Below, piece by piece: positions 1 to 64,000 of a stretch of DNA of 64,000 bases. A program made the translations under genes and the position numbers. This stretch comes from Candidatus Latescibacterota bacterium (GTDB lineage: Bacteria > Latescibacterota > UBA2968 > UBA8231). The notes below the pieces were generated by a model, which did no database searches, was not told the DNA's origin, and saw nothing but the letters and a program-made list of their open reading frames with translations. The DNA lies in the NCBI GenBank assembly GCA_964291625.2, contig OZ220089.1, positions 4,416,001 through 4,480,000 of the forward strand, given 5' to 3'. Numbering within the stretch: position 1 is the first letter of the stretch; each line of letters begins with the position of its first letter.

Positions 1-1
1 T

Positions 2-616
2 GCCCAGGTGGGCGACGCTGTCCGCGTGGAGGTCCACGTAGTTGGCTACGTAGAGGTCCAGGTCCCCGTCCAGGTCGTAGTCGCCGGCCGCGGCTCCCGT
101 GCTCCAGAGAGGCAGGTCCACTCCGGCCTGCGTGCCGAGCTCGGTGAAGCGCCCCCTGTCGTTGAGGAAGAGGAGGTTCCTCGTCAGGCAGGAGACGTAG
201 AGGTCGGGGTCGCCGTCATTGTCGAAGTCGGCGGCCAGGGCCCCCATGCCCCAGCCGCGGCCCTCGACCCCGGAGGAGGCAGCCACGTCCTGGAAACCTC
301 GATCGCCGTCATTGCGGTAGAGGGCGTTCCCCGCCCCCAGGGAGTCGTCGAGCGTCGCTCCGTTCACCCAGTAGAGATCGAGGTCGCCGTCCCCCTCGGC
401 GTCGAGGACCGCCAAGCCGCCGCCCTTGGCCTCGACGATGTACCCCTTCTCGGGGGTGCCGCCCCTGTGGGCCCGGTGCAATCCCGCCTCGGCCGCCACG
501 TCGACGAACAGGCGGCCCCGGTCCGCCCGCTGAGCCGGGGGTGGGTCGGCGCAGGAAGACAGCAGAAGGAGGAGGGCTCCGAAGGGCAAGCAAAAACCCC
601 CGGGCGCCTGGTTCAT
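2..616 (-). CDS. CRTAC1/FG-GAP (ASPIC-UnbV family) lipoprotein, 5' part only; runs off the window start
   Basis: Not in the ORF track. Hand translation from ATG 616: MNQAPGGFCLPFGALLLLLSSC (lipobox) ...LFVDVAAEAGL...GYIVEAKGGGLAVLDAEGDGDLDLYWVNG, typical CRTAC1-family motifs that also occur in 46828-49986. Confidence 0.85.
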   Translation of the reverse strand, partial: MNQAPGGFCLPFGALLLLLSSCADPPPAQRADRGRLFVDVAAEAGLHRAHRGGTPEKGYIVEAKGGGLAVLDAEGDGDLDLYWVNGATLDDSLGAGNALYRNDGDRGFQDVAASSGVEGRGWGMGALAADFDNDGDPDLYVSCLTRNLLFLNDRGRFTELGTQAGVDLPLWSTGAAAGDYDLDGDLDLYVANYVDLHADSVAHLG

Positions 617-669
617 GCGCCCGGGGGAGGAGGCAACGCCGCTACAGCTGCGGCGGGGACAGGGTCGGA

Positions 670-1560
670 TCAGCGTGCGGCCTTGATCTGGCCCCAGGAA
701 ACGTCCTCGACGGCGGTCAGGGCGGCGATGGAGGGTTCCACCTGGGCCATGACGACGTCGTTGGTGGCGGTGCAGCAGCTCTCGGGCGACATCGTCCAGA
801 ACCCCTGATAGCTCTCCAGGGAGCACTCGGTGCAAGGCTCGTCGAAGTCGCCGACCGTCACGGAGAGGTGGATGACCTCCTCCTCCTCGAGGTCGTGGAC
901 GACCACGCTGCTCTCGTCGACGTCGTCACCCCTCGGCATGCTCAGAATGGGGGTGATGGCCAGCTCGTAGTAGTAGGTGCTCTCGCCGAACTGGTCGCCA
1001 TCGAAACCCCAGCCGAAGTCGATCCAGTCGGAGCCGTCGACGAACCAGGGGATGGCCTGGTTGGGACGGAAGAACTGGTAGGCGCCCTCAACCGGCGGCA
1101 CGGCCCACTTGTAGCTGAAGTTGTTGGCCGGCTGTTCTGCCTGGTTGTGCTCCTCCGTCGGCGTGTGGTCGGGGTTGACCTCGACCTCCCAGGCGTCGTC
1201 CGACCAGAAGGCCGAAGGGTCCTCGCGGTCCAGATTGTGGACGTTGTCGAACACCGAGGTGGCGAAGTAGAGCTTGTTGAGGTTGTCGTTCCAACCGATG
1301 ATGTTGCGGATGTTGATGTCGCTGGCGTCGATCTCGCCGCGGCCCACGGGCTGGATGTCGGCCACCGGGGAGTAGAGCCGGTCGTTGCCGATCCAGTAGG
1401 GGCCGTCGATGGGAACGATATCCCAGTCGGAGAGATCGCCGTCCATCTGCGGCACCAGGTTGTCGGGGAACTGGGCGGCGAAGAACAGCTCCCCGGGCGG
1501 ATTGTGGGCGCTGGCGGAGACCGCGACGACCAGCGACGCACAGAGGATGATGCGCTTCAT
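670..1560 (-). CDS. Secreted protein with CBM9/DOMON-like fold and C-terminal TAVEDVSWGQIK tail
   Basis: Start reassigned to MKRIILCASLVVAVSASA (signal peptide; AGGAGG upstream). DGDLSDWD and WSDDAWEVEV motifs resemble CBM9-like sugar-binding domains. Confidence 0.7.
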   Translation of the reverse strand: MKRIILCASLVVAVSASAHNPPGELFFAAQFPDNLVPQMDGDLSDWDIVPIDGPYWIGNDRLYSPVADIQPVGRGEIDASDINIRNIIGWNDNLNKLYFATSVFDNVHNLDREDPSAFWSDDAWEVEVNPDHTPTEEHNQAEQPANNFSYKWAVPPVEGAYQFFRPNQAIPWFVDGSDWIDFGWGFDGDQFGESTYYYELAITPILSMPRGDDVDESSVVVHDLEEEEVIHLSVTVGDFDEPCTECSLESYQGFWTMSPESCCTATNDVVMAQVEPSIAALTAVEDVSWGQIKAAR

Positions 1561-1636
1561 GCGAGGTCCTCCTGAGTCAGGAATGCGGCTGGAATAGCCG
1601 GTTGGGGGGATGGATCTCCTAATACAGAGGATTTGA

Positions 1637-1665
1637 AAAGTGCAAAAAAGCCAGGGAGAAGTCAA
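1637..1665 (-). promoter_or_regulatory. Putative sigma70-type promoter for 670-1560
   Basis: Minus strand TTGACT-N17-CACTTT in an AT-rich intergenic stretch. Confidence 0.4.
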
Positions 1666-1693
1666 GCTTTTTGGGGTCCGGCACCCCTGCCCA

Positions 1694-3844
1694 TCAGTAC
1701 ACCACCGAAACCACCCCGACGCGGCGCACCGTCTCCTCGGTGCTGAGGGAGACTTCGTAGAGGTAGGTCCCCGGCGGTACCAAGTCGCCGGCGCCGTCCC
1801 TGCCGTTCCAGCTCTGGCTGCTGCGGCCGCTGGCGCCCGACCTGGGTTCCTGGACGTGGACGAGACGCCCTCCCAGATCGTAGATGCGCAGGTGGACGGG
1901 ACGCTGAACGGTCAGCTGGCGAAGCTCGTAGGTCAGGACGAGCTCGTCGTTGAGACCGTCCCCGTTGGGGGTGATGGTCTGACTGGAGGCGTTCAGATCG
2001 CCGATGAGACCGCCCTTCAGCGGTGTGGCCACGGCCAGCACGTTGCTGCCGAACCGGAAGGTCGCGTTGCCCGGGCGCACCTGCTGGCGGATCCGGTCCG
2101 GGTCATCGCTGTGGAAGACCCAGCCGCGGAACTCGGCCCCGTAACGCAGGACCGGCACCTCGAAGGTCGCCTCGATCGGCTTCAGCCGGTCGGAGCGGCC
2201 CTTGAGCTCGTCGAAGGAAAAGATGAGGCGATCCTCCCGCAGGTCGGGTGGATGCAGGTCGAAGTCGACCGGGCCCCCGTCCACGGTGAGGGAGAGGCGC
2301 TCCGGATCGACGCGATTGTGGGTCAGGATCTCCAGGCGGTTGAAGCCGAGATCCGCGTCGTCGAAGTCGGGACGCACCACGTAGGTGAAGGGCGTGGCGT
2401 CGAAGGAGGTCACCTCGGTCGGCCAGATCTCGCCCAGAACCTCTCTGGCCAGGGGAGACTCGCTGAACTGGAGCCACACCTGATCGATGCGGGAAGCCCG
2501 GGTGAAGGTGCTGAAGAGCTGGATGTCGATCTGCAGGTAGCGGCTCGGGCCAGGCGACAGGAGGGAGGTACCGTCCCCCCAGCTCTCGGCCGGGACAGTG
2601 GAGTCTCGCAGGCCCGCCTCGAAGGAGTACGGAGGCGACCAGAAGCTCCAGTTGTCCAGGTCTGGCCGGGGATCGAGGCGGCCCGTGGCGTCGATGGCCA
2701 GGTACTCCTCGGTGGAGATCCGGCGGATGTCGCCGTTGACGCTCTCGGCGACGTAGAAGTTGGGGTCCGGGGTCTGCCCGGTGCGCGTGCGGATCTCGAC
2801 GCGCGTGCCCTCGGGGGCCTCGCCGCTCCAGCGGATCTTGCCCCAGTTCACCCGGCCGCCCGACTCGGCGCCGAAGTCGAGGATCTGCGTCCGGTAGGAG
2901 GCGTGCTCCACGAAGCCCTCGCCGAAGACCTGGAACTCCGCCACCTCCCAGTTGCGCAGGGGGAAGGTCTTGAAGGTCAGGTAGCGCACCGACCGGGTGG
3001 GAAAGTTCAGGTCGACGATGCGCTCGAGGTTCTCGGGCTTGGACTCCAGGATCTCGAGGCGGTCGTCGGTGGTCCGGACCCAGCGCAGACCCTGGGAGAA
3101 GCCGACGTGGTCGCAGGGGCTGCTGGCGAAGCTCTGGCTGTCGTCGGCCACGCGGATCTCGTAGCCCTCGACGAAGTTGGCGGCGAAGCTGCTCTCGCCG
3201 AACTCCTCGAGGGGGGGGCTCGGCTCCTGCATCTCCTCGATCAGCAGCCGGTCCTCCACGCGGCTCAGTCGCGGGAAGAACCGGATCCGGTTGACGGGCA
3301 CGGCGGCGCCGAAGTCGAGGACCACGGCGTTCTTCCATCCCGAGCCGGTGACCCCGGCGACGATGCGGCCGCCGCCCGCGAAGATGCTCGTGCCGGGGGT
3401 GAACCGGCGGAAGTGGGCGGTCGTGAAGTCTCCGTCGAACTGCTTCTTCACGATCCGGACCTCGTTGTCGATGGCCCCGCAACCGTCCGTGGTCAAGGCG
3501 ATCCCCCGGGTGGTGGGGAGGGGGATCCGGATGTCGGGAGAGTCGGGGTCGGTGAGGGCCAGGTTCTGGTCGGATCGCACGAACAGCGGCAGGATGCTGC
3601 CCGGGGAGGCCTCGTACTCGATGACGCTGTCGCCGCCCTCGCCCCAGGGCGTGGTCGGCACCGCGTCGCGGCGCACGAGGGTGCCCTCCTCGTCGAAGAC
3701 CACGAACTCGCCGGCGTCCTCCTCGGAGAGGGCCGCCGGCCAGGGATTGCCGTCGGGACCGCCCAGCACGTATTCCGTGCGAGCCGACACGGAGGCCGCG
3801 CCGAGGGCAAGGCAGAGAATGACGCAACAGGCTGAGGAGCGCAT
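1694..3844 (-). CDS. Secreted discoidin-like + FlgD-Ig C-terminal domain protein (paralog 1)
   Basis: True start MRSSACCVILCLALGAASVSA (ATG 3844); the longer ORF call is the antisense shadow of 3977-6064. Motifs VLDFGAAVPVNRIRFFP, EIRTRTG, WSFWSPPY, RYLQ, TPNGDGLND, WNGRDGAGDLVPPGTYLY; ends VVSVVY. Confidence 0.85.
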   Translation of the reverse strand: MRSSACCVILCLALGAASVSARTEYVLGGPDGNPWPAALSEEDAGEFVVFDEEGTLVRRDAVPTTPWGEGGDSVIEYEASPGSILPLFVRSDQNLALTDPDSPDIRIPLPTTRGIALTTDGCGAIDNEVRIVKKQFDGDFTTAHFRRFTPGTSIFAGGGRIVAGVTGSGWKNAVVLDFGAAVPVNRIRFFPRLSRVEDRLLIEEMQEPSPPLEEFGESSFAANFVEGYEIRVADDSQSFASSPCDHVGFSQGLRWVRTTDDRLEILESKPENLERIVDLNFPTRSVRYLTFKTFPLRNWEVAEFQVFGEGFVEHASYRTQILDFGAESGGRVNWGKIRWSGEAPEGTRVEIRTRTGQTPDPNFYVAESVNGDIRRISTEEYLAIDATGRLDPRPDLDNWSFWSPPYSFEAGLRDSTVPAESWGDGTSLLSPGPSRYLQIDIQLFSTFTRASRIDQVWLQFSESPLAREVLGEIWPTEVTSFDATPFTYVVRPDFDDADLGFNRLEILTHNRVDPERLSLTVDGGPVDFDLHPPDLREDRLIFSFDELKGRSDRLKPIEATFEVPVLRYGAEFRGWVFHSDDPDRIRQQVRPGNATFRFGSNVLAVATPLKGGLIGDLNASSQTITPNGDGLNDELVLTYELRQLTVQRPVHLRIYDLGGRLVHVQEPRSGASGRSSQSWNGRDGAGDLVPPGTYLYEVSLSTEETVRRVGVVSVVY

Positions 3845-3917
3845 GGGCAGTACCTCCCGGGAGGCCGGCCAGCCCCCGAGGGAACGGTACTGCCGCCGAA
3901 GCGGCGGGACAAGGGAA

Positions 3918-3946
3918 TTGACAGTGACCCGGCGGCGCTCTTTCCT
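3918..3946 (+). promoter_or_regulatory. Putative sigma70-type promoter for 3977-6064
   Basis: Perfect TTGACA at 3918-3923, 17 bp spacer, weak -10 (TTTCCT), in the divergent intergenic region. Confidence 0.4.
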
Positions 3947-3976
3947 TGCCCCGGGACCCGACTCGAGAGCGGCGGC

Positions 3977-6064
3977 ATGAATCGCGGATTCACCCTCATC
4001 GCTGCGGCGGTCCTGGCCGGCCTCGGCTGGCCGCGGATCTCCCCGGCCGCGGATACCGTCGCCATCGGTGCCGGCGGCGAGCTCGACTGGACGGGAGGGG
4101 GCTCTGCCGTGGTCGCCACGATCCCGGCCCGCCACCGCTCCCTGCTCGACTCCGACAACCTCCTCGAGGGCAACGCCCCGGGCGCCCTGCTCGAGTTCGA
4201 GAGCCAGGACCACCCCGGGGCCATCCTCCCGTTGCGCATCGCCCCCGGGCAGAACGTCGCCCACGGCACCCTCGAACGCGGCGGCGAGATCGTCGCGCCC
4301 AACGTCTTCGACTTCAGCGGCACCTTCAAGCCCCTCGACCTCAAGCAGTCGCTGGAGGAGCTGATCACCCCGGGAGGCGAGCTGGAGGCTTTCGAGCGCA
4401 AGGATCTGAACTCCCTGGGTATCTTGGTGATCCTCAACCTGGGGGGCCGCTTCGGAGTCGAGAGGATCCGGTTCTACCCCCGCAATACCGTTCAGGTCGC
4501 GCCGGCGACGCCTTTCCAGAACGACTTCCTGCGCTCCTTCGAGCTGTTCACCAACGACGGCATCGTCCTCTCCCAGGCGGGCCTGCCGATCTGGGGAGAG
4601 CCGGTGGCCTCCGAGGAGGAGAACAAGGAGGCCGTGGTCGACGTGCTCCTCGACCCTCCGCGGTACGTCCAGCACATCCGCCTGCGATCCACCTCGACCA
4701 TTTCCTACGAGATCGACGAGTTCGAGGTCTTCGGCACCGGCTTCCTGGCCACCGCCACCTATGTCTCCGACATCTTCGACGCGGGACAGCCGGCCGTGTG
4801 GCACCAGCTGCGCTGGACCGAGCGAATCCTGGGAGACCCCCGGTTCTCGGCGGTCCACATCCGGACCCGCACCGGCACCGACGCCGACCCCTTCGTCTTC
4901 ACGCGGGTCCTGCACGGGCAGGCCGACCCGGAGGAGATCCCCCTGTCGGTTGAGGATCCGTCCCGCGAGCTGAGCCTGGAGGAGTACGGGAAGCTGCCCG
5001 TCTTCGATGGCCTGGGCCGGCAGTGGAACGCCGGCCCCGTAAAGGACGATCTCGTCAACTGGAGCCCATTCAGCACGCCCTTCGACGCCGAGGTGGCCAA
5101 CACCCCGGGAGCGCTGATCACGTCCCCGAGCCCGCGGCGCTACCTGCAGCTGCAGATCGCCTTCGACAGCAGCGACCTGGAGGCGGCGAGGGTGATCGAG
5201 TCGCTGAGCTTCGACGTGCTGCGGTCGCCGCTGGCCGACTCCCTCACGGCGGAGGTCTTCCCGAGGGAGGTGGAGGAGATCCGGGCCGTGCCCTTCACCC
5301 TCGCCGTGAGGGCCCGGTTCGAGTCGGACGACCTGCTGGGATTCGACCGTCTGGAGATCCAGACGCCCCTGCGGGTCACGTCGATCGACGAGGTGGAGGT
5401 CCTCGACGGCCAGGGACAGCCGGTGGCCGGCAGGACGTTCTCGAGCCTGGCCGACACCCTCGACGAGGGCGGCTTCCGGATCGTGGAGGTGAGGGAGGAT
5501 CTCTTCGAGGTCGGCTTTCCCCGGATCGAGGAGGACGGGACCGAGGTCCGAGTCCGCTTCCACAGCGACGTGCTCACCTACAGCACGGACTTCACGGGCT
5601 CGGCCAAGCTGTCGCCCGCGGACGGGGTAGGCGAGCCTGCCATCCAGCCCCTGGTGGGCGGCGACACGGGCCAGCTGGCCCCGGGGGACGAGGCGGCCCT
5701 GTCGGGGACCACGGTCCTGAGCCCGACCCTGCTGGGGGGGCGGCTCCTCGGGCAGGTGGAGCTGGCGCCCAATCCCTTCAGCCCCAACGGCGACGGCGTC
5801 AACGACGCCATGTCCCTGACCTACAGCCTGCTGTCCCTGGAGTCGCCGCGCCAGGTGGAGCTGAAGGTCTACGATCTGGGCGGCCGGCTGCTGAGGGTCA
5901 TCAGCCAGGGGCTGGAGATCAACGGCCGCTACGAGGAGAAGGCCTGGGACGGCACCGACGACGCGGGACGGCTCGTCCCGCCGGGGCTCTACCTGGTCCG
6001 GATCGCCGTCGATGGCGACCACCGGGACGACGAGGTGCACCGGGTCGTCAGCGTGGTCTATTAG
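3977..6064 (+). CDS. Secreted discoidin-like + FlgD-Ig C-terminal domain protein (paralog 2)
   Basis: Signal peptide; ILNLGGRFGVERIRFYP, IRTRTG, WSPFS, RYLQ, PNPFSPNGDGVND, WDGTDDAGRLVPPGLYLV; ends VVSVVY. Divergent from paralog 1. Confidence 0.9.
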   Translation: MNRGFTLIAAAVLAGLGWPRISPAADTVAIGAGGELDWTGGGSAVVATIPARHRSLLDSDNLLEGNAPGALLEFESQDHPGAILPLRIAPGQNVAHGTLERGGEIVAPNVFDFSGTFKPLDLKQSLEELITPGGELEAFERKDLNSLGILVILNLGGRFGVERIRFYPRNTVQVAPATPFQNDFLRSFELFTNDGIVLSQAGLPIWGEPVASEEENKEAVVDVLLDPPRYVQHIRLRSTSTISYEIDEFEVFGTGFLATATYVSDIFDAGQPAVWHQLRWTERILGDPRFSAVHIRTRTGTDADPFVFTRVLHGQADPEEIPLSVEDPSRELSLEEYGKLPVFDGLGRQWNAGPVKDDLVNWSPFSTPFDAEVANTPGALITSPSPRRYLQLQIAFDSSDLEAARVIESLSFDVLRSPLADSLTAEVFPREVEEIRAVPFTLAVRARFESDDLLGFDRLEIQTPLRVTSIDEVEVLDGQGQPVAGRTFSSLADTLDEGGFRIVEVREDLFEVGFPRIEEDGTEVRVRFHSDVLTYSTDFTGSAKLSPADGVGEPAIQPLVGGDTGQLAPGDEAALSGTTVLSPTLLGGRLLGQVELAPNPFSPNGDGVNDAMSLTYSLLSLESPRQVELKVYDLGGRLLRVISQGLEINGRYEEKAWDGTDDAGRLVPPGLYLVRIAVDGDHRDDEVHRVVSVVY

Positions 6065-6081
6065 GTCCCGCCAACGGGACC
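6064..6081. terminator. Hairpin between convergent genes
   Basis: GGTCCCG-CCAA-CGGGACC, a perfect 7 bp stem between the stops at 6064 (+) and 6086 (-). Confidence 0.5.
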
Positions 6082-6085
6082 CCTT

Positions 6086-8347
6086 TCACCCCCCCTTCTC
6101 GAAGAGCTGTTCCACCATGCCCAGGGTCCGCGCCTGGGCCTCGGACCGCATGCGCCGGTGGCGCTGCTCCGCGGAGTAGCGCTCGAAGTGGGCCTTGGCC
6201 GCCTGGGCCCGGCCGGTGCGCTGGTAGAGGTGGCCGAGGAACAGGTGCGCCACATGGTCCTCGGGGGCCAGCTCGAGAATGCGCTCGAAGTGGGGCACCG
6301 CCTCTTCGTAGCGGTCGGGCTGCCGGGCCAGCAGCATGCCGAGGCTCCAGCGGGCCTGGAGGGAGCCGGGGTCGGTACGGACGGCGCGGCGCAGGTGTTG
6401 CTCGGCCTCCCGGGTCAGGGGCGTGGCCGGCAGGCTGACCCCGGTGCCCCCGGCCGAGGCCAGATCGACGAGTACCTCCCCAAGCCCCAGATGGGCCCTG
6501 GCCCGGTAGCCTTCCGCTTCCAGCAGCAGCCGGAAATGGACGGCGGCCGAGTCGGGGCGGCCCCGGGCCTGGTGCAGGCGGGCGAGCTGGTAGCGCACCA
6601 GCACGGAGTCGGGCCGGAGCTCAAGGACGCGGCGCCAGGCCCGAGCGGCCTCCTCGGGGCGCCCGGCCGCGAGCCGGGCGTAGGCCAGGCTGCCGTGCAG
6701 GTTCGCCCGCTCGGGGTGCATCTCCACGAGGCGCTCGCCCTCGGCGACGGCCTCGGCGGCCCGTCCGGCCGAGACCAGGGCGGCGGCGAGGTCCCGGCGC
6801 GCGGGCACCGAGTCCGGAGCCCCGGCGAGGTAGCGGCGGTAGAGGTCGACGGCGGAGGCGGGGTTCCCCCCCTCGACCTCCAGGGCGGCCAGGTTCACCA
6901 GCGCCCCCGGGTGTCCCGGATCGAGGCGCAGGGCGGTGCGGTACTCCCGGGCGGCCCCGGCGGGCATCTCCCGGCGCTCGTAGGCGGAGCCCCGCCAGTA
7001 GTGCTCGTCGGCGGGGCTGGCCACCGCCAGCGGGGCCGGTCCGGCGTTGAGGGCCACGCACGCGAGGGCGGTGAGGACGATCCCGGGCCACCGGAGGGGG
7101 CGCCGCGCGAGGGCCCGGGCGCCGTGGCAGGCCACCAGCAACAGGAGCGGGACCACGGGCAGGCGGCAGGGCGGCGCGACGAAGAACAGGACCGCCGCCG
7201 CGGCGTAGACGATCACGAATCCGGACAGGAGAGCGCGTTCCCGGGTGGGCCCACCCGCCGGATCTGCGGGAAAGGCGACGAGGAAGACCAGGCCGGCGAG
7301 GGCCAGGGGGGCCACCAGGCCGAAGGGGAAGGCGAGTCCCCGGTCCCAGAGGAGGGCGGCCAGGACCGGGGACTCGGCCCTGGCGAAGTAGGGGTCGAGA
7401 CCCCGCGGGCTCTCCTCGCCCCGCCAGAACAGGTAGGTCCTGCGGGCCATCAGTCCCGCCCACCCCCAGGGCTCGGCGCGGACGACCTCCCACGAGCGCT
7501 CGAGGAGATGCCGCGAGGACGCGGACAGTCCCTCGCTGCCGGCCTCTCCCGAGGAGGGATCTGCCAGCCGCAGCCGCTCCGGCCCCGGCTGCACGGCCAC
7601 CGTGCGGTCCTCAACGGCGCTGTTTCCGGTGTGGAGGCCGAGGTCGCCGCCGACGACGAGGTTGCGAACCGTGACCGGGGCCACCACCACCGCGCAGCCG
7701 GCGGCGAACCACAACCCCCGCTGCCATCGGAATCCGCGCTCCGACCCCTGCGGCGGGAACCGACACAGCCACCAGAGGACGAAGGGGGCGAGGAGCAGGA
7801 CGGTGGCCACGGTCAGGGCCGAGAGCCCCAGGACAAGGCCGGGCACCGCCCAGCGCCAGGCGGGTTCCGGCGGAGTGCGCAGCAGCAGCCACAGCAGTAG
7901 GAGGTCGAGGAGGCCGGCCAGGGTGACGGGCAGCAGCTCCCCCCCGAAGTAGACGAGGGGTCCGTACAGGGCGGCGGCGAGGCCGGCCCCGAGGGCGACG
8001 GGGGCGGTGAAGAGCCGATGGCCCACCGCCACCAGGAGCCCGCAGGTGGCCGCTCCCAGGGCCGCCTGCAGCAGGCGCGGAAGCCACGGGGACTCGCCGG
8101 CCGAGCCCAGGGCGGCGAGGAGGTAGGGATAGAGCGGGGGTTGCCGGAAGGGCTCCGGCGGGCCGGCCCAGGAGACCTCCGTCAGGTAGCGGGCGTCCTC
8201 GACCCAGGCGGCGGCGTCGAGGACGGGGGCTTCGAAGAGCGGCGTCTGCTCAAGGTAGAAGAGGTGGCCCAGGCGCACAGCGAAGGCCAGGGCGCAGACG
8301 AGCAGGATCCGGCGGAGGGAGGCCGGGGAGGGCGCAGTCGAGGCCAA
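6086..8347 (-). CDS. GT-C fold (PMT/ArnT-like, GT39/83-like) membrane glycosyltransferase-like protein with C-terminal TPRs
   Basis: Multi-TM N-terminal half with PVLDA...PFRQPPLYPYLLA and ALYGPLVYF motifs; C-terminal ~300 aa of TPR repeats. TTG start. Confidence 0.75.
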   Translation of the reverse strand: MASTAPSPASLRRILLVCALAFAVRLGHLFYLEQTPLFEAPVLDAAAWVEDARYLTEVSWAGPPEPFRQPPLYPYLLAALGSAGESPWLPRLLQAALGAATCGLLVAVGHRLFTAPVALGAGLAAALYGPLVYFGGELLPVTLAGLLDLLLLWLLLRTPPEPAWRWAVPGLVLGLSALTVATVLLLAPFVLWWLCRFPPQGSERGFRWQRGLWFAAGCAVVVAPVTVRNLVVGGDLGLHTGNSAVEDRTVAVQPGPERLRLADPSSGEAGSEGLSASSRHLLERSWEVVRAEPWGWAGLMARRTYLFWRGEESPRGLDPYFARAESPVLAALLWDRGLAFPFGLVAPLALAGLVFLVAFPADPAGGPTRERALLSGFVIVYAAAAVLFFVAPPCRLPVVPLLLLVACHGARALARRPLRWPGIVLTALACVALNAGPAPLAVASPADEHYWRGSAYERREMPAGAAREYRTALRLDPGHPGALVNLAALEVEGGNPASAVDLYRRYLAGAPDSVPARRDLAAALVSAGRAAEAVAEGERLVEMHPERANLHGSLAYARLAAGRPEEAARAWRRVLELRPDSVLVRYQLARLHQARGRPDSAAVHFRLLLEAEGYRARAHLGLGEVLVDLASAGGTGVSLPATPLTREAEQHLRRAVRTDPGSLQARWSLGMLLARQPDRYEEAVPHFERILELAPEDHVAHLFLGHLYQRTGRAQAAKAHFERYSAEQRHRRMRSEAQARTLGMVEQLFEKGG

Positions 8348-8371
8348 GGGTGAGCCCGGCGCCCCGTCGGC

Positions 8372-11035
8372 CTACAGGTCGATGCCGGCGTAGGCGGAGA
8401 TGAAGATCGAGTTGACGGTGAGAGTCTCGCCCACCTCGGGCATGCGGCGGTCGATCTTGGCCCCCAGCTGGGTGGTCACGCCGTAGCCGAGATAGGCCGA
8501 GAGGTTGGTGAACTGCACGGCGCCGACGATGCCCCGGAAGTCCCTGGAGTCGCGCAGCATGTCGTTGTGGAAGGTGAACTCCAGGCCCGCCTCAAGATCG
8601 GTCGAGCGCAGCAGGGGGAAGCCCATGAGCAGTCCGCCGAGCTCGGTGAGGGAGCGCTTCCTGTCGTTGGAGATCACGTCGATCGTCTGGTGGCGGAAGA
8701 TGCTCTTCCAGCGCGGCTCGAAGCGGATGTTGCCGATGTCGAAGCGATAGCTGATCCGGTTGATGACGCCGAAGAAGTAGTTCGTCTCGCGCTGGCTGAG
8801 CCGGGCGCGCTCCTCGGCGTCGAGGCGGGACTGGTAGAGGTCCCACTTGAAGAAGTTGTCGGTCTTCCAGCCGCGGTGGTCGTACTTGTGGCCCATCCAC
8901 AAGGTGTTGACGAAGGCGTCGCGCGCCAGCAGCAGGTCCTCGATCTTGGTCGCCTCGCCGGTGCGGATGTTGGCGTTGGGCAGCCACTGCACCAGCTCGT
9001 TCGGGATGTCGTCCTTCACGGACTTGACCATGTCGAAGATCCGCAGCCGGCCCCAGCCGGCGATGTCCCGGTCGATGCTCACCAGGGCGTAATCGGCGTG
9101 GTTCCTCTGGTTCGAGGAGATCAGCCCTTCGCGCAGGATCCCGGCGCTGACGCGGATGTCGGGGGTGACGTTCACGCCGCCGTAGATGTTGAAGCCGCGG
9201 TGGTCCCTGCGGTACGGGTAGTCGGGCTCCTCGTCGTTCTCGAAGCGGTCGATCCAGAAGTTGTTGTTGAGGTCGATGCCGTAGAGGAACTCGGGCCGGT
9301 CCACGTTGTGGCGCAGGAAGGGCTCGTCGTAGTCGGGGATCGAGTTGCTGATGAAGCGGTTGTCGTTCTGGTTGAAGTCGGAGATGAAGTCGTTGTTCTC
9401 GTCCCACCCGGGGAAGACGGTGGGATCGCCCGCCTGCCAGTCCTTGCGCACCGTGTCCGGGAACTGGTCCTGGTCGTCGTTGTCCTCCACCAGCTCGACC
9501 ACGTGGATGCGCTTGTCCTCGTAGTCGATGAAGCCGTCGCCAGAGGCGGTGTAGGTGCTGGTCGAGTAGCGGGGGTCCATGCTGTAGAGCTCGCCCCAGG
9601 CGAACCACGGGTAGCGGTTGCGGGAGATGTTGACCATCCAGGCCTCGGCGGCGCGGTCACCGCGGATTCCGGAGGCGGTGCGGTGGCCCTTTCTCACCAC
9701 GCTCGGGTACTTGCGGTACTTGTAGCTGAGGTCGTACTCGCCGTAGACGTCGAAGCCGGCGACTTTCTTCAACTCCAGGGTGGCGCCCCAGATCTGGGTG
9801 GCCGTGGGCAGTCCGTACTCGAAGGAGACGATCCGCAGGTTGGTGTTGTCCTGGACGTTGCCTTGCGCCTGGGTGACCAGGAGGGCCACGTTGCCCTCGG
9901 ACTGGTTGAGCTGGTTGTCGGAGGTCATCCACACCTGGTAGTCGTTGCCCAGGACATAGCGGAACTCGATTCCGACGATCTCCTCCTTGGAACCGCTGGC
10001 GTGGTTGACGAAGCCGGGGCTGTCGAAGTTGTAGCGCAGGCGGATCTCCTCGGTGCCGTCGGCGGCCAGGAAGCCGTCGCGCTCGAAGCCGCCCTCGATG
10101 ACCGGCGCGAAGCCGATCTGCTTGCCCCGGTCGACGCTGCCGTCGTCGTAGGTGATGATGATGTCCGAGCCGGCGGGGAAGAAGGATGCGCCGCCGCCGT
10201 CCTCGGGGGAGTCGTCGCGCAGGATCACTTCGATCAGGGACAGGGTCTTGTTCTGGTCGACGGTGAGCTCGCCGCTGATGGGGTTGCCGGTGAAGCCGTC
10301 GATGAGGGTGTTCGACTGGTGCGAGTTGACGGCTGTCAATCCCAGGGTGGCGAAGTCGCCCACCTGCACCGTGCCTCGGCCTCCCACCAGGGAGGTGAGG
10401 TTGGTAACGAGGGACTCCTGGTCGCTGGTGCTGCTGCCGCCGGGGCGGCTGAGGCGGGAGTAGAGGACCGTGCCCTGGTACTTGTCGGAGGCATAGTCGA
10501 ACTGCACGCCGTCCCACTGGGGCTTTGAGAAGGTCATGGGGGTCAGGGTCGTGCGGATCTTGGCGCCCATGGTCAGGGCATAGTGGTGCTGACCCTTGGA
10601 GTCGCTGGAGATCAGGACGCCGTCGAACCAGCGGCTGAAGTTGGCGCTCTTCAGCACCGACGAGCCGAACTGCCTGGGCTGGGTCTGGGAGTTGTTGAAG
10701 ATCAGCCAGCCCTTGGTGACGAAGTTGCCGTAGAGATCGTAGTAGTAGTCGCCCTCGCGGGTGACGCTGACGTACCGCTGGTAGTGGTCGCGGGCGTAGT
10801 TGGAGTAGTCCCACTGCCGCCAGCGGTACTCGTTGAACAGCTCCTGGGGGACGTACCATCTGCGAACGGCCGGGTCGAGGGCGCCGTGGAGCACACCCGG
10901 ACCCTGGGGTTGGAAAGAGACCTCGCCGCCGCGCTGGATGTCCCCCATCCGGGCGCCGTAGTCCTGGGCGGCCGAGGGCGCGGCCGGGGCCAGCAGGCCG
11001 AGGGAGCAGAGCGTCGCCAGGCGGAGTATCGTCAT
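8372..11035 (-). CDS. Large secreted, putative outer-membrane protein of unknown family (barrel-like paralog A)
   Basis: Start reassigned to MTILRLATLCSLGLLAPAAPSAAQ. Shares IRTxxTPMT, VNxH, DDSPxD and VEDNDD...FPG.D...PDYxEPFL...DLNNN..ID..END..PDYPY with three genes at 28740-37414. Amphipathic beta-strand C-terminus ending FISAYAGIDL. Confidence 0.85.
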   Translation of the reverse strand: MTILRLATLCSLGLLAPAAPSAAQDYGARMGDIQRGGEVSFQPQGPGVLHGALDPAVRRWYVPQELFNEYRWRQWDYSNYARDHYQRYVSVTREGDYYYDLYGNFVTKGWLIFNNSQTQPRQFGSSVLKSANFSRWFDGVLISSDSKGQHHYALTMGAKIRTTLTPMTFSKPQWDGVQFDYASDKYQGTVLYSRLSRPGGSSTSDQESLVTNLTSLVGGRGTVQVGDFATLGLTAVNSHQSNTLIDGFTGNPISGELTVDQNKTLSLIEVILRDDSPEDGGGASFFPAGSDIIITYDDGSVDRGKQIGFAPVIEGGFERDGFLAADGTEEIRLRYNFDSPGFVNHASGSKEEIVGIEFRYVLGNDYQVWMTSDNQLNQSEGNVALLVTQAQGNVQDNTNLRIVSFEYGLPTATQIWGATLELKKVAGFDVYGEYDLSYKYRKYPSVVRKGHRTASGIRGDRAAEAWMVNISRNRYPWFAWGELYSMDPRYSTSTYTASGDGFIDYEDKRIHVVELVEDNDDQDQFPDTVRKDWQAGDPTVFPGWDENNDFISDFNQNDNRFISNSIPDYDEPFLRHNVDRPEFLYGIDLNNNFWIDRFENDEEPDYPYRRDHRGFNIYGGVNVTPDIRVSAGILREGLISSNQRNHADYALVSIDRDIAGWGRLRIFDMVKSVKDDIPNELVQWLPNANIRTGEATKIEDLLLARDAFVNTLWMGHKYDHRGWKTDNFFKWDLYQSRLDAEERARLSQRETNYFFGVINRISYRFDIGNIRFEPRWKSIFRHQTIDVISNDRKRSLTELGGLLMGFPLLRSTDLEAGLEFTFHNDMLRDSRDFRGIVGAVQFTNLSAYLGYGVTTQLGAKIDRRMPEVGETLTVNSIFISAYAGIDL

Positions 11036-11087
11036 CCTTGAAGGCACGGGTTTCTCCTCGAGGGTTTCGGCTTCCTGGGCGCCGGCT

Positions 11088-14000
11088 TCAGTAGGCGACG
11101 GCGACGGTGCGGACCACGGACCGGCCCGAGTCGCCGCTGTCGACGTCGAGGTGGAGCTTGACGATGTAGATCCCCGGGGGAACGAGGTTGCCGCCGCTGT
11201 CGCGCCCATCCCAGGAGAGGGACTGCAACCCGGGGGCCACGACCCGCTCCTCGCGCCAGACGCGGCGTCCGGCCAGGGTGTAGACGCTCACCCGCAGGCT
11301 GCGCGGATCGGTGATGCGGTAGATCGACAGGCCGATCTCGGTCTGGTCGTTGATGAGGTCCCCGTTGGGCGAGAAGGGATTCGGAGAGATCGTGACCTCT
11401 TCGACCACCTCGCCTTCCAGGGGCACCGAGAGGGTCAGGGTGTTCGACTCCAGGTCCGGCACGGCATCGCCGGCCTCGACGCTCTGCCAGCGGGCCTCCG
11501 GGTCGGCGCCGGCGTTGCGCACGGCCAGGTTCAAGGTGGTGCCGTTGAGGAGCACGGGGGCCTGGAACCGGACGCGCACACGGGGGCCGGGACCGACGAC
11601 CCGGCCGCGCTCGTCGCGGGAGAGCCGGGAGTAGTCGCTGGCGTCCAGGGAGTCGCCGCGGTCATCGAAGGGATACTGGGCGCCGTCCCCCTTCTGCACG
11701 CGGAAGTAGCGCGCCAGCCGCTCGCTTTCGTCCAACTCCTCCCAGGATCGCTGGTCGGTCTCCTGCAACTCCCCGGACTCGAGCCTCCTGAAGTAGAGGA
11801 CCTTCCCCTGCTCGTCGTCGTCGAGCAGCCCCCAGGAAGCGGCCGACAGGAGGATGCCGTCCTGGGTCACGGGGACCTGCATGCTGTCGGCGGTGATGCG
11901 GTAATAGGCCCGGCTGGTGTCGGGCAGGAGCGTCACCGTGTCGGCCAGGCGCACCCAGATCGAGTCGGCCCGCTGACGGACCACGCTCAGGCGATCGCCG
12001 CCGCCGTCCGCGTAGCCGCCGTCGGGGCCGCGGGTGAACAGGCGCCGCTCCCCCTCCCGGCCCCCGTCGATCTCCATCTCGATCAGCTCCATCCGGCCGG
12101 AGGCGGGCATCGACAGCAGGAGCTCGTCGAAGCCGAGGCTGGGCGCCGGCCGGGAGATGAACCTCGGCTGCAGGAAGACGTCGAAGGTGTCGATGCGGCC
12201 CACGGCGGGCACCTCGGTGGGCGTGATCTCCGCCAGGATGCGCTCGGCCACCGGGTTTAGGAGCTCGACGCGGATCGAGCGGATGGCGGCGGCCAGATCC
12301 CGGTCGGTCGTGGTCAGGCGGACCTGGATCTGGGCGAAGCGGCGCAGTCCCGGCGAGGTCACGCGGTCGCCCTGGCGCTCGTAGGCCCGGCTCCAGGAGG
12401 ACCACCCGGCGGTGGGCACGAGGGTCGTGTCCACCGGGCCCTTGAAGCTGCCGATGAGGTTCTTCCAGGCGGTGTAGGCGATCTCCTGTCCCTGCCTGTC
12501 GAAGTAGCGTACGATCCGGCCCAGCAGGTCGCCGGAGCGGGTGCGGATCTCCATGCCGGTGCCGGGGGGCACGTCGGCCTCCCAGGTGATGGCGCCGAAG
12601 TGGCGCGGACCGGGCAGCTCGATGAGGTCGGAGGTCAACAGGACCTCCGCGGGATGCCCCTTCGAGAAGAGCTGATACTCGGCGATGGTGGGGCCCGTGT
12701 TGTAGCCTCCGCGCCGCCTCGGGTCGACGGAGACGATGCTCACTTCCAGGAAGCGCAGCGGCGGCAGGTCGTACGGGTCCAGGAGATTCTGGAAGCCGGA
12801 GACGCTGTTGTCCTCCCGGCTGCGCGGGCTGATCCGCGTCCAGTTGATCCGGCCGCTGGCGTCGAGGGAGCCGTCCGACCCGCGCACGATGTAGCCGTCG
12901 ATGTAGGGCCGCGGGCGGGAGGTGGATATGCGCATGGCGTCCAGCCAGAAGGTGGCGGCCAAGTCGACGGTCAGGACCCCGCGGTCGATGGTGGGCGACC
13001 AGACCAGGTGCAGGAAATTGGTGGAGTAATCGCCGTCGAAGCCCGGGCCGGGGGCGAAGGTGCCACCCGTGAGGAAGACGCTGCCGCCGCCCTCGATGAT
13101 GCCGGGGCTGATGTTGTCCCCCGCTCCCCAGATCTCGACATCGGCCAGGCGGGGGCGTTCACGCCGGTAGTAGTCGCGGCGCCCCTGGCGGTCGGCGCCG
13201 AGGGACTCGTAGACCTCCCGCTCCACCGGCTCCTCGGTGCCGGCCAGGTCACGGATGTAGTAGAGGATGTCGCCGCGGTCCCCCGGGTCCAGGGCGAGCC
13301 AGGCCTCCTCGCCGTCGAGGAGCTGGCCGCGCCCCTGACGCGAATCGGTGACCACGACCCGTATCGTCTGCACCATCCGTCCCGTCCACTCGGCGCTGGA
13401 GCGGTGCAGCGGGAAGTCGAAGGAGAAGGTGCGCTCGCTCTCGTTCGGCGCCTCGGTGCCCCCGACGCGAAAGAAGTCGATGCGGTCGGCGTCCTGGGCG
13501 ACGGGTTCCTGATCGGGGGCGGCGAGGAGGCGGAACTGCCGGAAGGGATCGCCGAGGTCCTCCTCGACGAAGTGGAGCCGCAGGGTGTCCACGGGGACGA
13601 CCCGCCCCAGGTCGATCTCCAGCCACCAGTCGTCGACGGGGTCGCGGGGGTCGGGCTCCCACCAGGTGCTCGGATCGCCGTCGAGGACATTGGCGGCGGC
13701 CTCCGGGTTCGAGCCGACGCGGCTGATCCCGGGGCGCAGGAAATAGGTGTAGATCGGATTGTCCTTGCGGTCGAGGATGATCTCGCCGCGCACGTCGAGG
13801 GTCTCGGTGCTGTCCACGTTCAGGATCGCCGTCTCGCCCTTTGACCTCTTCAGCCCGGGCAGGGTGCGGGTGAAGGTCTCCCGGTCGTCGAGGATGTTGA
13901 AGCGATCGCGGAAGCGGTGGGGAATCACGCTGCCATCGGCATTGAGGTCGACGGCGTGGACGGGCACGCTCCAGCGCTGCCAGTGCCGGTGGCTGTCGAC

Positions 14001-14138
14001 GACTATGGCGTTGTTGGTGAGGCGGTAGCCCGTACGCCGCTGGGCCTGGGCGGGATCGGGTGGGATCAGGGCCCAAGCGATGGCCGGGATGACCAGCCAG
14101 GGGGTGAGGGAGTGAGTGCGGGAATCGGGAACTGCCAT
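11088..14138 (-). CDS. Secreted double-discoidin-like + FlgD-Ig protein (paralog 3)
   Basis: Signal peptide; LDGDPSTWW..WLEIDLG (F5/8-like), second FDGD...VDLA unit, EIRTRSG, WSSWS, RFAQ, PNPFSPNGDLIND, WDGRDSGGNLVPPGIYIV; ends VAVAY. Confidence 0.85.
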   Translation of the reverse strand: MAVPDSRTHSLTPWLVIPAIAWALIPPDPAQAQRRTGYRLTNNAIVVDSHRHWQRWSVPVHAVDLNADGSVIPHRFRDRFNILDDRETFTRTLPGLKRSKGETAILNVDSTETLDVRGEIILDRKDNPIYTYFLRPGISRVGSNPEAAANVLDGDPSTWWEPDPRDPVDDWWLEIDLGRVVPVDTLRLHFVEEDLGDPFRQFRLLAAPDQEPVAQDADRIDFFRVGGTEAPNESERTFSFDFPLHRSSAEWTGRMVQTIRVVVTDSRQGRGQLLDGEEAWLALDPGDRGDILYYIRDLAGTEEPVEREVYESLGADRQGRRDYYRRERPRLADVEIWGAGDNISPGIIEGGGSVFLTGGTFAPGPGFDGDYSTNFLHLVWSPTIDRGVLTVDLAATFWLDAMRISTSRPRPYIDGYIVRGSDGSLDASGRINWTRISPRSREDNSVSGFQNLLDPYDLPPLRFLEVSIVSVDPRRRGGYNTGPTIAEYQLFSKGHPAEVLLTSDLIELPGPRHFGAITWEADVPPGTGMEIRTRSGDLLGRIVRYFDRQGQEIAYTAWKNLIGSFKGPVDTTLVPTAGWSSWSRAYERQGDRVTSPGLRRFAQIQVRLTTTDRDLAAAIRSIRVELLNPVAERILAEITPTEVPAVGRIDTFDVFLQPRFISRPAPSLGFDELLLSMPASGRMELIEMEIDGGREGERRLFTRGPDGGYADGGGDRLSVVRQRADSIWVRLADTVTLLPDTSRAYYRITADSMQVPVTQDGILLSAASWGLLDDDEQGKVLYFRRLESGELQETDQRSWEELDESERLARYFRVQKGDGAQYPFDDRGDSLDASDYSRLSRDERGRVVGPGPRVRVRFQAPVLLNGTTLNLAVRNAGADPEARWQSVEAGDAVPDLESNTLTLSVPLEGEVVEEVTISPNPFSPNGDLINDQTEIGLSIYRITDPRSLRVSVYTLAGRRVWREERVVAPGLQSLSWDGRDSGGNLVPPGIYIVKLHLDVDSGDSGRSVVRTVAVAY

Positions 14139-14229
14139 CGGTCGTCCCTGAGGCCGGATCTCCCTTCCCGGCCGGGATGGGCTGTCGCAGGACCGCGGGT
14201 CTGCCGCTGCGAGGGCGGATCAGGGCGAG

Positions 14230-14258
14230 ATTTAGTGAAGGGCCCTCTGGTCTGTCAA
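14230..14258 (-). promoter_or_regulatory. Putative internal promoter for 11088-14138 and downstream genes
   Basis: TTGACA (14253-14258, containing the upstream TGA stop)-N17-CTAAAT. Confidence 0.4.
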
Positions 14259-16573
14259 GGCGGTCCGGCCCCGGCTCCTCGGATCTCCGCCCCGGCCTGC
14301 CCCTGGCGCACCAGCACCTCGGCGCCGGCCGGCAGGGCCCCCCAGCTCTGGCGCTGGCCGCCGGGCCATACGACCTCCAGGTGGTCCACCTCTACGGCCG
14401 TGCCCAGACCGACCGTGACGGCAGCGGCGTTGGAAGAGCCGAACCCGAAGCCGCTGGCCACCTGCGCGTGGACCCGGGAGCCGCCGGCTTCGATCAGGAT
14501 CCGGGCCCCCAGGGCGTCACGGGACCCCGACAGGGCGCGTACGGAAATCGATCGCCCCGCGGGGCCGTCGTTGCGGTACAGGGCGTTGGCCCAGATATCG
14601 GCGTCGTAGTGCCCGCCGAGGCCGGCATAGAGGTCCTGGTCCCCATCCTCGTCGTAGTCGGCGAAGGTTGCGCCGTGCCCCTTGCCCAGGTTGGCCACCC
14701 CGGCGGCCCGGGAGATGTCGGCGAAGGTCCCGTCGCCCCGGTTCAGGAACATCACGTTGGGCTCCAGCCGGAACATCTCCGGACCCCCGTTGGCCAGGTA
14801 GAGGTCGGGAAACCCGTCGTTGTCGACATCGCCCACACCGGCTCCCATGGAGCCGAAGGAGCGCCCGAGGCCGGCGGGCCGGGCCACGTCCGTGAAGGTG
14901 CCGTCTCCCTCGTTGCGATAGAGGAAGGGCCGGTTGGGCTCGACCGCCTGGCCGTTGACGGCGCTGTGGAGGACGTCGTCGAAGGCGCTCATGGTCGAGA
15001 CGAAGAGGTCGAGGAGGCCGTCGTTGTCGAAGTCCAGGAAGAAGCAGATGTAGCCGCCCTCGACAGGAAAGACCACCCCGGCTTCGGCGGCGGCGTCGTC
15101 GAAGAGCATTCCGCCCTGGTTCCGGTAGAGGCGATTGGGGCCGCCGATGTTGGCGCAGTAGATGTCGGGGAGACCGTCGGCATCGTAGTCGCCGCTGGCG
15201 GTGCCGATGCTCTTGAGGGAGTCGTTCACCCCCGCTTCCGGGGCGATGTCGGCAAGCAGGATCACCCCCCCGGGCGCCGTCCGGTTGTGGTGCAGGCCGT
15301 TGGCGCCTCCGTCGGCGATGACGCCGTTGGCGACGTAGAGATCGAGCCTGCCGTCGATGTCGAAATCGCCCCAGGCTGCGGTGAAGCTGGCCTCCGCCCC
15401 GGACAGTCCCGCCTTCCCCGCGACATCGACAAACCCCGAGCCGCGGTCGTTGCGGTAGAGCGAGTTCGGCGCCGCTCCCTCCCAGGCGTCGCGGGTGACG
15501 AAGAGGTCCGGGTCGCCGTCGTCGTCCACGTCGGCGGTGGAGGCCCCCCAGCCGCCGCGGGGATCGTCCAGCCCCTGGGCTCCGGTGACGTCTTCGAACC
15601 GCCCTCCCTGGTTCTGGTAGAGCGAGTGCGGGACGTGGATGCCGACGCTGAAGAGGTCCCAGTCGCCATCGCCGTCGAAGTCGAGCCAGCTGCTGCCCCG
15701 ACCGCGGTCGATCTTGGCAACGCCGGCCGCCATGGCGACGTCGACGAAGCGGGGCACCGAAGGGGGCGGGGGAGCAGGCGAGTAAGGGGTGAACTGGTAG
15801 CGCGGCTCGGGCTGACCCGGTGATCCCGCGGCGTCTCTGGCCAGGCTCAGCAGCCACAAGGCCCGCCGCCGGTCGAGGGCGGCATCGCCGGAGAGGTCGA
15901 CGGCCCGGCGCAGGGCGTCGACGGCCCCGCCGGCATCCCCCGCCCACAGGGCGGCGGTGCCTGTCAGCATCCACAACCCTCCGTCGGAGTGCAACTCCGC
16001 CAGCTCGCGCCCCCGCCGGGCGGCAGCCTCGAACCGGCCGAGCCTCAGCTCGGCCTGCAGCAGCATGCCCTCGGCGACGCGATGCCCGGGCGCCTCTCCG
16101 AGGATCTCGGCGCTCCATCGAGCCGCGGCTTCCAGGTCCATGGTGGCCGCCGCCTGCAGGGCGAGGCTGGCGAGCAGCACTCGCGCCTCGACGGACTCCG
16201 GCGAGCGGGCGAGAATCCGCTCGGTCTCTGCCCGGGCCTGCAGCGCCTCTCCATCGAAGGCCCGCACCCACGCCCGCAGCACACCGTAGAGGGGTCTCTG
16301 CCGCGCTTCGGGCGGCAGGCTCTCCAGTTGCTCGAGGGCGGCCTGCCGCCGGCCGCTTCCGAGATGCGCCTCGGCCAGCCTGAGGCTCACTTCGACCGGG
16401 TCCGCACCCTCCCGGGAGGCCGCCTGCAGGCAGTCCGCCGCGGCGGCATACCGTCCTTCGCGAGCCAGTTGCAGGGCGTGGCCCAGCCGGGGATCGCCCG
16501 CGGGGCCGGGGGGCGGCGCGGCGGGAGAGCAGCCCGCCGCCGCGGCCAGCCAGATGGCGAGGACCGCCGTCAA
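14255..16573 (-). CDS. TPR + CRTAC1/FG-GAP + ASPIC-UnbV lipoprotein
   Basis: AAAGC lipobox, N-terminal TPRs, repeated DxDxDGDxDL FG-GAP motifs, C-terminal DALGARI...GFGSSN...GLG...VVWPGG. TTG start overlaps the upstream TGA. Confidence 0.85.
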   Translation of the reverse strand: MTAVLAIWLAAAAGCSPAAPPPGPAGDPRLGHALQLAREGRYAAAADCLQAASREGADPVEVSLRLAEAHLGSGRRQAALEQLESLPPEARQRPLYGVLRAWVRAFDGEALQARAETERILARSPESVEARVLLASLALQAAATMDLEAAARWSAEILGEAPGHRVAEGMLLQAELRLGRFEAAARRGRELAELHSDGGLWMLTGTAALWAGDAGGAVDALRRAVDLSGDAALDRRRALWLLSLARDAAGSPGQPEPRYQFTPYSPAPPPPSVPRFVDVAMAAGVAKIDRGRGSSWLDFDGDGDWDLFSVGIHVPHSLYQNQGGRFEDVTGAQGLDDPRGGWGASTADVDDDGDPDLFVTRDAWEGAAPNSLYRNDRGSGFVDVAGKAGLSGAEASFTAAWGDFDIDGRLDLYVANGVIADGGANGLHHNRTAPGGVILLADIAPEAGVNDSLKSIGTASGDYDADGLPDIYCANIGGPNRLYRNQGGMLFDDAAAEAGVVFPVEGGYICFFLDFDNDGLLDLFVSTMSAFDDVLHSAVNGQAVEPNRPFLYRNEGDGTFTDVARPAGLGRSFGSMGAGVGDVDNDGFPDLYLANGGPEMFRLEPNVMFLNRGDGTFADISRAAGVANLGKGHGATFADYDEDGDQDLYAGLGGHYDADIWANALYRNDGPAGRSISVRALSGSRDALGARILIEAGGSRVHAQVASGFGFGSSNAAAVTVGLGTAVEVDHLEVVWPGGQRQSWGALPAGAEVLVRQGQAGAEIRGAGAGPP

Positions 16574-18066
16574 GGGAGGCCGCCGGGGGCAGACGGGGCT
16601 GCGAGGGCGGCCAGTCTCTCCTCCGCCCGGGAGTGGCCGGGGTCCAGGGAGAGGACCCGGGAGAGGTGCCTGCGGGCGCCGGCGGCATCGCCCGACTCCG
16701 CCAGGAGTGTCCCGAGGGCATAGTGAGCCTCGATATGGTCCGGGTCCACGGCAAGGCTCTGCCGGAGACTGGCCGCGGCTTCCCGGGTCCTGCCCCTGCG
16801 GGCGTAGATCAGGCCCAGGTGGAAGTAGGCGGCCAGGGCGTCGGGATCGCGGTCCTGAAGGCGGCGGAAGACGCTGGCCGCCTCGTCGTCCCGCTCGAGT
16901 GCGAAGAGGGCCCGCCCCCGGCCCGAGATCGCCGCGGCGGAGGAGGGAAGCAGGCTCTCGGCGGTGGTGAAGGCGGCCAGGGCAGCCCCGGGTCTGCCGA
17001 GGCGGAGGTGCGCCTCGCCCTGCAGCTCGCGGGCCCTCGACTCCAGGGGCCGCAGGGCCGCGGCCTGTTGCAGGGGCCCCAGGCTGTCCCGCGGGCGGCC
17101 GTCCGCCAGACGGAGGACGCCCAGTTGCAGCCAGGCCTCGGCGAAGGTGGAATCGACCTCGAGGGCGCGAAGGAATTCCGCTTCGGCGGCGGGTCTCTGC
17201 GAGCGGCCGGCGTAGACCTGGGCCTGGTCGAAGTGACGCCGGGCGGCCGTCAGGCGCTGGAAGGCGCGCCTGGATCCGGCCGCCTCGTCGGGACTCCCCA
17301 TCTCGTCGGCGACGCTGGCCCGCAGGTAGTGGGCGCGCTCGCTGCGCGGGTCGAGGTCCAGGGCCGCGGCCAGGTCCCGCAGGGCGGCGTCGAAGTCTCC
17401 CGAGCGGCGCCGGACCTCGGCGCGGCCCAGCAGGCTCCCGAGGCTCCCGGATTCGAGGGCGATCGCCCGGCTGTAAGCATCCGCAGCCTCGTCGAGCCGG
17501 CCCGTGGCGGCCAGCAGTTCACCGCGATACCGATGTCCCTCGCCGAGGGTTGAATCCAGGGAGACGGCGCGCTCGAAAGCGGCCAGCGCCGAGTCGAGCC
17601 GGCCCATGGCCCGCAGGACCTCCCCGCGGCTCAGGTGGAGGTCGGCGCGCGCCGGCGCCAGCGGCAGGGCGCGGGAAAAGGCGGCGTCCGCCTGGGCGTA
17701 GCGGTTCAGGGCGCGCAGCGAGGTGCCCAGGGCCAGGTGCAGCCCGACGCCGTCGAAGCCGAGCCGGCCGGCGCGCTCCAAGGCGGTGACCGCCTCGGCG
17801 TGCTGGCCGAGCCGGGCCAGCACCAGGCCGAGGTTGAAGTGGGCGTCGGGAAGCTCGGGCGCGAGATCGACGGCCCTCCGGAGAGCGGTCAGGGCCCGCC
17901 GGGGGCTGTCTTGCTGGAGGTAGATGGCGCCACGATTGCTGAGGGCCAGGGCCTCCCCGGAGGGCGCGGAACCGCCCGCGGCGGGGGCCGAACCGGGGTC
18001 GGGGGGTTCGGTGGCGCAGCTCCACAGGGCCATGGCCGCAGCCATGGCGCGCCAGCTGGCGCGCAT
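16570..18066 (-). CDS. TPR-repeat lipoprotein
   Basis: LWSC lipobox followed by tandem TPRs (AHFNLGLVL, AYFHLGLIY, AHYALGTLL). Confidence 0.85.
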   Translation of the reverse strand: MRASWRAMAAAMALWSCATEPPDPGSAPAAGGSAPSGEALALSNRGAIYLQQDSPRRALTALRRAVDLAPELPDAHFNLGLVLARLGQHAEAVTALERAGRLGFDGVGLHLALGTSLRALNRYAQADAAFSRALPLAPARADLHLSRGEVLRAMGRLDSALAAFERAVSLDSTLGEGHRYRGELLAATGRLDEAADAYSRAIALESGSLGSLLGRAEVRRRSGDFDAALRDLAAALDLDPRSERAHYLRASVADEMGSPDEAAGSRRAFQRLTAARRHFDQAQVYAGRSQRPAAEAEFLRALEVDSTFAEAWLQLGVLRLADGRPRDSLGPLQQAAALRPLESRARELQGEAHLRLGRPGAALAAFTTAESLLPSSAAAISGRGRALFALERDDEAASVFRRLQDRDPDALAAYFHLGLIYARRGRTREAAASLRQSLAVDPDHIEAHYALGTLLAESGDAAGARRHLSRVLSLDPGHSRAEERLAALAAPSAPGGLP

Positions 18067-18068
18067 CC

Positions 18069-19712
18069 CTACATCACCTGGTCGGGCAGCGCCTCATCGA
18101 GGCGCTCCTCGTAGACCTGCACCCGGTCGCGGTAGCCCTCCCGCAGGCTCTGGAGGAAAGCCGTGAAGAGCTCCTGCTGGCGACTCCTCACGAGCAGGGC
18201 GCCTGCTCTCCGGGCGGCGCGCTCGAAGGGCTCCAGACCGCCCTCGTCGAAGTGGGCCACGCGGAAGACCGACCAGCCGCCCTCCACCTCCACCGGCCCG
18301 GTGAGGACCCGGGCCTCCGCTTTCATCAGGGCCGGAAGCAGGCGCGGATAGAGAGCGCTCTCGTGGGGGTGGTAGTGGTGGCGGGCGCTGCGTTGCGCGG
18401 CCTCCGGCCGCAGGCTGCGGGAGGCCAGCTCGGCGAAGTCGGCCCCTTCCTCGATCAGACGCAGCGCCTGGTGAGCTTCCGCCCGGGAGGCGAGGAGAAG
18501 CTCCTCCGCCCAGACGGAACGCTCGTGGACGAACAGCTCGGGGTGGTCGTCGTAGTACTGGCGCACCTCGATCTCGGAGACCTCGCGGGCCCCCGCGGTC
18601 TCCTGCCGGCGCATCGCCTCGAGCAGGGCGTCCTCCAACAGTCGCCGGTGCCGGCGCTCCAGCTCCTCGGCCTCGACGAGCCCCTGCTCGCGGGCGGCGC
18701 GTTCGAACAGCAGGGGGCGCAGCACGATCTGCTCGAGAATCACCTTCGCCCTCGCCGGCGGGGAGAGGACCTTCACCCGGCCGAGAAGGACCTTCTGGGC
18801 TTCGCCCACGGTGATGGTCAGATCCTGCCCCTGGTAGAGGCCGAGGGAGCTGGTGTCGAGTCCGGCCGTCTGCCGCAGGCGGTAGGCCTCCAGGAGGTGG
18901 GAGAGGCCCTCGTCGAGGAGCGTGATCCCGTAGCGGGCTCGAAGCGTCTCGATCTCCTCGGCCTCGGCCCGCTGCAGCCCGACGGCGAAGAGCTCGTCCT
19001 GCAGGCGCTGCCGGTAGTCGGCCAGGTCGGTGGCGCGCTCCTCCGTGAAGCGCACCAGGTGCCAGCTGGTGCCGGCGGCAAGGGGCTCCGAGACCACTCC
19101 GGCGGGCAGCTGCACAAAGACGTCCCGGGGGACGTGGACCCGGTGGGCGATCTCGGCGTCGATGAAACCCAGCTCGCCTCCGCTGGCGGCGGATCTCGTG
19201 TCGAGAGAGTGCTTGCGGGCGAGGTCCTCGAAGGAGGCGCCCTGCCGCAGTTGGGCGGAGATGGCGTCGATCTCCTCCCGCGTGCGCACGAGGATGGCGT
19301 GCAGCCGGCGCTGGCGCTGCAGCCCGAGGTCGGCGAAGCGCTGGCGCAGGTCGCTCTCGTGGACCTGCACCCGCGGCGCCACGACGGCTCGCTGGTACAT
19401 GGTCACCAGCCTGGCCCGGATGGCCCTGCCGGCGAGGCCCCCGATGGCCGGGTCCTCCGCGAGGCCTCGGGAGCGGGCCTCGATCAGCAGCAGCCGGCGG
19501 TCGATCAGAGACTGGAGGTATTGACGGCGAGCGTCCGCACCGGGGTCCGGGCTCTTCAGCCCAGCCGGGAGGCTCTCGACGAATTCACGGAGCTCGGCAG
19601 CGGTGATCGGATCACTATCGACCTTCGCCACCACCTCACCCTCTCCGCAGCCGAAGAGAATGGAGGAGACGGGGATGGTCAGGACTGCGAGGGGCCGGGC
19701 GAGGAAAACCAT
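18069..19712 (-). CDS. PpiC/parvulin-type peptidyl-prolyl isomerase (PrsA/SurA-like) lipoprotein with two rotamase domains
   Basis: LFGC lipobox; VVAKVD..IT; GASFEDLARKHSLD..SA..GGELGF; second unit GADFAELASRS...GPVEVEGGWSVF. Confidence 0.85.
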   Translation of the reverse strand: MVFLARPLAVLTIPVSSILFGCGEGEVVAKVDSDPITAAELREFVESLPAGLKSPDPGADARRQYLQSLIDRRLLLIEARSRGLAEDPAIGGLAGRAIRARLVTMYQRAVVAPRVQVHESDLRQRFADLGLQRQRRLHAILVRTREEIDAISAQLRQGASFEDLARKHSLDTRSAASGGELGFIDAEIAHRVHVPRDVFVQLPAGVVSEPLAAGTSWHLVRFTEERATDLADYRQRLQDELFAVGLQRAEAEEIETLRARYGITLLDEGLSHLLEAYRLRQTAGLDTSSLGLYQGQDLTITVGEAQKVLLGRVKVLSPPARAKVILEQIVLRPLLFERAAREQGLVEAEELERRHRRLLEDALLEAMRRQETAGAREVSEIEVRQYYDDHPELFVHERSVWAEELLLASRAEAHQALRLIEEGADFAELASRSLRPEAAQRSARHHYHPHESALYPRLLPALMKAEARVLTGPVEVEGGWSVFRVAHFDEGGLEPFERAARRAGALLVRSRQQELFTAFLQSLREGYRDRVQVYEERLDEALPDQVM

Positions 19713-19877
19713 TGCGGAGTCTTCTCAGGGCATGTCGAGATGGGGAGGGGCGGAAAGGTGGGGTCCGGATCGGGTGGATCGAGGCAGGAGATCCCACCCG
19801 AGCAGGAATCCACCCATGTCTGCGGGGGCGACCGCGGGGAGCACCCGAAGGCGGAGAAGCCAGGCCCCCCGTGGGAG

Positions 19878-20288
19878 TCAGTCGTCCCCTTTGAGATCGT
19901 CCGTGGCCAGGGGGATCTTCTCGATCCCGACGCGCTTGGCCACCTCGAACAGGTCCAGCAGGTGCCGGTGCCGGGTCTTCTTGTCGGTGCGCACCACCAG
20001 GGTCAGGCTGTGGGTGCCCGACTTCTCGCGCAGGAGCACCTGCTCGAGGTTCTCCAGGGTCACGGGGTGGCGATTGATCTCCATCCGGCCGTCGGCGGTG
20101 ATGGAGGCCACCAGTTTCTTCTCCTCCACCACCTTGGCCTGCGTCGCCTCGGGCAGCTCCACCTGCAGACTGTAGGGCTGCTTGAACACGGTGGTGACCA
20201 TGAAGAACACCAGGAGGAGGAAGACGCAGTCGATGAGCGGCGTCATGTCCATGCCATCCTCCTCGTATACGGACCGGCGTCTGGGCAC
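19878..20288 (-). CDS. exbD: ExbD/TolR family protein (second copy)
   Basis: DMTPLIDCVFLLLVFFMVTT TM motif with the conserved Asp. Start taken as GTG 20288 just after the upstream stop. Confidence 0.9.
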   Translation of the reverse strand: MPRRRSVYEEDGMDMTPLIDCVFLLLVFFMVTTVFKQPYSLQVELPEATQAKVVEEKKLVASITADGRMEINRHPVTLENLEQVLLREKSGTHSLTLVVRTDKKTRHRHLLDLFEVAKRVGIEKIPLATDDLKGDD

Positions 20289-20290
20289 CT

Positions 20291-20704
20291 CTACTCCTCC
20301 TCCTGCTCCCTGGCGAAGGCGATTCCCACCACTCCCACGCTCTTGCCCGTGTCGACGACGAAGACCACGTGCTCCTGGGGGCACTCGCCGTCGGCCTGGA
20401 TGATGATGTTCTCGTTGTTGGCCTCTTCCATGGCCGTCGCCAGACGGTCACCCAGCTCGTGGGCAGCCACTTCCTCTCCCTTGATCTGGATCCGGCCCTC
20501 GCGGTCGAGGACCACGTTGATGTCCTTCTTCTGCTCCTCCGTGGCCTCGCTCTTGGCGGGCATGTCCACCTCGAGCCCCTTGGTGTGCAGGAAGACCGTG
20601 GTCACCATGAAGAAGATGAGCAGCAGGAAGACGCAGTCGATGAGAGGGGCGAGGTCCGGCCCCCCCTCTTCGCCGAAACCCTTCAGTCTGCGATGTCTGC
20701 CCAC
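20291..20704 (-). CDS. exbD: ExbD/TolR family protein (first copy)
   Basis: DLAPLIDCVFLLLIFFMVTT; IIIQADG...VVFVVD. Confidence 0.9.
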   Translation of the reverse strand: MGRHRRLKGFGEEGGPDLAPLIDCVFLLLIFFMVTTVFLHTKGLEVDMPAKSEATEEQKKDINVVLDREGRIQIKGEEVAAHELGDRLATAMEEANNENIIIQADGECPQEHVVFVVDTGKSVGVVGIAFAREQEEE

Positions 20705-20722
20705 GGTCCGCGCGCCGGGAGC

Positions 20723-21466
20723 CTACCGCCCGGCGGCCTCCTGTCGCTGCCCGGTGGTGATCAGGGCGTTGGAGAAGGCGTGGCCGTACATCTCCACGTG
20801 CTCGAGCATCTTGTCCGCCCTGCGGGCCAGGTAGCGGTAGGAGACGATCGTCGGGATGGCGATGATCAGGCCCGACGCCGTCGTCACCAGCGCCTGGGAG
20901 ATGCCTCCCGCCACCACCCTGGGATCACCGGCGCCGGCCACGGCGATCGACTCGAAGGCGATGATCATGCCGAGGATCGTGCCGAGGAGTCCGATGAGGG
21001 GGCTGATGTTGCCGATCGTGTTCAGGATCGGCAGGTGCTTGCCGAGATAGGCCCGGGCGGACTCCTCGGTCTCGATGACCAGCTCGTCCTTGAGATCGGT
21101 CAGCTCCCGCTGCATCACCATGAAGCGGCTGACCTCGCCGCCGCCGCCGGCCTGGGCCAGGCGCATGATCTCCTCGTTCGTCTCCTTGAACTCCTGCTGC
21201 TCGATCCTCAGGGTGTCGTAGCGCCGCAGGAGGGAGGCGAACACGAAGTTCAGCAACCCTCTGCCTTCGTTGCACTCCGCCACGACCTGGGCCGTGCCGC
21301 CGTCCCGCAGGGCGTGCTCGAGGCGTTCCAGGCTCTCCTGAGCCTCCCCGTGCGAGGGCAGCTGGCTGAAGACCCAGAACCGCTCGATGGAATAGCCGAT
21401 GGCCAGGATGGCACAAGCGGCCAGGGGAACCATCAGGGGTCCACCGCTCTGAATGACCTCCCACAT
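20723..21466 (-). CDS. exbB: MotA/TolQ/ExbB proton channel family protein
   Basis: GGPLMVPL...IERF; ISPLIGLLGTILGMIIAF; VAGGISQALVTTASGLIIAIP. Confidence 0.93.
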   Translation of the reverse strand: MWEVIQSGGPLMVPLAACAILAIGYSIERFWVFSQLPSHGEAQESLERLEHALRDGGTAQVVAECNEGRGLLNFVFASLLRRYDTLRIEQQEFKETNEEIMRLAQAGGGGEVSRFMVMQRELTDLKDELVIETEESARAYLGKHLPILNTIGNISPLIGLLGTILGMIIAFESIAVAGAGDPRVVAGGISQALVTTASGLIIAIPTIVSYRYLARRADKMLEHVEMYGHAFSNALITTGQRQEAAGR

Positions 21467-21514
21467 CTGTCCGTCTCCTTGTGATCTCTGGAAGTTGATG
21501 CTCCGAGGCAGTCC

Positions 21515-22441
21515 TCACTCCACGACGCCGGCCCTCAAGAGGCGCGGCCCGATCCTGGAGCCCGCCTCGACCTGGCCGGCGGCGTCGACGATCGCCGCCT
21601 TGCTCAGGTGGGGGCCGATCACCTCGCTCACCCTCACCAGGGCCACTTGCAGGCTGTCCTGGTAGAGGGGCAGCAGGTCTCCGTACTCGACGTTGTCCTC
21701 GAGTCCGATACCGAGGAATACCTCTGTCCCGTCCACCGCCAGGACCACGGCGTTGTCACTCGTCAAGTCGATGGGCGGGCGTTCCGTCAGCAGGGCGCCG
21801 ATCTGCCTGCGCAACTCCTCGAAGGCGGCGTCGGCCACGATGCCCAGGGGCAGCTCGTAGAACCGCTCGGAACCGAACTCGAGCTGGAAGAGCTCGCGGA
21901 ACTCGCGATCCTGCCGGCGCGGACGTCCGAAGAGATCCAGGCCGAGGGGCGTCTCCGTGGAGTCCCGGCTCACCGCGACCGTTCCCAGGAGCTGTTCGGT
22001 GGCCACGCGAATCACCTCCACCTCGCCGATGCGCACTCTCGAGTGGTACGACTTGTAGCCCGCCAGGTTCGGGTCCCCCGCGGTGACCCGGCGCATCCCG
22101 AAGGTCTCCACGACCCCGTGGATGACGATGTCGGCCCCCAGCAGGCGGCCGGCGGCCACCGCCAGGTCCCGGCCCTCCAGCTCGGAGAGGCGGGAGTCGG
22201 CCTGGGCTTCGACCACCCGCTCTGCGGACACGACGTCAAAGGCGTCTTCTCCGTCCAGGTACCGGCCCAGGAACTCGGGAACGTCCCGGGCCAGCGTCCA
22301 GCGGCCCTGAAACCCTGCCCGATCCTCGAAGTCGAGCAAGGCGATGTTCAAGGGCGGCGGCCGGGCGATCTCTTCGTCCGCGGCCGGGCCGAGGGCCGAG
22401 CCGAGGAGGATCGCCGGAATCCATCTAAGGAGCCTGGCCAC
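21515..22441 (-). CDS. Secreted CsgG/FlgT-like protein
   Basis: Signal peptide from GTG 22441; NIALLDFED...AGRLLGADIVIHGVV (CsgG/TolB-N-like alpha/beta domain); C-terminal VLAVDGTEVFLGIG...GD...VRVSEV (FlgT-C-like). Confidence 0.6.
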   Translation of the reverse strand: MARLLRWIPAILLGSALGPAADEEIARPPPLNIALLDFEDRAGFQGRWTLARDVPEFLGRYLDGEDAFDVVSAERVVEAQADSRLSELEGRDLAVAAGRLLGADIVIHGVVETFGMRRVTAGDPNLAGYKSYHSRVRIGEVEVIRVATEQLLGTVAVSRDSTETPLGLDLFGRPRRQDREFRELFQLEFGSERFYELPLGIVADAAFEELRRQIGALLTERPPIDLTSDNAVVLAVDGTEVFLGIGLEDNVEYGDLLPLYQDSLQVALVRVSEVIGPHLSKAAIVDAAGQVEAGSRIGPRLLRAGVVE

Positions 22442-23204
22442 CGCCCGGCGGTACCTGCCTCGCCGCGGTCTGCGGCGCCACTCTTCTGTCGATCTCCTGG
22501 TCGAACTCCATGGAGATGTCCACCGTCTCAATGGGCTGGCCCGAGGCGTCGAACTTGGTCACGAAGTCCCTCAGCGTCAGCCGGACCTGCCGGACCTCTT
22601 CGTCCAGGGGGTCGAAGGCGAGCAGGCCGGAGTAGCTCTCGCCCTTGAAAACCCTCACGTCCTCGAGATAAGCCGTGCTGCGCACGTTCCCCATGCGCAG
22701 GTCGAAGCGGTAGAACTCGTTGCCGCTCTGCCCGCGAATGGCGCGGTAATAGCGCTCGAAGCTGTTGTGGGGAGAGACCGACGGCAGGCCGTAGGAATGC
22801 AGCACCTCTCCCTGATCGGTGTAGAGCATCGCCTTGATCGGGTCGAGCAGCACCTTGGCGTAGATGTCGTTGATGATCGTGACCCGGAAGACGGTGAAGC
22901 GCTTGGGCGTGTGCCCCACGAGCGGATCGATCCAGTCTCCGTAGGTGTAGGGGTTCGTGGAAAACTGACCGCGCGTCGATTCCTCGGGGAAGATGGCGTT
23001 GAGCTCGTCGTCCTCCATCGGTTCGACCCGGACGCGGAGCCCCTCCAGAACGTAGGTGACCGACCCGCCCTCGTCGACGGTGTAGCGGTCCTCGCTAACC
23101 TGGTAGGAACTGGGCACCAGCTCGTTCGAGTAGAGGATCATCTCGGGCTGGAAGTGGCTGCAGCCGCCGAGAATCAGCAGCGGCAGAAGGAATGTCGAAC
23201 GCAT
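22425..23204 (-). CDS. Lipoprotein of unknown function
   Basis: True start MRSTFLLPLLILGGC (lipobox); beta-rich body. The longer ORF call is an off-frame extension over the upstream gene. Confidence 0.8.
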   Translation of the reverse strand: MRSTFLLPLLILGGCSHFQPEMILYSNELVPSSYQVSEDRYTVDEGGSVTYVLEGLRVRVEPMEDDELNAIFPEESTRGQFSTNPYTYGDWIDPLVGHTPKRFTVFRVTIINDIYAKVLLDPIKAMLYTDQGEVLHSYGLPSVSPHNSFERYYRAIRGQSGNEFYRFDLRMGNVRSTAYLEDVRVFKGESYSGLLAFDPLDEEVRQVRLTLRDFVTKFDASGQPIETVDISMEFDQEIDRRVAPQTAARQVPPGGGQAP

Positions 23205-23218
23205 GGCCACCCTCTCTC

Positions 23219-24451
23219 TCACTGGGTGCGCTGGCTGAAGAAGTCGATCTGTTGCTGCGCGATGGAGCCCTCCTGGGTCAGGGCGAAGACGACGGCGTTG
23301 ATGCCGAACCTCAACTGCGGCTCGTTGCCGAAGTTTCGCGCCCACATGTGGACGTAACCCTTGTCGGAGTACACACCCACGAGCCGGTCGCCCAGGAACA
23401 CCCCTTCGAGATAGTAGGTCTGCTGGGCGAAGACGAGGTAGTCGCGCTCCCTCTGCTCGGTGAAGGTGGGGTTCTCCATCTCCGTGCCCACCGGGGGGCC
23501 GTCGAAGTCGTAGAAGGTGTGGTAGATGGGGTGGTTGTTGGAGATGGGCCGCAGCTGTCCCTCGGCCCCGAGGGCGTCCCGGAAGATGCGCCTGAGGGAG
23601 GCCTCTCCCTGGCTGAACTCGGTGAGGGGAGTGGCGTTGTCGACGAAGATGAACCCGCCCCGCCTCAGGTATTCTCCGAGGTTGCGCAGCTCCCGCTCCG
23701 TCAGCTCGAAGGCTTCCTCGGCCGTGACGTACACGAAGGGTGTGCGGAACAGCTCCTGGGAGTCGAGGAAGAGGTGGGCGTCGACCTTGGCGGTGATTCC
23801 CGTCTGGGCGTTGAGGGCGTCCACCAGGTTGGGGATGGCGCGGGCGGCGCTGTCGAATGTCGGCTCCAGGTCGTTGGCCCAGGCCGTTCCGAGGTAGACG
23901 AAGCCCTTGACGTTGCGACGGTCCGTCGGGTCCTGGATGATCAGGCCCTTGTACTTCCCCGTGTCGAGTGCGTTCAGGTCGATCAGCTCCTCGCGCATGG
24001 CGATGCGCTTGCCCGGCTCCTTGGTGCCCCGGATGGTGGCGGCGGAGAGCTCGATGGGCCCGGACTGGAGGTTGATCTGCACGTCCGTGTCGGGCGCGTA
24101 GTCGAAGGTCTGGACGGTGCCGAAGACGGAGGGCCCCGCAAGGCGTCGCGCCGATGGCAGTGACAACCGGGGGGTGAGGGCGGTGACCTGCTTGGTAAGG
24201 GCCCGGGGGCGGAGGCGCTGGCGCTTGAGGGTGAAGGACTTGGTCGATCGGGGCTTGCGGATGATGAGTCGGGCCACCGCCGGCGGCGGCGCCGCCCTCT
24301 CCTCCACCCTCAGCACGAGATACAGCAGGACGCCCGCCACGGCGGCGAAGCCGATGAGGAGCCCGCGGGCGGTGTAGGTGACCGTGTCGCGCCACAGACG
24401 TTGCAGGTCGAGGCCGTCACTGGGCGCGCTGAAGCGCCGCGAGTCAGCCAT
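23219..24451 (-). CDS. Membrane-anchored DUF4159-domain protein
   Basis: N-terminal TM, basic/Pro-rich linker, then PFVYVT...FELT..E..NLGEYLRRGGFIFVDN...HPIYHTFYDF...GINAVVFALT (DUF4159-like). Confidence 0.8.
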   Translation of the reverse strand: MADSRRFSAPSDGLDLQRLWRDTVTYTARGLLIGFAAVAGVLLYLVLRVEERAAPPPAVARLIIRKPRSTKSFTLKRQRLRPRALTKQVTALTPRLSLPSARRLAGPSVFGTVQTFDYAPDTDVQINLQSGPIELSAATIRGTKEPGKRIAMREELIDLNALDTGKYKGLIIQDPTDRRNVKGFVYLGTAWANDLEPTFDSAARAIPNLVDALNAQTGITAKVDAHLFLDSQELFRTPFVYVTAEEAFELTERELRNLGEYLRRGGFIFVDNATPLTEFSQGEASLRRIFRDALGAEGQLRPISNNHPIYHTFYDFDGPPVGTEMENPTFTEQRERDYLVFAQQTYYLEGVFLGDRLVGVYSDKGYVHMWARNFGNEPQLRFGINAVVFALTQEGSIAQQQIDFFSQRTQ

Positions 24452-24494
24452 GCTCACCACCTTGATGCGGGGTCGCCAGGATCATCCCCCGATT

Positions 24495-24881
24495 TCACTC
24501 CTGGACCACCAGGGTGTCGGCCTCGGACCGGGGGCCGAAGAAGCCTTGGGCATCGAAGGCCCACACCTGGACCAGGTACGAGAGGCCCGGACTGACGTCG
24601 AGCTCCTGATCGGAGTGGGCCCTCGCCGCCGGATCCTCCACGGACCGGGTGTGCTCGGCGCCGCTGGAGTCGGTGAAGCCGACGACGAAGCCCTGCACGT
24701 TGGCCTCGGATGCGATGGCCCAGGAGACGTGGATGGCGCCGTCCTCCACGGATGCGGCTACGTCGGAGGGCCTCGGCAGGAGGCCTTCGTGGTAGGCCGT
24801 GGGCAACTCGATGTCGTCGCTGCACCCCCAGGCGAGGATAGCGCCCGCCAGGGCGATGCACACACCCGCTCGCTTCAACAT
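24495..24881 (-). CDS. Small FN3-like lipoprotein
   Basis: LAWGC lipobox; PSDV..IHVSW...GFVV...PGLSYLVQVWAFD..G..GPRS fibronectin type III pattern. Confidence 0.75.
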   Translation of the reverse strand: MLKRAGVCIALAGAILAWGCSDDIELPTAYHEGLLPRPSDVAASVEDGAIHVSWAIASEANVQGFVVGFTDSSGAEHTRSVEDPAARAHSDQELDVSPGLSYLVQVWAFDAQGFFGPRSEADTLVVQE

Positions 24882-24906
24882 GAGGACTCCCTTCTCCCTT
24901 CCGGCA

Positions 24907-25464
24907 TCAGAAGCGGGTCACCAGGGCCAGGCCCGTCCGCTCCGGAGTGGCCGTCGGCACCAGCCCGACGCGCCCGCCGCCGGGCGGCTCCAGCCCCCCG
25001 AGGAGCAGGGCATCCACGAGGTTGTATCCGTAGACGCCGATGGCGACAACCCCGAAGAGCCGCCGCCGCAGATGGGATCCGTCGGCATCCTCCCTGAGCT
25101 GGTTCAGGCGCTGCCAGCTTTCCTCCGCCCCCTCGTAGGTCCCGCCCTCGCGGATCGACAGGTAGAGCGCCTTCTCCACGTCGATCTGCTCGGACTGGGT
25201 CTTGTAGTCGGCGTGCGATGTCAGCCAGACCACGAGGCCGAGGATCTCGGCGGCCACGAGAGCCGTGCCCTTCCCGCGGTGCCCCGTGGCAAGGTGACCG
25301 AGACCCGGAAAGGCCACGGCGAGGGCGACGGCCTGGTTTCTGGAGGCGTATTGCTCGCGTACCTGGAACCTCTCTTCCGGAGTCTGGCCCGGGGCCAGGT
25401 CGGCGGTCATCAGGGTCCCGGCGAGGACCAGCAGCAAGAGACGGCGGTAATCTATCGAAACCAT
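24907..25464 (-). CDS. Small envelope/membrane protein (DUF5683-like)
   Basis: Signal peptide; AVAFPGLGHLATG hydrophobic motif; GVYGYNLVDA; ends GLALVTRF. Confidence 0.6.
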   Translation of the reverse strand: MVSIDYRRLLLLVLAGTLMTADLAPGQTPEERFQVREQYASRNQAVALAVAFPGLGHLATGHRGKGTALVAAEILGLVVWLTSHADYKTQSEQIDVEKALYLSIREGGTYEGAEESWQRLNQLREDADGSHLRRRLFGVVAIGVYGYNLVDALLLGGLEPPGGGRVGLVPTATPERTGLALVTRF

Positions 25465-25488
25465 GGGGACCTCACGAATTGGAGTTGC

Positions 25489-28400
25489 TCACAGCCGCGC
25501 GCTCACGATCCAGTCCCGGTGGGCCTTGGCGAACTGGAAGGCGTCCCGGGTGGCTCGCTCCTCCTCGAACATGCCGATGACCCGGTCGTAGGCCCCGACG
25601 GCGTCCTGCCACCTTCCGAGTTCCTCCAGGCAGACGCCCATGTTGCTCAGGGCGCCGATCTCGCTCTCCGTGCCCGGGTACCTGGCGATGACGTCCTGGA
25701 ACACCTCGATCGCCTGCCGGTAGTACTCGCTCTGTCCGCCGGCATCGGCCGAGTCCATCAGGGCGATCCCCTGCTCGTAACGCTCGTAGGCGATCGCCTC
25801 CTTGAGCTCGGCCACGAGCCGGGGCACCTCCGATGTGATCTCGGCGGAGGGATAGCGCTGCTGGACGAGGAGGTAGGCCTCCATGGCCTCCTGGTAGCGG
25901 CCGAGGTTGTAGGCGTGGTCCCCGAAGGTGAACTGGGCCGAGGCGGCGTACTCGCTGCCGGGGAAGCGGTCGAGAAGCCGGCGGAAGCTGGCCATGGCCT
26001 CATCCTGCCTGTCCAGCTCGATGAGGCACCAGGCCATGTTGTACTGGGAATCGTCGGCCGTCGTCTCTTCCGGGAACTCGTCGATGAGCCGCCTGTAGTG
26101 TCCGATGGCCTGGTCGAAGTCGCCGAGCTGGTAGTTGCTCTCGGCCACGCCGAAGAGGATGTCCGGCAGCTCGCGGGCCTCCGGATGGCCGGCCAGGAGC
26201 TGCTGGAAGAGGGTGCGGGCCTCCTCGAACTCCCTCAGGCTGTAGTGGGTGTTGGCCAGGTAGAAGGAGACGAGGAGGGCCTGCTCCCGGGTCATGTCGG
26301 CCCCCGAGAGGTCCTGGAAGAGGGCCTTGGCCTCGTCGAGCTCTCCCTCGGCGAAGTGGAAGGCGCCCAGGGTCAGGCGGATGTCCAGGGCGAAGGGCGA
26401 GGTCGGATGGACGCGCAGGGCCTCGCGGAAGGTGCGCACCGCTTCGGAGCCGCGGTTGAGCCGCATGAGGGCGTCCCCGAGGAGGAAGTAGGCCTTCTCC
26501 TTGGTGCCGTAACCTCCGCGGGCGACGGCGGTGTCGTCGAAGTCGAGGGCGATGAGGCGCCTGGCGGCCGCGATCGTCTGGGGGTAGCTCTCCTCCTCGT
26601 AGTAGAGGTCGAGCATGCGGTTCAGCAGGTCGGCGCGCTGCTCAGCCGTGGGGGCGGCGGCTACCATCTCCTCGAGGATCCGGACCGCGTCCGTCCCCCG
26701 GTCCCGCCTCACGTAGGAGAAGGCGAGGGCGTCCTGGGCGTAGCGCACCTTTTCGGGATCGGCCACGTTGGCCACCACCCACAGGAGGTCCTCCTCCCCT
26801 TGGGCGAGGTCCCCGGCGGCCAGGGCCGCGCTGCCCCGGTTGAGGCGGAGGGCCTCCACCAGCCGAGGGGCCGCGGGCCTGGCGAGGGCCTCGGTGAAGT
26901 GGGTGACCGCCCGGGCGTGCTCGCCCTCGCCGTTGTAGGCCTGTCCGAGCAGGTAGTGGAGGCTGCCCTGCTGAGCCGGGTCCTCGGCCGGGGCCAGTCC
27001 CGCCAGGAGCACGGGGATCGCCTCGGCGTAGCGCCGCTGGGCGAGCAGGACGTGGCCGGCGCCGGTCCGGCTGCGGACGAAGAAGGGGGAGTCCGGGGCG
27101 ACCTGGAGGAAGGCCTCGGCCGCCGGTTCCAGTTGCTCGGAGGCCTGGTGGGCCAGACCGATGCGCATGTGCGCCTCGTCGGCGAAGTCGGTCTCGGGGA
27201 ACTGGCTGAGGAGCTGCCGGCTGCGCTCCACCGCCCCCCCGAAGTCGCCGAAGTCGAAGAGCAGTTCGGCGAGCTGTCCGAGGGACCGCTGCACGTAGAG
27301 CTCGTCGCCGGCGTCACCGATGATCGCCTCGAACTCGCCGCGGGCTCTCGCCATGGCCTCCGGCGTGCCAAGGGCCTGGAAGGCGACGGCGCGGTTGAAC
27401 TGCGAGTCGAGGAAGTAGGGGGAACCCGGATCCGCGCACAGGGTGTCGTACTGGGCGATGGCGAGGTTCAGCCACGAGGCCGCCGCCGGCGCGTCTCCCG
27501 ACTGCAGGTGCGGCTGGGCCAGCTGCTGGTAGCCGCTGCCCACGCGGTAGCGCACCCGGCCCTCGCCGAAGCCGGCGCTCCGGGCGATGTCGCCGTACCC
27601 CTGCAGGTAGATGCGGTACTCCTGGATCGCCCGCTCGTAGTCCCCCTGGCCGAAGAGGCGCTCGGCGAGGGCGTACTGGATCCTCGCCCTCAGGGTGCGG
27701 TCCTGGGACTCGTCGATGGCCTCGCGGTAGGTGCGCAGGGCCGCCGCCTCGTCGCCACGGGCCTGGTGCAGGTCGGCCATGCGCAGGTAGGCTTCCTCCA
27801 CCAGTTGGCGCTCGGTGCTGAAGAGGGAGATCACGCGCTGGTAGGCCGCCAATCCTTCGTCGAAGCGGCCGAGGCTCGTGAAGCAGGTGCCCACCCGGAT
27901 CTCCGCCTTGGCCGCCAGCTCCAGGGCGGTTTCGTCCACGAGGCCGGCGAGCTTCTCGCGCTTCATCTGCAGCAGCTCTTCGTCGGTCAGCTCCCCGATG
28001 CGCTGGCGCTCCACGAGGCGGCGGTAGGCCTCGATCGCCTCCTCGAACTCCCCCCGCTCGCGGTGGCACTCGCCGATCTGGAAGAGGCTGCGGTCGGCGC
28101 GGTAGCCGCTGGTGAACCGGGACAACAGGGCCTGGAAGGACTCGATGGCGCGGGCGAACCGCCTGGTTTCGTAGTAGGCCCATCCGGTGTTGTAGTAGGC
28201 GACGATGACGTGGGGGTCACCGGGGTGGGCGGCGATCATCTCGCGGGAAGCGATGATGACGTCCGGATAGGCCTCGGCGCTGAAATGGAGATCGATGAGG
28301 CGGCCGTGGGCCTGCACCGTGAGGACCTCGTTGCCGCCGCTGGCGATGACCCGGCGGAAGGCGGCGACGGCCCGGTCGAAGGAGGTGTCCGCCAGGGCGC

Positions 28401-28737
28401 GGTACTCGGCCCTTCGGGCGGCGTTGCGCGCTTCTTCCGCGAACCGGTCGTACTCCTCGTAGAGCTTGGAGTAGGCGTTCCCGATCTGGTAGGCGGCGGC
28501 CTCCTGGAGGGGGAAGCTCTCCTCGCCAACGACCACCTGCACCTGGTCCACGGCCAGCACCCGGCTGCGCACGCGGGAGACGTCGGTGTACTCGTCGATG
28601 GCCTGGTCGTAGGCGCCCTCCGCGTAGAACCGCTGGGCCTCCTGGAAGGAGCTGACCAGCTCGCCCTCGGTGGGAGTGCGGGTGGCCAGGTAGGTGCCGG
28701 CGGCGGCCAGCAGACTGAGGAACAGGGTCAGGCCCAT
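25489..28737 (-). CDS. Large (1082 aa) periplasmic TPR protein with BamD/CpoB-type repeats
   Basis: N-terminal hydrophobic anchor; many repeats of type LLxxFPxSxxAxxAxFxxG along the whole length. Confidence 0.85.
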   Translation of the reverse strand: MGLTLFLSLLAAAGTYLATRTPTEGELVSSFQEAQRFYAEGAYDQAIDEYTDVSRVRSRVLAVDQVQVVVGEESFPLQEAAAYQIGNAYSKLYEEYDRFAEEARNAARRAEYRALADTSFDRAVAAFRRVIASGGNEVLTVQAHGRLIDLHFSAEAYPDVIIASREMIAAHPGDPHVIVAYYNTGWAYYETRRFARAIESFQALLSRFTSGYRADRSLFQIGECHRERGEFEEAIEAYRRLVERQRIGELTDEELLQMKREKLAGLVDETALELAAKAEIRVGTCFTSLGRFDEGLAAYQRVISLFSTERQLVEEAYLRMADLHQARGDEAAALRTYREAIDESQDRTLRARIQYALAERLFGQGDYERAIQEYRIYLQGYGDIARSAGFGEGRVRYRVGSGYQQLAQPHLQSGDAPAAASWLNLAIAQYDTLCADPGSPYFLDSQFNRAVAFQALGTPEAMARARGEFEAIIGDAGDELYVQRSLGQLAELLFDFGDFGGAVERSRQLLSQFPETDFADEAHMRIGLAHQASEQLEPAAEAFLQVAPDSPFFVRSRTGAGHVLLAQRRYAEAIPVLLAGLAPAEDPAQQGSLHYLLGQAYNGEGEHARAVTHFTEALARPAAPRLVEALRLNRGSAALAAGDLAQGEEDLLWVVANVADPEKVRYAQDALAFSYVRRDRGTDAVRILEEMVAAAPTAEQRADLLNRMLDLYYEEESYPQTIAAARRLIALDFDDTAVARGGYGTKEKAYFLLGDALMRLNRGSEAVRTFREALRVHPTSPFALDIRLTLGAFHFAEGELDEAKALFQDLSGADMTREQALLVSFYLANTHYSLREFEEARTLFQQLLAGHPEARELPDILFGVAESNYQLGDFDQAIGHYRRLIDEFPEETTADDSQYNMAWCLIELDRQDEAMASFRRLLDRFPGSEYAASAQFTFGDHAYNLGRYQEAMEAYLLVQQRYPSAEITSEVPRLVAELKEAIAYERYEQGIALMDSADAGGQSEYYRQAIEVFQDVIARYPGTESEIGALSNMGVCLEELGRWQDAVGAYDRVIGMFEEERATRDAFQFAKAHRDWIVSARL

Positions 28738-28739
28738 CC

Positions 28740-31700
28740 TTAGTAGGTCTCCTCCTCGAAGCCGAGGATCACGTTGATGAAGACCGCCGTGAACTTCTCG
28801 TCCTTGACCTGTGCCACCGCCGGCTCGTCGAAGACCCGGTTCCTGCGGCTGAGGCCGGCGTTGGTGGAGAGGATGTAGCCGAAGTACTTGGAGTTGTTCG
28901 TCAGCATGAGCACGTAGTCATACTGCTCGAAGTCGTTCTCGGGCTGCGCCAGGTCGACCACCGAGTAGGGCAGGAGGCTGCCCAGGCCCTCCACCCCGAA
29001 CTGAAGGCGGGTCCTCAGGGTAAGGTCGTAGTTGAGCTTGAGGATGGGGATGATATGGCGCTCGTGCTGCGTGGTCACATCTCCCGTCTGCCACTCCCGC
29101 AGGAAGCGGTACTTGAGCCCCGAGAACAGGCTGAGCTTGGGCCGGATCGGCCACAGGTAGTCCAGCCGGTGCACCATGGCCCACCTCGACAGGGTCCGGC
29201 CCTCCTGCAGGGTACCGTCGTAGAGCTCTCCGTCGTGCTGCTGGTTGATCTCGTACTTGACCTTGTTGTGGAGGTTGAGGCCGGGAAGGGTCGTCCAGCG
29301 CGCGTCGACGAAGAAACGCGAGTAGGTGCTGTTCTTGAACAGCAGGGGATCCTCCCGCGGCACCTCGAGGAAGGGGGAGATGCGGATGTTGCGCTGGAAT
29401 CCGCCGAACTCCCGCCGGAGTTGCTCCGCCGCCGTCAGGACCTCGTCGCTGTAGACGCTGAGGGGATCCTCGACGCCGTCCCGTACGCGCTCGGTGAACA
29501 AGGCGCCCTTGAAGCGGCCCAGGCTCGGGATCCGGCGCTCGTAACCGAGTCGGGCGTACAGCGACTCGTTCGGGTCGCCGGCGGCGATCTGCTCGGCGTC
29601 GAGCAGGCCCAGGGTCATCTGCGCGCCGGTAATCGGCTTGAAGGTCCCGTAGACGTGCCGCCCCCGCAGCCCCGGGTCGTAGGGCAGATCCGGCTGCAGG
29701 TCGTTCTCTCTCGCGTCGATATAGTCGTTGTGGTTGAGGTCCGCACCGTAGTCGAAGATCTGCGGGTCCACGTCGTAGGTCAGGAAGGGCTCGAGGTAGT
29801 CCGGCGTGGCGTCGAAGTCCCGGTTGGTGTCCGGCACCCCGTCGTTGTCCTCGTCGAGGCCGGGGAAGACGCCGTCCAGGTCCGACTGGCCGTTCCAGAT
29901 GAAGGGCCGGTTGGTGTACCACGTGTCCGGGTAGCGGTCGTTGTCGTCGTTGTCCTCCACCAGCCGGTGCAGGTAGGTGTTGTTGTAGACCACGGGGTTG
30001 CCGAAGTTGACCTCGCTCCGGCCGATGTGGGAGCGCAGCTCGGTGTTGAAGTGGGCCCCCATGGAGAACACCTCTCCGCCCACGCCGAACCTCCGGAAGT
30101 CGCGCTTGACGGTCAGGTAGTACGCGTTGTCGTCGATGCTGGAGTGCGCCCCCGGGTTCTCCTCCCGGCGCAGGGCGTTCACCGTCTGCCCGCCGTCGGA
30201 GGGGTAGACCCGCGGTCCCGGGATCCCGCTGGCGTACTGGTAATAGCTGTTGCTGCGGCTGAACTCCCCGTCGATCTCGAAGCCCTTGAAGACGCCGTAC
30301 ACGTTGGCGCTGTAGAGGCTCAGTCCGGTGGACGCCCCCACCTTCACGCGCACCTTCTCGATGTTGTCGCTGCGCGAGTTCCCCGGCGCCGAGGCGACGG
30401 TGCGGAAGAAGCTGGCGTAGTTGTAGCGCTCCCGCGGGTTCATGAAGAACAGGTCATCCGGCTTGCCGGCCAGATCGATCTCCGAGACCTCCACGTGGTA
30501 ATCCCGGGACAGCTCCAGGTCGATGTCGACGGAGTTGATCTGCTCCTGGAAGGGCTCCAGATCGACGTAGAGGATGGCGTACTCCTCGCCGTCGAAGGCT
30601 TGTGGCAGGTCGGACTCGGTGATCAGGGCAAAAGCGCCGTCGGGCTCTGCGAGCTCGTGAGCGAACTGGTTGTGGACCGTAACGCCTTCCTCGTACTCGT
30701 GGTCCGGGCCGTAGCGCGCGAAGTCCCGGAAGTAGAGGTGGTCGATGAAGTAGGGATGCTCATAGCCCCGGTAGTAGGCGTCGGTGTCGAAGGCGGCGTA
30801 GTTGATGTACACGGCGAAGCTGTTGAAGACCGCCCCCTTGTTGATCGTCTGGTAGTCGGGCTCCAGGGGCCTGCGGCGCTCGTTGTCCTTGCCTTCGTCG
30901 AGGAGGCCGGCCACGTACGTGGTCCGGCCGGCGCCGCGCTGGTTGAGACGGAGGACGAAGACGTCGGCCTCCGGACGCAGCTCGCCGTTGACGTAGACCT
31001 TGAAGCCGTGGAACACCGGACCGTCCCGGCCGTCCTGGGGCGAGCCGTCGGAGATGCGGACGGCCACCATCGCCGTGGGACGCTGGATGTTGCCCACCGA
31101 CCCCTTGAGGGACTGGTGGCGGTTCGACATCTGGTGCTCGAACTGATGGGCGTTGACGAAGCTGGTGCCGAAGTTGAGGAAGCCCACCTTGCGCTCGTAG
31201 TGGGCGCCCACCATGGTGGTGGGCACGATGAAGCCGCCGCCGGTGGGCGTCAGGTTGGAGAACAGGGCCGAGAACTTGTCGTGCTCGGTGCCCACGTCGA
31301 GGCGCAGGCCATCGACGTTGGACATCTTGAAGGTCAGGGGCGTGAACTTCGAGCGCAGCTCGTTGGCGTAGATCGCCCGGGCCTGCCAGGAGTCGGTGCC
31401 GTCGGAGCCGACCATGACATAGTTGAAGAGGTTGGCGAAGCTGCCGCCGGGGGGCGCGTAGTCGGTGCCGCCCCGGCCGGTCCCGTGGGATCCGCCCTCG
31501 CTGACGGAGCTGTAGCCCCGGGAGGTGCCCAGGCCCCGTGACTCGACCCAGCGGATCGACTGGGTGCCGTAGACCAGGGGGTCCCCAAGGAGGTTGTAGC
31601 GGTGGCTCAGGTTGCTGGTGGCCACCGGGCGCCGGGAGTAGTCCTCGAACCCGTAGTTCCGGTAGTCCTGCCGGCCGATGCGGCCGATGAAGGGCTGGTC

Positions 31701-31817
31701 CGGCAGGATGCGCACCGGGCCCAGGGCCGGGTGTTCGGGCCGGTCTTCCTCCTCCTCCTGGGCCGTCACCGGAAGGGAGACCAGCAGCATCAGGCCGAAG
31801 ATCAGCCACAACCTCAT
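28740..31817 (-). CDS. Barrel-like paralog B (unknown family)
   Basis: Start MRLWLIFGLMLLVSLPVTA (GAGGAGG RBS); LRSKFTPLT, VNAH, DGSPQD, VEDNDDNDRYPD...VFPGLD...PDYLEPFL...DLNHN..ID.REND; ends FINVILGFEEETY. Confidence 0.85.
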   Translation of the reverse strand: MRLWLIFGLMLLVSLPVTAQEEEEDRPEHPALGPVRILPDQPFIGRIGRQDYRNYGFEDYSRRPVATSNLSHRYNLLGDPLVYGTQSIRWVESRGLGTSRGYSSVSEGGSHGTGRGGTDYAPPGGSFANLFNYVMVGSDGTDSWQARAIYANELRSKFTPLTFKMSNVDGLRLDVGTEHDKFSALFSNLTPTGGGFIVPTTMVGAHYERKVGFLNFGTSFVNAHQFEHQMSNRHQSLKGSVGNIQRPTAMVAVRISDGSPQDGRDGPVFHGFKVYVNGELRPEADVFVLRLNQRGAGRTTYVAGLLDEGKDNERRRPLEPDYQTINKGAVFNSFAVYINYAAFDTDAYYRGYEHPYFIDHLYFRDFARYGPDHEYEEGVTVHNQFAHELAEPDGAFALITESDLPQAFDGEEYAILYVDLEPFQEQINSVDIDLELSRDYHVEVSEIDLAGKPDDLFFMNPRERYNYASFFRTVASAPGNSRSDNIEKVRVKVGASTGLSLYSANVYGVFKGFEIDGEFSRSNSYYQYASGIPGPRVYPSDGGQTVNALRREENPGAHSSIDDNAYYLTVKRDFRRFGVGGEVFSMGAHFNTELRSHIGRSEVNFGNPVVYNNTYLHRLVEDNDDNDRYPDTWYTNRPFIWNGQSDLDGVFPGLDEDNDGVPDTNRDFDATPDYLEPFLTYDVDPQIFDYGADLNHNDYIDARENDLQPDLPYDPGLRGRHVYGTFKPITGAQMTLGLLDAEQIAAGDPNESLYARLGYERRIPSLGRFKGALFTERVRDGVEDPLSVYSDEVLTAAEQLRREFGGFQRNIRISPFLEVPREDPLLFKNSTYSRFFVDARWTTLPGLNLHNKVKYEINQQHDGELYDGTLQEGRTLSRWAMVHRLDYLWPIRPKLSLFSGLKYRFLREWQTGDVTTQHERHIIPILKLNYDLTLRTRLQFGVEGLGSLLPYSVVDLAQPENDFEQYDYVLMLTNNSKYFGYILSTNAGLSRRNRVFDEPAVAQVKDEKFTAVFINVILGFEEETY

Positions 31818-31902
31818 GCCGGCCTCCTCGGCCTGACGCCGGCCTCGGACCGCGCGGCGGCGCTCCCATCTGCCCGCCATGTCGGTGATCGCTCTCATGG
31901 GA

Positions 31903-34716
31903 TCAGAACTGGGGCCTCAGGCCGACGATGACGCGCAGGAAGAGACGGGAGAGATCGATGTCCTGATCGCCGCGGGTCTCGTCCAGGAAGGTCCGGAGGC
32001 GCTTCTCGTAGCCCAGGTTGACGTTGATCTGGTAGCCCACGTAGGTCGAGGTGTTGCTCAGCAGCGCCAGGTAGACCTGGGAATCGAAGTCGACCCCCGG
32101 GGCCGCCTCGTTGCGGTACGTGGCCGGGAGGAAGGGGAAGCCCTGTGCGCCGAGCTTGATCTCGGTGCGTGAGGAGAGGGGGTACTCCAGCCTCAGGATC
32201 GGGTAGACGTAGTCCTCGGCGATTTCCAGGATCCGCTCCTCGTCGTCCTGCAGGCGCTGCCGCATCCACTTGAGCTGGGGAACGACACGCAGCCGGCTCC
32301 AGGGATTCCACGTGTAGTCGGCCTTGAACACGGTGGCCAGGTCGGAGATGCTGTTCTCGGGCTGCAGGTCGGTGCTCTGCTGGAGGTTGGTCTCGTACTT
32401 GATCGACAGCTCGACATTGAGGTTCGACGTGCCGATGTAGCGCGTCCTCGTGTAGAGCGTGTTCACCCAGCTGTCGCGCATGGTCAGCGGGTCTCTCAGC
32501 AGCTCCGCCTCCCCCAGGGGATTGAAGATCTGCTCCTCCGTGAGGGGGACGATGGATATGATGTCCGGCTCGAAGTAGATGGGGTCCCGCCCCAGGCCGA
32601 AGATGTCGTCGGCCACATCGTCCCGCACGCGTTTGAGCCGCTCCACCCCGTAGATCTCCGCCAGGAAAGGGATCCGGCGCTCGTACTCGACCTTGCCGTA
32701 GGTCGCCTCGGCCCGGCCGCCTCCGAATAGCGCCCAGGACCTGTGATGGCCGGCGGTCACGGTGGCCCGGCCGTGAAAGAGCCGGGAGAACCCGTGGAAT
32801 CCGCGGCGGTCGATGTCGTAGGGGTAATCGGACTTCAGATCGTTTTCACGCTCGTCGATCTTGCCGTTGTTGTTGAGGTCCTCGCCCCACTCGTAGGCGT
32901 CGGGATTGACCTTGTAGAGCAGGAAGGGCTCGTAGTAATCGGGGATCAGGTTGCTGTTCTCGTTGATGTCCGGGCGGCCGTTCAGGTCGGCGTCCAGCCC
33001 GGGGAACACGCCGTCCGGATCCTGGATGAAACGTCCCCCCGTTTCCGGGTTGGTGGTCTTGCGCAGGTAGTAGGTGTCCGGGTACTGGTCCTTGTCGTCG
33101 TTGTCGTCGACGGTGTCGAACTCGCGCGTGTAGGTCTGGTCGGTGATGTTGCGGCCGATCTTCGTCGGCAGCCGCGGCTCGTGAATCTGCTGCGGGTAGT
33201 TGAAGGGCGCCGAGGGGAAGCCGGCGCTGGTGTTGAAAGCGTCGTCCTGCACCGTCAGCACGGTGGAATAGTCGGCGTCCACGTTGAACACCTCGCCGCC
33301 GACGGAGAAGCCATTCCAGTCGCGCCGGAGCACGGCGAACCAGGCCTGGCTGTCGTTCTGGTAGTGCTCGAGCTCCGTGCTCAACAGCGCCGGATAGGCG
33401 CGGAAGGCGAAGTTGCGCACGTACTCCGTGTGCAGCATGAAGCCTTTGACGTCCAGGTTCAGGTGGGCGCTGGCCAGGGTGCGGCCGGTCTGGCGGCCGT
33501 AATGGGCCCGTACGCGGCGGAAGTCGGCCAGGTTGTCCGGCCGGCCCCGCGACCGGGCAGCGGTGTAGAAGTAGGTCGCCGGGTTGTTGGAGATGCCGTC
33601 GAAGACCTCCGACAGCTCGATCACGTAGTCCCCGGCCACGTCCAGGTCGACGTAAGCCTGGTTGATCACGTCGGCCTCGCCGGCGTCATCGAAGGCGTGG
33701 GGGACCCGGAACCAGAAGAGCAGGCTCCCCGGGCCGCGGGTCTCGTAGAAGCCCTGGGGTGTGGGGGACACGTGGTCGTGCTCTATGATGGGATCCTGGG
33801 CATCCCGCCAGAGGATCGGCGGGATGATCGTCCGGTCGGAGTGCTCGGTCACCGTGAGGGTAGGGGCGTCCGGATCCAGGTTGTCATACGGTCCGAGATG
33901 GTGCTGCAGCCGGCGCCCGTTGAGGGTGATGGCGGGCACCTTGACGCGCACGCCCACCTCGTCGTCGGGCTCCTGATCGGCCACCCTCACGACGATCCAC
34001 TCGGGAGGGGCGCCGGTGGTCGGGAGGGTGCCCTTCCAGCTGTTGTCGTTCAGATCCTTGAAGCTGTCGGTGCGGTACTGGTTGACCCAGCTCAACCCCA
34101 TGTCCAGGCCCGGCAACTGGGTGCGCAGGTCGCCGCCGAGCAGGTAGGTCGCCCATCGGGGCCGGGTCTCGTAGCGCTCCTCCACGCCGTGGACGCGGTG
34201 GTCGACGTTCTGCTGCCCCAGGGCCTCGAAGATCGGCCGGTCCACGCGGGAGACGGCCAGGATCAGGGAGCCGCTCTCGAAGCTGGTGTCGAAGCGCAGT
34301 CCGTTCATCGACGCCATGTCGAGGGTCAGGGAGGTGAACTTCGTGCGCACGTGGTCGCCGATGATGAGCTTGCTCGTGGCCCCGGCGTAGGCGTCGTCGG
34401 CGATGAGCAGGCGGTTCAGGTAGTTCTGGTAGAGCCTGGGCTTGGAGATGAGGGTGCCCGGCGCGGGTGCGACCGTCCGAGTCTCCTGGAGCTTGAAGAC
34501 CTGGGTGCCGTTCATCACGAACTGGCCGAGGGGATCGAAGACGGGCAGGCGGTCCCGGGCGAAGATCAGGTTCTGGTAGCTGCGGTAGCCCTCGTAGGCA
34601 TAGTTGACGTACGGCTCCCCGGGCTTGAACAGGAGCTGGGCCTCGCCGGGGGATGCCGTCAGGGTCACCAGCCAGCAGGCCGCGGCTACCGCCGCATGTC
34701 GAAGGATGGGCGTCAT
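31903..34716 (-). CDS. Barrel-like paralog C (unknown family)
   Basis: Signal peptide; GDHVRTKFTSLT, VDDNDDKDQYPD...VFPGLD...PDYYEPFL...DLNNNGKIDEREND..DYPY; ends FLRVIVGLRPQF. Confidence 0.85.
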   Translation of the reverse strand: MTPILRHAAVAAACWLVTLTASPGEAQLLFKPGEPYVNYAYEGYRSYQNLIFARDRLPVFDPLGQFVMNGTQVFKLQETRTVAPAPGTLISKPRLYQNYLNRLLIADDAYAGATSKLIIGDHVRTKFTSLTLDMASMNGLRFDTSFESGSLILAVSRVDRPIFEALGQQNVDHRVHGVEERYETRPRWATYLLGGDLRTQLPGLDMGLSWVNQYRTDSFKDLNDNSWKGTLPTTGAPPEWIVVRVADQEPDDEVGVRVKVPAITLNGRRLQHHLGPYDNLDPDAPTLTVTEHSDRTIIPPILWRDAQDPIIEHDHVSPTPQGFYETRGPGSLLFWFRVPHAFDDAGEADVINQAYVDLDVAGDYVIELSEVFDGISNNPATYFYTAARSRGRPDNLADFRRVRAHYGRQTGRTLASAHLNLDVKGFMLHTEYVRNFAFRAYPALLSTELEHYQNDSQAWFAVLRRDWNGFSVGGEVFNVDADYSTVLTVQDDAFNTSAGFPSAPFNYPQQIHEPRLPTKIGRNITDQTYTREFDTVDDNDDKDQYPDTYYLRKTTNPETGGRFIQDPDGVFPGLDADLNGRPDINENSNLIPDYYEPFLLYKVNPDAYEWGEDLNNNGKIDERENDLKSDYPYDIDRRGFHGFSRLFHGRATVTAGHHRSWALFGGGRAEATYGKVEYERRIPFLAEIYGVERLKRVRDDVADDIFGLGRDPIYFEPDIISIVPLTEEQIFNPLGEAELLRDPLTMRDSWVNTLYTRTRYIGTSNLNVELSIKYETNLQQSTDLQPENSISDLATVFKADYTWNPWSRLRVVPQLKWMRQRLQDDEERILEIAEDYVYPILRLEYPLSSRTEIKLGAQGFPFLPATYRNEAAPGVDFDSQVYLALLSNTSTYVGYQINVNLGYEKRLRTFLDETRGDQDIDLSRLFLRVIVGLRPQF

Positions 34717-34717
34717 C

Positions 34718-37414
34718 TCAGCCGATGAAGATCCTGAAGAAGTACTGCAGGGAGCCGCTGCCGGGCCGCTCGGATCCGGTGTACTGATACTCGACGCGGT
34801 AGGTGCCCATGAGCAGGACCAGGTCGTAGCCCAGGTAGTTGCTCCGGTTCTGGATCATCGCCGTGTAGGTCAGGCGCGTGTACTGACTCTCGGGCCGCAC
34901 CGCGTAGGAGACCTTCTCGCGCCAGAAGGGGAACCCCTGGATGCCGGTCTTGAGCTCGGTCCTGGGGGTGATCTCGTAGTCGGCGCGCAGAATCGGCATG
35001 ACCCGTCGGCTCTGGGAAGAGGGCAGTTGCCGCTCCGGCGAGGTGCTGCGGTAGTAGAGGTGCTTGAACTGGGGCCGGACGGTCAGCCTTCCCCGCCTCC
35101 AGGTGTAGTCGATCTTGTTCATCATCGAGACGCCGGTGTAGCGGCCCGGCCTGGTGATGAAGGGATCGGCCACGGGGTCCCCCTCCAGCTCGGAGAAGCC
35201 GAAGGTGATGATGTTGCGGAGGTTGACCTCGGGCACGGCCATCAGGCCGGTCTCGAAGAAGGTGTAGTTGCTGACCGTGTCCCGGCTTCCCAGCCGGTCC
35301 GGTCGGAGGGAGCCGACGCTGCCGATGTTGTAGACCGTGTTGCGGATGTCGTCCTCCATCCACTTGACCCGGTGGTTCAGCCGAAGGTAGCCCAGTCCCG
35401 GCCAGTCCCGGCGGTACTGCCCCTCCACGTACTGGGTGCTGTTGCGGCCCCCGACGACCGGCTGGCGCACCCGGTACCACCCCGTCTTCAACTGGGTCCG
35501 CTGGCTCACCTCCACGGTGCCGAAGGCGTGGAAGCCGCGGTGGTCCTGGGGGTAGGCGTAGTCCGGCAGGTTGTCGTTCTCGCGGTAGTCGATGACCCCG
35601 TTGTTGTCGAAGTCGTCGCCGTAGACGAAACCGGACGGCTCGGAGTAGTAACCGAGGAAGGGCTGGCCCGAATCACCGCCGTGCTCGAGGTCCAGGTTGA
35701 AGTCCAGGACCCCGTCGTTGTCCGGATCGAGGCCGGGATAGACGCCCTTGCCGGGATAGCCGAACTGGCCGGCCAGGGGGTCGGAGTAGGGAGCCAGGGG
35801 ATCGTTGTGCTCCACCCGGTCGGGCCAGAAGTCGAGATCGTCGTTGTCCTCCACGAGGGCGAAGGGCGTGTAGAGCCTGCCGCCGACGGACTTCGTGGTG
35901 CGCTGGTTCAGGAAGAGGGGGAACTCCGTGGTATAGTCGTCGGGAACGTCGAAGTACTCGAAACCGAGCCCGGTCCGTTTGCCCACGGGGCGGCTGAGCC
36001 GGAAGTAGAAGGTCGAGCTCTCCCGGCGGTGGCGCTCGGCATCACGGTTGGGGACCTGGAGGAAGCGCAGGCTGCGGGCGAATTCCCCCTCCAGCTGGAA
36101 CCCCAGGGCCTTGAGGTCCCAGTCGAGACCGGCGATGGTCAGACCCGTGGGGAAGCCGTAGCGAAAGTCGACCCGGCGCCGGTTCGATCCCTCCCCGGGG
36201 CGGCCCCTGGCGCGCCGGGCGTTGTACCAGTCGTAGTAGAAGTCGTCCTCGCCCGGGGCCAGGATCGGCACCTGCATGGCCCCCACCACGTCGACGTTGT
36301 AGTCGTCGGCGAGGACGGCGCTGAAGTCGAGGGCGGCCACCGTGTCCGGGATCTCGTACTCGAAGTAGACCACGTCGGTCCCGTCGGCGCGCAGGGGCGC
36401 TCCCCGGGTGGCCAGGGCCTCGGCGGTGATGTCGGTGGTGATGTCGTCCAGCAGGGAGGCGAAGAACCGGTCGCGGCTGGCCTCGACCACGGCCCGCAGC
36501 CAGGAGCGGTTGCGGCGGAGGTAGTCGACCTCGTGGGGCTCGAGCAGGATGGTGCTGGTCGGATCGGAGGTGACCGGGATCTGGCTGATGAGCCCGTCGA
36601 TCCGGCCCACCCGCATAGGCATCACCGGTGTGCCGTCGACGGTCATGGTCAACTCGTGGACCGCGGCGCCCGCGAAGGCGTCGTGGGGGGAGTCGTCGGA
36701 GAAGAACACGAAGACCTTGCGCAGGCCCCCCCGCATGACCCCGGGTATCGTCCCCTTGAGGCTGTTGACCTTGGCGGCGGCCTCGGAGTCGAAGCGATGG
36801 GCGTTGACGTAGGTGGTCCCCAGCTTGAGGAGGCCGCCGATCTGGCTCTCCCAATGGACGCCGAAGAGGCTGCCCCCCCAGATCCGGCGCTCCTCGATGT
36901 TCTGGTCCACCGCCAGGCCCCCGCCGAGAACCACCGGGTCCCGCAGGTGGCTGGCGATGACGCTGAAGCGGCTCTTCCGGGAGGCGCCGTCCCAGCGGAT
37001 CCCGTTGTAGTTGGGCAGGTTCAGCGTCATGGGGGTGAAGAAGGTGCGGATGTGGTCCCCGATGATCAGGCGCGTTGACCAGTTGCCGAAGCCCTCGTTG
37101 GCGATGACCAGCTTCTTGAAGAAGCGCTCGTAGCGGGCGTTGCGGGTCTCGAAGCTGCCCCGGATGCCGGGGGCGTCCCGCCGGATCTCGCTGTACTCGA
37201 TGATGTCGACGCCGTCGATGAGGAGATCGCCGAAGAGGTCGAAGCGCCGGTTCTCCTCCTCCAGGTCGTAGTCCCGGTATCCCGCGGCCCCGTAGTTCTC
37301 GAAGATCTGGTTGGCCCAGAGCCGCCGGAAGTCCCGGGACAGGAACTGCCCATCCGCCAGGTCCGGCGTCAGCCACAGCAGGGTCAGGAGGGTGAGGGCG
37401 AGGGGGGCGCGCAT
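34718..37414 (-). CDS. Barrel-like paralog D (unknown family)
   Basis: Signal peptide; GDHIRTFFTPMT, YVNAH, DDSPHD, VEDNDDLDFWPD...VYPGLD...DFDNNGVIDYREND.LPDYAY; ends FFRIFIG. Confidence 0.85.
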   Translation of the reverse strand: MRAPLALTLLTLLWLTPDLADGQFLSRDFRRLWANQIFENYGAAGYRDYDLEEENRRFDLFGDLLIDGVDIIEYSEIRRDAPGIRGSFETRNARYERFFKKLVIANEGFGNWSTRLIIGDHIRTFFTPMTLNLPNYNGIRWDGASRKSRFSVIASHLRDPVVLGGGLAVDQNIEERRIWGGSLFGVHWESQIGGLLKLGTTYVNAHRFDSEAAAKVNSLKGTIPGVMRGGLRKVFVFFSDDSPHDAFAGAAVHELTMTVDGTPVMPMRVGRIDGLISQIPVTSDPTSTILLEPHEVDYLRRNRSWLRAVVEASRDRFFASLLDDITTDITAEALATRGAPLRADGTDVVYFEYEIPDTVAALDFSAVLADDYNVDVVGAMQVPILAPGEDDFYYDWYNARRARGRPGEGSNRRRVDFRYGFPTGLTIAGLDWDLKALGFQLEGEFARSLRFLQVPNRDAERHRRESSTFYFRLSRPVGKRTGLGFEYFDVPDDYTTEFPLFLNQRTTKSVGGRLYTPFALVEDNDDLDFWPDRVEHNDPLAPYSDPLAGQFGYPGKGVYPGLDPDNDGVLDFNLDLEHGGDSGQPFLGYYSEPSGFVYGDDFDNNGVIDYRENDNLPDYAYPQDHRGFHAFGTVEVSQRTQLKTGWYRVRQPVVGGRNSTQYVEGQYRRDWPGLGYLRLNHRVKWMEDDIRNTVYNIGSVGSLRPDRLGSRDTVSNYTFFETGLMAVPEVNLRNIITFGFSELEGDPVADPFITRPGRYTGVSMMNKIDYTWRRGRLTVRPQFKHLYYRSTSPERQLPSSQSRRVMPILRADYEITPRTELKTGIQGFPFWREKVSYAVRPESQYTRLTYTAMIQNRSNYLGYDLVLLMGTYRVEYQYTGSERPGSGSLQYFFRIFIG

Positions 37415-37444
37415 GGATTTCCCGAGAGTGGCTGGTCCCCGACC

Positions 37445-39586
37445 CTAGTAGGCGACTCCGACCACGCCCGTGGCCACCTCGTCCGGTTCCAGATCGACGA
37501 CGATCCGATACAGGTAGAGCCCCGGCGGCGCCAGCCTGCCCTCGTCATCCAGGCCGTCCCAACGACCCGGGAGGGCCTCGTCCCGGGCGGCGATCGGGGA
37601 GTAGTTGCCGGGGTTGAGGCGGCTCGGCGGCAGGCTGCGCACCAGTCGGCCGCCGACGTCGTAGATCTCTACATGGACATAAGACCCTGACACCCGCCCA
37701 AGGGTGAAGCCCAGGACCGCGAAGTCGTTGGCGCCGTCCCCGTTGGGGGTGAAGACCCCGGGATGGGCCTGCACGTGGTCGAGGATGGGGATGTCGAAGT
37801 CCGCCGCCTCGGCAACGGTCGTGTACGGGAGCTCGGTGGCCGGATCGGTCCCCTGGCGCCTGTCGATCTGGAGGGAGGCGGCCTGCCCCGGAGCGAAGAC
37901 CAGCGCCTTGAACTCGTGGTTGGCGGAGAGCAGGCGCGTGGTGAAGGGGATGACGACCTCCGTCGTCCCGGTAGCCGAGGTGATCGGCGGGTCGAAGGTC
38001 AGCACGAGGGAGTCGGAGGTGGCGTAGCTGGAGGCGATGGCCGCCTCTCCCAGACCTTGCACGCCGCCGGCCTCGAGCCGGGCCGGCCAGGGGGTCAGGA
38101 TGGCCAGACGCTCCACGCCCGCATCGTCCTCCCCCACCTCGAGCTGCAGGGTATAGGTGAAGAGCGTATCGACACCGATGGACGCCCGCGCCGGGGAGAT
38201 GGAGCCGGCCGCAAGGGTGGCGGGAAAGGGACCCTCCTCGAACCAGATCACCAGGCTGTCCAGCCGCGGCGTGGCGTCGAGGATCCGGGCCAGCATGCGC
38301 GCCTCGAACTGGAGGTAGTTCCGCGGCTCGGGCACGGTCAGAGCGACCTCGGACCGGCCGCTCCAGGGCGACCACTCGCTCCAGCTCTCCCCGTCGTCGC
38401 CGCTGCGGAAGCGAAGCTCCATCTCGGTGTTGTCGGGGACCTCGCCATGGCGGACGGCGCGCTCGAAGTTCTTGGTCGTCGAGGTGCCCAGGTCCAGCGG
38501 CGGGGAGAGGTATGATCCCCTGTCGTCCCGCCCCCGGGCGAAGACCTCCAACTCGCCGACTTTGGGGTTGGCGTCCCTCGAGCTGAACTCGGTGATGTAG
38601 AGCCTGACGTGACGGGCAGGGGTCGGCGGAAAGGAGACCTCGCTCTCGCGGTAGGTCGTGATCTGGTGGCGCGCCCCCACTTCGCGGTATCCGATGCCGT
38701 TCTGGCTGATCAGGACGCTGTAGCCTCTCAGGGAGAGGTCCTCGTAGGTGTCGTTGCGGCCCGGGGGCTCGGTGATGACGCGCACCCGCTCCAGGAGCAG
38801 GAGCCGGCCGAGGTCGGTGCGGAAGCCCTGCCCCAGGGAAGCCGATCCCTTGCGGAAGGCGACGCCCTTGGTGATGTCACCATCCACGAGGTTCGGGTCG
38901 GAGGTCCGGGAGTTGAGGGCCATGTTCTGGCCCTCCAGACTGCGCAACTGCAGCCCCTGCTCCTGGCCCGACAGGCCTCCCGGGAAACCGGCGACACTGC
39001 CGGCCCGGGTCAGGTCGAGATCCTCGAACTCCACGAAGTCCCCTGGCTCCAGGGTCCCCTGCTGCGCGGCCTGCCAGGTGATGAGCCGCCCGTCCTCCTC
39101 GTGCTCGTCCAGCTTGCTCAGCTTCAGCTTGGTCCAGCCGTCCTCCTCGTTGGGCAGGCGATCTCCGGACCAGAACCAGGGCATGGAGCGGTCCGTGGGA
39201 GAGCTTACGAACTGCTCCGTCTCCCCGTCGACGACGAGATAGACGCCGTACGGGCTCAGGGTGCCGTCGTGGTCGACGACCACGGCCACCTGGTTCTCCT
39301 TCCTCTTGAAAGAGAGGTCGGTCCAGACCTCGACGGTGACGGGATCGTCATCGCTCCCCACCAGCTCGCCGTTGAGGTAGAGGGAATAGGTCCCGCCCGC
39401 GGTGATCCGGATCTGGCCGTCCTGCTTCTCGAGAAACTCGGGGAAGCCGAGGTAGTGAGTCGTGGAGGGCCAGGTGGAGATCGAGACGCTGGACAGGTCC
39501 TGGGCGGCGAGCCCGCTGCAGGACAGGAAGAGTCCCGCAGCGGCCAGGGCTCGCGCCCAACGGCCGGGGTGTCTGGAATTCTTCAC
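37445..39586 (-). CDS. Secreted discoidin-like + FlgD-Ig protein (paralog 4)
   Basis: GTG 39586 with GAGGT RBS (alternative ATG 39616); LVDGD...TDLGRLLLLERVRV, LSPPLDLG, LRFRSG..WSEWS, NYLQ, FTPNGDGAND, WDGLDDEGRLAPPGLYLY; ends VVGVAY. Confidence 0.85.
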   Translation of the reverse strand: MKNSRHPGRWARALAAAGLFLSCSGLAAQDLSSVSISTWPSTTHYLGFPEFLEKQDGQIRITAGGTYSLYLNGELVGSDDDPVTVEVWTDLSFKRKENQVAVVVDHDGTLSPYGVYLVVDGETEQFVSSPTDRSMPWFWSGDRLPNEEDGWTKLKLSKLDEHEEDGRLITWQAAQQGTLEPGDFVEFEDLDLTRAGSVAGFPGGLSGQEQGLQLRSLEGQNMALNSRTSDPNLVDGDITKGVAFRKGSASLGQGFRTDLGRLLLLERVRVITEPPGRNDTYEDLSLRGYSVLISQNGIGYREVGARHQITTYRESEVSFPPTPARHVRLYITEFSSRDANPKVGELEVFARGRDDRGSYLSPPLDLGTSTTKNFERAVRHGEVPDNTEMELRFRSGDDGESWSEWSPWSGRSEVALTVPEPRNYLQFEARMLARILDATPRLDSLVIWFEEGPFPATLAAGSISPARASIGVDTLFTYTLQLEVGEDDAGVERLAILTPWPARLEAGGVQGLGEAAIASSYATSDSLVLTFDPPITSATGTTEVVIPFTTRLLSANHEFKALVFAPGQAASLQIDRRQGTDPATELPYTTVAEAADFDIPILDHVQAHPGVFTPNGDGANDFAVLGFTLGRVSGSYVHVEIYDVGGRLVRSLPPSRLNPGNYSPIAARDEALPGRWDGLDDEGRLAPPGLYLYRIVVDLEPDEVATGVVGVAY

Positions 39587-39700
39587 TGGTACACCTCGTG
39601 TGGAGAAGGGAGTCATCGCTGAACCGGTCTCGCCGCCGGACCGAGAAGCAGAATCAAGGCGGGACGTACCGACTCACCACGCCGGAAGTCCCGAAAAAGG

Positions 39701-39739
39701 AAAAAAAAAGGTGCCGCCGGCAGCGAGCCGGCGACACCT
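39701..39739 (-). terminator. Rho-independent terminator after 39751-41643
   Basis: Minus strand GC stem AGGTGTCGCCGGC-loop-GCCGGCGGCACCT followed by a T9 tract. Confidence 0.85.
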
Positions 39740-39750
39740 CCAGTTCCCTC

Positions 39751-41643
39751 TTACTTGAGGAGGGTGACCTTCTTGTTCAGTCTCAGATCGGGGCCCTCGA
39801 TCCGATACAGATATACACCGGAGGCGACGGCGGCCCCACTCTCGTCGGTGCCGTCCCAGGTGATGTCGAAGTTGCCCGGGCCCAGGCGCTCGTCGGCGAG
39901 GGTGGCAACCTTCTGTCCCTGCTCGTTGAAGACCGTTACCCGGATGTCGGCCGACCAAGGAAGGGAGAAGTGGACCGTGGTCTCCGGGTTGAAGGGATTG
40001 GGGTAGGCCTCGCTCACCTTGTAGTCACTGGGCACCGGCCCGAACACTTCCGAGATGCTGCTGGGCACGCCCAGGTTCACCTTCTTCTGGTCGTACGGAT
40101 AGTGGGCGAGGGGATGGGTCGGCGAGATGGTGACGTCGTTGGAGACCCAGTCGTTGGACGGGATGGCGTCGCCGAAGCCGCCGATCTGCATGTGCAGGCC
40201 GTCCCAATCGGTGTCGTCGTCGATGATACAGACGTACTGGGACCAAGTGAGAGGCGTGTTCTTGGGCTCGAACTTGAAGAGGCCGGAGCCGTCCTGGCCC
40301 AGCATGGCGCCGAAGCTGGTGTTGTCGCGGCCGTTCTCGCAGACCGAGACCCACCCGTCGGGGGCCGAGAACAGGGAGTACTTGAAGTTCGGGGCCTCGG
40401 TGTGGCCGTAGATCAGGTCGCCGAAGGTGCCGTCGGCGCTGTTGTAGGCCTGTGTGTCGCCGAAGCCGTCACCGTTGCGGTTGGCCCACTTGAGGTTGCC
40501 GTCGTAGTCGAAGCGGGCGATCACCGAGGTGTGGTGGGAGGTCATGGTGAGACCCCAGGGATCGGGCGAGCCATCGTAGAAGGCGGCCAGCTCCATGGGT
40601 CCGCCCACGCGGTCGGCGCCCTTGTTGTCGTACAGGAAGAGGTCGGTCATGTCCCAGCTGGAGACCTTCTCGCCCGTCTCGATGGAGTACCCGGCGAGCT
40701 GGGCCTCGGTGCCCGAGACGCCCGCGGTGAGGTAGGCGATGCTCTTGTCGGGATTGCTGGCGATCGTCCTCTGACCGGCGCTGCCTCCGAGGTCCTCGAC
40801 GTTGATGACGCCGTTGACGCCGCCGAAGTCTTCGCCCCAGTCCTCGACGGTGGAAACGCGGTTGGCGTCCCAGTCGATGGTCAGGCGCTCGAGGAAGTTG
40901 CTCTGGCCGATGGCGATGGCCTCGCTGTAGTCGTCATTGAGGAAGACCGCCGAGAGGGGCCTGGCGCCGCCGGCGTCGGAAACGGCCGACAGGTCCATGG
41001 TGTCGTAGCCCTCGAAGTTCTCGACCCAGTCGTTGTTCATGTCGTTGACGAAGTTGAAGTCGAAGATCTGCTCCCGGCCGAGGTCCCAGTACGGGCGCCC
41101 GGGGGCCCCCAGCTTGCGGAAGACGGCGCCGGCCACCAGGTGGGGGAAGGCCTCGTCGTCCCAGGCGGCCAGGTGCAGGGTGTAGGAGCCGGCGGGGACG
41201 ACGTTGCCGTCGTTGTCGCGGCCGTTCCAGGTGATCGTGTTCTCGCCCTCGTCCATGCGCTCGCCCGCGGACTTGTAGACGAGGTAGTCGACGCCTTCGT
41301 ACACGTGCCAGCCGGGCTGGTCGCGCACGGGATCCTTGTAAGGAGCATCACCCTCGCCCTCGATGGTCAGGGGCGGGTTCTGGCCGGAGGTGTAGACGAT
41401 GAGCCAGACGGTGGCCCCGCTGCCTTCGAGCGAGAAGTTGACCTCGAGATCCGAGCCGTCGAAGGCATAGTCGGGGAAGTCCGACAGGCCTTCGATCTTG
41501 AGCACGGTCGGCGGGCCACCGCTGGTCATGTCCGAAAGGGACGTGACGTCGGGGTTGCCGGCGTGCAGGAACTGGGCGCTCGCGGTTCCTGCGAGGAACA
41601 GGAGCGTTGCCGCACCCGCGATGCCGATGCGTCTGAGATGCAT
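39751..41643 (-). CDS. Secreted protein with internal FlgD-like domain and T9SS-type-A-like/FlgD C-terminal domain
   Basis: Start MHLRRIGIAGAATLLFLAGTASA; internal ITWNGRDNDGNVVPAGSY; C-terminal YPNPFNPETTV.F...WDGTDESG..VASGVYLY...KKVTLLK. Confidence 0.85.
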   Translation of the reverse strand: MHLRRIGIAGAATLLFLAGTASAQFLHAGNPDVTSLSDMTSGGPPTVLKIEGLSDFPDYAFDGSDLEVNFSLEGSGATVWLIVYTSGQNPPLTIEGEGDAPYKDPVRDQPGWHVYEGVDYLVYKSAGERMDEGENTITWNGRDNDGNVVPAGSYTLHLAAWDDEAFPHLVAGAVFRKLGAPGRPYWDLGREQIFDFNFVNDMNNDWVENFEGYDTMDLSAVSDAGGARPLSAVFLNDDYSEAIAIGQSNFLERLTIDWDANRVSTVEDWGEDFGGVNGVINVEDLGGSAGQRTIASNPDKSIAYLTAGVSGTEAQLAGYSIETGEKVSSWDMTDLFLYDNKGADRVGGPMELAAFYDGSPDPWGLTMTSHHTSVIARFDYDGNLKWANRNGDGFGDTQAYNSADGTFGDLIYGHTEAPNFKYSLFSAPDGWVSVCENGRDNTSFGAMLGQDGSGLFKFEPKNTPLTWSQYVCIIDDDTDWDGLHMQIGGFGDAIPSNDWVSNDVTISPTHPLAHYPYDQKKVNLGVPSSISEVFGPVPSDYKVSEAYPNPFNPETTVHFSLPWSADIRVTVFNEQGQKVATLADERLGPGNFDITWDGTDESGAAVASGVYLYRIEGPDLRLNKKVTLLK

Positions 41644-41815
41644 GAGACTGTCTCTCCGGAATTGGATGGAAGGGGGATGGTGAGCGATCGTGAGCGATCT
41701 CGGTTGTTCGCCCCGAGACACGGAACTGGCGAACCCTCTCTGATGTTACGCGAAAACAGTCAGTTACGGGCTCTGGCCAAAGCGCACGCCGGGCCGAACC
41801 GGGAAAACAGTGCGA

Positions 41816-41843
41816 AAGGTAGGTCCCCTACCCCGGAAGTCAA
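41816..41843 (-). promoter_or_regulatory. Putative sigma70-type promoter for 39751-41643
   Basis: TTGACT-N16-TACCTT on the minus strand. Confidence 0.5.
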
Positions 41844-41857
41844 GCGATTTCCTCCCG

Positions 41858-42736
41858 TCAGCGGGAGTCGGAGGCCCCGGTGGCGCGCTCGGAGAACACG
41901 GCGACTCCGAACCGCTCGGGAACGTGGAACTGGGGCTTCGGGGTCCCCGAGTCGGACCACATGGCGTACTGACCCGCCGTCCTGCCGGCGCAGCGGTTCA
42001 GGTTGAGGCGCCAGCGGTCGCCGTGGCGGGGCGGGATGCGGCCGCCGAGGTGGCGGAAGTTGTCGAAGGGGATGGCGATCTCGAGGATCCAGCCCGAGTC
42101 CTTGTCGGAATGGTCGTTGAGGGTGCCATCGATGCTGGTTGCGATGCGCACCCCCTCGCTCTGCCACCCGGCTCCCCCGGTGAGCCTCTGGCCGTCCCGC
42201 CAGAAGGTGACGTAGTCCAGCAGAGTCCCGAGCACGTTCATCTCGTAGCCGTAGTAGTTGAAGACGTCATCGGCGTTGGGGGTGGCGAAGATCTCCACCG
42301 TGTCCTCGAGGTAGGTGGCCCCGTCGTGCTCGACGATCTCGGCCCCGATGTAGGGATCTGCGCATTTGTACACGATGAAGAGGTCGGCGGAGCTCCAGAG
42401 CATGCGCGCCTCCGTGGCCTGAACGGGCTCGGCCTCGTCGTGGAGCCAGGGGACGATCAGCTCGATGGGGGCCGCGGCCTGCCAGTCTCGCTCATCGGCG
42501 CGGCCGTCGACGGTGATCCCCGAGGAGACGCGCTCGATCGTGTACGAGGGAAGCCCGGAGGGAAGCGGGAGGACCCGCCCCGGGAGGTCGGAGGCTTCCA
42601 GGCGGAGTCCGGCGCCGAGACAGAGGGCGGCGACCCAACAGGCGAGCGCAGGGCACCCCGCCCGCGCGCGGTCCTCTCCGGGAGAGCGCGGTGGCGTCCG
42701 AGTGCGGCGCGGCCACCGCCGCGGGAGCGCTCTCAT
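41858..42736 (-). CDS. Carbohydrate-binding family 9-like domain protein
   Basis: ATG overlaps the upstream TGA (ATGA). ITVDGRADERDW, TEARMLW, DTVEIF, YYGYEMN..G, GWILEIAIPF, WRLNLNR, FHVPERFG. Confidence 0.8.
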   Translation of the reverse strand: MRALPRRWPRRTRTPPRSPGEDRARAGCPALACWVAALCLGAGLRLEASDLPGRVLPLPSGLPSYTIERVSSGITVDGRADERDWQAAAPIELIVPWLHDEAEPVQATEARMLWSSADLFIVYKCADPYIGAEIVEHDGATYLEDTVEIFATPNADDVFNYYGYEMNVLGTLLDYVTFWRDGQRLTGGAGWQSEGVRIATSIDGTLNDHSDKDSGWILEIAIPFDNFRHLGGRIPPRHGDRWRLNLNRCAGRTAGQYAMWSDSGTPKPQFHVPERFGVAVFSERATGASDSR

Positions 42737-44820
42737 GCCACCAGGCTCACGGAGCTGACGACGCCCGTCCACCCGGAGCCGTTTCGGCTGCGCACCTCCA
42801 GAGTGTTCATCCCCGGGCGCAGGGACCACTCGAAGGGGGCCGCCGTCTCCCGCCAGTGGCCACGGTCGAAGCGGGCCTCGTACGCGGCGAAGTCGGGGGT
42901 CTCGGTCTCGAGGTGCACCTGGAGGCTCATGGCGTCGGCGGTGCTCTCCACGGTCATGCGGGTCTGGTTCAGGGTGGGGTAGAAGTCCGCCCGGCGGTTG
43001 GTGTGGTGGGAGAAGTGCGGCAACGGGGGCACCTCGTCGTCCGCCCAGTTGAGGTAGCCGTCCCAGGACCAGACCTCGGTCCCCTGGCTCACCGGCAGGG
43101 GCCGCTGGCGGCTGAAGACGTCGAAGCGCGGGACCACGCGGAAGTGGCAGAAGCTGCGGAACAGGAAGAGGGCCCCGTGGTCCCCCGCGTTGCAGGGGTG
43201 CTCGTAGTCGCCGTCCCAGAAGGCGATGGGCAGGTCCTCCACGAGCTTCTCGAGATCCTGGTGAAACAGGTACGGCCGGTCCCAGCGCTCGACGCGGTCG
43301 AGGCGGTCCACGAGGGCCCGGTGGATCTCCTCCGTGTCGAGGGGAACCAGGGTCCTGCGGTCGAACCAGTAGTAGTCGCGGGTGGCGTCCAGGTGGATCC
43401 ACTTGCCGTGATCGTTGGACCAGACCTCGGCGATCTCGTGTCCCGTCATGCCCTCGCTGTGGAAGTTCAGGTGGCGGGCGGGGATGCCGAAGCTCTGCAG
43501 GGCGGCCACGAGGACCACGTTCGGGTAGAGGCACATCCGGTCCCGCCGCCGCTGCGAGTACTCGTTCATCACGATTTGGCAGTCCGGCCCCCGCTCGAGG
43601 TGGATCCAGGAGAGCACGTCCCAGGGGAAGTGGCGGCAGTCCCCGAGGGGGATGTGGTAGGCCCAGCGATGCAGCCGCTGTATCGCCTCGAACTCGGTCT
43701 GGGCGCCGGCGACGACGGCATCGAGCTCGCACGCCCGCCGCAACTGCACGAGGGGCCGGCAACGGGGGGTCTCGTGGGGCATCTCCCAGGAGGAGCGCAG
43801 GATGGCGGGGTTGCGGGCATGCGCCACGCGCAGCGCCGGCTCCGGGCCGGGCAGGACGTCCGCCTCCATCTCGACCCGGCGCAGGGCCGGGGTCACCGTG
43901 GGGTCGGCGGTCTGGAAGCGCGCCTCCCACTGCAGGTAGCGGCCCCGCAGGCCGGCCACGGGGCGGCCGGCCTCGCACGGCTGCCAGTCGCTCCAGCCCC
44001 CCGCGTCGGGACAGGGCCGGGCGCCGCTTCGACAGGCCAGGTCCAGCCCGGCCGGCCCCGGGGTGTCGGCATCCCAGGCGATGCGGACCGATTCCACCCG
44101 GTGACGGCCGCGGACCACGGCCCCGCATTCGCCGGCCGCGTCGAGAACGGGCGAGAGCAGCCTGCCCGAGGGGCGGTAGCGGTCGAGGGCGATACGCAGG
44201 ACGAGCTCGCCCCGCTCGCCGCTCCAGGTGCGGCCTCCGTCGTCGCTGCGTTCCGTGGCGTGAGGCAGGACGACGGGATCCTCCATGCCTTTGTGGAAGT
44301 CGCGGTAGTCGGCCACCATGAGCTGCCACCCGGGGCTCCCGCCGTCGCACCGAACGGTGATCTCGTTCTCCCCCGGCCGCAGGGCGCCGGCGGGGATGTC
44401 CACGTAGTACCAGCGGCTCCAGGTGAGCTCCTGGTACTGACGCGCCTCGGGAGCCGCCTCACGGGAGGGAGGCCGGCGGACCTCCCGGCCGTTGACCGAG
44501 AAGCGGAGGGTGGCCGCGTTCTCCTCGGCCTCGAGGGCGATGAAGGCGAGCTGCGCCCCGTGGCACGCGGGATCGTCCAGGTGGAGGCGCTTGCGGAACA
44601 CCGTCTCCCCCGACAACTGCGCGAAGGGCTCGATCCCCGGCTCGTCGGAGCGCCCCGAGCCGGGGGAGTCGTTCTCCGCCACCTCTCCGCGGAAGAGGTG
44701 GATCTCCTCCTCCGCGTCGCCTTTCCACAACCCGCCCGCGGACTCGGCCTCGGCGTACAGGGCCTCCGCCTCCCACGACTGCCGGATGGTCCGAAGCCCG
44801 GTGCCCGTCTCTGTGGTCAT
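42733..44820 (-). CDS. Transglutaminase-like (Cys-His-Asp) domain protein
   Basis: Start MTTETG (ATG 44820, GAGGAG RBS); RMCLYPN..L..ALQSFGIPAR, GHEIAEVWSN..GKWIHLDAT. Confidence 0.8.
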   Translation of the reverse strand: MTTETGTGLRTIRQSWEAEALYAEAESAGGLWKGDAEEEIHLFRGEVAENDSPGSGRSDEPGIEPFAQLSGETVFRKRLHLDDPACHGAQLAFIALEAEENAATLRFSVNGREVRRPPSREAAPEARQYQELTWSRWYYVDIPAGALRPGENEITVRCDGGSPGWQLMVADYRDFHKGMEDPVVLPHATERSDDGGRTWSGERGELVLRIALDRYRPSGRLLSPVLDAAGECGAVVRGRHRVESVRIAWDADTPGPAGLDLACRSGARPCPDAGGWSDWQPCEAGRPVAGLRGRYLQWEARFQTADPTVTPALRRVEMEADVLPGPEPALRVAHARNPAILRSSWEMPHETPRCRPLVQLRRACELDAVVAGAQTEFEAIQRLHRWAYHIPLGDCRHFPWDVLSWIHLERGPDCQIVMNEYSQRRRDRMCLYPNVVLVAALQSFGIPARHLNFHSEGMTGHEIAEVWSNDHGKWIHLDATRDYYWFDRRTLVPLDTEEIHRALVDRLDRVERWDRPYLFHQDLEKLVEDLPIAFWDGDYEHPCNAGDHGALFLFRSFCHFRVVPRFDVFSRQRPLPVSQGTEVWSWDGYLNWADDEVPPLPHFSHHTNRRADFYPTLNQTRMTVESTADAMSLQVHLETETPDFAAYEARFDRGHWRETAAPFEWSLRPGMNTLEVRSRNGSGWTGVVSSVSLVA

Positions 44821-44890
44821 CCTCTCCTCCCCGTGCTTGTCACCCGGTGGCGCCGCCACTATCTCAACTCCGGAAGACGGGCCGAAACCT

Positions 44891-46840
44891 ATGTCGACCA
44901 CGACCCCCCACGCCACCCGCCAGTCCGGCATCACCCTCCGCTCCCTGCTGGTGGGCTCGCTGATGACCGCGTGCATCGGTATCGGCGCCCCTTACAGCAA
45001 CATGATCCTCCGGGGCTCCAACTTCGCCCTCGATTTCAGCACCGCCGGAGCGATCTTCCTGTTCTTCGTGTTCGTCCTCGGGGTGCAGACGCTCCTGCGC
45101 CTCGTCCATCCCGCCCTCGGACTGCGGCGGGAGGAGCTCGTCGTCGTCTACGTGATGGCCATGGTGGGCTGCGCCATCCCGAGCATGGGGCTCACCGAGT
45201 ACCTGCTGCCGATCACGGCGGGGGCCGTCTACTACGCCACCCCGGAGAACGACTGGGCCACCGTCGTCCACCCCTTCATCCGCGACGGGCTGGTCCCGGA
45301 GCCGCGGGCGGCGAAGGACTTCTACGAAGGTCTCCCGGAGGGCGCCTCCGTGCCGTGGGAGGCGTGGGTCGTGCCGCTGGCCTGGTGGATCCCGCTGATC
45401 CTGGCCGTGTACCTGGCCATGATCTGCATCGTCGTCGTCCTGCGGCGCCCGTGGATCGAGACCGAGCGCCTGAACTTCCCCCTCGTGCAGGTGCCGAGCG
45501 CCATGATCGAGGAGGGGCCCCGTCCGGGCGCCTTGAACCCGTTCTTCCGCAACCCGGTCATGTGGGCCGGCTTCGCCGTTCCCTTCGTCATCGGCTGCGT
45601 CAAGGCCCTGCACAACTACTACGACTTCATCCCCGACATCGTCCTCGACACGACGGTGCCCCTGTTCCGGGGGACGACGCAGCAGAAGATCGCCCTGAGC
45701 TTTCCCATGGTCGGCTTCGCCTACCTGGTGAACCTCGACATCGCCTTCAGCATCTGGTTCTTCAACCTCGTGGGCCGCCTGCAGGAGGGGACCTTCGGCA
45801 TCCTCGGCGTGGCCAGCACCGAGCGCCTCAACTTCGCCTCCTTCCCGGTCTTCGCCCACCAGGGAATGGGCGCGATGATCGTCCTCGTCCTCCTCGGTCT
45901 GTGGACGGCGCGGGGGCACATCCGCCGGGTGGTGCGCAAGGCCCTGCGCGGTGATCCGGAGGTCGACGACAGCGACGAGATCCTCTCCTACCGCACCGCC
46001 GTCCTGGGACTGCTGGCCAGCGCCCTCTTCGTCGGCGCCTGGCTCTGGCGCGCCGGCATGGCCCTGTGGGTCGTGCCGATCTACCTCTTCGCCATGTTCC
46101 TGCTCTTCGCCGGCATCACCCGGGTCGTGGCCGAGGGAGGGGTCGCCGCCACCCGGGCGCCGCTCATCGCCTCCGACTTCGTCACCTCCGGCTTCGGCAG
46201 CGCCGTCCTCGGGGCCCAGACGCTCACCGCCATGGGCTTCACCTACGTGTGGGCCGCCGACATCCGCACCTTCGTCATGGCCTCCTGCGCCAACGGACTC
46301 AAGCTCGCCCAGGAACACCTCGGCCGGCGCCGGCGGGGCCTGTTCTGGGCGATGGTCCTGGCCATCGGCCTGAGCCTGGTCTCGTCGATCTGGGCGGTCA
46401 TGTACTGGAGCTATACCCACGGAGGGGTAAACCTGGAGCCCTGGTTCTTCCTCAGCGGGCCCCAGGTGCCGTTCAACTTCGTCGCCCGCGAGGCGGCCGC
46501 CCCGGACGGGCCGGACCTGGTGGGGTGGATCTCGACCGGCGTCGGCGGCGCGGTCATGGCCGTCCTCATGCTGGCGCGCCAGCACTTCTTCTGGTGGCCC
46601 CTGCACCCGCTGGGGTACGCGGTCAGCGCCAGCACCTACCTGACGAACCACATCTCCTTCAGCGTCTTCCTGGCGTGGCTCCTCAAGGCGGTGATCCTCA
46701 AGTACGGCGGCCCCACCCTCTACCGCGCCGCTCGGCCCTTCTTCCTCGGCCTCATCGCCGGGCAGTTCACGGTGGCCGGCCTGTGGCTGGTGATCGACCA
46801 CTTCACCGGCATGAGCGGCAACAGCATCTACTGGGTCTGA
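44891..46840 (+). CDS. Polytopic membrane protein, DUF6785/DUF6784-like (putative transporter)
   Basis: Start MSTTTPH; many TM segments; RRPWIETERLNFPL, RVVAEGG, WWPLHPLGY, LKYGG..LYR.ARPFFLGLI motifs. Confidence 0.7.
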   Translation: MSTTTPHATRQSGITLRSLLVGSLMTACIGIGAPYSNMILRGSNFALDFSTAGAIFLFFVFVLGVQTLLRLVHPALGLRREELVVVYVMAMVGCAIPSMGLTEYLLPITAGAVYYATPENDWATVVHPFIRDGLVPEPRAAKDFYEGLPEGASVPWEAWVVPLAWWIPLILAVYLAMICIVVVLRRPWIETERLNFPLVQVPSAMIEEGPRPGALNPFFRNPVMWAGFAVPFVIGCVKALHNYYDFIPDIVLDTTVPLFRGTTQQKIALSFPMVGFAYLVNLDIAFSIWFFNLVGRLQEGTFGILGVASTERLNFASFPVFAHQGMGAMIVLVLLGLWTARGHIRRVVRKALRGDPEVDDSDEILSYRTAVLGLLASALFVGAWLWRAGMALWVVPIYLFAMFLLFAGITRVVAEGGVAATRAPLIASDFVTSGFGSAVLGAQTLTAMGFTYVWAADIRTFVMASCANGLKLAQEHLGRRRRGLFWAMVLAIGLSLVSSIWAVMYWSYTHGGVNLEPWFFLSGPQVPFNFVAREAAAPDGPDLVGWISTGVGGAVMAVLMLARQHFFWWPLHPLGYAVSASTYLTNHISFSVFLAWLLKAVILKYGGPTLYRAARPFFLGLIAGQFTVAGLWLVIDHFTGMSGNSIYWV

Positions 46841-49800
46841 CCGTCCGGGGCGGCGCGGCGGACCTCGCCGATGGCGGCGGCGGCCCGCTGGTGCCCGGGG
46901 TCCAGGCGCAGGACCGTCTCCCACTCGGCCACCGCCTCCCGCAGGCGCCCCTGCCGGGCGTAGACCTGGCCGAGGGCCTCGTGGAGGTCGATCGAGTCCG
47001 GAGCTCTCTCCAGGCCCTGGCGGAAGGCCTCGGCCGCGGCCTCGAAGCGGCCGGCCATGGCGTGGGCCATGCCGAGGTTGCCGTAGACGAGGGGCCGCTC
47101 CGGGTCGAGGGCGAGGGCGCGCTGGTAGGCCTCCACCGCCAGGTCGTAGCGGCCCGCCCCGTGGTAGGCGGTGCCGAGATCGACGTGCGCATCCAGCAGC
47201 TCCGGGTCCAGCTCGCAGGCCCGCTCCAGGGACCGGACGGCCTGGGGCAGCCGGCCCCGGGCCTGCAGCACCCGCCCGATGGCGTGGTGGGCGGCGGCGA
47301 ATCCGGGATCGAGCTCCAGGATCTGCTGAAATACCTCCAGGGCCTCCGGGACGCGCCCCTGCTCGAGGTAGACGAGCCCGAGAAGCTGGCGCGCATGGGG
47401 GCTGTCCGGATAGTCGCCGACCTTGCGCTCGTAGAGCTCGGCGCGGTCTTGCAGGGGGCGCAGGCGGGCGAAGATCCGGCGCTCCCGGCCGCTCTCTCCG
47501 GGGCGGCCCTGGCGGTCGTACAACCGGGCCAGGTGGAGACGGGGCCCGGGGCTCCAGGGGGCCGCCCGCACCGCCTGGCGGAAGGCGGTCTCGGCGTCGT
47601 CCGTCCGTCCGGCCCGGAGATAGGCCAGACCGAGCCAGTCGGCGTATTCCCAGGAGCCCGGGGAAAGGCGCAGGGCCGCCTCCAGGGCGGCGACGGCCTC
47701 GGGCAGCCGGCCCTGGTTCAGGTAGAGCTTGCCGAGGACGTGCCGGGCGCCGGCGTTGCCGGAGTCCCGCGACACGGCCTTCTCCAGGACCCTTCGGGCT
47801 TCCTCCTCCTCGCCGAGCCCCGAAGCCAGCACCAGTCCCAGGTTGACGTAGGAACCGATCTCTTCCGGGTCGAGCTCGATCGCCCGCTCGAGGGCGGTCC
47901 TCGCCTCGGCGTAGCGGCCCCGGCGGTAGAGGTCCTCCCCGGTCTCGCGGTAGCGGTCGGCGCTCCAGTCCTCTCCCCCCGGGTCGGGTGAGGCGGCCGG
48001 CGCAGGAGTGGGCCTGGTCCGGCGAAGAGCCGCAGGGGCCGCGCCTGCCGGCGCGGGGGCGGCGTAGGCGGGCTCCAGCCGTCCCTCGCCTTCGCGCAGA
48101 CGCCAGTACCGGTTCACCGACTCCGGGACCACCCTCTCGCGGGACCCGGAGGGCCAGGAGACGACGAGGCTGTCCACCGCGGACTCCGGCCCGAGTCCGA
48201 AGACCAGGCGGGGGTCGTGGCTGGACTGGAAGCCGTAGCCCCGCTGCACCTCCCGCAGTTGCCGGTGGCCCGCGGACCACAGCTCCACCCGGGCGCCGGT
48301 CGCCTCGGGGTCGCCCTCTCCGGCGGCCAGCTCCAGTCCGATCCAGCGGTTGCCGCCGCGGCCGTCGTTGCGCAGCAGGGCGGGCCGGTCGTTGAGGTTG
48401 ACGAGGAGGATGTCCGGGTCGCCGTCGTCGTCGTAGTCGGCCACCGCGGCGGCCCGGCTGACGCCTTCGGCCCGCCAGTCCCCTCCGGCCTCGGCGCCGA
48501 CCTCTTCGAAGCGGCCGCCGAGGTTGCGGTAGAGGAGGTTGCGCTGGGCGTAACGGAGTCCGGAGGGCAGCTCCCGCAGCTGTGGGTAGACGTGGCCGTT
48601 GGCGACGAACAGGTCCAGCCAGCCGTCGTTGTCGAAGTCGAGAAAGGCGGTGCTCCACCCCAGGAAGGGCTGCACCACCCCGCCGAGTCCGGCGGCATGG
48701 GTAGCGTCGGCGAAGGTGCCGTCCCCGCGGTTGGCGTAGAGGGTGTTGAAGTCGTCGGAGAAGTTGGTGACGAAGAGGTCGAGGTCGCCGTCGCGGTCGT
48801 AGTCCCCCGAGTGGACGCCCATGCCCGCCTGGGCGCGGCCGTCCTCGCTGTAGGCCAGCCCCGCGGCGGTGCCGACTTCGCGGAAGCGGAAGCCGCCGTC
48901 GTTGAGGAACAGCAGATTCGCCTCGGAGTCGTTGGCCACGTAGATGTCGGGGTCGCCGTCGCCGTCGAGATCGGAGAGCACCACCCCGAGTCCCGGCAGG
49001 CGGTGGCGGGAGATCCCGGCCGGGTCCCCGGCCTCCGAGAAGCGGCCGCCGCCGAGATTGCGGTAGAGGCGGTCGGCCTGGCCGGGGATTCCCTCGGGCC
49101 CGCAGTAGCTGCTCAGACCCTTGTACCGGCACCCGAGCCAGCCGCCGGGGGGATCGTCGAGATCGAACTCCACGTAGTTGGCCACGTACAGGTCCAGAAG
49201 CCCGTCGCCGTCGAGATCCCCGAAGGCGGCGCTCGAGCCCCAGCCGCCGTCGTCCACCCCCGCCGGCCGCCCGGCCTCGGAGAAGGACTCTCCGCCGCGG
49301 TTGAGGTACAGGCGGTTGGCGCCCCAGTAGGTGACGTAGAGATCGGGGTCGCCGTCGTTGTCGGCGTCGCCCACGGCGCAGCCCATGCCCCAGCCGGTGT
49401 GAGCGAGCCCGAGCTCCGCCGTCGCTTCCTCGAAGAGCGGGGCGGCCCCCGGTCCGCGGTGGCGGTAGAAGCGGTTGCCGGCGGCGGCGGGAGGGTCCCG
49501 GAGGCGGGTGCCGTTCACCAGGTAGAGGTCCTGGTCGCCGTCGCCCTCGACATCGAGGAAGGCCGCCCCGGCGGAGATCGTCTCGAGGATGTAGCCCTGC
49601 TCGGGGCTTCCGGAGACGTTCTCGTAGTCGATGCCGCTCTCCCGGGCCACTTCGACGAAGTACACCTCTGGCTCGCCGGCCCCGGCCGTGGGGACGGAGG
49701 CCGCGGCCTCGACCGCCGGTGGATCCCCGGGCCCCCGGGCGGCGGCCTCGCTCTCCTCCGGCGGGTCGGCGGCGGCCGGAGCGGTGAGCGGCGGGTCGGC

Positions 49801-49986
49801 AGGCGGAGCCGCCGGGTGGCTCTCCGGGCTCCGGGGGGCGGGCTCGGGATCGGGGGCGCAGGCGACGGCGAGGAAGGGCAGGAGAACCGCGGTCCTCCAT
49901 CCGGTTCGCCGGGACCGGGCCGCGCCGTTACCGTTGACCCCGGGGGCGCCGGCGAGGTCCGCCGATGGAGTGCCGCGAATGAGCAT
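46828..49986 (-). CDS. CRTAC1/FG-GAP + ASPIC-UnbV + C-terminal TPR lipoprotein
   Basis: LAVAC lipobox; FVEVARESGI, GMGCAVGDADNDGDPDLYVT, AGMG, GFQSSHDPRLVFGLG; C-terminal TPRs. Start codon uncertain. Confidence 0.85.
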   Translation of the reverse strand: MLIRGTPSADLAGAPGVNGNGAARSRRTGWRTAVLLPFLAVACAPDPEPAPRSPESHPAAPPADPPLTAPAAADPPEESEAAARGPGDPPAVEAAASVPTAGAGEPEVYFVEVARESGIDYENVSGSPEQGYILETISAGAAFLDVEGDGDQDLYLVNGTRLRDPPAAAGNRFYRHRGPGAAPLFEEATAELGLAHTGWGMGCAVGDADNDGDPDLYVTYWGANRLYLNRGGESFSEAGRPAGVDDGGWGSSAAFGDLDGDGLLDLYVANYVEFDLDDPPGGWLGCRYKGLSSYCGPEGIPGQADRLYRNLGGGRFSEAGDPAGISRHRLPGLGVVLSDLDGDGDPDIYVANDSEANLLFLNDGGFRFREVGTAAGLAYSEDGRAQAGMGVHSGDYDRDGDLDLFVTNFSDDFNTLYANRGDGTFADATHAAGLGGVVQPFLGWSTAFLDFDNDGWLDLFVANGHVYPQLRELPSGLRYAQRNLLYRNLGGRFEEVGAEAGGDWRAEGVSRAAAVADYDDDGDPDILLVNLNDRPALLRNDGRGGNRWIGLELAAGEGDPEATGARVELWSAGHRQLREVQRGYGFQSSHDPRLVFGLGPESAVDSLVVSWPSGSRERVVPESVNRYWRLREGEGRLEPAYAAPAPAGAAPAALRRTRPTPAPAASPDPGGEDWSADRYRETGEDLYRRGRYAEARTALERAIELDPEEIGSYVNLGLVLASGLGEEEEARRVLEKAVSRDSGNAGARHVLGKLYLNQGRLPEAVAALEAALRLSPGSWEYADWLGLAYLRAGRTDDAETAFRQAVRAAPWSPGPRLHLARLYDRQGRPGESGRERRIFARLRPLQDRAELYERKVGDYPDSPHARQLLGLVYLEQGRVPEALEVFQQILELDPGFAAAHHAIGRVLQARGRLPQAVRSLERACELDPELLDAHVDLGTAYHGAGRYDLAVEAYQRALALDPERPLVYGNLGMAHAMAGRFEAAAEAFRQGLERAPDSIDLHEALGQVYARQGRLREAVAEWETVLRLDPGHQRAAAAIGEVRRAAPDGQTQ

Positions 49987-49999
49987 GGCGCAGCGAGCC

Positions 50000-52900
50000 G
50001 TGGATACGTCTCTCAGCAGGGGAGCAGGGACCGTCGATTGCCGCGGGAGTGGTGACTGCAAGTTCCGCCGCCCGGGACCGGTCTGTCAACGCCGGCTCGA
50101 CGGCCTGCGCCCGGGCCCTGCCGGGACCAGGAGGCGGCCCCCGGGGGCCGCCGGCCGGGGGCGCGGCGGAACACCCTCGCCCCGCGCGGGCCCGCCCTGG
50201 CTCCTCGCGCTCCTGGCGGCGGCCGGCCTGCTGTGGGCCCACGGCGCCGGCGCCTCCGAGCGCCGGGTCCTGGAGAACGAGCGCGCCCGGGTGACCCTCG
50301 CCCCCCGGGAGGGAGCGGCCATCGTCCAGTACCTGGACCGCCGCAGCGGCGTCGAGTACTCCACCGCCGGGGCCCGGCCCCCCGGTCCCGGCCTGCGCGA
50401 CCTCACCCTCGGAGTCGACGGGGTCGCCCATCGCCTCGAGGCCCGCGACGGCGCCGGGTACAAGGGCGTCGTGGCCCGCGCCACGGCTCCGGGAACACTG
50501 CAGGAGGGGGGTCGGATCGTCGGTCTGTCGGCGTCCTCCCGCGTCTCCGTGGAGCGGGAGATGCGCCTGGCCGACGGCAGCACCCGCCTCACCGTGGTGC
50601 TGCGCTACACCAACATCGGGGAGGAGGCGGTTCCCCTGTGGATCCGCTGGCATCCCTACCTGATGCTGGACGATCCCTACGGCGAGCACTCGGTCATCGT
50701 CGCTCCGGGCCCCGGGCGGGGGCAGATGCGCCGCATCCGCGTGGGACTGGGGCGCGACACCCACTTCCTCGACGTGCCCGGCTACTGGATGGCCATCAAT
50801 CCGCGCACCGGCCACGGCGTGTGGATGACCTTCCGGGAGGCAGACGCGCAAGTCTGCGCCACCTGGACCGACTACCACCGCGAGAAGCGTCCGGAGCGCG
50901 GCTGGTTCACCGTGGAGCCGCGCCGGGCCAAGCAGCTCCTGGGGCCCGGCGAGCGGGTGGAGATGCACCTGACCTACCAGCCCTTCGCGCCGGGGGACCG
51001 TCTCCATCCCGGGTTCGTCGAGCCGGAGGAGCGCTCCGCGGCGCAGCGCTTCGCGCGCCTTGTGCGTGAGAACGCCGCCGTCATCGCCGCACACACGATG
51101 GTGCCCTGGCCCAACGAGGGCCACAGCGCCGCCGCGCAGAACCGCTTCTACTTCAACAATCTGCGCCGCGACCGCTTCGGTCTGGCCGACGCCGGCATCG
51201 CCGACGCCCTCATGGCGGTCCCCGGGATCCAGTCGATCCCTCTGAGGATGCGGCACTACGCGCGCCTCTTCGACAGCTGCTACGACCGCACGCCGGTCCG
51301 CTTCCGGATGGCGGTGACGGACGCGCTCGGCCGAATCGTGCTCCGGGAGGCCTGGACGTACGACCTGAAGCCGATGGAGACCCGCACCCTCGACCGCCGC
51401 GTGGAGCTCGACCTCGGAGAGCTCGAGGACGGCCGCTACACCTTCCGTCTCGACGTCGATCTGGGAGAGGAGGAAGCCCTCCACTCCTACGAGGAGGAAC
51501 GCGTCCTCGCCGGCCGCGCCCGGGGCCGCGCCGCGGAGGCCAGGCGCTCGGCCGGGTCCCTCGTCGAGAGGGAGCGCCCCTTCGTCACCGCCCTGCGCCA
51601 GGTGGAGCTCCCCGGCGGCGGCCGGGTGCCCATCGGCGTCGAGGAAGCGGCCGGACTGACACGCGTCGACTGGCCCATGCGGGTGGGGGTTCCCTTTGCC
51701 CGGGGAGCGTTCCGCGTGGGCGCGGGGATCGCCCTGAGCGACGCCCTCGGACGGCGGCTCGACACGCAGACGAAGGTCATGGGCACCTGGCCGGACGGCA
51801 GCGTGCGCTGGCTCCTCGTCGACTTCCAGAGCGACGTCGTCGGCGGCGGGCACACCTTCCTCGCCCTCGACCCGTCCGACGACCGGACCCGGGGGCCGGC
51901 CATGGCCGGACGCCGGGGGGACGGTGTCGCCGTCGACGTGGGCACCCGCGTCTGGGTCTTCGGGGCCGACGGCACCATCGAGGGCCTCCTGCAGCCGGGG
52001 GACCTGTGGTGGAGGACCGGGGAAGGGCGCACCTACCGGTTTTCGGTCGCCGGTCCGGAGGCCGGGGTCCGCATCGTGGAGAACGGGCCCCTCCGCTGCC
52101 GGGTCCGGGTCACCGGCTGGTACCACCCCGCCAAGGGGGAAGGGGACCCGGTGGCGCGCGGCGAGCTCGATGCCGAGTTCTACCGCGGCAGTCCCTTCTT
52201 CCGCCTGTACCACACCTGGACCTACACGGGGGATCCGTGGGAGGACACCCTCGGCGGCGCCGGGATCCGCTTCCGTCCGGAGGGCCCCTTCTGGAAGGAG
52301 GCGGCCGTCGACCTCGACGGCGAGGAGGTGTCCAGCGACAGCCTGGTGGTGGTCCGGCAGCTCGACGACGAGCACGCCGAGGCGGCGACGGCGCGGCTGA
52401 GCCGGCAGGGCTCGCGGTCCACCGGCACCGTGAGGATGCGCCGCAAGGAGCGCGATCTCGTCATCCATCACCGGGACTTCTGGCGGCTCTTCCCCAAGCG
52501 CGTCGAGGCCTCCGTGGAGGAGGGCACGGTGACCTTCCACTACTGGCCGGAGGAGCGGGGGGCCATGGACTGGCGCCCGCGGGAGGACGGCATGCTGACC
52601 TCCAGCAGCGCTCCCACCTGGTCCCTGGCGGCCGGGGTCTCCCGCACCCACGAGTTCATCATCGACCCCGCGGCGTGGTTCGAGCTACCCCTGTACGAGC
52701 GGATCTTCGGCGAGCCCGTGGTCTGCGCCGTGCCCCCGCGGTACCTGACGGCCACCGGGGCGCTGATGCACCTGCAGCCCTACGACCCGGAGGTCTGCCC
52801 CGATCTCGAGGCCCTGGTGGAGGAGGCGCTGGAGAGCTACCTGCTCAACCAGCGCGTCTATCGCTGGTACGGCCAGTGGGTGTGGGGATCGCTGCCGGCG

Positions 52901-53743
52901 GCTTACGTGGCCAGCCAGGGGCGCTGGGAGAACCACGGCCGCTACGGTCACCTGCTGAACGAGCAGAACATCGCTCACGTCCCGTGGCTCGCCTTCCTGC
53001 GCTCCGGCGACCGCCGCTGGCTCCGGCTGGCCTCGGCCCACACCCGCCACCTGCTGGAGGTGGGCACCATCCGCCACGATCCGCGGGACCCCTCGGCGAG
53101 CGGCCTGAGCCGCCGCCACCACGAGTGCATCTGGCTCTCCCCCGGCGACTCGGGCCACTCGATGGTGGACCCCTTCCTGGAGATGTACCACGTCACCGGC
53201 TACCTGCCGGCCTGGGAGGCGAGCCGGCGCATGGCGCGGGCCATGGCCCATCCCGGCGCCGCCTTCCACGACTACGGCTGGCGCTACCTGTCCAACCCCA
53301 TCGCCGGGCTCGCGCGGATGTACCTGGAGACCGGGGAGGAGGCCTGGCGGCAGGAGGCCGACCGCCTCTGGAGCACGTATGCCCGGCCCGACCGCAACCG
53401 CTGGTACGCCGGCGGCCACGGGGCCCGCATGGCCCTCTGGTACGGCCGGATCAACGAGGAGGTCCGGCGCCTGTGGATCGAGCGCACCGGGGCCGGGGAG
53501 GAGGACCGCGCCTTCCACCACCTCGACGCGCTGGCGGCCCTGTACGAGGAGACGGGAGACCCGAAGTACGCCGACGCCATGGTGCCCGTCTTCGACAGCT
53601 ACGCCGCCGGCGCCCGGCGCCGCGACCCCGAACGCGAGGATCCCCTGCGCTGGGGGATCGCCCACGCCACCCAGCACATCCTGGCCGCCGTGCGCGAGAT
53701 GATGTACGCCTCCCGCGCCCTGGCGGAGGCCCGGAGAAAGTGA
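50000..53743 (+). CDS. Large secreted protein with aldose-epimerase-like N-terminus and YetA/PcRGLX (exo-rhamnogalacturonan lyase-like) region
   Basis: Signal-like WLLALLAAAGLLWAHGAGA at ~50198-50273; WPMRVGVPF.RG...WPDGSVRWLLVDF, ENGPLR, YGQWVWG, helical C-terminus. Start codon not resolved. Confidence 0.6.
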   Translation: MDTSLSRGAGTVDCRGSGDCKFRRPGPVCQRRLDGLRPGPAGTRRRPPGAAGRGRGGTPSPRAGPPWLLALLAAAGLLWAHGAGASERRVLENERARVTLAPREGAAIVQYLDRRSGVEYSTAGARPPGPGLRDLTLGVDGVAHRLEARDGAGYKGVVARATAPGTLQEGGRIVGLSASSRVSVEREMRLADGSTRLTVVLRYTNIGEEAVPLWIRWHPYLMLDDPYGEHSVIVAPGPGRGQMRRIRVGLGRDTHFLDVPGYWMAINPRTGHGVWMTFREADAQVCATWTDYHREKRPERGWFTVEPRRAKQLLGPGERVEMHLTYQPFAPGDRLHPGFVEPEERSAAQRFARLVRENAAVIAAHTMVPWPNEGHSAAAQNRFYFNNLRRDRFGLADAGIADALMAVPGIQSIPLRMRHYARLFDSCYDRTPVRFRMAVTDALGRIVLREAWTYDLKPMETRTLDRRVELDLGELEDGRYTFRLDVDLGEEEALHSYEEERVLAGRARGRAAEARRSAGSLVERERPFVTALRQVELPGGGRVPIGVEEAAGLTRVDWPMRVGVPFARGAFRVGAGIALSDALGRRLDTQTKVMGTWPDGSVRWLLVDFQSDVVGGGHTFLALDPSDDRTRGPAMAGRRGDGVAVDVGTRVWVFGADGTIEGLLQPGDLWWRTGEGRTYRFSVAGPEAGVRIVENGPLRCRVRVTGWYHPAKGEGDPVARGELDAEFYRGSPFFRLYHTWTYTGDPWEDTLGGAGIRFRPEGPFWKEAAVDLDGEEVSSDSLVVVRQLDDEHAEAATARLSRQGSRSTGTVRMRRKERDLVIHHRDFWRLFPKRVEASVEEGTVTFHYWPEERGAMDWRPREDGMLTSSSAPTWSLAAGVSRTHEFIIDPAAWFELPLYERIFGEPVVCAVPPRYLTATGALMHLQPYDPEVCPDLEALVEEALESYLLNQRVYRWYGQWVWGSLPAAYVASQGRWENHGRYGHLLNEQNIAHVPWLAFLRSGDRRWLRLASAHTRHLLEVGTIRHDPRDPSASGLSRRHHECIWLSPGDSGHSMVDPFLEMYHVTGYLPAWEASRRMARAMAHPGAAFHDYGWRYLSNPIAGLARMYLETGEEAWRQEADRLWSTYARPDRNRWYAGGHGARMALWYGRINEEVRRLWIERTGAGEEDRAFHHLDALAALYEETGDPKYADAMVPVFDSYAAGARRRDPEREDPLRWGIAHATQHILAAVREMMYASRALAEARRK

Positions 53744-54714
53744 TCGCTCCCATGGTGCCTGGAACCCGACCGACCCCGACGCGCTTCCGGATCCCCGTCC
53801 TCGCCCTGATGGCGGCCTGCGCCGCCCTCCCTCCAGCGGCGCACCCGGAGTCGGGGTACGTGGCCCGGGACGGCTCGGACGACTCGGACTGCAGCGATTC
53901 CTCTCCCTGCGCCAGTCTGGACCGGGCTGCCAGTCCCCTCGTTCCGGGGGACACCCTCCACGTCCTGCCCTCCGGCGAAGGCGACGAGGCCTGGCTCGGC
54001 GAGCTGTTCCGCGGCGCGAGCCGCCACTCCGGGCGCTACCGGGGGCTGATCGCGCGCACCGGCGAAGGCCGCAGGGACCTGCGGGGCTTCATCCGTCTGG
54101 CCACCGCCTGGGGCACCGGCCTCAGGCCGCGCTTCGACAGCGCCGCCCTGGCCATCCCCAATCTCGCCGACGCCCTCACGGAGCAGACCGGCATCGCCGC
54201 CTCCGTGGACCGCCACATCTTCATCGGCTCGCCGCAGTTCATGCGCAGCCCCTTCGTCTACATCACCGCCGACGAGGTCTTCGACCTCACCGACAGCGAG
54301 ACCCGGGCCCTCGGGGAGTACCTGCGCGGCGGCGGCTTCGTCTTCGCCGACAACGCCGTGCCCGGCCTGGAGTTCAGCCAGGCCGAGGCGGCCCTGCGCG
54401 GCCTCTTCCAGGAGGCCCTCGGCCACAGCGGGCGGCTGCGGCGCATACCGGACGGGCACCCGGTCTACAGCTGCTTCTACGACTTCAACGGGCCCCCTCC
54501 CGGCTGGGAGGAGGCCTGGCCGCGGCACTACCTGGAAGGGGTCTTCCTCGAGGGGCGCCTCGCCGGACTCTTCGCCGACAAGGGCTACGTCCACTTCTGG
54601 GCCCAGCCCTTCGGCAACGAGGCCCACCTGCGCCTGGGCATCAACGCCGTGGTCCACGCCATGACCACGGGGACCATGGCCCGGCAGCTCCACCTGGTGC
54701 TGCCGGAGCGCTGA
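53740..54714 (+). CDS. DUF4159-domain protein, paralog of 23219-24451
   Basis: GTG overlaps the upstream TGA (alternative ATG 53752); FDSAALAIPNL..AL, PFVYIT, GEYLRGGGFVFADN, EFSQAEA, DKGYVHFWA..FGNE..LR.GINAVV. Confidence 0.8.
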   Translation: MIAPMVPGTRPTPTRFRIPVLALMAACAALPPAAHPESGYVARDGSDDSDCSDSSPCASLDRAASPLVPGDTLHVLPSGEGDEAWLGELFRGASRHSGRYRGLIARTGEGRRDLRGFIRLATAWGTGLRPRFDSAALAIPNLADALTEQTGIAASVDRHIFIGSPQFMRSPFVYITADEVFDLTDSETRALGEYLRGGGFVFADNAVPGLEFSQAEAALRGLFQEALGHSGRLRRIPDGHPVYSCFYDFNGPPPGWEEAWPRHYLEGVFLEGRLAGLFADKGYVHFWAQPFGNEAHLRLGINAVVHAMTTGTMARQLHLVLPER

Positions 54715-54733
54715 CGCCCCGCGGGTTCAGCGC
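54708..54733. terminator. Inverted repeat spanning two convergent stop codons
   Basis: GCGCTGA-cgccccgcgggt-TCAGCGC; the arms contain the + and - strand TGA stops. Confidence 0.4.
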
Positions 54734-57117
54734 AGCAGGACCAGCCTCCGCGTCTGCACCTGTCCCGCCGATTCGAGCCGGTAGAGATAGACCCCGGTGG
54801 CCAGCTCCCGGCCGCCGTCGTCGCGGGCGTCCCAGAGGATGGAGCGGGTCCCGGCGGGGCCGTCGCCGTCCAGGAGGCTGGCGACCTTCTGGCCCAGCAG
54901 GTTGTAGATGGTGAGCCGCGCCGGTCCGCCGGGCAGGGTGAAGCCGATGCGCGTGGAGCCGTTGAAGGGGTTGGGGTGGTTCTGCTCCAGGGCGAAGGCG
55001 GAAGGCACCGCGGCCGCCTCTCCCACGGCCGTCGGGACGGCCCCCGTGAGGCGCAGGTCGTCGAGGAAGAAGCGGCCCCCGAAGTTGCCCGAGAACGTCA
55101 CCTCGCGGATCTCCTTCGGCGGTCCGAAGGCGGCGAGGGGCACTTCCACCACCTGCCAGCGGTCGTCGCCGAAGCGATGGCGGCCCGGCCGCGCGGGTTC
55201 GGTCTCCACCAGTCCCTCCGCCGCCAGGTCGATCACGGTCTCGGCCAGGTAGATCGTGAACCGCGGTTGTCCCCGGACCACGGAGAGGCCGGGATGGAAG
55301 GCGAAGCGCAGGTGGCCGTAGCCCGCCGGATCCAGGGGTTCGTCGGGGAGGAACTTCACGACCCAGTCCCAGTCCTCCCAGCGCACGGGGAAGGTGGCCG
55401 AGCGGCGGCCCTGGAAGACCTCCTCCCGCTCGGCCAGGTCGAAGGAGAAGTCGTCGAGCCAGGTGCCGTTGAAGACCGACCAGCCGTCGGCCAGACTCTC
55501 GTCGTAGATCACCAGATCGGGGACCACCTCGCCGGGCTCGACCATCACCGTGGCCGTCAACCGCGAGCCGTGGGTCTCGGAGCCGGCGCGCTGCTCGACG
55601 AGGACGGATACCGTCTTCAGCCCCGGCGTTGCGTCCACCTTGAGGGAGGTCCGCAGACGCCAGGTGCGCTCCCCCACCTCTTCCAGGGGCACCTTCGAGG
55701 CGCCTCCCAGGGCGCTGAGATCGGCGGTGACCGCGGGGCTCTCCCCGCCGGGGGCCAGCCGCTCGACACGGACGCCGGCCTCCACCGCCAGGGTGGCGCC
55801 GTTCACGATCGAACCCGGGAAGGTGTGCTCCCAGGAGGCGGCGACGGGTCCGTGGGTGATCCTCAGGATGGCGCGCACGTGCCGGTCGCTGGAGACGTAG
55901 AGATTCCCCGCCTCGTCGCTGACGATCCCCACCGGGAACCCCCAGACGTCGGAGACCTCGGTACCGGTCTGGAAGCCGGTGGCGAAGTCGGCGATGCGGG
56001 CGTCGGACCCGTCGGGCTCGCTGAAGAGGACGGCGACGTTGTACCCGGGGACCGGCGCCAACTTGGCGTGCCCGGCGTGGATGGCGACGAAGGCCGCCCC
56101 GCGGTACCGGGCCGGGAACTGGTCGCGGGTGTAGAAGTGCAGCCCCATGGGCGCCAGGTGGGCGGGGATCAGCGCGGCGGGGCGCACCATGCTCTCCACC
56201 AGGGTCGAGTCCTCGGGCGAGAGCGGCAGGTTCTCCCGGTACCTGGGCAGGTCGGTGTCGACGTAGACCTGGTAGCCGTAGGCCAGGGGGGTGCCGTAGA
56301 AGCCGCCGTCGCGGATGATGTCGATCCACTCCGGCGGCAGGCTGGCGCCCTCGGTGTCGTGGCCGTTGTTGGTCGCCCACAGCTGGTTGGTCACCGGGTG
56401 CAGGGCCATGCCGATGGGGTTGCGGATGCCGCTGGCGAAGACGCGGCGGCCGCTGCCGTCGGCGTTGAAGCGCAGCACCGTCCCGCGCTCGGGGTCGGGG
56501 TGGCGGCACATGTCGCAGGGCCAGCCGACGCCGACGTAGAAGTGGTCCTGGGCCTCGTCGAAGACGATGGTGCGCGTCGAGTGCCATCCCCCCTCGGGAA
56601 GGGAGGGGACGATGTTCTCCCGTTCCTCGTAGACGCCGTCGCCGTCGCCGTCGGTGAGACGCACGATGCGGTTGGTGTCGGCCACGTACATCGCCCCCTT
56701 GTAGAAGGCCAGGCTGTGGGCGCGGGTGAAGCCGCGGGCGGCGACGATCGCCTCGTCGGCGACGCCGTCGCCGTCCCGGTCGGGCAGGGCGACGATCGTC
56801 CTGGCCCTCATGTCGGCCACATGGAGCACGCCCCCGGGACTCACCGCCATGAAGCGCGGCTGGGTGAAGTCGTAGGCCGCGAAGACGGAGGCGGAGAAGC
56901 CGGGGGGCAGGTTGAGGACGAGGTCGCGGGGGATGCCGCTGAAGCGATCCGGCACGTGGACGGGAACGGGCTGCAACCCGAGGTCCACCGTGGGCGTCAG
57001 CTGAAACGTGCCGGGCGGGTAGTCCTCCTCGCCGCCGGCGCCTTCCGTCGTCAGGCCCAGGAGCAGCAGGGCGAGGCCGGGGGCGGTCGTCCTCCAGAGT
57101 GAGCGAGGGCTGGTCAT
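54727..57117 (-). CDS. PQQ-dependent sugar (sorbosone/glucose) dehydrogenase family protein with CBM-like and T9SS-type-A-like C-terminal domains
   Basis: LNLPPGFSASVFA, HSTRTI, GIRNPIGMA, GGFYG.P, AHLAPMGLHFY, GNLYVSSD; C-terminal QNHPNPFN...WDARDDGGRELATGVYLY...RRLVLLR. Confidence 0.85.
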   Translation of the reverse strand: MTSPRSLWRTTAPGLALLLLGLTTEGAGGEEDYPPGTFQLTPTVDLGLQPVPVHVPDRFSGIPRDLVLNLPPGFSASVFAAYDFTQPRFMAVSPGGVLHVADMRARTIVALPDRDGDGVADEAIVAARGFTRAHSLAFYKGAMYVADTNRIVRLTDGDGDGVYEERENIVPSLPEGGWHSTRTIVFDEAQDHFYVGVGWPCDMCRHPDPERGTVLRFNADGSGRRVFASGIRNPIGMALHPVTNQLWATNNGHDTEGASLPPEWIDIIRDGGFYGTPLAYGYQVYVDTDLPRYRENLPLSPEDSTLVESMVRPAALIPAHLAPMGLHFYTRDQFPARYRGAAFVAIHAGHAKLAPVPGYNVAVLFSEPDGSDARIADFATGFQTGTEVSDVWGFPVGIVSDEAGNLYVSSDRHVRAILRITHGPVAASWEHTFPGSIVNGATLAVEAGVRVERLAPGGESPAVTADLSALGGASKVPLEEVGERTWRLRTSLKVDATPGLKTVSVLVEQRAGSETHGSRLTATVMVEPGEVVPDLVIYDESLADGWSVFNGTWLDDFSFDLAEREEVFQGRRSATFPVRWEDWDWVVKFLPDEPLDPAGYGHLRFAFHPGLSVVRGQPRFTIYLAETVIDLAAEGLVETEPARPGRHRFGDDRWQVVEVPLAAFGPPKEIREVTFSGNFGGRFFLDDLRLTGAVPTAVGEAAAVPSAFALEQNHPNPFNGSTRIGFTLPGGPARLTIYNLLGQKVASLLDGDGPAGTRSILWDARDDGGRELATGVYLYRLESAGQVQTRRLVLLR

Positions 57118-57277
57118 GGGCTGACTCCTTTCGCGGACCGGGCGCGGCCGTGGACTGCCGGCGAATCTCGCTCCGTCCTCGAGACTCCGTCAAACAACCC
57201 GATCTTGACCACCTCGCGGTCAGGCCCGTTTATCCCGCCCCCTGCCCCTTGCCACGGCTCCCGGAGGAGGCGATCCG

Positions 57278-58222
57278 ATGACGGTGCAGCACCACCTGAC
57301 CCTCGACGACCTCAGCGACGACACCCTCGGGACCCTGAAGGCGATCGGCGTGGACTACGTGGCGATCATGCACCCGCCTCCGCCCCGGGCCGGAGAGGAC
57401 CGCAGCGGGCTGTGGAAGGACGCCTGCCGCAAGGTCGACGCCCACGGGATGAAGCTCTACAACGTCGGCCTCCGGCCGGAGCGCCAGATCATCCATGGCC
57501 GGGCCGGCCGCGACGAGGGCATCGAGGGCTGGTGCACGATGATCCGCAACCTCGGCGCCGCCGGGATCCCCACCCTGGGCTACAACTTCAGGGGCATCGG
57601 CAACTTCCGGACCGAGCCGACCATCGGCCGGGGGGGCGCGCGCTACAGCACCTTCGATCACGACGAGTTCCGGGCCAACCCGCAGGACCATCCGGAGCTG
57701 CGCATCTCCGAGGAACGCCTGCGGGAGAACCTGAGGACCTTCGTCGAGCGCATCGTCCCGGTGGCCGAGGAGAGCGGCGTGCTCCTCACCGCGCATCCGG
57801 ACGACCCGCCGATCCGCGAGCCCCTCGGGGGAGCGGCCCGGGTCCTGTCCACCCTCGATGACTTCGAGACCCTCTTCGGCCTGGCCCCCAGCGGGGCGAA
57901 TGCCATGCTCTTCTGCCAGGGCTGCGTCGCCGAGATGGGGGAGGAGATCCCCGCCGCCATCCGCCGCATCGGCGGCCTCGGCAAGATCGGCACCGTCCAC
58001 TTCCGCAACATCCGCGGCGGCCTCGGGAAGTTCCAGGAGGTCTTCGTCGACGAGGGGGACATGGACATGTACCTGGCCATGCGGACCTACCGGGAGATCG
58101 GCTTCGACGGCCCCTTCATGCTCGATCACACTCCCGGCATCGCCGCCGAGGGCGCCCGGTGGGCGGGCACGGCCTACGCGATCGGCTACATCCGCGCCAT
58201 GATCCAGGCCGTCTTCCGCTGA
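57278..58222 (+). CDS. uxuA: Mannonate dehydratase (UxuA) family protein
   Basis: GIPTLGYNF, PVAEESGV.L..HPDDPP, FCQG, VHFRNIRG, E.FVDEGDMDM, DHTP, AYAIGYIRA. Confidence 0.85.
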   Translation: MTVQHHLTLDDLSDDTLGTLKAIGVDYVAIMHPPPPRAGEDRSGLWKDACRKVDAHGMKLYNVGLRPERQIIHGRAGRDEGIEGWCTMIRNLGAAGIPTLGYNFRGIGNFRTEPTIGRGGARYSTFDHDEFRANPQDHPELRISEERLRENLRTFVERIVPVAEESGVLLTAHPDDPPIREPLGGAARVLSTLDDFETLFGLAPSGANAMLFCQGCVAEMGEEIPAAIRRIGGLGKIGTVHFRNIRGGLGKFQEVFVDEGDMDMYLAMRTYREIGFDGPFMLDHTPGIAAEGARWAGTAYAIGYIRAMIQAVFR

Positions 58223-58228
58223 CCCGGG

Positions 58229-60457
58229 GTGTCTCTCGAGGGCCCGCACATCCCGAGCAGCCTCTCCGCGGCGGTCCTCGCCGGCCTCCTCCTGCTGCCG
58301 GGGCCGGCGGACTCGCAGGCGCCGTGCGGGAACTGGTCGGCCCTGACCCGGATGCGGCCGGTCAACGCTCTCGTCGCCGATTCCGGCGGCGTGTGGGCGG
58401 CCACCGACGGAGGGGTGCTGCACTTCGACCGGGAGACCGGCCGCTACGCCCGGTTCACCCGCCTGCAGGGCCTGCCCGAGGGCCGCATCACCGCCATCGC
58501 CGCCGACCCGGCGGGAGATCTGTGGTTCGGTTCCGACTTCGGCGGCATCAGCCGCTACCGGCCGGCCGGCTCACGCTTCGACCCGCTCCTGACGATCTTC
58601 GCCGACCTCGGTGTGAGGACCCTCCTCCAGGTGCGGGACAGGATGTACGTGGGCAGCGACGCCGGCATCAGCGTCCTCCTCACCGACGTCCTGCGGGTGC
58701 AGGAGAACTACTGGCAGCTGGGCGACTTCCCCCGCAACACGGGGGTGACGGGCCTGGTGGAGCACTCGGGACTCCTGGTGGCCGGCACCCCCGAGGGCGT
58801 GGCCTGGGCCGACCTGGCGGCGGAGAACCTGCAGAATCCGGACTCCTGGCTCACGGAGGACAGGCCCGGGGCGGTCGCGGCGCTCGTCTCCGCCGGGGGC
58901 GACCTGCTGGCCCTGGGTGAGACCGGGCCGTGGCGCCTGGAGGAGGGAGCCTGGCAACCGGAGCCCGCCCCGGTCGGCGTGCGCGTGCTGGGGCGCGGGG
59001 GCGGTGCGCTCCTGGCGGCCACCCGCAGCATCGTCTACGAGCGCCGCGGCGCCGGAGAGTGGACGGTGGTGGGCGCCGCGCCGGCCGAGCCGCTGGCCAT
59101 CGCCAAGGGAGCGGGGGAGACCTGGGTGGGGACGAGGGGCGGGCTCCGCTCCCTGGGAGGCCCGCCCCTTCCCGACGCCGGGGATCCCCCGGCCACCAGC
59201 TTCCACGACCTGGCCTCGACCCCGGACGGAGAGCTCTGGGCGGCGGTGGTGCCCAACGATCGGGAGGGGAGCCCCATCGGGGTGGCGCACTTGACACCCA
59301 TGGGCTGGAGGGTCCACGGAGTCGGCTCCGGCCTGCCCTCGGACGTGGCCGTGGCCGTGGAGGTCACCGGGGACGGCGGCGTGTGGGCGGGGACCTGGGG
59401 CCAGGGGATCGGGGTCCGGGCCCCGGGCGGCGGCTGGCGGCGGCTGGACCAGACGAACTCCGCTCTCCGGGGGGTCGTCGCTTCCCCCAGCTACGTCGTG
59501 GTGAACGACCTGACCGTCGATGACGGCGGCCGGGTGTGGGCCCTCAACCTGCAGGCCGGGCTGGCCGTCTTCGACCCGCGCACCGGCGCCAGCCACCTCC
59601 ACGATCTCGAGAGCCTGGGACTGACCCGGGGCCGCGAGTTGAACGAGGTCGTCGCCGACGGCAGGGGGCTGCTGCTGATGGCCGCCGTCCTCGACGGCGT
59701 CCTCCTCTTCGACGACGGCGGCACCCCCTTCGACCCGGGGGACGATCACGTCATCTCCCTCGATTCCGCCACCGAGCCGCGGATGACCAGCGACGAGGTC
59801 AGGAGCCTGGCCGCCACCGGCGAGGTCCTCTACATCGGCACGCCCGAAGGCCTGTTCCGGGCCCGCTACCGGTACGACCGCGCCACGAGGGTCTTCGAGA
59901 TCGTCAGCTGGCGGGCCTACCGGCGCGACCACGGCCTGGCCTCCCCGGTGATCACCGACATCGAGCTCGACGGCCGCGGGTCGGTCTGGGTCGGTACCGA
60001 GGGAGGTCTGACCCGGCTCCACGACTCCGGCCGCCTGGTGGAGACCTACACCGCCGACAACAGCTGCCTGGTGGACGACCACGTGCTGACCCTGCGGTTC
60101 GACGAGACCAGCGGCCAGCTCTGGATCGGCACCCGCGGGGGCCTCGGAGGGCTGCGGGTGGCCGCCGGGAGCGGAGACCTGGACGAGGGGGTGCGGATCT
60201 ACCCCAATCCCTTCGTCTCCGGGGCCGGCGCCCGGGTCACCTTCGAGGGCCTGCCGCCGGGCGCCCAGGTCCGCCTGTTCGCCGCCGACGGCCGCCTCGT
60301 GCGCACCCTGGAGTCCGACCTCGGGGGGGCGGTCGTCTGGGACGGGAGGAACGACGGCGGCTCCGCCGTCGCCTCGGGGGTGTACTACTACACCCTCGGC
60401 CTGGGCGGCGCGGAGGCGGGCGCGCGGGGGAAGCTGGCGGTGATCCGCGATGACTGA
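58229..60457 (+). CDS. porZ: PorZ-like beta-propeller protein with C-terminal sorting-type domain
   Basis: Signal peptide; two-component-regulator propeller repeats (VWAATDGG, LWFGS, VWVGTEGGL, LWIGTRGGL); FDDGGTPFD..DD motif; IYPNPF...WDGRND.G..VASGVY...GKLAVIR; directly upstream of the PorU-like gene. Confidence 0.7.
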   Translation: MSLEGPHIPSSLSAAVLAGLLLLPGPADSQAPCGNWSALTRMRPVNALVADSGGVWAATDGGVLHFDRETGRYARFTRLQGLPEGRITAIAADPAGDLWFGSDFGGISRYRPAGSRFDPLLTIFADLGVRTLLQVRDRMYVGSDAGISVLLTDVLRVQENYWQLGDFPRNTGVTGLVEHSGLLVAGTPEGVAWADLAAENLQNPDSWLTEDRPGAVAALVSAGGDLLALGETGPWRLEEGAWQPEPAPVGVRVLGRGGGALLAATRSIVYERRGAGEWTVVGAAPAEPLAIAKGAGETWVGTRGGLRSLGGPPLPDAGDPPATSFHDLASTPDGELWAAVVPNDREGSPIGVAHLTPMGWRVHGVGSGLPSDVAVAVEVTGDGGVWAGTWGQGIGVRAPGGGWRRLDQTNSALRGVVASPSYVVVNDLTVDDGGRVWALNLQAGLAVFDPRTGASHLHDLESLGLTRGRELNEVVADGRGLLLMAAVLDGVLLFDDGGTPFDPGDDHVISLDSATEPRMTSDEVRSLAATGEVLYIGTPEGLFRARYRYDRATRVFEIVSWRAYRRDHGLASPVITDIELDGRGSVWVGTEGGLTRLHDSGRLVETYTADNSCLVDDHVLTLRFDETSGQLWIGTRGGLGGLRVAAGSGDLDEGVRIYPNPFVSGAGARVTFEGLPPGAQVRLFAADGRLVRTLESDLGGAVVWDGRNDGGSAVASGVYYYTLGLGGAEAGARGKLAVIRDD

Positions 60458-63400
60458 GGGCGGTCCGAGGCTTCCTTTCCTGCTGCTGGCCGCCGCGGCG
60501 GCGGCCGCGGCCGACGTCCGGCTGGTGGGCCTCGATGACTCTTCGCTGCGCCTGGAGCACCGCGTCACCGGCCCCTGCGCCGCCTCCGAGAGCGTGCTCG
60601 TCGGCCTCCCTCCGGGCGCCGAGCCCACCCTGCACCTGCTGACTCTCGAGGAGCGGCCGGGCGGGGTGGTCTGCGGCCAGGGGTCCGAGCCGGAGCCGGA
60701 GGCGTGGGTCTCGCCGCCGCCGGCCGCCGAGCTGCTGGAGGTGGGCCGCTTCCGCCGCCAGCGCGTGGCCCGCATCCGGTTCTCCGGACGGCACGGGCAG
60801 CAACCCCTGGGCCGGGTCGTGGCCGAGATCCGCTTCGGCTCCCGCCGCGGCCCGGGACGGTCCTCCTCCCCGGGGGCGGACGAGGCCCTCTACGCCGGGA
60901 CCGTCCTCAACCACGAGCAGGCCCGCCGGTGGCGGCTGGCGCGCCGGCCGCCGGAGGCCCCGAGGCGCGCCGCCGGCGCCGCGGCCGGCCCCGTGTACAA
61001 GGTCACCATCCGCAGCACCGGGCTCTACCGCCTCACCGGCGCCGACCTGCCCGGGGCCCGGGGCGCGGCCAGCTCCGGCCTGACCCTGCTCTACGGCGGC
61101 GGCCGCCCCCTCGACCCGGACGAGCTTCGGGGGCCTCTTCCCCTCGCGCCCGTGGCGGTGATCGTCGAGGACGGGGGAGACGGCACCTTCGACGCGGAGG
61201 ACGAGCTGATGTTCTACGGCGAGGCCTCCTCCCGCTGGGAGGGGGAGGGGGAGGACAGCCGGTGGCTGCACAACCCCTTCACCGGGGAGAACGCGTACTG
61301 GCTCGCCACCGCCGATCCCGAGCGCGCCCTGCGCCGGGAGCCCCGCCCACCTCCCGCGGCGGCGGCCGCGGCCGCCGACCGCTTCACCGAGCGGGTTCGC
61401 CTCGAGGGCGAGCACTTCCCGACCCACACCACGCCGGAGAAGATCGCCAGCGGCACCGAGTGGTACTGGCTGCGGATGTCCGCCGGCGACGAGGAGACCT
61501 TCCCCGCCCTGCTGCGGTCGCCCGCCGAGGAGACGCCGGTCCTCATCCGCATGCGGGGCATCTCCCAGACGAAGGACGGGGAGTCCCTGCGATTGCGCTG
61601 GAACGGGCGTTGGGCCGGGAACGCCCGGGCCAGCGAGGACGGTCCCTTCGTCTCCGAGGTGCGGACCACGGGGGCGGTGGAGGGGATCAACGAGCTCCAC
61701 GTCCGTCACCTCCGGGGGTGGCGGGTCCTGATCGACTGGTTCGAGCTGGAGTACGAGCGCCGCCCTCACGCCGAGGCGGGGCAGCTGTTCCTGCCGGCCC
61801 GCGGGGGCGCCGCGACCTACCGGGCCACGGGTTTCGAGGAGGCTCCGCGCGTCTTCGCCGTGGAGGACGGCGGCCTGCGCGAGGTCGCCGGGCTGGAGTA
61901 CTCCCCGGCCGAGGGCCGCGTGACCTTCACCGACAGCGCCGGCCCCGGCGCCCGCTACGCCGTGGCCGGGCCCGCGGGGATCCGCCGCCCCGCGAGGATC
62001 GAGGAGCGGCCGCCCCACCGGCTCGTCGACAGGTTCTCGGGAGCGGACTACCTCGTCCTCACCCACCCCGACCTCGAGACGGAGGCCGTCCGCCTGGCGG
62101 CCTGGCGCGCCGCCGACGACCGCCACGGCCTGCCCTTCTCCACCGAGGTGGTGCTCACGGACGAGATCTACGACGCCTTCTCCGGGGGGCTCCTCGACCC
62201 GACGGCGCTGCGCAACTTCCTCCATCACGCCTTCGAGGAGGGGCGGCCTTCCCCGGGCTTCGTCCTCCTCCTCGGCGACGGCAACTTCGACTACCGGGAC
62301 AACCTGGGGACGGGGGTCGGCAACTGGGTTCCTCCCTACGAGGAGGAGGAGAGCACCTACGACGAGTGGTACGTGCGCGTCTCCGGCGCCGACGACCTGC
62401 CGGACATGGCCGTGGGACGGATCCCGGTCCGCTCCTCCGAGGAGGCCGCCGCCGTGGTCGACAAGCTGATCGCCTACGACCGCGAGCCGGAGCAGGGCCC
62501 CTGGCGCAGCCGCATGCTGCTGGCCGCCGACGACACGTACCACGCGGACAAGCCGGAGCGGGTGGAGGCGGACTTCGTCGTGGACGCGGAGAAGCTGGCG
62601 GCGGAACTGCCCCCGGATCTCGACGTGGAGAAGCTCTACCTCGTCGACTACCCCCTCGAGGGCCGCTTCAAGCCGCGCGCCCGGGAGGACTTCCTCGAGA
62701 GCTTCTCCCGGGGTTCGCTGCTGCTCACCTGGGTGGGGCACGGCAACTCCCAGGTCCTGTCCCACGAGGTCATCTTCCGCCTCAGCCAGGACCTGCAGGA
62801 GGTGAACAACGGGCGCCGCCTGCCCCTGGCCTACGGCGCCGCCAGCCAGCTGGGCATCTTCGACGATCCCAACCGGGACTCGATGCCGGAGGCCCTCCTG
62901 AAGCGGCGCGAGGGCGGCGTGGTGGCGATGATCGCCGCCACCCGCGTCGGGTTCCACCCCAGCAACATGGAGCTGGCCCGGCACTTCCACGCCAGGCTGC
63001 TCACCAGTGGCCGCGAGGGCGTCCCCGTGGGGCAGGCCCTGCTCGAGGCCAAGCTGCGGTCGGTGCAGAACCGCGACAACACGCGCCGCTTCAGCCTCTT
63101 CGGAGATCCGGGGACGCGGCTGGCGCTCCCCCGTCTGCGGGTGGAGCTGGAGGTGGCCGACACCCTGCGCGCCCTGGAGATGGCCCGCCTCGTGGGGCGG
63201 ATCACCCGCGGCGGCGAGGCGGTCCCCTCCTTCGACGGCCGGGTCCGCCTCCAGGTCTTCGACTCCAGCTCGCTGCGGCGCCGCGTCGAGCAGGGCGTCA
63301 CCCTGGAGTACCAGCGGCCGGGGAACCCGCTCTTCCGGGGGCTCTACCCCGTCGCCTCGGGCCGCTTCTCGGTGGACTTCCTCGTCCCCCGCGACATCAC

Positions 63401-64000
63401 CTACCGCGGCCTCGCCGGCAGGGCGAGCGCCCTGGCCTGGGGCCCGGGCGGCTCGGCCTACGGAGCCGCCGGGCCGCTGGCCTTCACCGGGCTCTCGGGG
63501 ACCGCGGCCGCCGAGGACGACGAGGGACCGGCGATCGCCTTCGAGCAGGCCGGCCGCGTCCTCGAGGAGGGCCACGTCCTGCGCGGCGACGCCTCGCTGC
63601 GGGCGACGCTGCGGGACGCCAGCGGCGTCAACATCACCGGCGACGTGGGCCACGGCATCCGCCTGCACCTCGACGAGGCGGTCCTCGACGTCACCCGCGA
63701 CTATCACGCCGTGGGCGACTTCCGCCAGGGGGAGGTCCTCTTCGACCTGCCCGGCTTCGAGCCGGGCCGCCACCGCATCCGCCTGGAGGCCTGGGACGCG
63801 CGCAACAACTGGGGCGAGGGGGAACTCGAGGTGCGGGTCTCGGAGGAGGTCGATGCGGATCTGGACGACCTCCTCTTCCATCCCAACCCGCTGGCCGCCG
63901 AGGGGGGCCACTTCTCCTATACCCTCAGCGCTCCCGCGGGGCGGGTGAGGATCTCCGTCCACACCCTGGCGGGACGCCTCGTCGACGAAGTGACGGCAAG
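60450..64000 (+). CDS. porU: PorU-like C25 (gingipain-family) T9SS sortase; truncated by the window end
   Basis: Not in the ORF track. Hand translation from ATG 60450: VYKVTIRSTGLYRLT, DYLVLTHP, EIYDAFSGG..DPTALRNFL, VLLLGDG.FDYR, PDMAVGRIPV, LLAADD, WVGHG, GGVVAMIAATR, LFGDP, DASGVNITG..GH, AWD..NN, HPNP. Confidence 0.88.
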   Translation, partial: MTEGGPRLPFLLLAAAAAAAADVRLVGLDDSSLRLEHRVTGPCAASESVLVGLPPGAEPTLHLLTLEERPGGVVCGQGSEPEPEAWVSPPPAAELLEVGRFRRQRVARIRFSGRHGQQPLGRVVAEIRFGSRRGPGRSSSPGADEALYAGTVLNHEQARRWRLARRPPEAPRRAAGAAAGPVYKVTIRSTGLYRLTGADLPGARGAASSGLTLLYGGGRPLDPDELRGPLPLAPVAVIVEDGGDGTFDAEDELMFYGEASSRWEGEGEDSRWLHNPFTGENAYWLATADPERALRREPRPPPAAAAAAADRFTERVRLEGEHFPTHTTPEKIASGTEWYWLRMSAGDEETFPALLRSPAEETPVLIRMRGISQTKDGESLRLRWNGRWAGNARASEDGPFVSEVRTTGAVEGINELHVRHLRGWRVLIDWFELEYERRPHAEAGQLFLPARGGAATYRATGFEEAPRVFAVEDGGLREVAGLEYSPAEGRVTFTDSAGPGARYAVAGPAGIRRPARIEERPPHRLVDRFSGADYLVLTHPDLETEAVRLAAWRAADDRHGLPFSTEVVLTDEIYDAFSGGLLDPTALRNFLHHAFEEGRPSPGFVLLLGDGNFDYRDNLGTGVGNWVPPYEEEESTYDEWYVRVSGADDLPDMAVGRIPVRSSEEAAAVVDKLIAYDREPEQGPWRSRMLLAADDTYHADKPERVEADFVVDAEKLAAELPPDLDVEKLYLVDYPLEGRFKPRAREDFLESFSRGSLLLTWVGHGNSQVLSHEVIFRLSQDLQEVNNGRRLPLAYGAASQLGIFDDPNRDSMPEALLKRREGGVVAMIAATRVGFHPSNMELARHFHARLLTSGREGVPVGQALLEAKLRSVQNRDNTRRFSLFGDPGTRLALPRLRVELEVADTLRALEMARLVGRITRGGEAVPSFDGRVRLQVFDSSSLRRRVEQGVTLEYQRPGNPLFRGLYPVASGRFSVDFLVPRDITYRGLAGRASALAWGPGGSAYGAAGPLAFTGLSGTAAAEDDEGPAIAFEQAGRVLEEGHVLRGDASLRATLRDASGVNITGDVGHGIRLHLDEAVLDVTRDYHAVGDFRQGEVLFDLPGFEPGRHRIRLEAWDARNNWGEGELEVRVSEEVDADLDDLLFHPNPLAAEGGHFSYTLSAPAGRVRISVHTLAGRLVDEVTA

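Follow-up and report, generated by a model that had tools for sequence, protein, structure and literature searches.

A modular envelope locus of giant barrel-like proteins, tailed proteins and an ExbB/ExbD-type motor in a Latescibacterota bacterium

Gene content and layout of the locus

In the window, i.e. the 64,000-nucleotide stretch of Latescibacterota DNA analysed here, 19 co-oriented genes, all of them envelope genes (g01 to g19 in the direction of transcription), run on the minus strand from 39616 down to 6086, and GC3 frame analysis together with the ORF listing bears out the sequence of genes given by a first-pass annotation of this DNA. With the starts chosen here, 16 of the 18 intergenic gaps are of 49 bp or less, including one 4-bp overlap, and the two wider ones measure 165 bp (g13|g14) and 116 bp (g16|g17); the starts of g10, g13 and g18 were revised in the analysis, and the g09 to g10 gap is based on an assumed start. 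Most of the initial domain calls were confirmed by Pfam, namely ExbB, two ExbD, a double PpiC, DUF4159, TPR in g05, g15, g16 and g19, FG-GAP and UnbV_ASPIC in g16, and F5/8 type C with a CHU_C/FlgD_ig tail in g01 and g17; those of a small membrane protein, an FN3 lipoprotein, a CsgG/FlgT-like and a GT-C protein are weaker. The range first assigned to the cluster, 6086-39586, is too narrow, as related genes are found beyond both of its edges, at 39751-41721 (minus strand), 3977-6064 (plus strand) and 1694 to ~3772 (minus strand).

Rather than the single 19-gene system initially proposed, the cluster is made of two juxtaposed modules. Module A (g01-g13 and the gene at 39751-41721) encodes tailed proteins, three barrel paralogs, a 1082-aa TPR protein, a TM-DUF4159 protein, lipoproteins and an ExbB-ExbD-ExbD set. 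Module B (g14-g19 and the two tailed genes at 1694-6064) is without motor genes, and g14-g19 has at least seven paralogous loci in the same genome. The expectation that gene order would be conserved in relatives holds for module A, which is kept across Latescibacterota, and fails for the adjacency of the two modules, which is found in near-identical genomes only. A literature search returned no description of such a system.

The first gene of module A, up1 (39751-41721; minus strand, as are all genes below unless stated), lies outside the range first considered and encodes a secreted protein of 656 aa whose T9SS type A sorting domain ends in TLLK (FlgD_ig 1.3e-19; TIGR04183 28.1 bits against a cut-off of 23); it has an orthologous position in three other module-A copies of the genome. 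It is followed by g01 (37445-39616; 723 aa), which combines an F5/8 type C domain with a class-2 tail of the CHU_C type (last residues VVGVAY), and by the barrel triplet, i.e. g02 (34718-37414; 898 aa, position 1), g03 (31903-34716; 937 aa, position 2), the homologs of which are all hypothetical proteins, and g04 (28740-31898; 1052 aa, position 3), the true start of which is probably an internal Met ahead of the signal peptide. The 1082-aa TPR protein g05 (25489-28737) has an N-terminal hydrophobic anchor and repeated CpoB/YbgF-like and BamD-like units (TPR_6 8.5e-57; YfiO 3.2e-18), with five stretches that together score 210 bits with TIGR02795, above the cut-off of 90.1 for the CpoB/YbgF TPR repeat, and with 104 bits against a cut-off of 250 for PorW/SprE. 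Two small proteins come next: g06 (24907-25464; 185 aa), a membrane protein with one TM segment by hydropathy and a sub-threshold likeness to DUF5683 (5.7e-5, 23.6 bits against 26.7), and g07 (24495-24881; 128 aa), a putative lipoprotein for which the lipobox of the earlier FN3-lipoprotein call can be recognized by eye and neither Pfam nor NCBIfam gives a match.

The candidate force transducer of the module is g08 (23219-24460; 413 aa), in which one TM helix (residues 34-52) is joined by a linker of ~145 aa to a DUF4159 head (4.5e-30); PDB 4i66 is its only relative with a solved structure. By eye, its TM segment has no His, nor is a His conserved there among four aligned paralogs. The DUF4159 gene adjoins ExbB/ExbD in several arrangements, and is always followed by the gene of the g09 lipoprotein (22425-23207; ~260 aa), modelled by AF2 as a beta-sandwich (pLDDT 89.3) with no PDB fold at E<=0.001, the best being YjhA at 2.5e-3. 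The assignment of g10 (21515-22531; ~300-338 aa, start uncertain) as CsgG/LpoB/FlgT-like comes from language-model features (atlas score 0.93; 182 of 256 features common to CsgG clusters), which place it in the neighbourhood of the CsgG/LpoB/TolB_N clan, Pfam giving no match. The stator genes are well defined: g11 (20723-21466) is of the ExbB/TolQ family (PF01618 1.6e-28, 99.4 bits against a cut-off of 22.9), and g12 (20291-20704) and g13 (19878-20252), 32% identical to each other, are ExbD/TolR paralogs (PF02472 9.8e-27 and 2.2e-30, 94.0 and 105.8 bits against 25.4).

Module B opens with g14 (18069-19712), a lipoprotein with a double parvulin-type PPIase (Rotamase_2 1.8e-20; Rotamase 3.4e-16), five paralogs of which each lie beside B945-type barrels, followed by g15 (16570-18066), a TPR lipoprotein of 498 aa, and g16 (14255-16573), which combines TPR, FG-GAP (FG-GAP_3 9.4e-41) and UnbV/ASPIC (6.7e-14). 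The tailed protein g17 (11088-14138; 1016 aa) combines a galactose-binding-like domain with a CHU_C tail that ends in VAVAY (31.0 bits for the tail alone, against a cut-off of 27), and precedes g18 (8372-11038), a B945-type barrel of 888 aa from its revised start, with homologs of 872-934 aa. The polytopic GT-C-like protein g19 (6086-8347), with TPR, a weak PMT_2 match (4.3e-4) and seven hydropathy-predicted TM segments, is convergent with an extra tailed gene on the plus strand (3977-6064; 695 aa, class-2 tail ending in VVSVVY, CHU_C 5e-6). The second extra tailed gene (1694-3772; ~692 aa, class-2 tail) starts at a signal-peptide Met at ~3772; the 1448-aa ORF listed there was discarded as an antisense read-through artefact in view of the GC3 frame switch near 3900. 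On the other side of the cluster are found a transglutaminase-like gene (42733-44976; Transglut_core 8.1e-5), which other genomes also carry within their related loci, and, on the plus strand, a gene for a polytopic, OPT-like inner-membrane protein of the DUF6785/DUF6784 type (44492-46840, probable start 44891; 6e-131, at least 11 TM segments).

A barrel family paired with tailed proteins

The four large proteins (g02, g03, g04 and g18) are full-length paralogs with 24-31% identity, match no Pfam and no NCBIfam family, and carry a Ca-repeat-like, Asp-rich insert. The AF2 model of g03 (pLDDT 72.9, pTM 0.75, with low confidence at residues 32-101) finds outer-membrane beta-barrels only among its fold matches: SlpA (E 2e-8, TM 0.23-0.25, Z 14), SprA (Z 12.2), porins, BamA, PapC usher and TBDRs (Z 9-13), and LptD. 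Paralogy and the model agree with the first-pass view of these proteins as barrel-like outer-membrane channel candidates, and they form a new, previously undescribed outer-membrane family of ~900-1050 aa. A specific structural relative was sought and none was retained, the Foldseek and VIA matches being generic to barrels. At the sequence level, the barrel profile finds nothing below E 0.1 among PDB sequences, and its hhalign probability is 0.15% with SprA and 0.25% with the PorV-like protein of the genome, i.e. there is no detectable homology to either; a whole-library profile search listed strong family members only, so that no bridge to a known family can be read from it.

The genome holds ~23 copies of the barrel at ~11 loci. 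The triplet positions correspond to three separate clades (B898, B937 and B1052 types; SH-aLRT 100, 100 and 99), g02 belonging to the B898 clade, and the B945 clade has 11 members in the genome. Clustered at 50% identity, the family counts 994 representatives (E<=0.001), with 20-86 first-look barrel candidates in each of the relatives' genomes.

The V-x-V-x-Y tail noted initially is both real and specific: the motif ends 27 of the 3755 called proteins, of which 24 have the tail domain, and the V-x-V-x-Y end is invariant in this tail class. All 24 class-2 tails, which have an FTPNGDGIND motif in common, match CHU_C (PF13585), the T9SS type B signal, at E<=0.01 (best 4.1e-11); the NCBIfam model of the type B sorting domain is absent among the matches of g17 (E<=0.001) and g01 (E<=0.01). 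Another type of tail, ending in LTLLK/R, is found on ~89 proteins of the genome. Barrels and class-2 tails are tied to each other throughout the genome, in that a barrel gene is found at no more than 15 kb from 24/24 tailed genes, and a tailed gene at no more than 6 kb from 23/23 barrel genes, the barrel gene often being the next one downstream; a unit is typically made of one to three tailed proteins followed by one B945 barrel or by a B898/B937/B1052 trio. In the phylum, by our own tally, a strong tail match (E<=1e-25) is found in 92 of 94 barrel-positive and in 1 of 57 barrel-negative genomes; barrels, tails and the strong DUF4159 type have one phyletic range, in the same families, a co-occurrence that comes down to a small number of events at clade level in genomes related to one another. 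A complex prediction for g18 (residues 24-888) with the g17 tail (130 aa) gave scores of 0.01 and 0.00, where the mark is 0.32, and returned no verdict, so that it counts neither for nor against binding.

Among 52 full-length related loci, the g05-type TPR protein is found in 51 and the g09 lipoprotein in 48, barrel, TPR and g09 lipoprotein occur together in 44, ExbB joins this core within 10 kb in 25 (25 of the 44 core-bearing loci), and a PpiC gene lies beside the DUF4159 core in one. A paralogous copy on C2 has the same parts in shuffled order. The 72 barrel-neighbour proteins include PcRGLX lyase-like (2), GlcNAc 2-epimerase (2), GDSL (3), sulfatase (1) and DPPIV/PD40 (2) proteins, and the DUF6785 protein is a recurrent neighbour, with a barrel gene at up to 13 kb from 10 of its 25 paralogs and no barrel near the other 15. 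Near-identical DNA is present in sequencing runs labelled as sponge metagenome, and contigs from metatranscriptome libraries cover 26-30 of the 30 bins of 19800-39700, some bridging gene junctions. The latter were rejected as proof of an operon, in that contigs cannot reveal transcripts, their strand or their level, and may stem from carried-over DNA. Taken together, the two observations suggest that the system may bear on the handling of host or algal polymers by symbionts.

Secretion and motor components, and possible roles

The two neighbouring units in the window belong to a modular envelope system that is specific to Latescibacterota. The first-pass annotation had set the cluster apart from the T9SS, a separation that does not hold: besides the 24/24 CHU_C tails and the type A domain of up1, the genome encodes, outside the window, a SprA translocon (PF14349 112.8 bits; 2052-aa gene at C1:98462-104620) and a PorV-like protein (114.2 bits against the model cut-off of 250) adjacent to a 1259-aa, PorU-like protein that matches Peptidase_C25 at 3.2e-76. 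GldM (TIGR03517, PF12081) was not detected in the genome, and PF12081 is over cut-off in 0/151 phylum genomes, in both cases with no positive control matched; likewise, PorP/SprF (PF11751) has no match in the genome or in the control genomes. The same annotation had noted an ExbB/ExbD motor free of canonical Ton and Tol partners, and here the domain scans agree. TonB_C is absent from the scanned cluster proteins, the only two matches of the genome being at C1:4131840 and C2:790633; none of its 25 PF00593 matches falls in the window, and the barrels match neither Plug nor TonB_dep_Rec in Pfam; PD40, TolB_N, OmpA_C/Pal and FHA are without a match among the cluster proteins, as is VWA in the scan covering g08. 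The TolQ and TolR equivalog models score 86.7 bits against 221 and 61.6 and 58.5 against 127.3, and gliding_GltE 67.9 (g15) and 54.2 (g19) against 225. A TonB-ExbBD locus and ~22 canonical TBDRs are found elsewhere in the genome.

The account that we tentatively favour, with somewhat less than even confidence, is that of cargo-barrel pairs working on the logic of the type B T9SS, to which module A adds a Ton/Tol-like motor. The Sec-exported, lectin-domain proteins with a CHU_C signal would be the cargo of each unit, leaving the periplasm via the SprA of the genome and then being held at the surface by their barrels; by analogy with the PorP/SprF shuttles of type B cargo in Bacteroidota, each barrel may serve as the cognate partner of its tailed protein in the outer membrane. 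In module A, the ExbB-ExbD1-ExbD2 set would form a proton-driven stator, and the TonB-shaped TM-DUF4159 protein, with the TPR protein, the lipoproteins and the CsgG-like protein, a periplasm-spanning link that may carry energy to a three-barrel complex. Binding, the export route and the target of the motor are what we infer beyond the observed gene content, paralogy, barrel fold, tail family, pairing, co-occurrence and synteny. Several observations speak against this account. PorP/SprF proteins are of ~300-400 aa, so that the barrels are about three times their size, besides having no detectable homology to the PorV-like protein or SprA; ExbB is found in 25 of 44 core loci, module B is motorless and g08 is without the TM histidine of TonB/TolA; OPT-like permeases and glycan-enzyme neighbours point to uptake.

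The 'export/assembly' function initially proposed is one of several candidates, and nutrient capture would suit the ~11 loci with their neighbouring OPT-like permeases just as well. Uptake of the PUL type, with the barrels as energized importers, the tailed lectin-domain proteins as SusD/SGBP-like surface binders, TM-DUF4159 in place of TonB and the DUF6785/OPT-like proteins as permeases, is to us a possible, if less probable, reading. ExbBD-type motors classically energize import across the outer membrane, and the multiplicity of barrel loci and of candidates in relatives, the F5/8 type C and galactose-binding domains of the tailed proteins, the ten DUF6785 paralogs at no more than 13 kb from a barrel and the lyase-like, epimerase, GDSL, sulfatase and DPPIV/PD40 neighbours would all suit such a role. 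However, the barrels have no plug domain or TonB box, most of their loci have no motor of their own, CAZymes are sparse in comparison with Bacteroidota PULs, 15 of the 25 DUF6785 paralogs are away from barrels, and the genome is already provided with TBDRs and TonB-ExbBD. That the barrels are instead ExbBD-driven translocons for the V-x-V-x-Y proteins, in a self-contained and T9SS-independent secretion or assembly system, as suggested at first pass, seems doubtful: the tail belongs to a recognized T9SS signal family in a genome with SprA, a PorV-like and a PorU-like protein, the module B barrels lack a motor, and the matches to SprA, LptD and PapC usher that would favour a translocon are barrel-generic (TM <= 0.25; Z 9-14 across unrelated barrel classes). 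The tight tail-barrel pairing, the alternating-hydrophobic, aromatic C-terminus, which by eye resembles an OMP beta-signal, the PPIase and GT-C-like genes of module B and the absence of GldM over cut-off in the 151 genomes are the points in its favour. A machine of the Tol-Pal or Agl-Glt-core type for tethering, surface transport or gliding, in which barrels and tailed proteins are anchors or adhesins, appears improbable, given the lack of TonB_C, FHA, TolB propeller and OmpA_C/Pal in the cluster, the GltE score far from its cut-off and the many divergent copies per genome, unusual in a housekeeping tether; the CpoB/YbgF repeats of g05 and the clan neighbourhood of g10 are in line with it, as is the layout, with one TolQ-like, two TolR-like, a giant TPR protein and a TPR lipoprotein, as in the Agl-Glt core (excerpted text of PMC3169522), and a likeness to the TPR-tolQ-tolR-tolR-transducer operons (excerpted text of PMC12204202).

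To return to the cargo-barrel account, a bolder extension would have Latescibacterota swap GldLM and PorP/SprF for an ExbB-ExbD1-ExbD2/DUF4159/TPR motor acting on hetero-trimeric giant barrels, with the module B satellites sharing the motor in trans. This we consider unlikely; if true, it would be the first Ton/Tol-type motor driving protein display or secretion. As a phylum-wide rule, replacement of GldLM by the motor in the service of SprA was rejected: the barrel-negative families f2 and f3 have SprA (29/30 and 19/19) without the strong DUF4159 type and without GldM, which indicates that the motor is not simply a substitute for that of the T9SS and raises the question, for the whole phylum, of what powers SprA where no GldLM is recognizable. 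The finding defines, in an uncultured and widespread phylum, an apparently undescribed family of large outer-membrane proteins and a matching C-terminal tail, and links three lines of work that are seldom treated together, on T9SS sorting signals, on Ton/Tol-type motors with transducers other than TonB and on nutrient-capture systems with multiple loci. If the pairing is physical, it would represent a second way of holding T9SS type B cargo at the surface.

Relation to known envelope systems

With Tol-Pal the cluster shares its stator genes, the best NCBIfam matches of which are TolQ and TolR, and CpoB-like TPR repeats, although the scores are far under the equivalog cut-offs and TolA, TolB and Pal are absent from the cluster. 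Ton systems and SusCD-type PULs are alike in the ExbB/ExbD stator, the many loci, the surface binders beside a large barrel and the nearby permeases; in contrast, the cluster is without TonB_C, plug and TBDR signature, the canonical Ton parts being encoded elsewhere in the genome. The operon layout also recalls that of the vWA-headed force transducers (Williams-Jones et al. 2025, PMC12204202), but the head is DUF4159 rather than vWA and g08 has no TM histidine; neither DUF4159 nor Latescibacterota occurs in the main text of that paper.

According to the excerpted text of PMC3169522, the Agl-Glt core (aglR, aglQ, aglS, gltD, gltE, gltG and gltC) has a modular make-up, is found duplicated within single genomes, and has no known function in bacteria that do not glide. 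As far as that text goes, it resembles the cluster in one TolQ-like and two TolR-like proteins, a TPR protein of ~1100-1200 aa, a lipoprotein with TPR and a single TM-anchored protein as candidate transducer, and differs in that the transducer head of the cluster is DUF4159 instead of TonB_C or FHA, no Glt model reaches its cut-off, and giant barrels and T9SS-type cargo are added.

The type B T9SS with PorP/SprF of Flavobacterium johnsoniae and Porphyromonas gingivalis offers a further comparison, within the excerpts of PMC12618676 and PMC9143113. The cluster barrels appear unrelated to PorP/SprF, and are of ~900-1050 aa, with an Asp-rich insert and, in module A, arranged in conserved triplets; the cluster has an invariant V-x-V-x-Y end and ExbBD in the locus, GldM and PorP not being detected. 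On the other hand, type B cargo genes typically precede their cognate porP/sprF gene (PMC12618676, in the part available), and the cluster is alike in its CHU_C-ended cargo with a barrel gene directly downstream, in the many cognate pairs per genome, and in the co-encoded SprA, PorV-like and PorU-like proteins.

Gene order and modular composition

The 19 minus-strand envelope genes listed by the first-pass annotation (g01-g19, numbered in the direction of transcription, 39616-6086) were recovered in the same order by GC3 frame analysis and ORF listing, with revised starts for g10, g13 and g18, that of g10 being assumed. With the starts chosen, the intergenic gaps are 49 bp or less in 16 of 18 cases, the larger ones being of 165 bp (g13|g14) and 116 bp (g16|g17). 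Pfam upheld most of the domain assignments initially made, identifying: ExbB (g11; 1.6e-28); two ExbD (g12 and g13; 9.8e-27 and 2.2e-30); a double parvulin PPIase (g14); TPR (g05, g15, g16 and g19); DUF4159 behind one transmembrane (TM) helix (g08; 4.5e-30); FG-GAP and UnbV_ASPIC (g16); and F5/8 type C with a weak CHU_C/FlgD_ig tail (g01 and g17). Four assignments are weaker: g06 gives a DUF5683-like match under the cut-off, g07 matched no family, g10 is CsgG-like by language-model neighbours alone, and the GT-C call for g19 derives from PMT_2 (4.3e-4) and seven TM segments by hydropathy.

These genes had been taken as a single system, but they are better described as two modules. Module A contains, in order, a type-A-tailed protein (39751-41721), g01, a triplet of barrels (g02-g04), the TPR protein TPR1082 (g05), g06, g07, the DUF4159 protein (g08), the lipoprotein g09, g10 and ExbB-ExbD-ExbD (g11-g13), and has further copies in the genome (5.9 Mb, two contigs, C1 and C2) at C2:41731-66526, C1:8181-26521 and C1:354521-372785, the C2 copy having the same parts in a changed order plus a DUF4340 protein. 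Module B (PpiC, TPR, FG-GAP, tailed protein, B945-type barrel and GT-C/TPR; g14-g19) recurs at no fewer than seven further loci, i.e. at least seven in addition to the window copy. Of 80 related loci, retrieved as the surroundings of DUF4159 homologs, the 52 of full length were counted: TPR1082 is present in 51, g09 in 48, a barrel in 46, the three together in 44 and the three with ExbB in 25, and PpiC in only one. Furthermore, g14-g17 are missing from a same-genus locus in which g08 is 97% identical and, therefore, the 19 genes represent two juxtaposed modules, with the 165-bp gap as the seam.

Several neighbouring or related genes may be recorded here. The DUF4340 protein of the C2 copy (2.3e-42; L002:1908-3251, i.e. 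G000:C2:58908-60251, G000 being the window's genome) immediately follows the second ExbD, and has no counterpart in the window copy. A weakly DUF5683-like protein (5.2e-4; L007:852-1775, i.e. G000:C1:1092852-1093775), which recalls g06, is encoded close to PorV-like and PorU-like genes. A transglutaminase-like protein is found in the window at 42733-44976 (minus strand), and in loci of other genomes (L019-L028) it recurs between DUF4159 and TPR genes, on the opposite strand. The DUF6785/DUF6784 protein at 44492-46840 (plus strand) has at least 11 TM segments by hydropathy, and its atlas neighbours include a cluster with OPT in 11% of members. Finally, 46828-64000 contains several very large high-GC3 ORFs (e.g. 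46828-50085, minus; 49628-53743, plus; and 60444-63998, plus).

The barrel family and the tailed proteins

The barrels g02, g03, g04 and g18 are full-length paralogs (24-31% identity), for which no Pfam or NCBIfam family was matched. For g03, an alignment of 30 rows yielded an AF2 model (pLDDT 72.9, pTM 0.75) that is nearly all beta. Its Foldseek and VIA-align matches are outer-membrane (OM) barrels only (SlpA, MtrB, LptD, SprA, porins, BamA, ushers and TBDRs), at low TM values (<= 0.25) or generic Z scores (9-14). Thus, g03 is predicted to be a large OM barrel with no near relative among solved structures, in line with the barrel-like character first proposed for these paralogs. No plug domain is recognisable in the model, which is poor in the N-terminal ~70 residues and in an Asp-rich stretch (544-590). 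At ~536-640 of g03 (window ~32800-33110), and in the same region of all the barrels, a conserved Asp/Asn-rich stretch modelled with low confidence (DNDD..., DxDxDG-like repeats) resembles, by eye, calcium-binding repeats. Comparison of the barrel profile with the PorV-like protein and SprA of the genome (hhalign) found no link.

In the window's genome, 31 barrel-profile matches correspond to 23 called barrel genes at about 11 loci, and a quick tree of the latter resolves a B945-type clade of 11 members and three clades of four, one for each of the triplet positions 1, 2 and 3 (SH-aLRT 100, 100 and 99). Searched against 1.84 billion representatives, the profile returned 994 proteins at E<=0.001, of which 323 reach E<=1e-30; the homologs, named only 'hypothetical protein', belong to Latescibacterota or to bins with a Gemmatimonadota label. 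Of the 151 genomes sampled from the phylum, 94 encode members of the barrel family, including all 63 of the window's own family, and no member occurs in families f2 (0/30), f3 (0/19), f4 (0/2) and f8 (0/5). Sequence near-identical to 18000-39700 of the window occurs in runs labelled sponge metagenome (shares 0.59, 0.50 and 0.43), and RNA-library contigs from three studies lie on the cluster. Those of four RNA libraries span 26-30 of the 30 bins into which module A was divided, which shows its presence in those libraries, not its operon structure.

Two classes of C-terminal tail are found in the genome. About 89 proteins end in ...LTLLK/R, among them that encoded at 39751-41721, which exceeds the cut-off of the T9SS type A model (23 bits) with a score of 28.1 bits. 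The second ending, [VIL]x[VIL][AVST]Y, is found in 27 of 3755 called proteins, 24 of which carry the tail domain; when aligned, these class-2 tails have the motifs FTPNGDGIND, WDGRD and PPGxY in common and, when scanned alone, all 24 give a match to CHU_C, which is the signal family of T9SS type B (31.0 bits for g17, cut-off 27). Each of the 24 tailed genes has a barrel gene at a distance of 15 kb or less, and each of the 23 barrel genes has such a tailed gene at 6 kb or less. Four class-2-tailed proteins are encoded in the window, namely g01, g17 and two beyond the range initially delimited, 3977-6064 (plus strand) and 1694-~3772 (minus strand). A 1448-aa ORF at 1694-6040 (minus strand) was discarded as an artefact of the high-GC antisense frame, GC3 resolving it into the latter two real genes. 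Across the phylum sample, a tail match at E<=1e-25 is found in 92 of 94 barrel-positive and in 1 of 57 barrel-negative genomes (exceptions G003, G044 and G030), a co-occurrence to be read as a few clade-level events, not as a statistic, because the sampled genomes are related. Barrels and tails share their phyletic range with the strong DUF4159 type.

Motor and type IX secretion context

The best models for ExbB and for both ExbD are TolQ and TolR, yet the scores fall far under the equivalog cut-offs; the TM aspartate is kept, by eye, in both ExbD. The DUF4159 protein is TonB-shaped (TM helix, linker and head) and adjoins ExbB/ExbD in several arrangements; it lacks the TM histidine, and the only solved relative of its head is a structural-genomics entry (4i66). 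TPR1082 consists of TPR units of CpoB/YbgF-like and BamD-like kinds, and also gives a PorW/SprE match below threshold. Elsewhere, the genome encodes a canonical TonB_C, beside another ExbBD pair, and ~22 canonical TBDRs.

SprA is encoded outside the window (G000:C1:98462-104620), and a PorV-like protein, scoring below the model's cut-off, is adjoined by a C25 PorU-like protein. Neither GldM (two models) nor PorP/SprF was found in the genome, and GldM_1st is above cut-off in 0 of 151 phylum genomes, all non-detections for which no positive control was matched. At the level of the phylum, the T9SS translocon (SprA_N in 143/151) occurs without a recognisable GldLM motor, the GldM model lacking a positive control. 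SprA_N is also found in barrel-negative families and, therefore, that the motor of module A is simply the T9SS motor of the phylum is ruled out.

Proposed surface display, possible nutrient capture and known systems

Our preferred reading, put forward tentatively, is that tailed cargo and barrels would form cognate pairs on the logic of type B T9SS, and that the triplet would be served by a Ton/Tol-like motor. Surface display fits the secretion-signal tails as well as the presence of PPIase and GT-C-like genes. The main rival, energised uptake, is considered less likely, and draws on features that point to nutrient capture. Lectin domains are present, the loci are numerous, and 10 of the 25 DUF6785 paralogs (OPT-like permeases) in the genome have a barrel gene within 13 kb; the 72 neighbours also include some enzymes for glycans or peptides. 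Display and nutrient capture are compatible if the barrel-displayed cargo serves substrate capture.

A full-text literature search found no paper on type IX secretion in Latescibacter*, on DUF4159 with ExbB, or on DUF6785, and the accessible part of a 2015 Latescibacteria genome analysis mentions a standard TonB system and porins only. Judging from the available portions of the respective accounts, the layout of module A is paralleled by the Agl-Glt core complex (PMC3169522), whose defining transducer domain is absent here, and a parallel layout is found in operons with vWA-headed transducers (TPR-tolQ-tolR-tolR; PMC12204202), the vWA-type transducer domain being likewise absent. In Flavobacterium johnsoniae, as described in excerpts of PMC12618676 and PMC9143113, type B cargo needs a cognate PorP/SprF shuttle, the gene of which is usually directly downstream; the gene logic is the same here, but the barrel is a different and much larger one.

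Follow-up and report, generated by a model that had tools for sequence, protein, structure and literature searches.

The locus and its product

The window, i.e., the whole stretch of 64,000 nucleotides that was analysed, ends inside a porU-type T9SS sortase gene (60450..63998, + strand) that is open at its 3′ end and specifies a signal-like N-terminal segment, followed by a C25 domain and a putative T9SS tail at the C-terminus; the full open reading frame (L002, 970..4650) encodes 1226 amino acids, its stop codon lying ~650 bases past the window end. The start of porU overlaps by 8 bases a PorZ-like gene (58229..60457, + strand), whose product of 742 amino acids has propeller repeats followed by a FlgD-Ig-type tail (Pfam Reg_prop and FlgD_ig) and matches NF052228 T9SS_PorZ at 1.1e-40 with 139.8 bits, a score under the cut-off of 260.

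The part of porU lying in the window scores 532.2 bits against the NCBIfam model NF033707 (T9SS_sortase) and the full protein, which covers positions 3–1078 of the 1095 of the model, scores 536.4 bits, both values exceeding the cut-off of 420; against the P. gingivalis PorU chain 6za2_A the protein gives a phmmer value of 9.7e-50. The catalytic domain, of the gingipain/caspase-like Peptidase C25 type (PF01364 Peptidase_C25, 2.9e-76), spans residues 534–891 (62049..63122, + strand), and the C-terminal tail matches TIGR04183 with 20 bits (E 4.9e-4), the cut-off being 23. An AlphaFold2 model of residues 520–900 (pLDDT 89.3, pTM 0.91) yielded as best Foldseek matches the gingipains (1cvr RgpB, E 2.5e-20, TM 0.74; Kgp), and 6za2 PorU was matched at 4.6e-8. 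By family membership, the product of the window gene is a PorU-type T9SS sortase.

A serine in the place of the catalytic cysteine

The catalytic His of the dyad, His764 (WVGHG; codon 764, CAC, 62739..62741, + strand), aligns with the His of PorU, whereas the position of the catalytic Cys (C690 in PorU) is taken by Ser799 (codon 799, AGC, 62844..62846, + strand) within the motif LPLAYGAASQLGIFDDP. In the phmmer alignment of the window protein with 6za2_A, 'wvgHg' is paired with 'yagHg' and 'lplaygaaSqlgifdd' with 'piwitatCdfanyds'. The same alignment places a conserved Arg 32 residues after the PorU Cys and, by this spacing, identifies Arg832 (CGC, 62943..62945, + strand) as the equivalent of the sortase-like Arg722 of PorU. 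Passages of PMC5121618 and PMC5562754 identify C690 as the catalytic Cys in P. gingivalis PorU, and the C690–R722 spacing is given in a passage of PMC4560394; since the spacing between the Cys aligned to Ser799 and the Arg is equal to this, the aligned Cys is the catalytic C690.

The original prediction that the His motif is intact, with Ser at the position of the PorU/gingipain Cys, is borne out on both counts, His764 being invariant in all alignments and Ser799 falling in the Cys column of both the 6za2_A and the family alignments. Of the two catalytic residues of a T9SS sortase PorU the window protein has the His and not the Cys, and the Ser-type PorU retains the Arg of the family as well as the His.

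The reaction might in principle be catalysed without Ser799, either by a different Cys that has entered the pocket or through a His-activated water and no covalent intermediate. The gain of H836 that marks the clade (present in 32 of 34 Ser rows vs 13 of 150 Cys rows) would speak for such a mechanism, which would, however, have no need for an invariant Ser799. Furthermore, the presence of another Cys at the nucleophile site, a finding that the original prediction had named as speaking against it, is not borne out: the only Cys residues of the window protein are C43 and C75, both outside the C25 domain, and no Cys column of this domain is conserved among 90 Ser-type rows, the highest occurrence being 24/90, at position 829. 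Another Cys as the nucleophile was accordingly rejected, and catalysis by any residue other than Ser799 appears very improbable.

Distribution and origin of the serine type

A census of the phylum comprised 116 non-duplicate C25 loci. In family f1, to which 81 PorU genes from 66 genomes and 16 genera belong, 80 genes have Ser and one has Cys; Ser is found also in both PorU genes of family f9, so that the two families together have Ser in 82 of 83 PorU genes, whereas all 27 PorU genes of nine other families have Cys. The comparison with relatives suggested in the original prediction had a positive outcome, Ser recurring in these counts as well as in 6/6 related records and 52/53 database relatives. 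Its suggestion that TCN codons would lend particular support to a subfamily found no counterpart, the 82 Ser codons of the census being 46 AGC, 36 AGT and no TCN. Both AGC and AGT are one step away from TGY. In public annotation the Ser-type proteins are named "T9SS sortase PorU" or "C25 family cysteine peptidase", with no flag.

The original prediction had also allowed for a point mutation or an assembly error, by which a TGC would have been misread as AGC or would have changed in this strain alone. Although the two codons differ by a single base and the assembly is of metagenome type with 6.6% contamination, AGC or AGT Ser codons occur in 82 genes from 68 genomes, Ser is present in 52 of 53 database clusters, and the second PorU paralogue of the same genome likewise has Ser, encoded by AGC. 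In addition, contigs of four public runs from four studies, one of which may be the source of the assembly, span the stretch and keep AGC at 62844, with no listed difference at 62739–62741 or 62844–62846, the nearest ones being at 62802 and 62885; three of these contigs are strain variants that have 15–20 other differences over 901 bases and yet retain the Ser. An error or a private mutation is therefore rejected and can for practical purposes be dismissed.

Among the best 150 of 13527 matches in 1.84 billion representatives, taken together with the query (151 rows), there are 15 Ser, 134 Cys and 2 uninformative rows. In the tree a clade with an SH-aLRT of 99 unites the Ser rows with a single Cys row. 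Strict monophyly of the Ser rows is absent from both trees, P0011 (Cys) being placed in a basal polytomy and L109 (Cys) being nested. An AU test on the set without L109 did not reject a single origin of Ser (p 0.359); with L109 in the tree, the starred branches force at least two changes. L109, the sole exception in f1, has TGC and is nested among Ser rows (99*); while Thr, Gly, Asn, Arg and Ile are equally one step away from AGC, it is TGC that L109 has instead, and this nested paralogue has reverted to Cys. Almost certainly, the nucleophile changed from Cys to Ser by a single T-to-A change (TGY → AGY) that was fixed early in a clade of two Latescibacterota-type families and that selection has maintained from then on.

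Conservation and residues coupled to the serine

The 90 Ser rows, whose identity goes down to 46% and whose tree length amounts to 18.9 changes per site, are invariant in 58 of 381 columns, including Ser799, His764 and Arg832 (90/90), and all 36 columns conserved at ≥0.9 in the family as a whole remain at ≥0.94 in the Ser rows. The His764 column is invariant throughout (184/184 rows of the family alignment, 53/53 database relatives and 116/116 census loci).

Near the active site, A798, Q800, G834, H836 and R880 are changes fixed together with the Ser, and the Asn (N760) that 129 of 150 Cys-type rows have four positions ahead of the His is lost in the Ser clade. Arg880 (codon 63087..63089, + strand) co-varies with the nucleophile: no Ser row lacks R880, whereas Cys880 is confined to L109 and P0011, the two Cys proteins that the clade contains, and is absent from the 149 other Cys rows.

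T9SS partners and paralogues

The T9SS parts were examined in five genomes, namely that of the window (G000) and G009, G010, G129 and G131, four of which belong to the 26 single-match genomes described below. SprA is above cut-off in all five, a PorV-like gene adjoins a Ser-type porU in all five (114–171 bits, cut-off 250), a PorZ-like gene is likewise present in each, and the number of CTD matches (TIGR04183) ranges from 49 to 113 per genome. In the genome of the window, the window porU is paired with the PorZ-like gene and the second Ser copy is the one adjoining a PorV-like gene. GldM (TIGR03517) gave no match in the five genomes nor in the control genomes, and this result is thus uninformative; GldK (TIGR03525) was discarded as a marker, its matches being generic and below cut-off and occurring in unrelated control genomes as well.

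The Ser-type gene is the sole NF033707 match (E ≤ 1e-30) in 26 genomes, i.e., 24 of genus g13 plus G009 and G010, and a Pfam scan found exactly one C25 gene, of the Ser type, in each of the five genomes checked in this way. On the other hand, G000 carries in addition a Cys-bearing PorU2-like C25 protein (L003), as do at least G099 and G101. The PorU2-like proteins have an SCLNG motif with Cys in all six cases examined; families f2–f4 have no C25 match besides them.

An active serine enzyme or a retained scaffold

The reading that we favor, at about even odds (probability roughly 0.5), is that the Ser-type PorU is an active Ser-His acyl-enzyme functioning as a CTD peptidase or transpeptidase. 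According to the mechanism envisaged, Ser799, together with His764 and the conserved Arg832, would attack the bond preceding the C-terminal domain of the cargo with formation of an oxy-ester acyl-enzyme at Ser799, which would then be resolved either by water or by an amine that a PorZ-like partner presents, and A798, Q800, G834, H836 and R880, along with the loss of N760, would adjust the pocket to a nucleophile poorer than Cys.

Activity is favored because the constraint is kept, as seen in the conservation of the His, of Arg832 and of the family columns, because only nucleophiles (Ser and Cys) occur at site 799, because certain residues change in step with the nucleophile (R880 with Ser, Cys880 with Cys), and because no back-up enzyme is found in the 26 genomes nor in the five single-C25 genomes. 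The conservation of the Ser is by itself no proof of catalysis, since Ser is usual also in the pseudo-orthocaspases, which are presumably inactive, and the Cys-bearing PorU2-like protein in the window's own genome is an observation against activity, as is the occurrence of a C-to-S separase mutant (9hm7) among the solved structures.

Indeed, the protein may instead be a pseudo-sortase that forms no acyl-enzyme and is kept as a cargo-binding or scaffold subunit of a PorU–PorV–PorZ attachment complex, the CTDs either staying in place or being removed by another protease, for which the PorU2-like protein with its Cys would be a candidate in some genomes, G000, G099 and G101 among them. Ser is the nearest steric substitute for Cys, so that structure alone could hold Ser799, and a pocket serving only for substrate binding would likewise conserve the His, the Arg and the residues of the groove. 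Clan CD proteins with Ser at the Cys site offer precedents of inactivity, experimental in the case of Trypanosoma brucei metacaspase 4 (MCA4) (excerpts of PMC3220528) and presumptive in that of the pseudo-orthocaspases (excerpts of PMC6426788). Furthermore, the secretion of SprB and RemA by F. johnsoniae is reported not to require PorU (a passage of PMC11611037, citing its ref. 98), so that a T9SS may tolerate a non-catalytic PorU. Against a scaffold stand the 26 genomes without any other PorU-family match at E ≤ 1e-30, the single Pfam C25 gene in the five genomes checked together with the 49–113 CTD matches, the fact that over 18.9 changes per site no family-invariant residue was relaxed and no replacement of Ser799 other than Cys was ever seen, and a set of residues proximal to the active site that was fixed with the Ser rather than lost. 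A pseudoenzyme scaffold, by analogy with MCA4, is the main rival to the active Ser enzyme and has, in our estimate, a real but minority chance of being correct.

If the serine enzyme is active, the clade might represent the first natural clan CD (caspase-haemoglobinase fold) enzymes with a serine nucleophile, in which a Ser799–His764 pair would be aided by Arg880/Arg832 and a re-tuned pocket and in which the oxy-ester would either shift the partition between cargo release and anchoring or render a surface sortase insensitive to thiol oxidation; this more specific proposal falls just short of an even chance. No caspase-fold protein performing proteolysis by a Ser nucleophile was known in 2011 according to the authors of the MCA4 study (as stated in part of PMC3220528). 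Literature searches on PorU, including PorU in Latescibacter and Gemmatimonad, on type IX secretion in Latescibacter and on clan CD serine nucleophiles brought up no Ser-type PorU among the papers listed and, for the last topic, the MCA4 paper only.

Implications

To our knowledge, PorU is the only Gram-negative sortase known, and the mechanism described for it proceeds through a thioester on a Cys/His dyad. The present data point to a whole, apparently T9SS-dependent lineage that has only a His/Ser PorU; the five genomes counted have 49–113 matches to tailed cargo each. If active, the Ser-type PorU would break the rule that Cys-to-Ser replacement kills caspase-fold enzymes, and the co-varying residue set would show how the fold adapts to serine, which would be useful for understanding the mechanism and for the engineering of oxidation-proof transpeptidases; moreover, if the serine-enzyme reading holds true, the Cys revertant L109 with its second Cys at 880 would constitute a natural switch-back experiment. 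If inactive, the processing of T9SS cargo in these bacteria must proceed without a PorU acyl-enzyme, and for bacteria other than Bacteroidota the attachment complex would have to be modelled differently.

Comparison with known systems

With P. gingivalis PorU and the NF033707 family the window protein shares the full-length architecture, the C25 domain, the catalytic His, a putative C-terminal T9SS tail and a conserved Arg 32–33 residues past the nucleophile, and PorV-like and PorZ-like genes are found nearby, though both score under the cut-offs of their models. The differences consist in Ser799 in place of Cys690, in the clade-specific A798, Q800, G834, H836, R880, D677 and P813, in a DDRFG insertion at 556–560, in the lack of the Asn four residues before the His and in the host, which belongs to a Latescibacterota-type phylum and not to the Bacteroidota.

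The gingipains RgpB and Kgp (MEROPS C25; PDB 1CVR and 4RBM) belong to the same Pfam family and gave the modelled domain its best structural matches, but the identity is 15–20%, and these secreted proteases are specific for Arg/Lys, use a Cys nucleophile and, according to a passage of PMC4560394, lack the sortase-type Arg. The PorU2-like C25 proteins (NF052324, "putative T9SS sortase PorU2") have a C25 domain with the His and occur in the same genomes (L003), but they are ~1900 amino acids long, possess the Cys and remain under both cut-offs (234.9 vs 420 and 206.6 vs 450).

T. brucei MCA4 (clan CD, C14B) is described in passages of PMC3220528 as a natural His-Ser protein that is inactive, becomes active only after Ser → Cys replacement and is retained by selection as functionally important. 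The window PorU resembles it in fold class, in keeping the His and in the replacement of the nucleophile Cys by Ser with the fold, as modelled, being preserved. The family and the cellular setting are different, and inactivity is a measured property of MCA4 but a hypothetical one of the Ser-type PorU. MCA4 has active Cys paralogues that work alongside it and carry out its processing, whereas no Cys paralogue is found in the five single-C25 genomes and in the 26 single-NF033707 genomes, although G000 does have its Cys PorU2-like gene.

Finally, in the bacterial pseudo-orthocaspases, as set out in passages of PMC6426788, Tyr-Ser replaces His-Cys and Ser is the commonest state at the former Cys site of these presumably inactive proteins. 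As in the PorU clade, numerous members of a clan CD family have thus conserved a Ser where the Cys used to be; unlike the pseudo-orthocaspases, which have lost the His, the PorU clade has it in every sequence examined.

The PorU sortase of the window and its nucleophile position

The porU-type gene at 60450..63998 (+ strand) is open at the window end and in the genome encodes a full-length protein of 1226 amino acids (locus L002, 970..4650). Its product matches Pfam Peptidase_C25 (2.9e-76, residues 534-891). It also exceeds the 420-bit cut-off of NF033707, the equivalog model of NCBIfam for PorU, the T9SS sortase, both as cut off by the window end (532 bits) and at full length (536.4 bits, with model positions 3-1078 of 1095 covered). 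The coordinates and the reading frame of the original prediction were correct, His764 being encoded by CAC at 62739 (+) in WVGHG and Ser799 by AGC at 62844-62846 (+) within LPLAYGAASQLGIFDDP; its central claim, that Ser stands at the catalytic Cys position of PorU, is borne out by alignment and residue spacing. A phmmer search of solved structures matched a single chain, that of P. gingivalis PorU (6za2_A, 9.7e-50), placing ...aaSq... opposite ...atCd... and ...vgHg... opposite ...agHg...; the aligned PorU Cys precedes a conserved Arg by 32 residues, the same spacing as that between the catalytic Cys and Arg722 in the account of Gorasia et al. (PMC4560394), and mutation of C690 is described as the way in which catalytically dead PorU was made (PMC5121618, PMC5562754). 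The only two Cys residues of the window protein are both close to the N terminus.

When residues 520-900 were modelled with AlphaFold2 (pLDDT 89.3, pTM 0.91), His came to lie one residue past one strand and Ser two residues past the next. Gingipain R (1cvr, E 2.5e-20, TM 0.74), Kgp and PorU head the structural matches of this model, with CHAT proteases, separases and caspases ranking below them.

An antisense ORF of 1241 amino acids (60237-63962, - strand) mirrors the porU gene, and several frames contain further long ORFs that overlap. We take them all for shadow frames, which are usual in DNA this rich in G+C, rather than for genes.

The serine codon is not a sequencing or assembly error

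That AGC might stem from a point mutation or an assembly error, as had been suggested, is ruled out by the retention of AGC in a paralogue of the same genome, in relatives and in contigs of four runs. The genome of the window (5.9 Mb, 2 contigs) holds three C25 genes, including that of the window. The second PorU paralogue scores 571 bits, above the window gene, and reads ...TAASAVG... with AGC as its Ser codon; the third (G000:C1:2248419-2252819, outside the window), a PorU2-like frame of ~1900 amino acids, has Cys (...LSCLNG...) and scores 206.6 bits against the PorU2 model NF052324, under the cut-off of 450. Ser encoded by AGC was also found in 6/6 related public records with 45-95% identity, from MAGs titled Candidatus Latescibacterota or Gemmatimonadaceae. 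The site is covered by contigs from four runs of four studies, one of which may be the source of the window DNA; three of these contigs display 15-20 other differences over 901 positions, and none differs in the His or Ser codon.

Two observations concern the records themselves. The near-identical genomes of one GTDB genus (loci L012-L017) are titled 'Candidatus Latescibacterota' in three records and 'Gemmatimonadaceae' in the other three; the two labels cannot both be correct. The runs that contain the window DNA carry a sponge-metagenome label; this fits an oxic setting without being evidence for one, and the oxidation tolerance suggested in the original prediction would be speculative.

Distribution of serine and cysteine

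Within the phylum, 163 of 168 genomes have an NF033707 match at E<=1e-30, and in 105 the match exceeds the cut-off. The nucleophile column was read in 116 non-duplicate C25 loci after removal of 11 duplicates; five further loci, with matches only to the C-terminal T9SS sorting tail (CTD), were left out because they have no C25 domain. His is kept in all 116. The family of the window (f1) has 81 PorU genes (66 genomes, 16 genera), 80 with Ser and one with Cys, and f9, a family of another class, has Ser in 2/2; Cys is present in 27/27 PorU genes of families f5-f8 and f10-f14 and in 6/6 PorU2-like genes. The class of f1 also includes families f2-f4, for which the phylum scan gave a weak PorU2-like match only and no PorU proper. 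A consistent Ser among relatives, especially from TCN codons, had been proposed as the mark of a real subfamily: the consistency holds (82 of the 83 PorU genes of f1 and f9), the TCN codons do not, the 82 codons being AGC (46) or AGT (36), one transversion from TGY; the other serine codon box was never reached.

Beyond the phylum census, a search of 1.84 billion representatives matched 13527 proteins; the best 150 of these plus the query (151 rows) comprise 15 Ser rows, 134 Cys rows and two fragments without the site. Of 53 database clusters (90% identity) for which the active-site region was retrieved, Ser occurs in 52 and Cys in one; the few with a name go by 'type IX secretion system sortase PorU' or 'C25 family cysteine peptidase'.

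Phylogeny and residue constraint

A tree of 184 non-identical C25 domains (6 short and 4 identical rows dropped, columns flanking the nucleophile excluded) places all 34 Ser rows in one clade with a single Cys row, P0011 (FastTree 99, IQ-TREE SH-aLRT 99). The base of this clade is a polytomy of P0011, another protein (P0013), the f9 pair and a 31-row Ser clade, and a single clade of Ser rows was not rejected by the AU test (p 0.359). When census loci were added, the sole Cys exception of f1 (L109, G156:C108; TGC, ...TAACQVG...) took a nested position beside two congeneric Ser genes (99*). Since it is nested among Ser genes and its genome also contains a Ser copy (L108), L109 is best read as a natural Ser-to-Cys reversal in a young paralogue; its protein is recorded twice, from assemblies that may have reads in common.

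All columns conserved at >=0.9 family-wide are still conserved at >=0.94 in the Ser rows, including D694-D695, E714, K741-P742, G763-H764-G765, E773, N787, D805, E814, R832, N839 and G885-D886. Across 90 Ser rows (identity down to 46%, tree length 18.9 changes per site), 58 of the 381 columns do not vary at all, among them H764, A797, A798, S799, R832, G834 and R880. Other positions separate the Ser from the Cys rows: A798 (34/34 versus 3/150), Q800 (32/34 versus about 1%), G834 (34/34 versus 1/150), H836 (32/34 versus 13/150) and R880 (63087-63089, + strand; 34/34 versus 22/150), whereas N760, found in 129/150 Cys rows, is replaced by T, V or S in all 34 Ser rows. The 799-880 pair is the most striking coupling: Cys880 occurs in both in-clade Cys-nucleophile proteins (P0011, L109), in 0/149 other Cys-type rows and in no Ser row. 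This co-variation might stem from a contact, from an activating Arg or, in the revertants, from a disulfide. Essentially every Ser-type row has a five-residue insertion, DDR[FH]G (residues 556-560, window 62115-62129), four columns of which are gapped in 64-83% of the Cys-type rows.

Taken together, the Ser-type PorU is a real, old and selectively maintained Cys-to-Ser variant.

Genomic setting and the T9SS

The window porU is preceded by a gene for a PorZ-like propeller protein of 742 amino acids with a FlgD-Ig-type (Ig-like) tail (58229-60457, + strand; PorZ model 1.1e-40, under cut-off), whose last 8 bases coincide with the first 8 of porU, and is followed by a convergent membrane protein gene. 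A second, better PorZ-like match lies at C1:4257477-4259330 of the same genome.

In many genomes a large T9SS secretome is served by the Ser-type protein as the sole member of the PorU family. No other NF033707 match at E<=1e-30 accompanies its gene in genomes G009 and G010 or in the 24 genomes examined from genus g13. When five near-complete genomes (G009, G010, G129, G131, G133) were scanned with Pfam C25, each yielded exactly one gene, Ser-type in 5/5. Five genomes (that of the window, G000, and G009, G010, G129 and G131) share an SprA translocon above cut-off, a PorZ-like gene, a PorV-like gene directly adjoining a Ser-type porU (in the window genome it follows the other Ser paralogue) and 49-113 type-A CTD matches. 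The window genome has 102 of the latter, three of them within the window on the - strand: about 54739-54975 (G000:C1:4470739-4470975, frame of 820 amino acids), 39796-40011 (4455796-4456011, 664) and 11130-11480 (4427130-4427480, 1043). Searches with the GldM and GldK models did not demonstrate the motor/ring proteins; the GldM search says nothing, since GldM had no match in any control either.

Active enzyme or scaffold

Our literature searches found no description of a Ser-type PorU, though the PorU structure paper or supplements of other papers may contain an earlier remark on such variants, and none of a T9SS in Latescibacterota; PorU is a Cys/His enzyme in reviews (PMC10202324) and other FCB phyla are named merely as possible T9SS holders in one research paper (PMC11285876). 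The Ser-type PorU may be an active Ser-His acyl-enzyme, a reading to which we give a probability of about 0.5. His, the sortase-type Arg and all family-invariant residues are retained across great divergence, Cys is the sole residue ever substituting for Ser, coordinated neighbouring substitutions were fixed together with Ser, and many genomes have no Cys back-up. On the other hand, PorU is reported to be dispensable for some F. johnsoniae cargo (PMC11611037). A scaffold pseudoenzyme is a slightly less probable rival; a small remainder falls to other mechanisms.

Comparison with proteins of the same fold also weighs against activity. Presumably inactive pseudo-orthocaspases most often carry Ser at the Cys site (PMC6426788), and T. 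brucei MCA4, the single natural His-Ser protein of the fold known to have been assayed, is a pseudopeptidase, whose authors stated in 2011 that they knew of no caspase-fold peptidase with a serine nucleophile and which gains activity upon the S219C substitution (PMC3220528).
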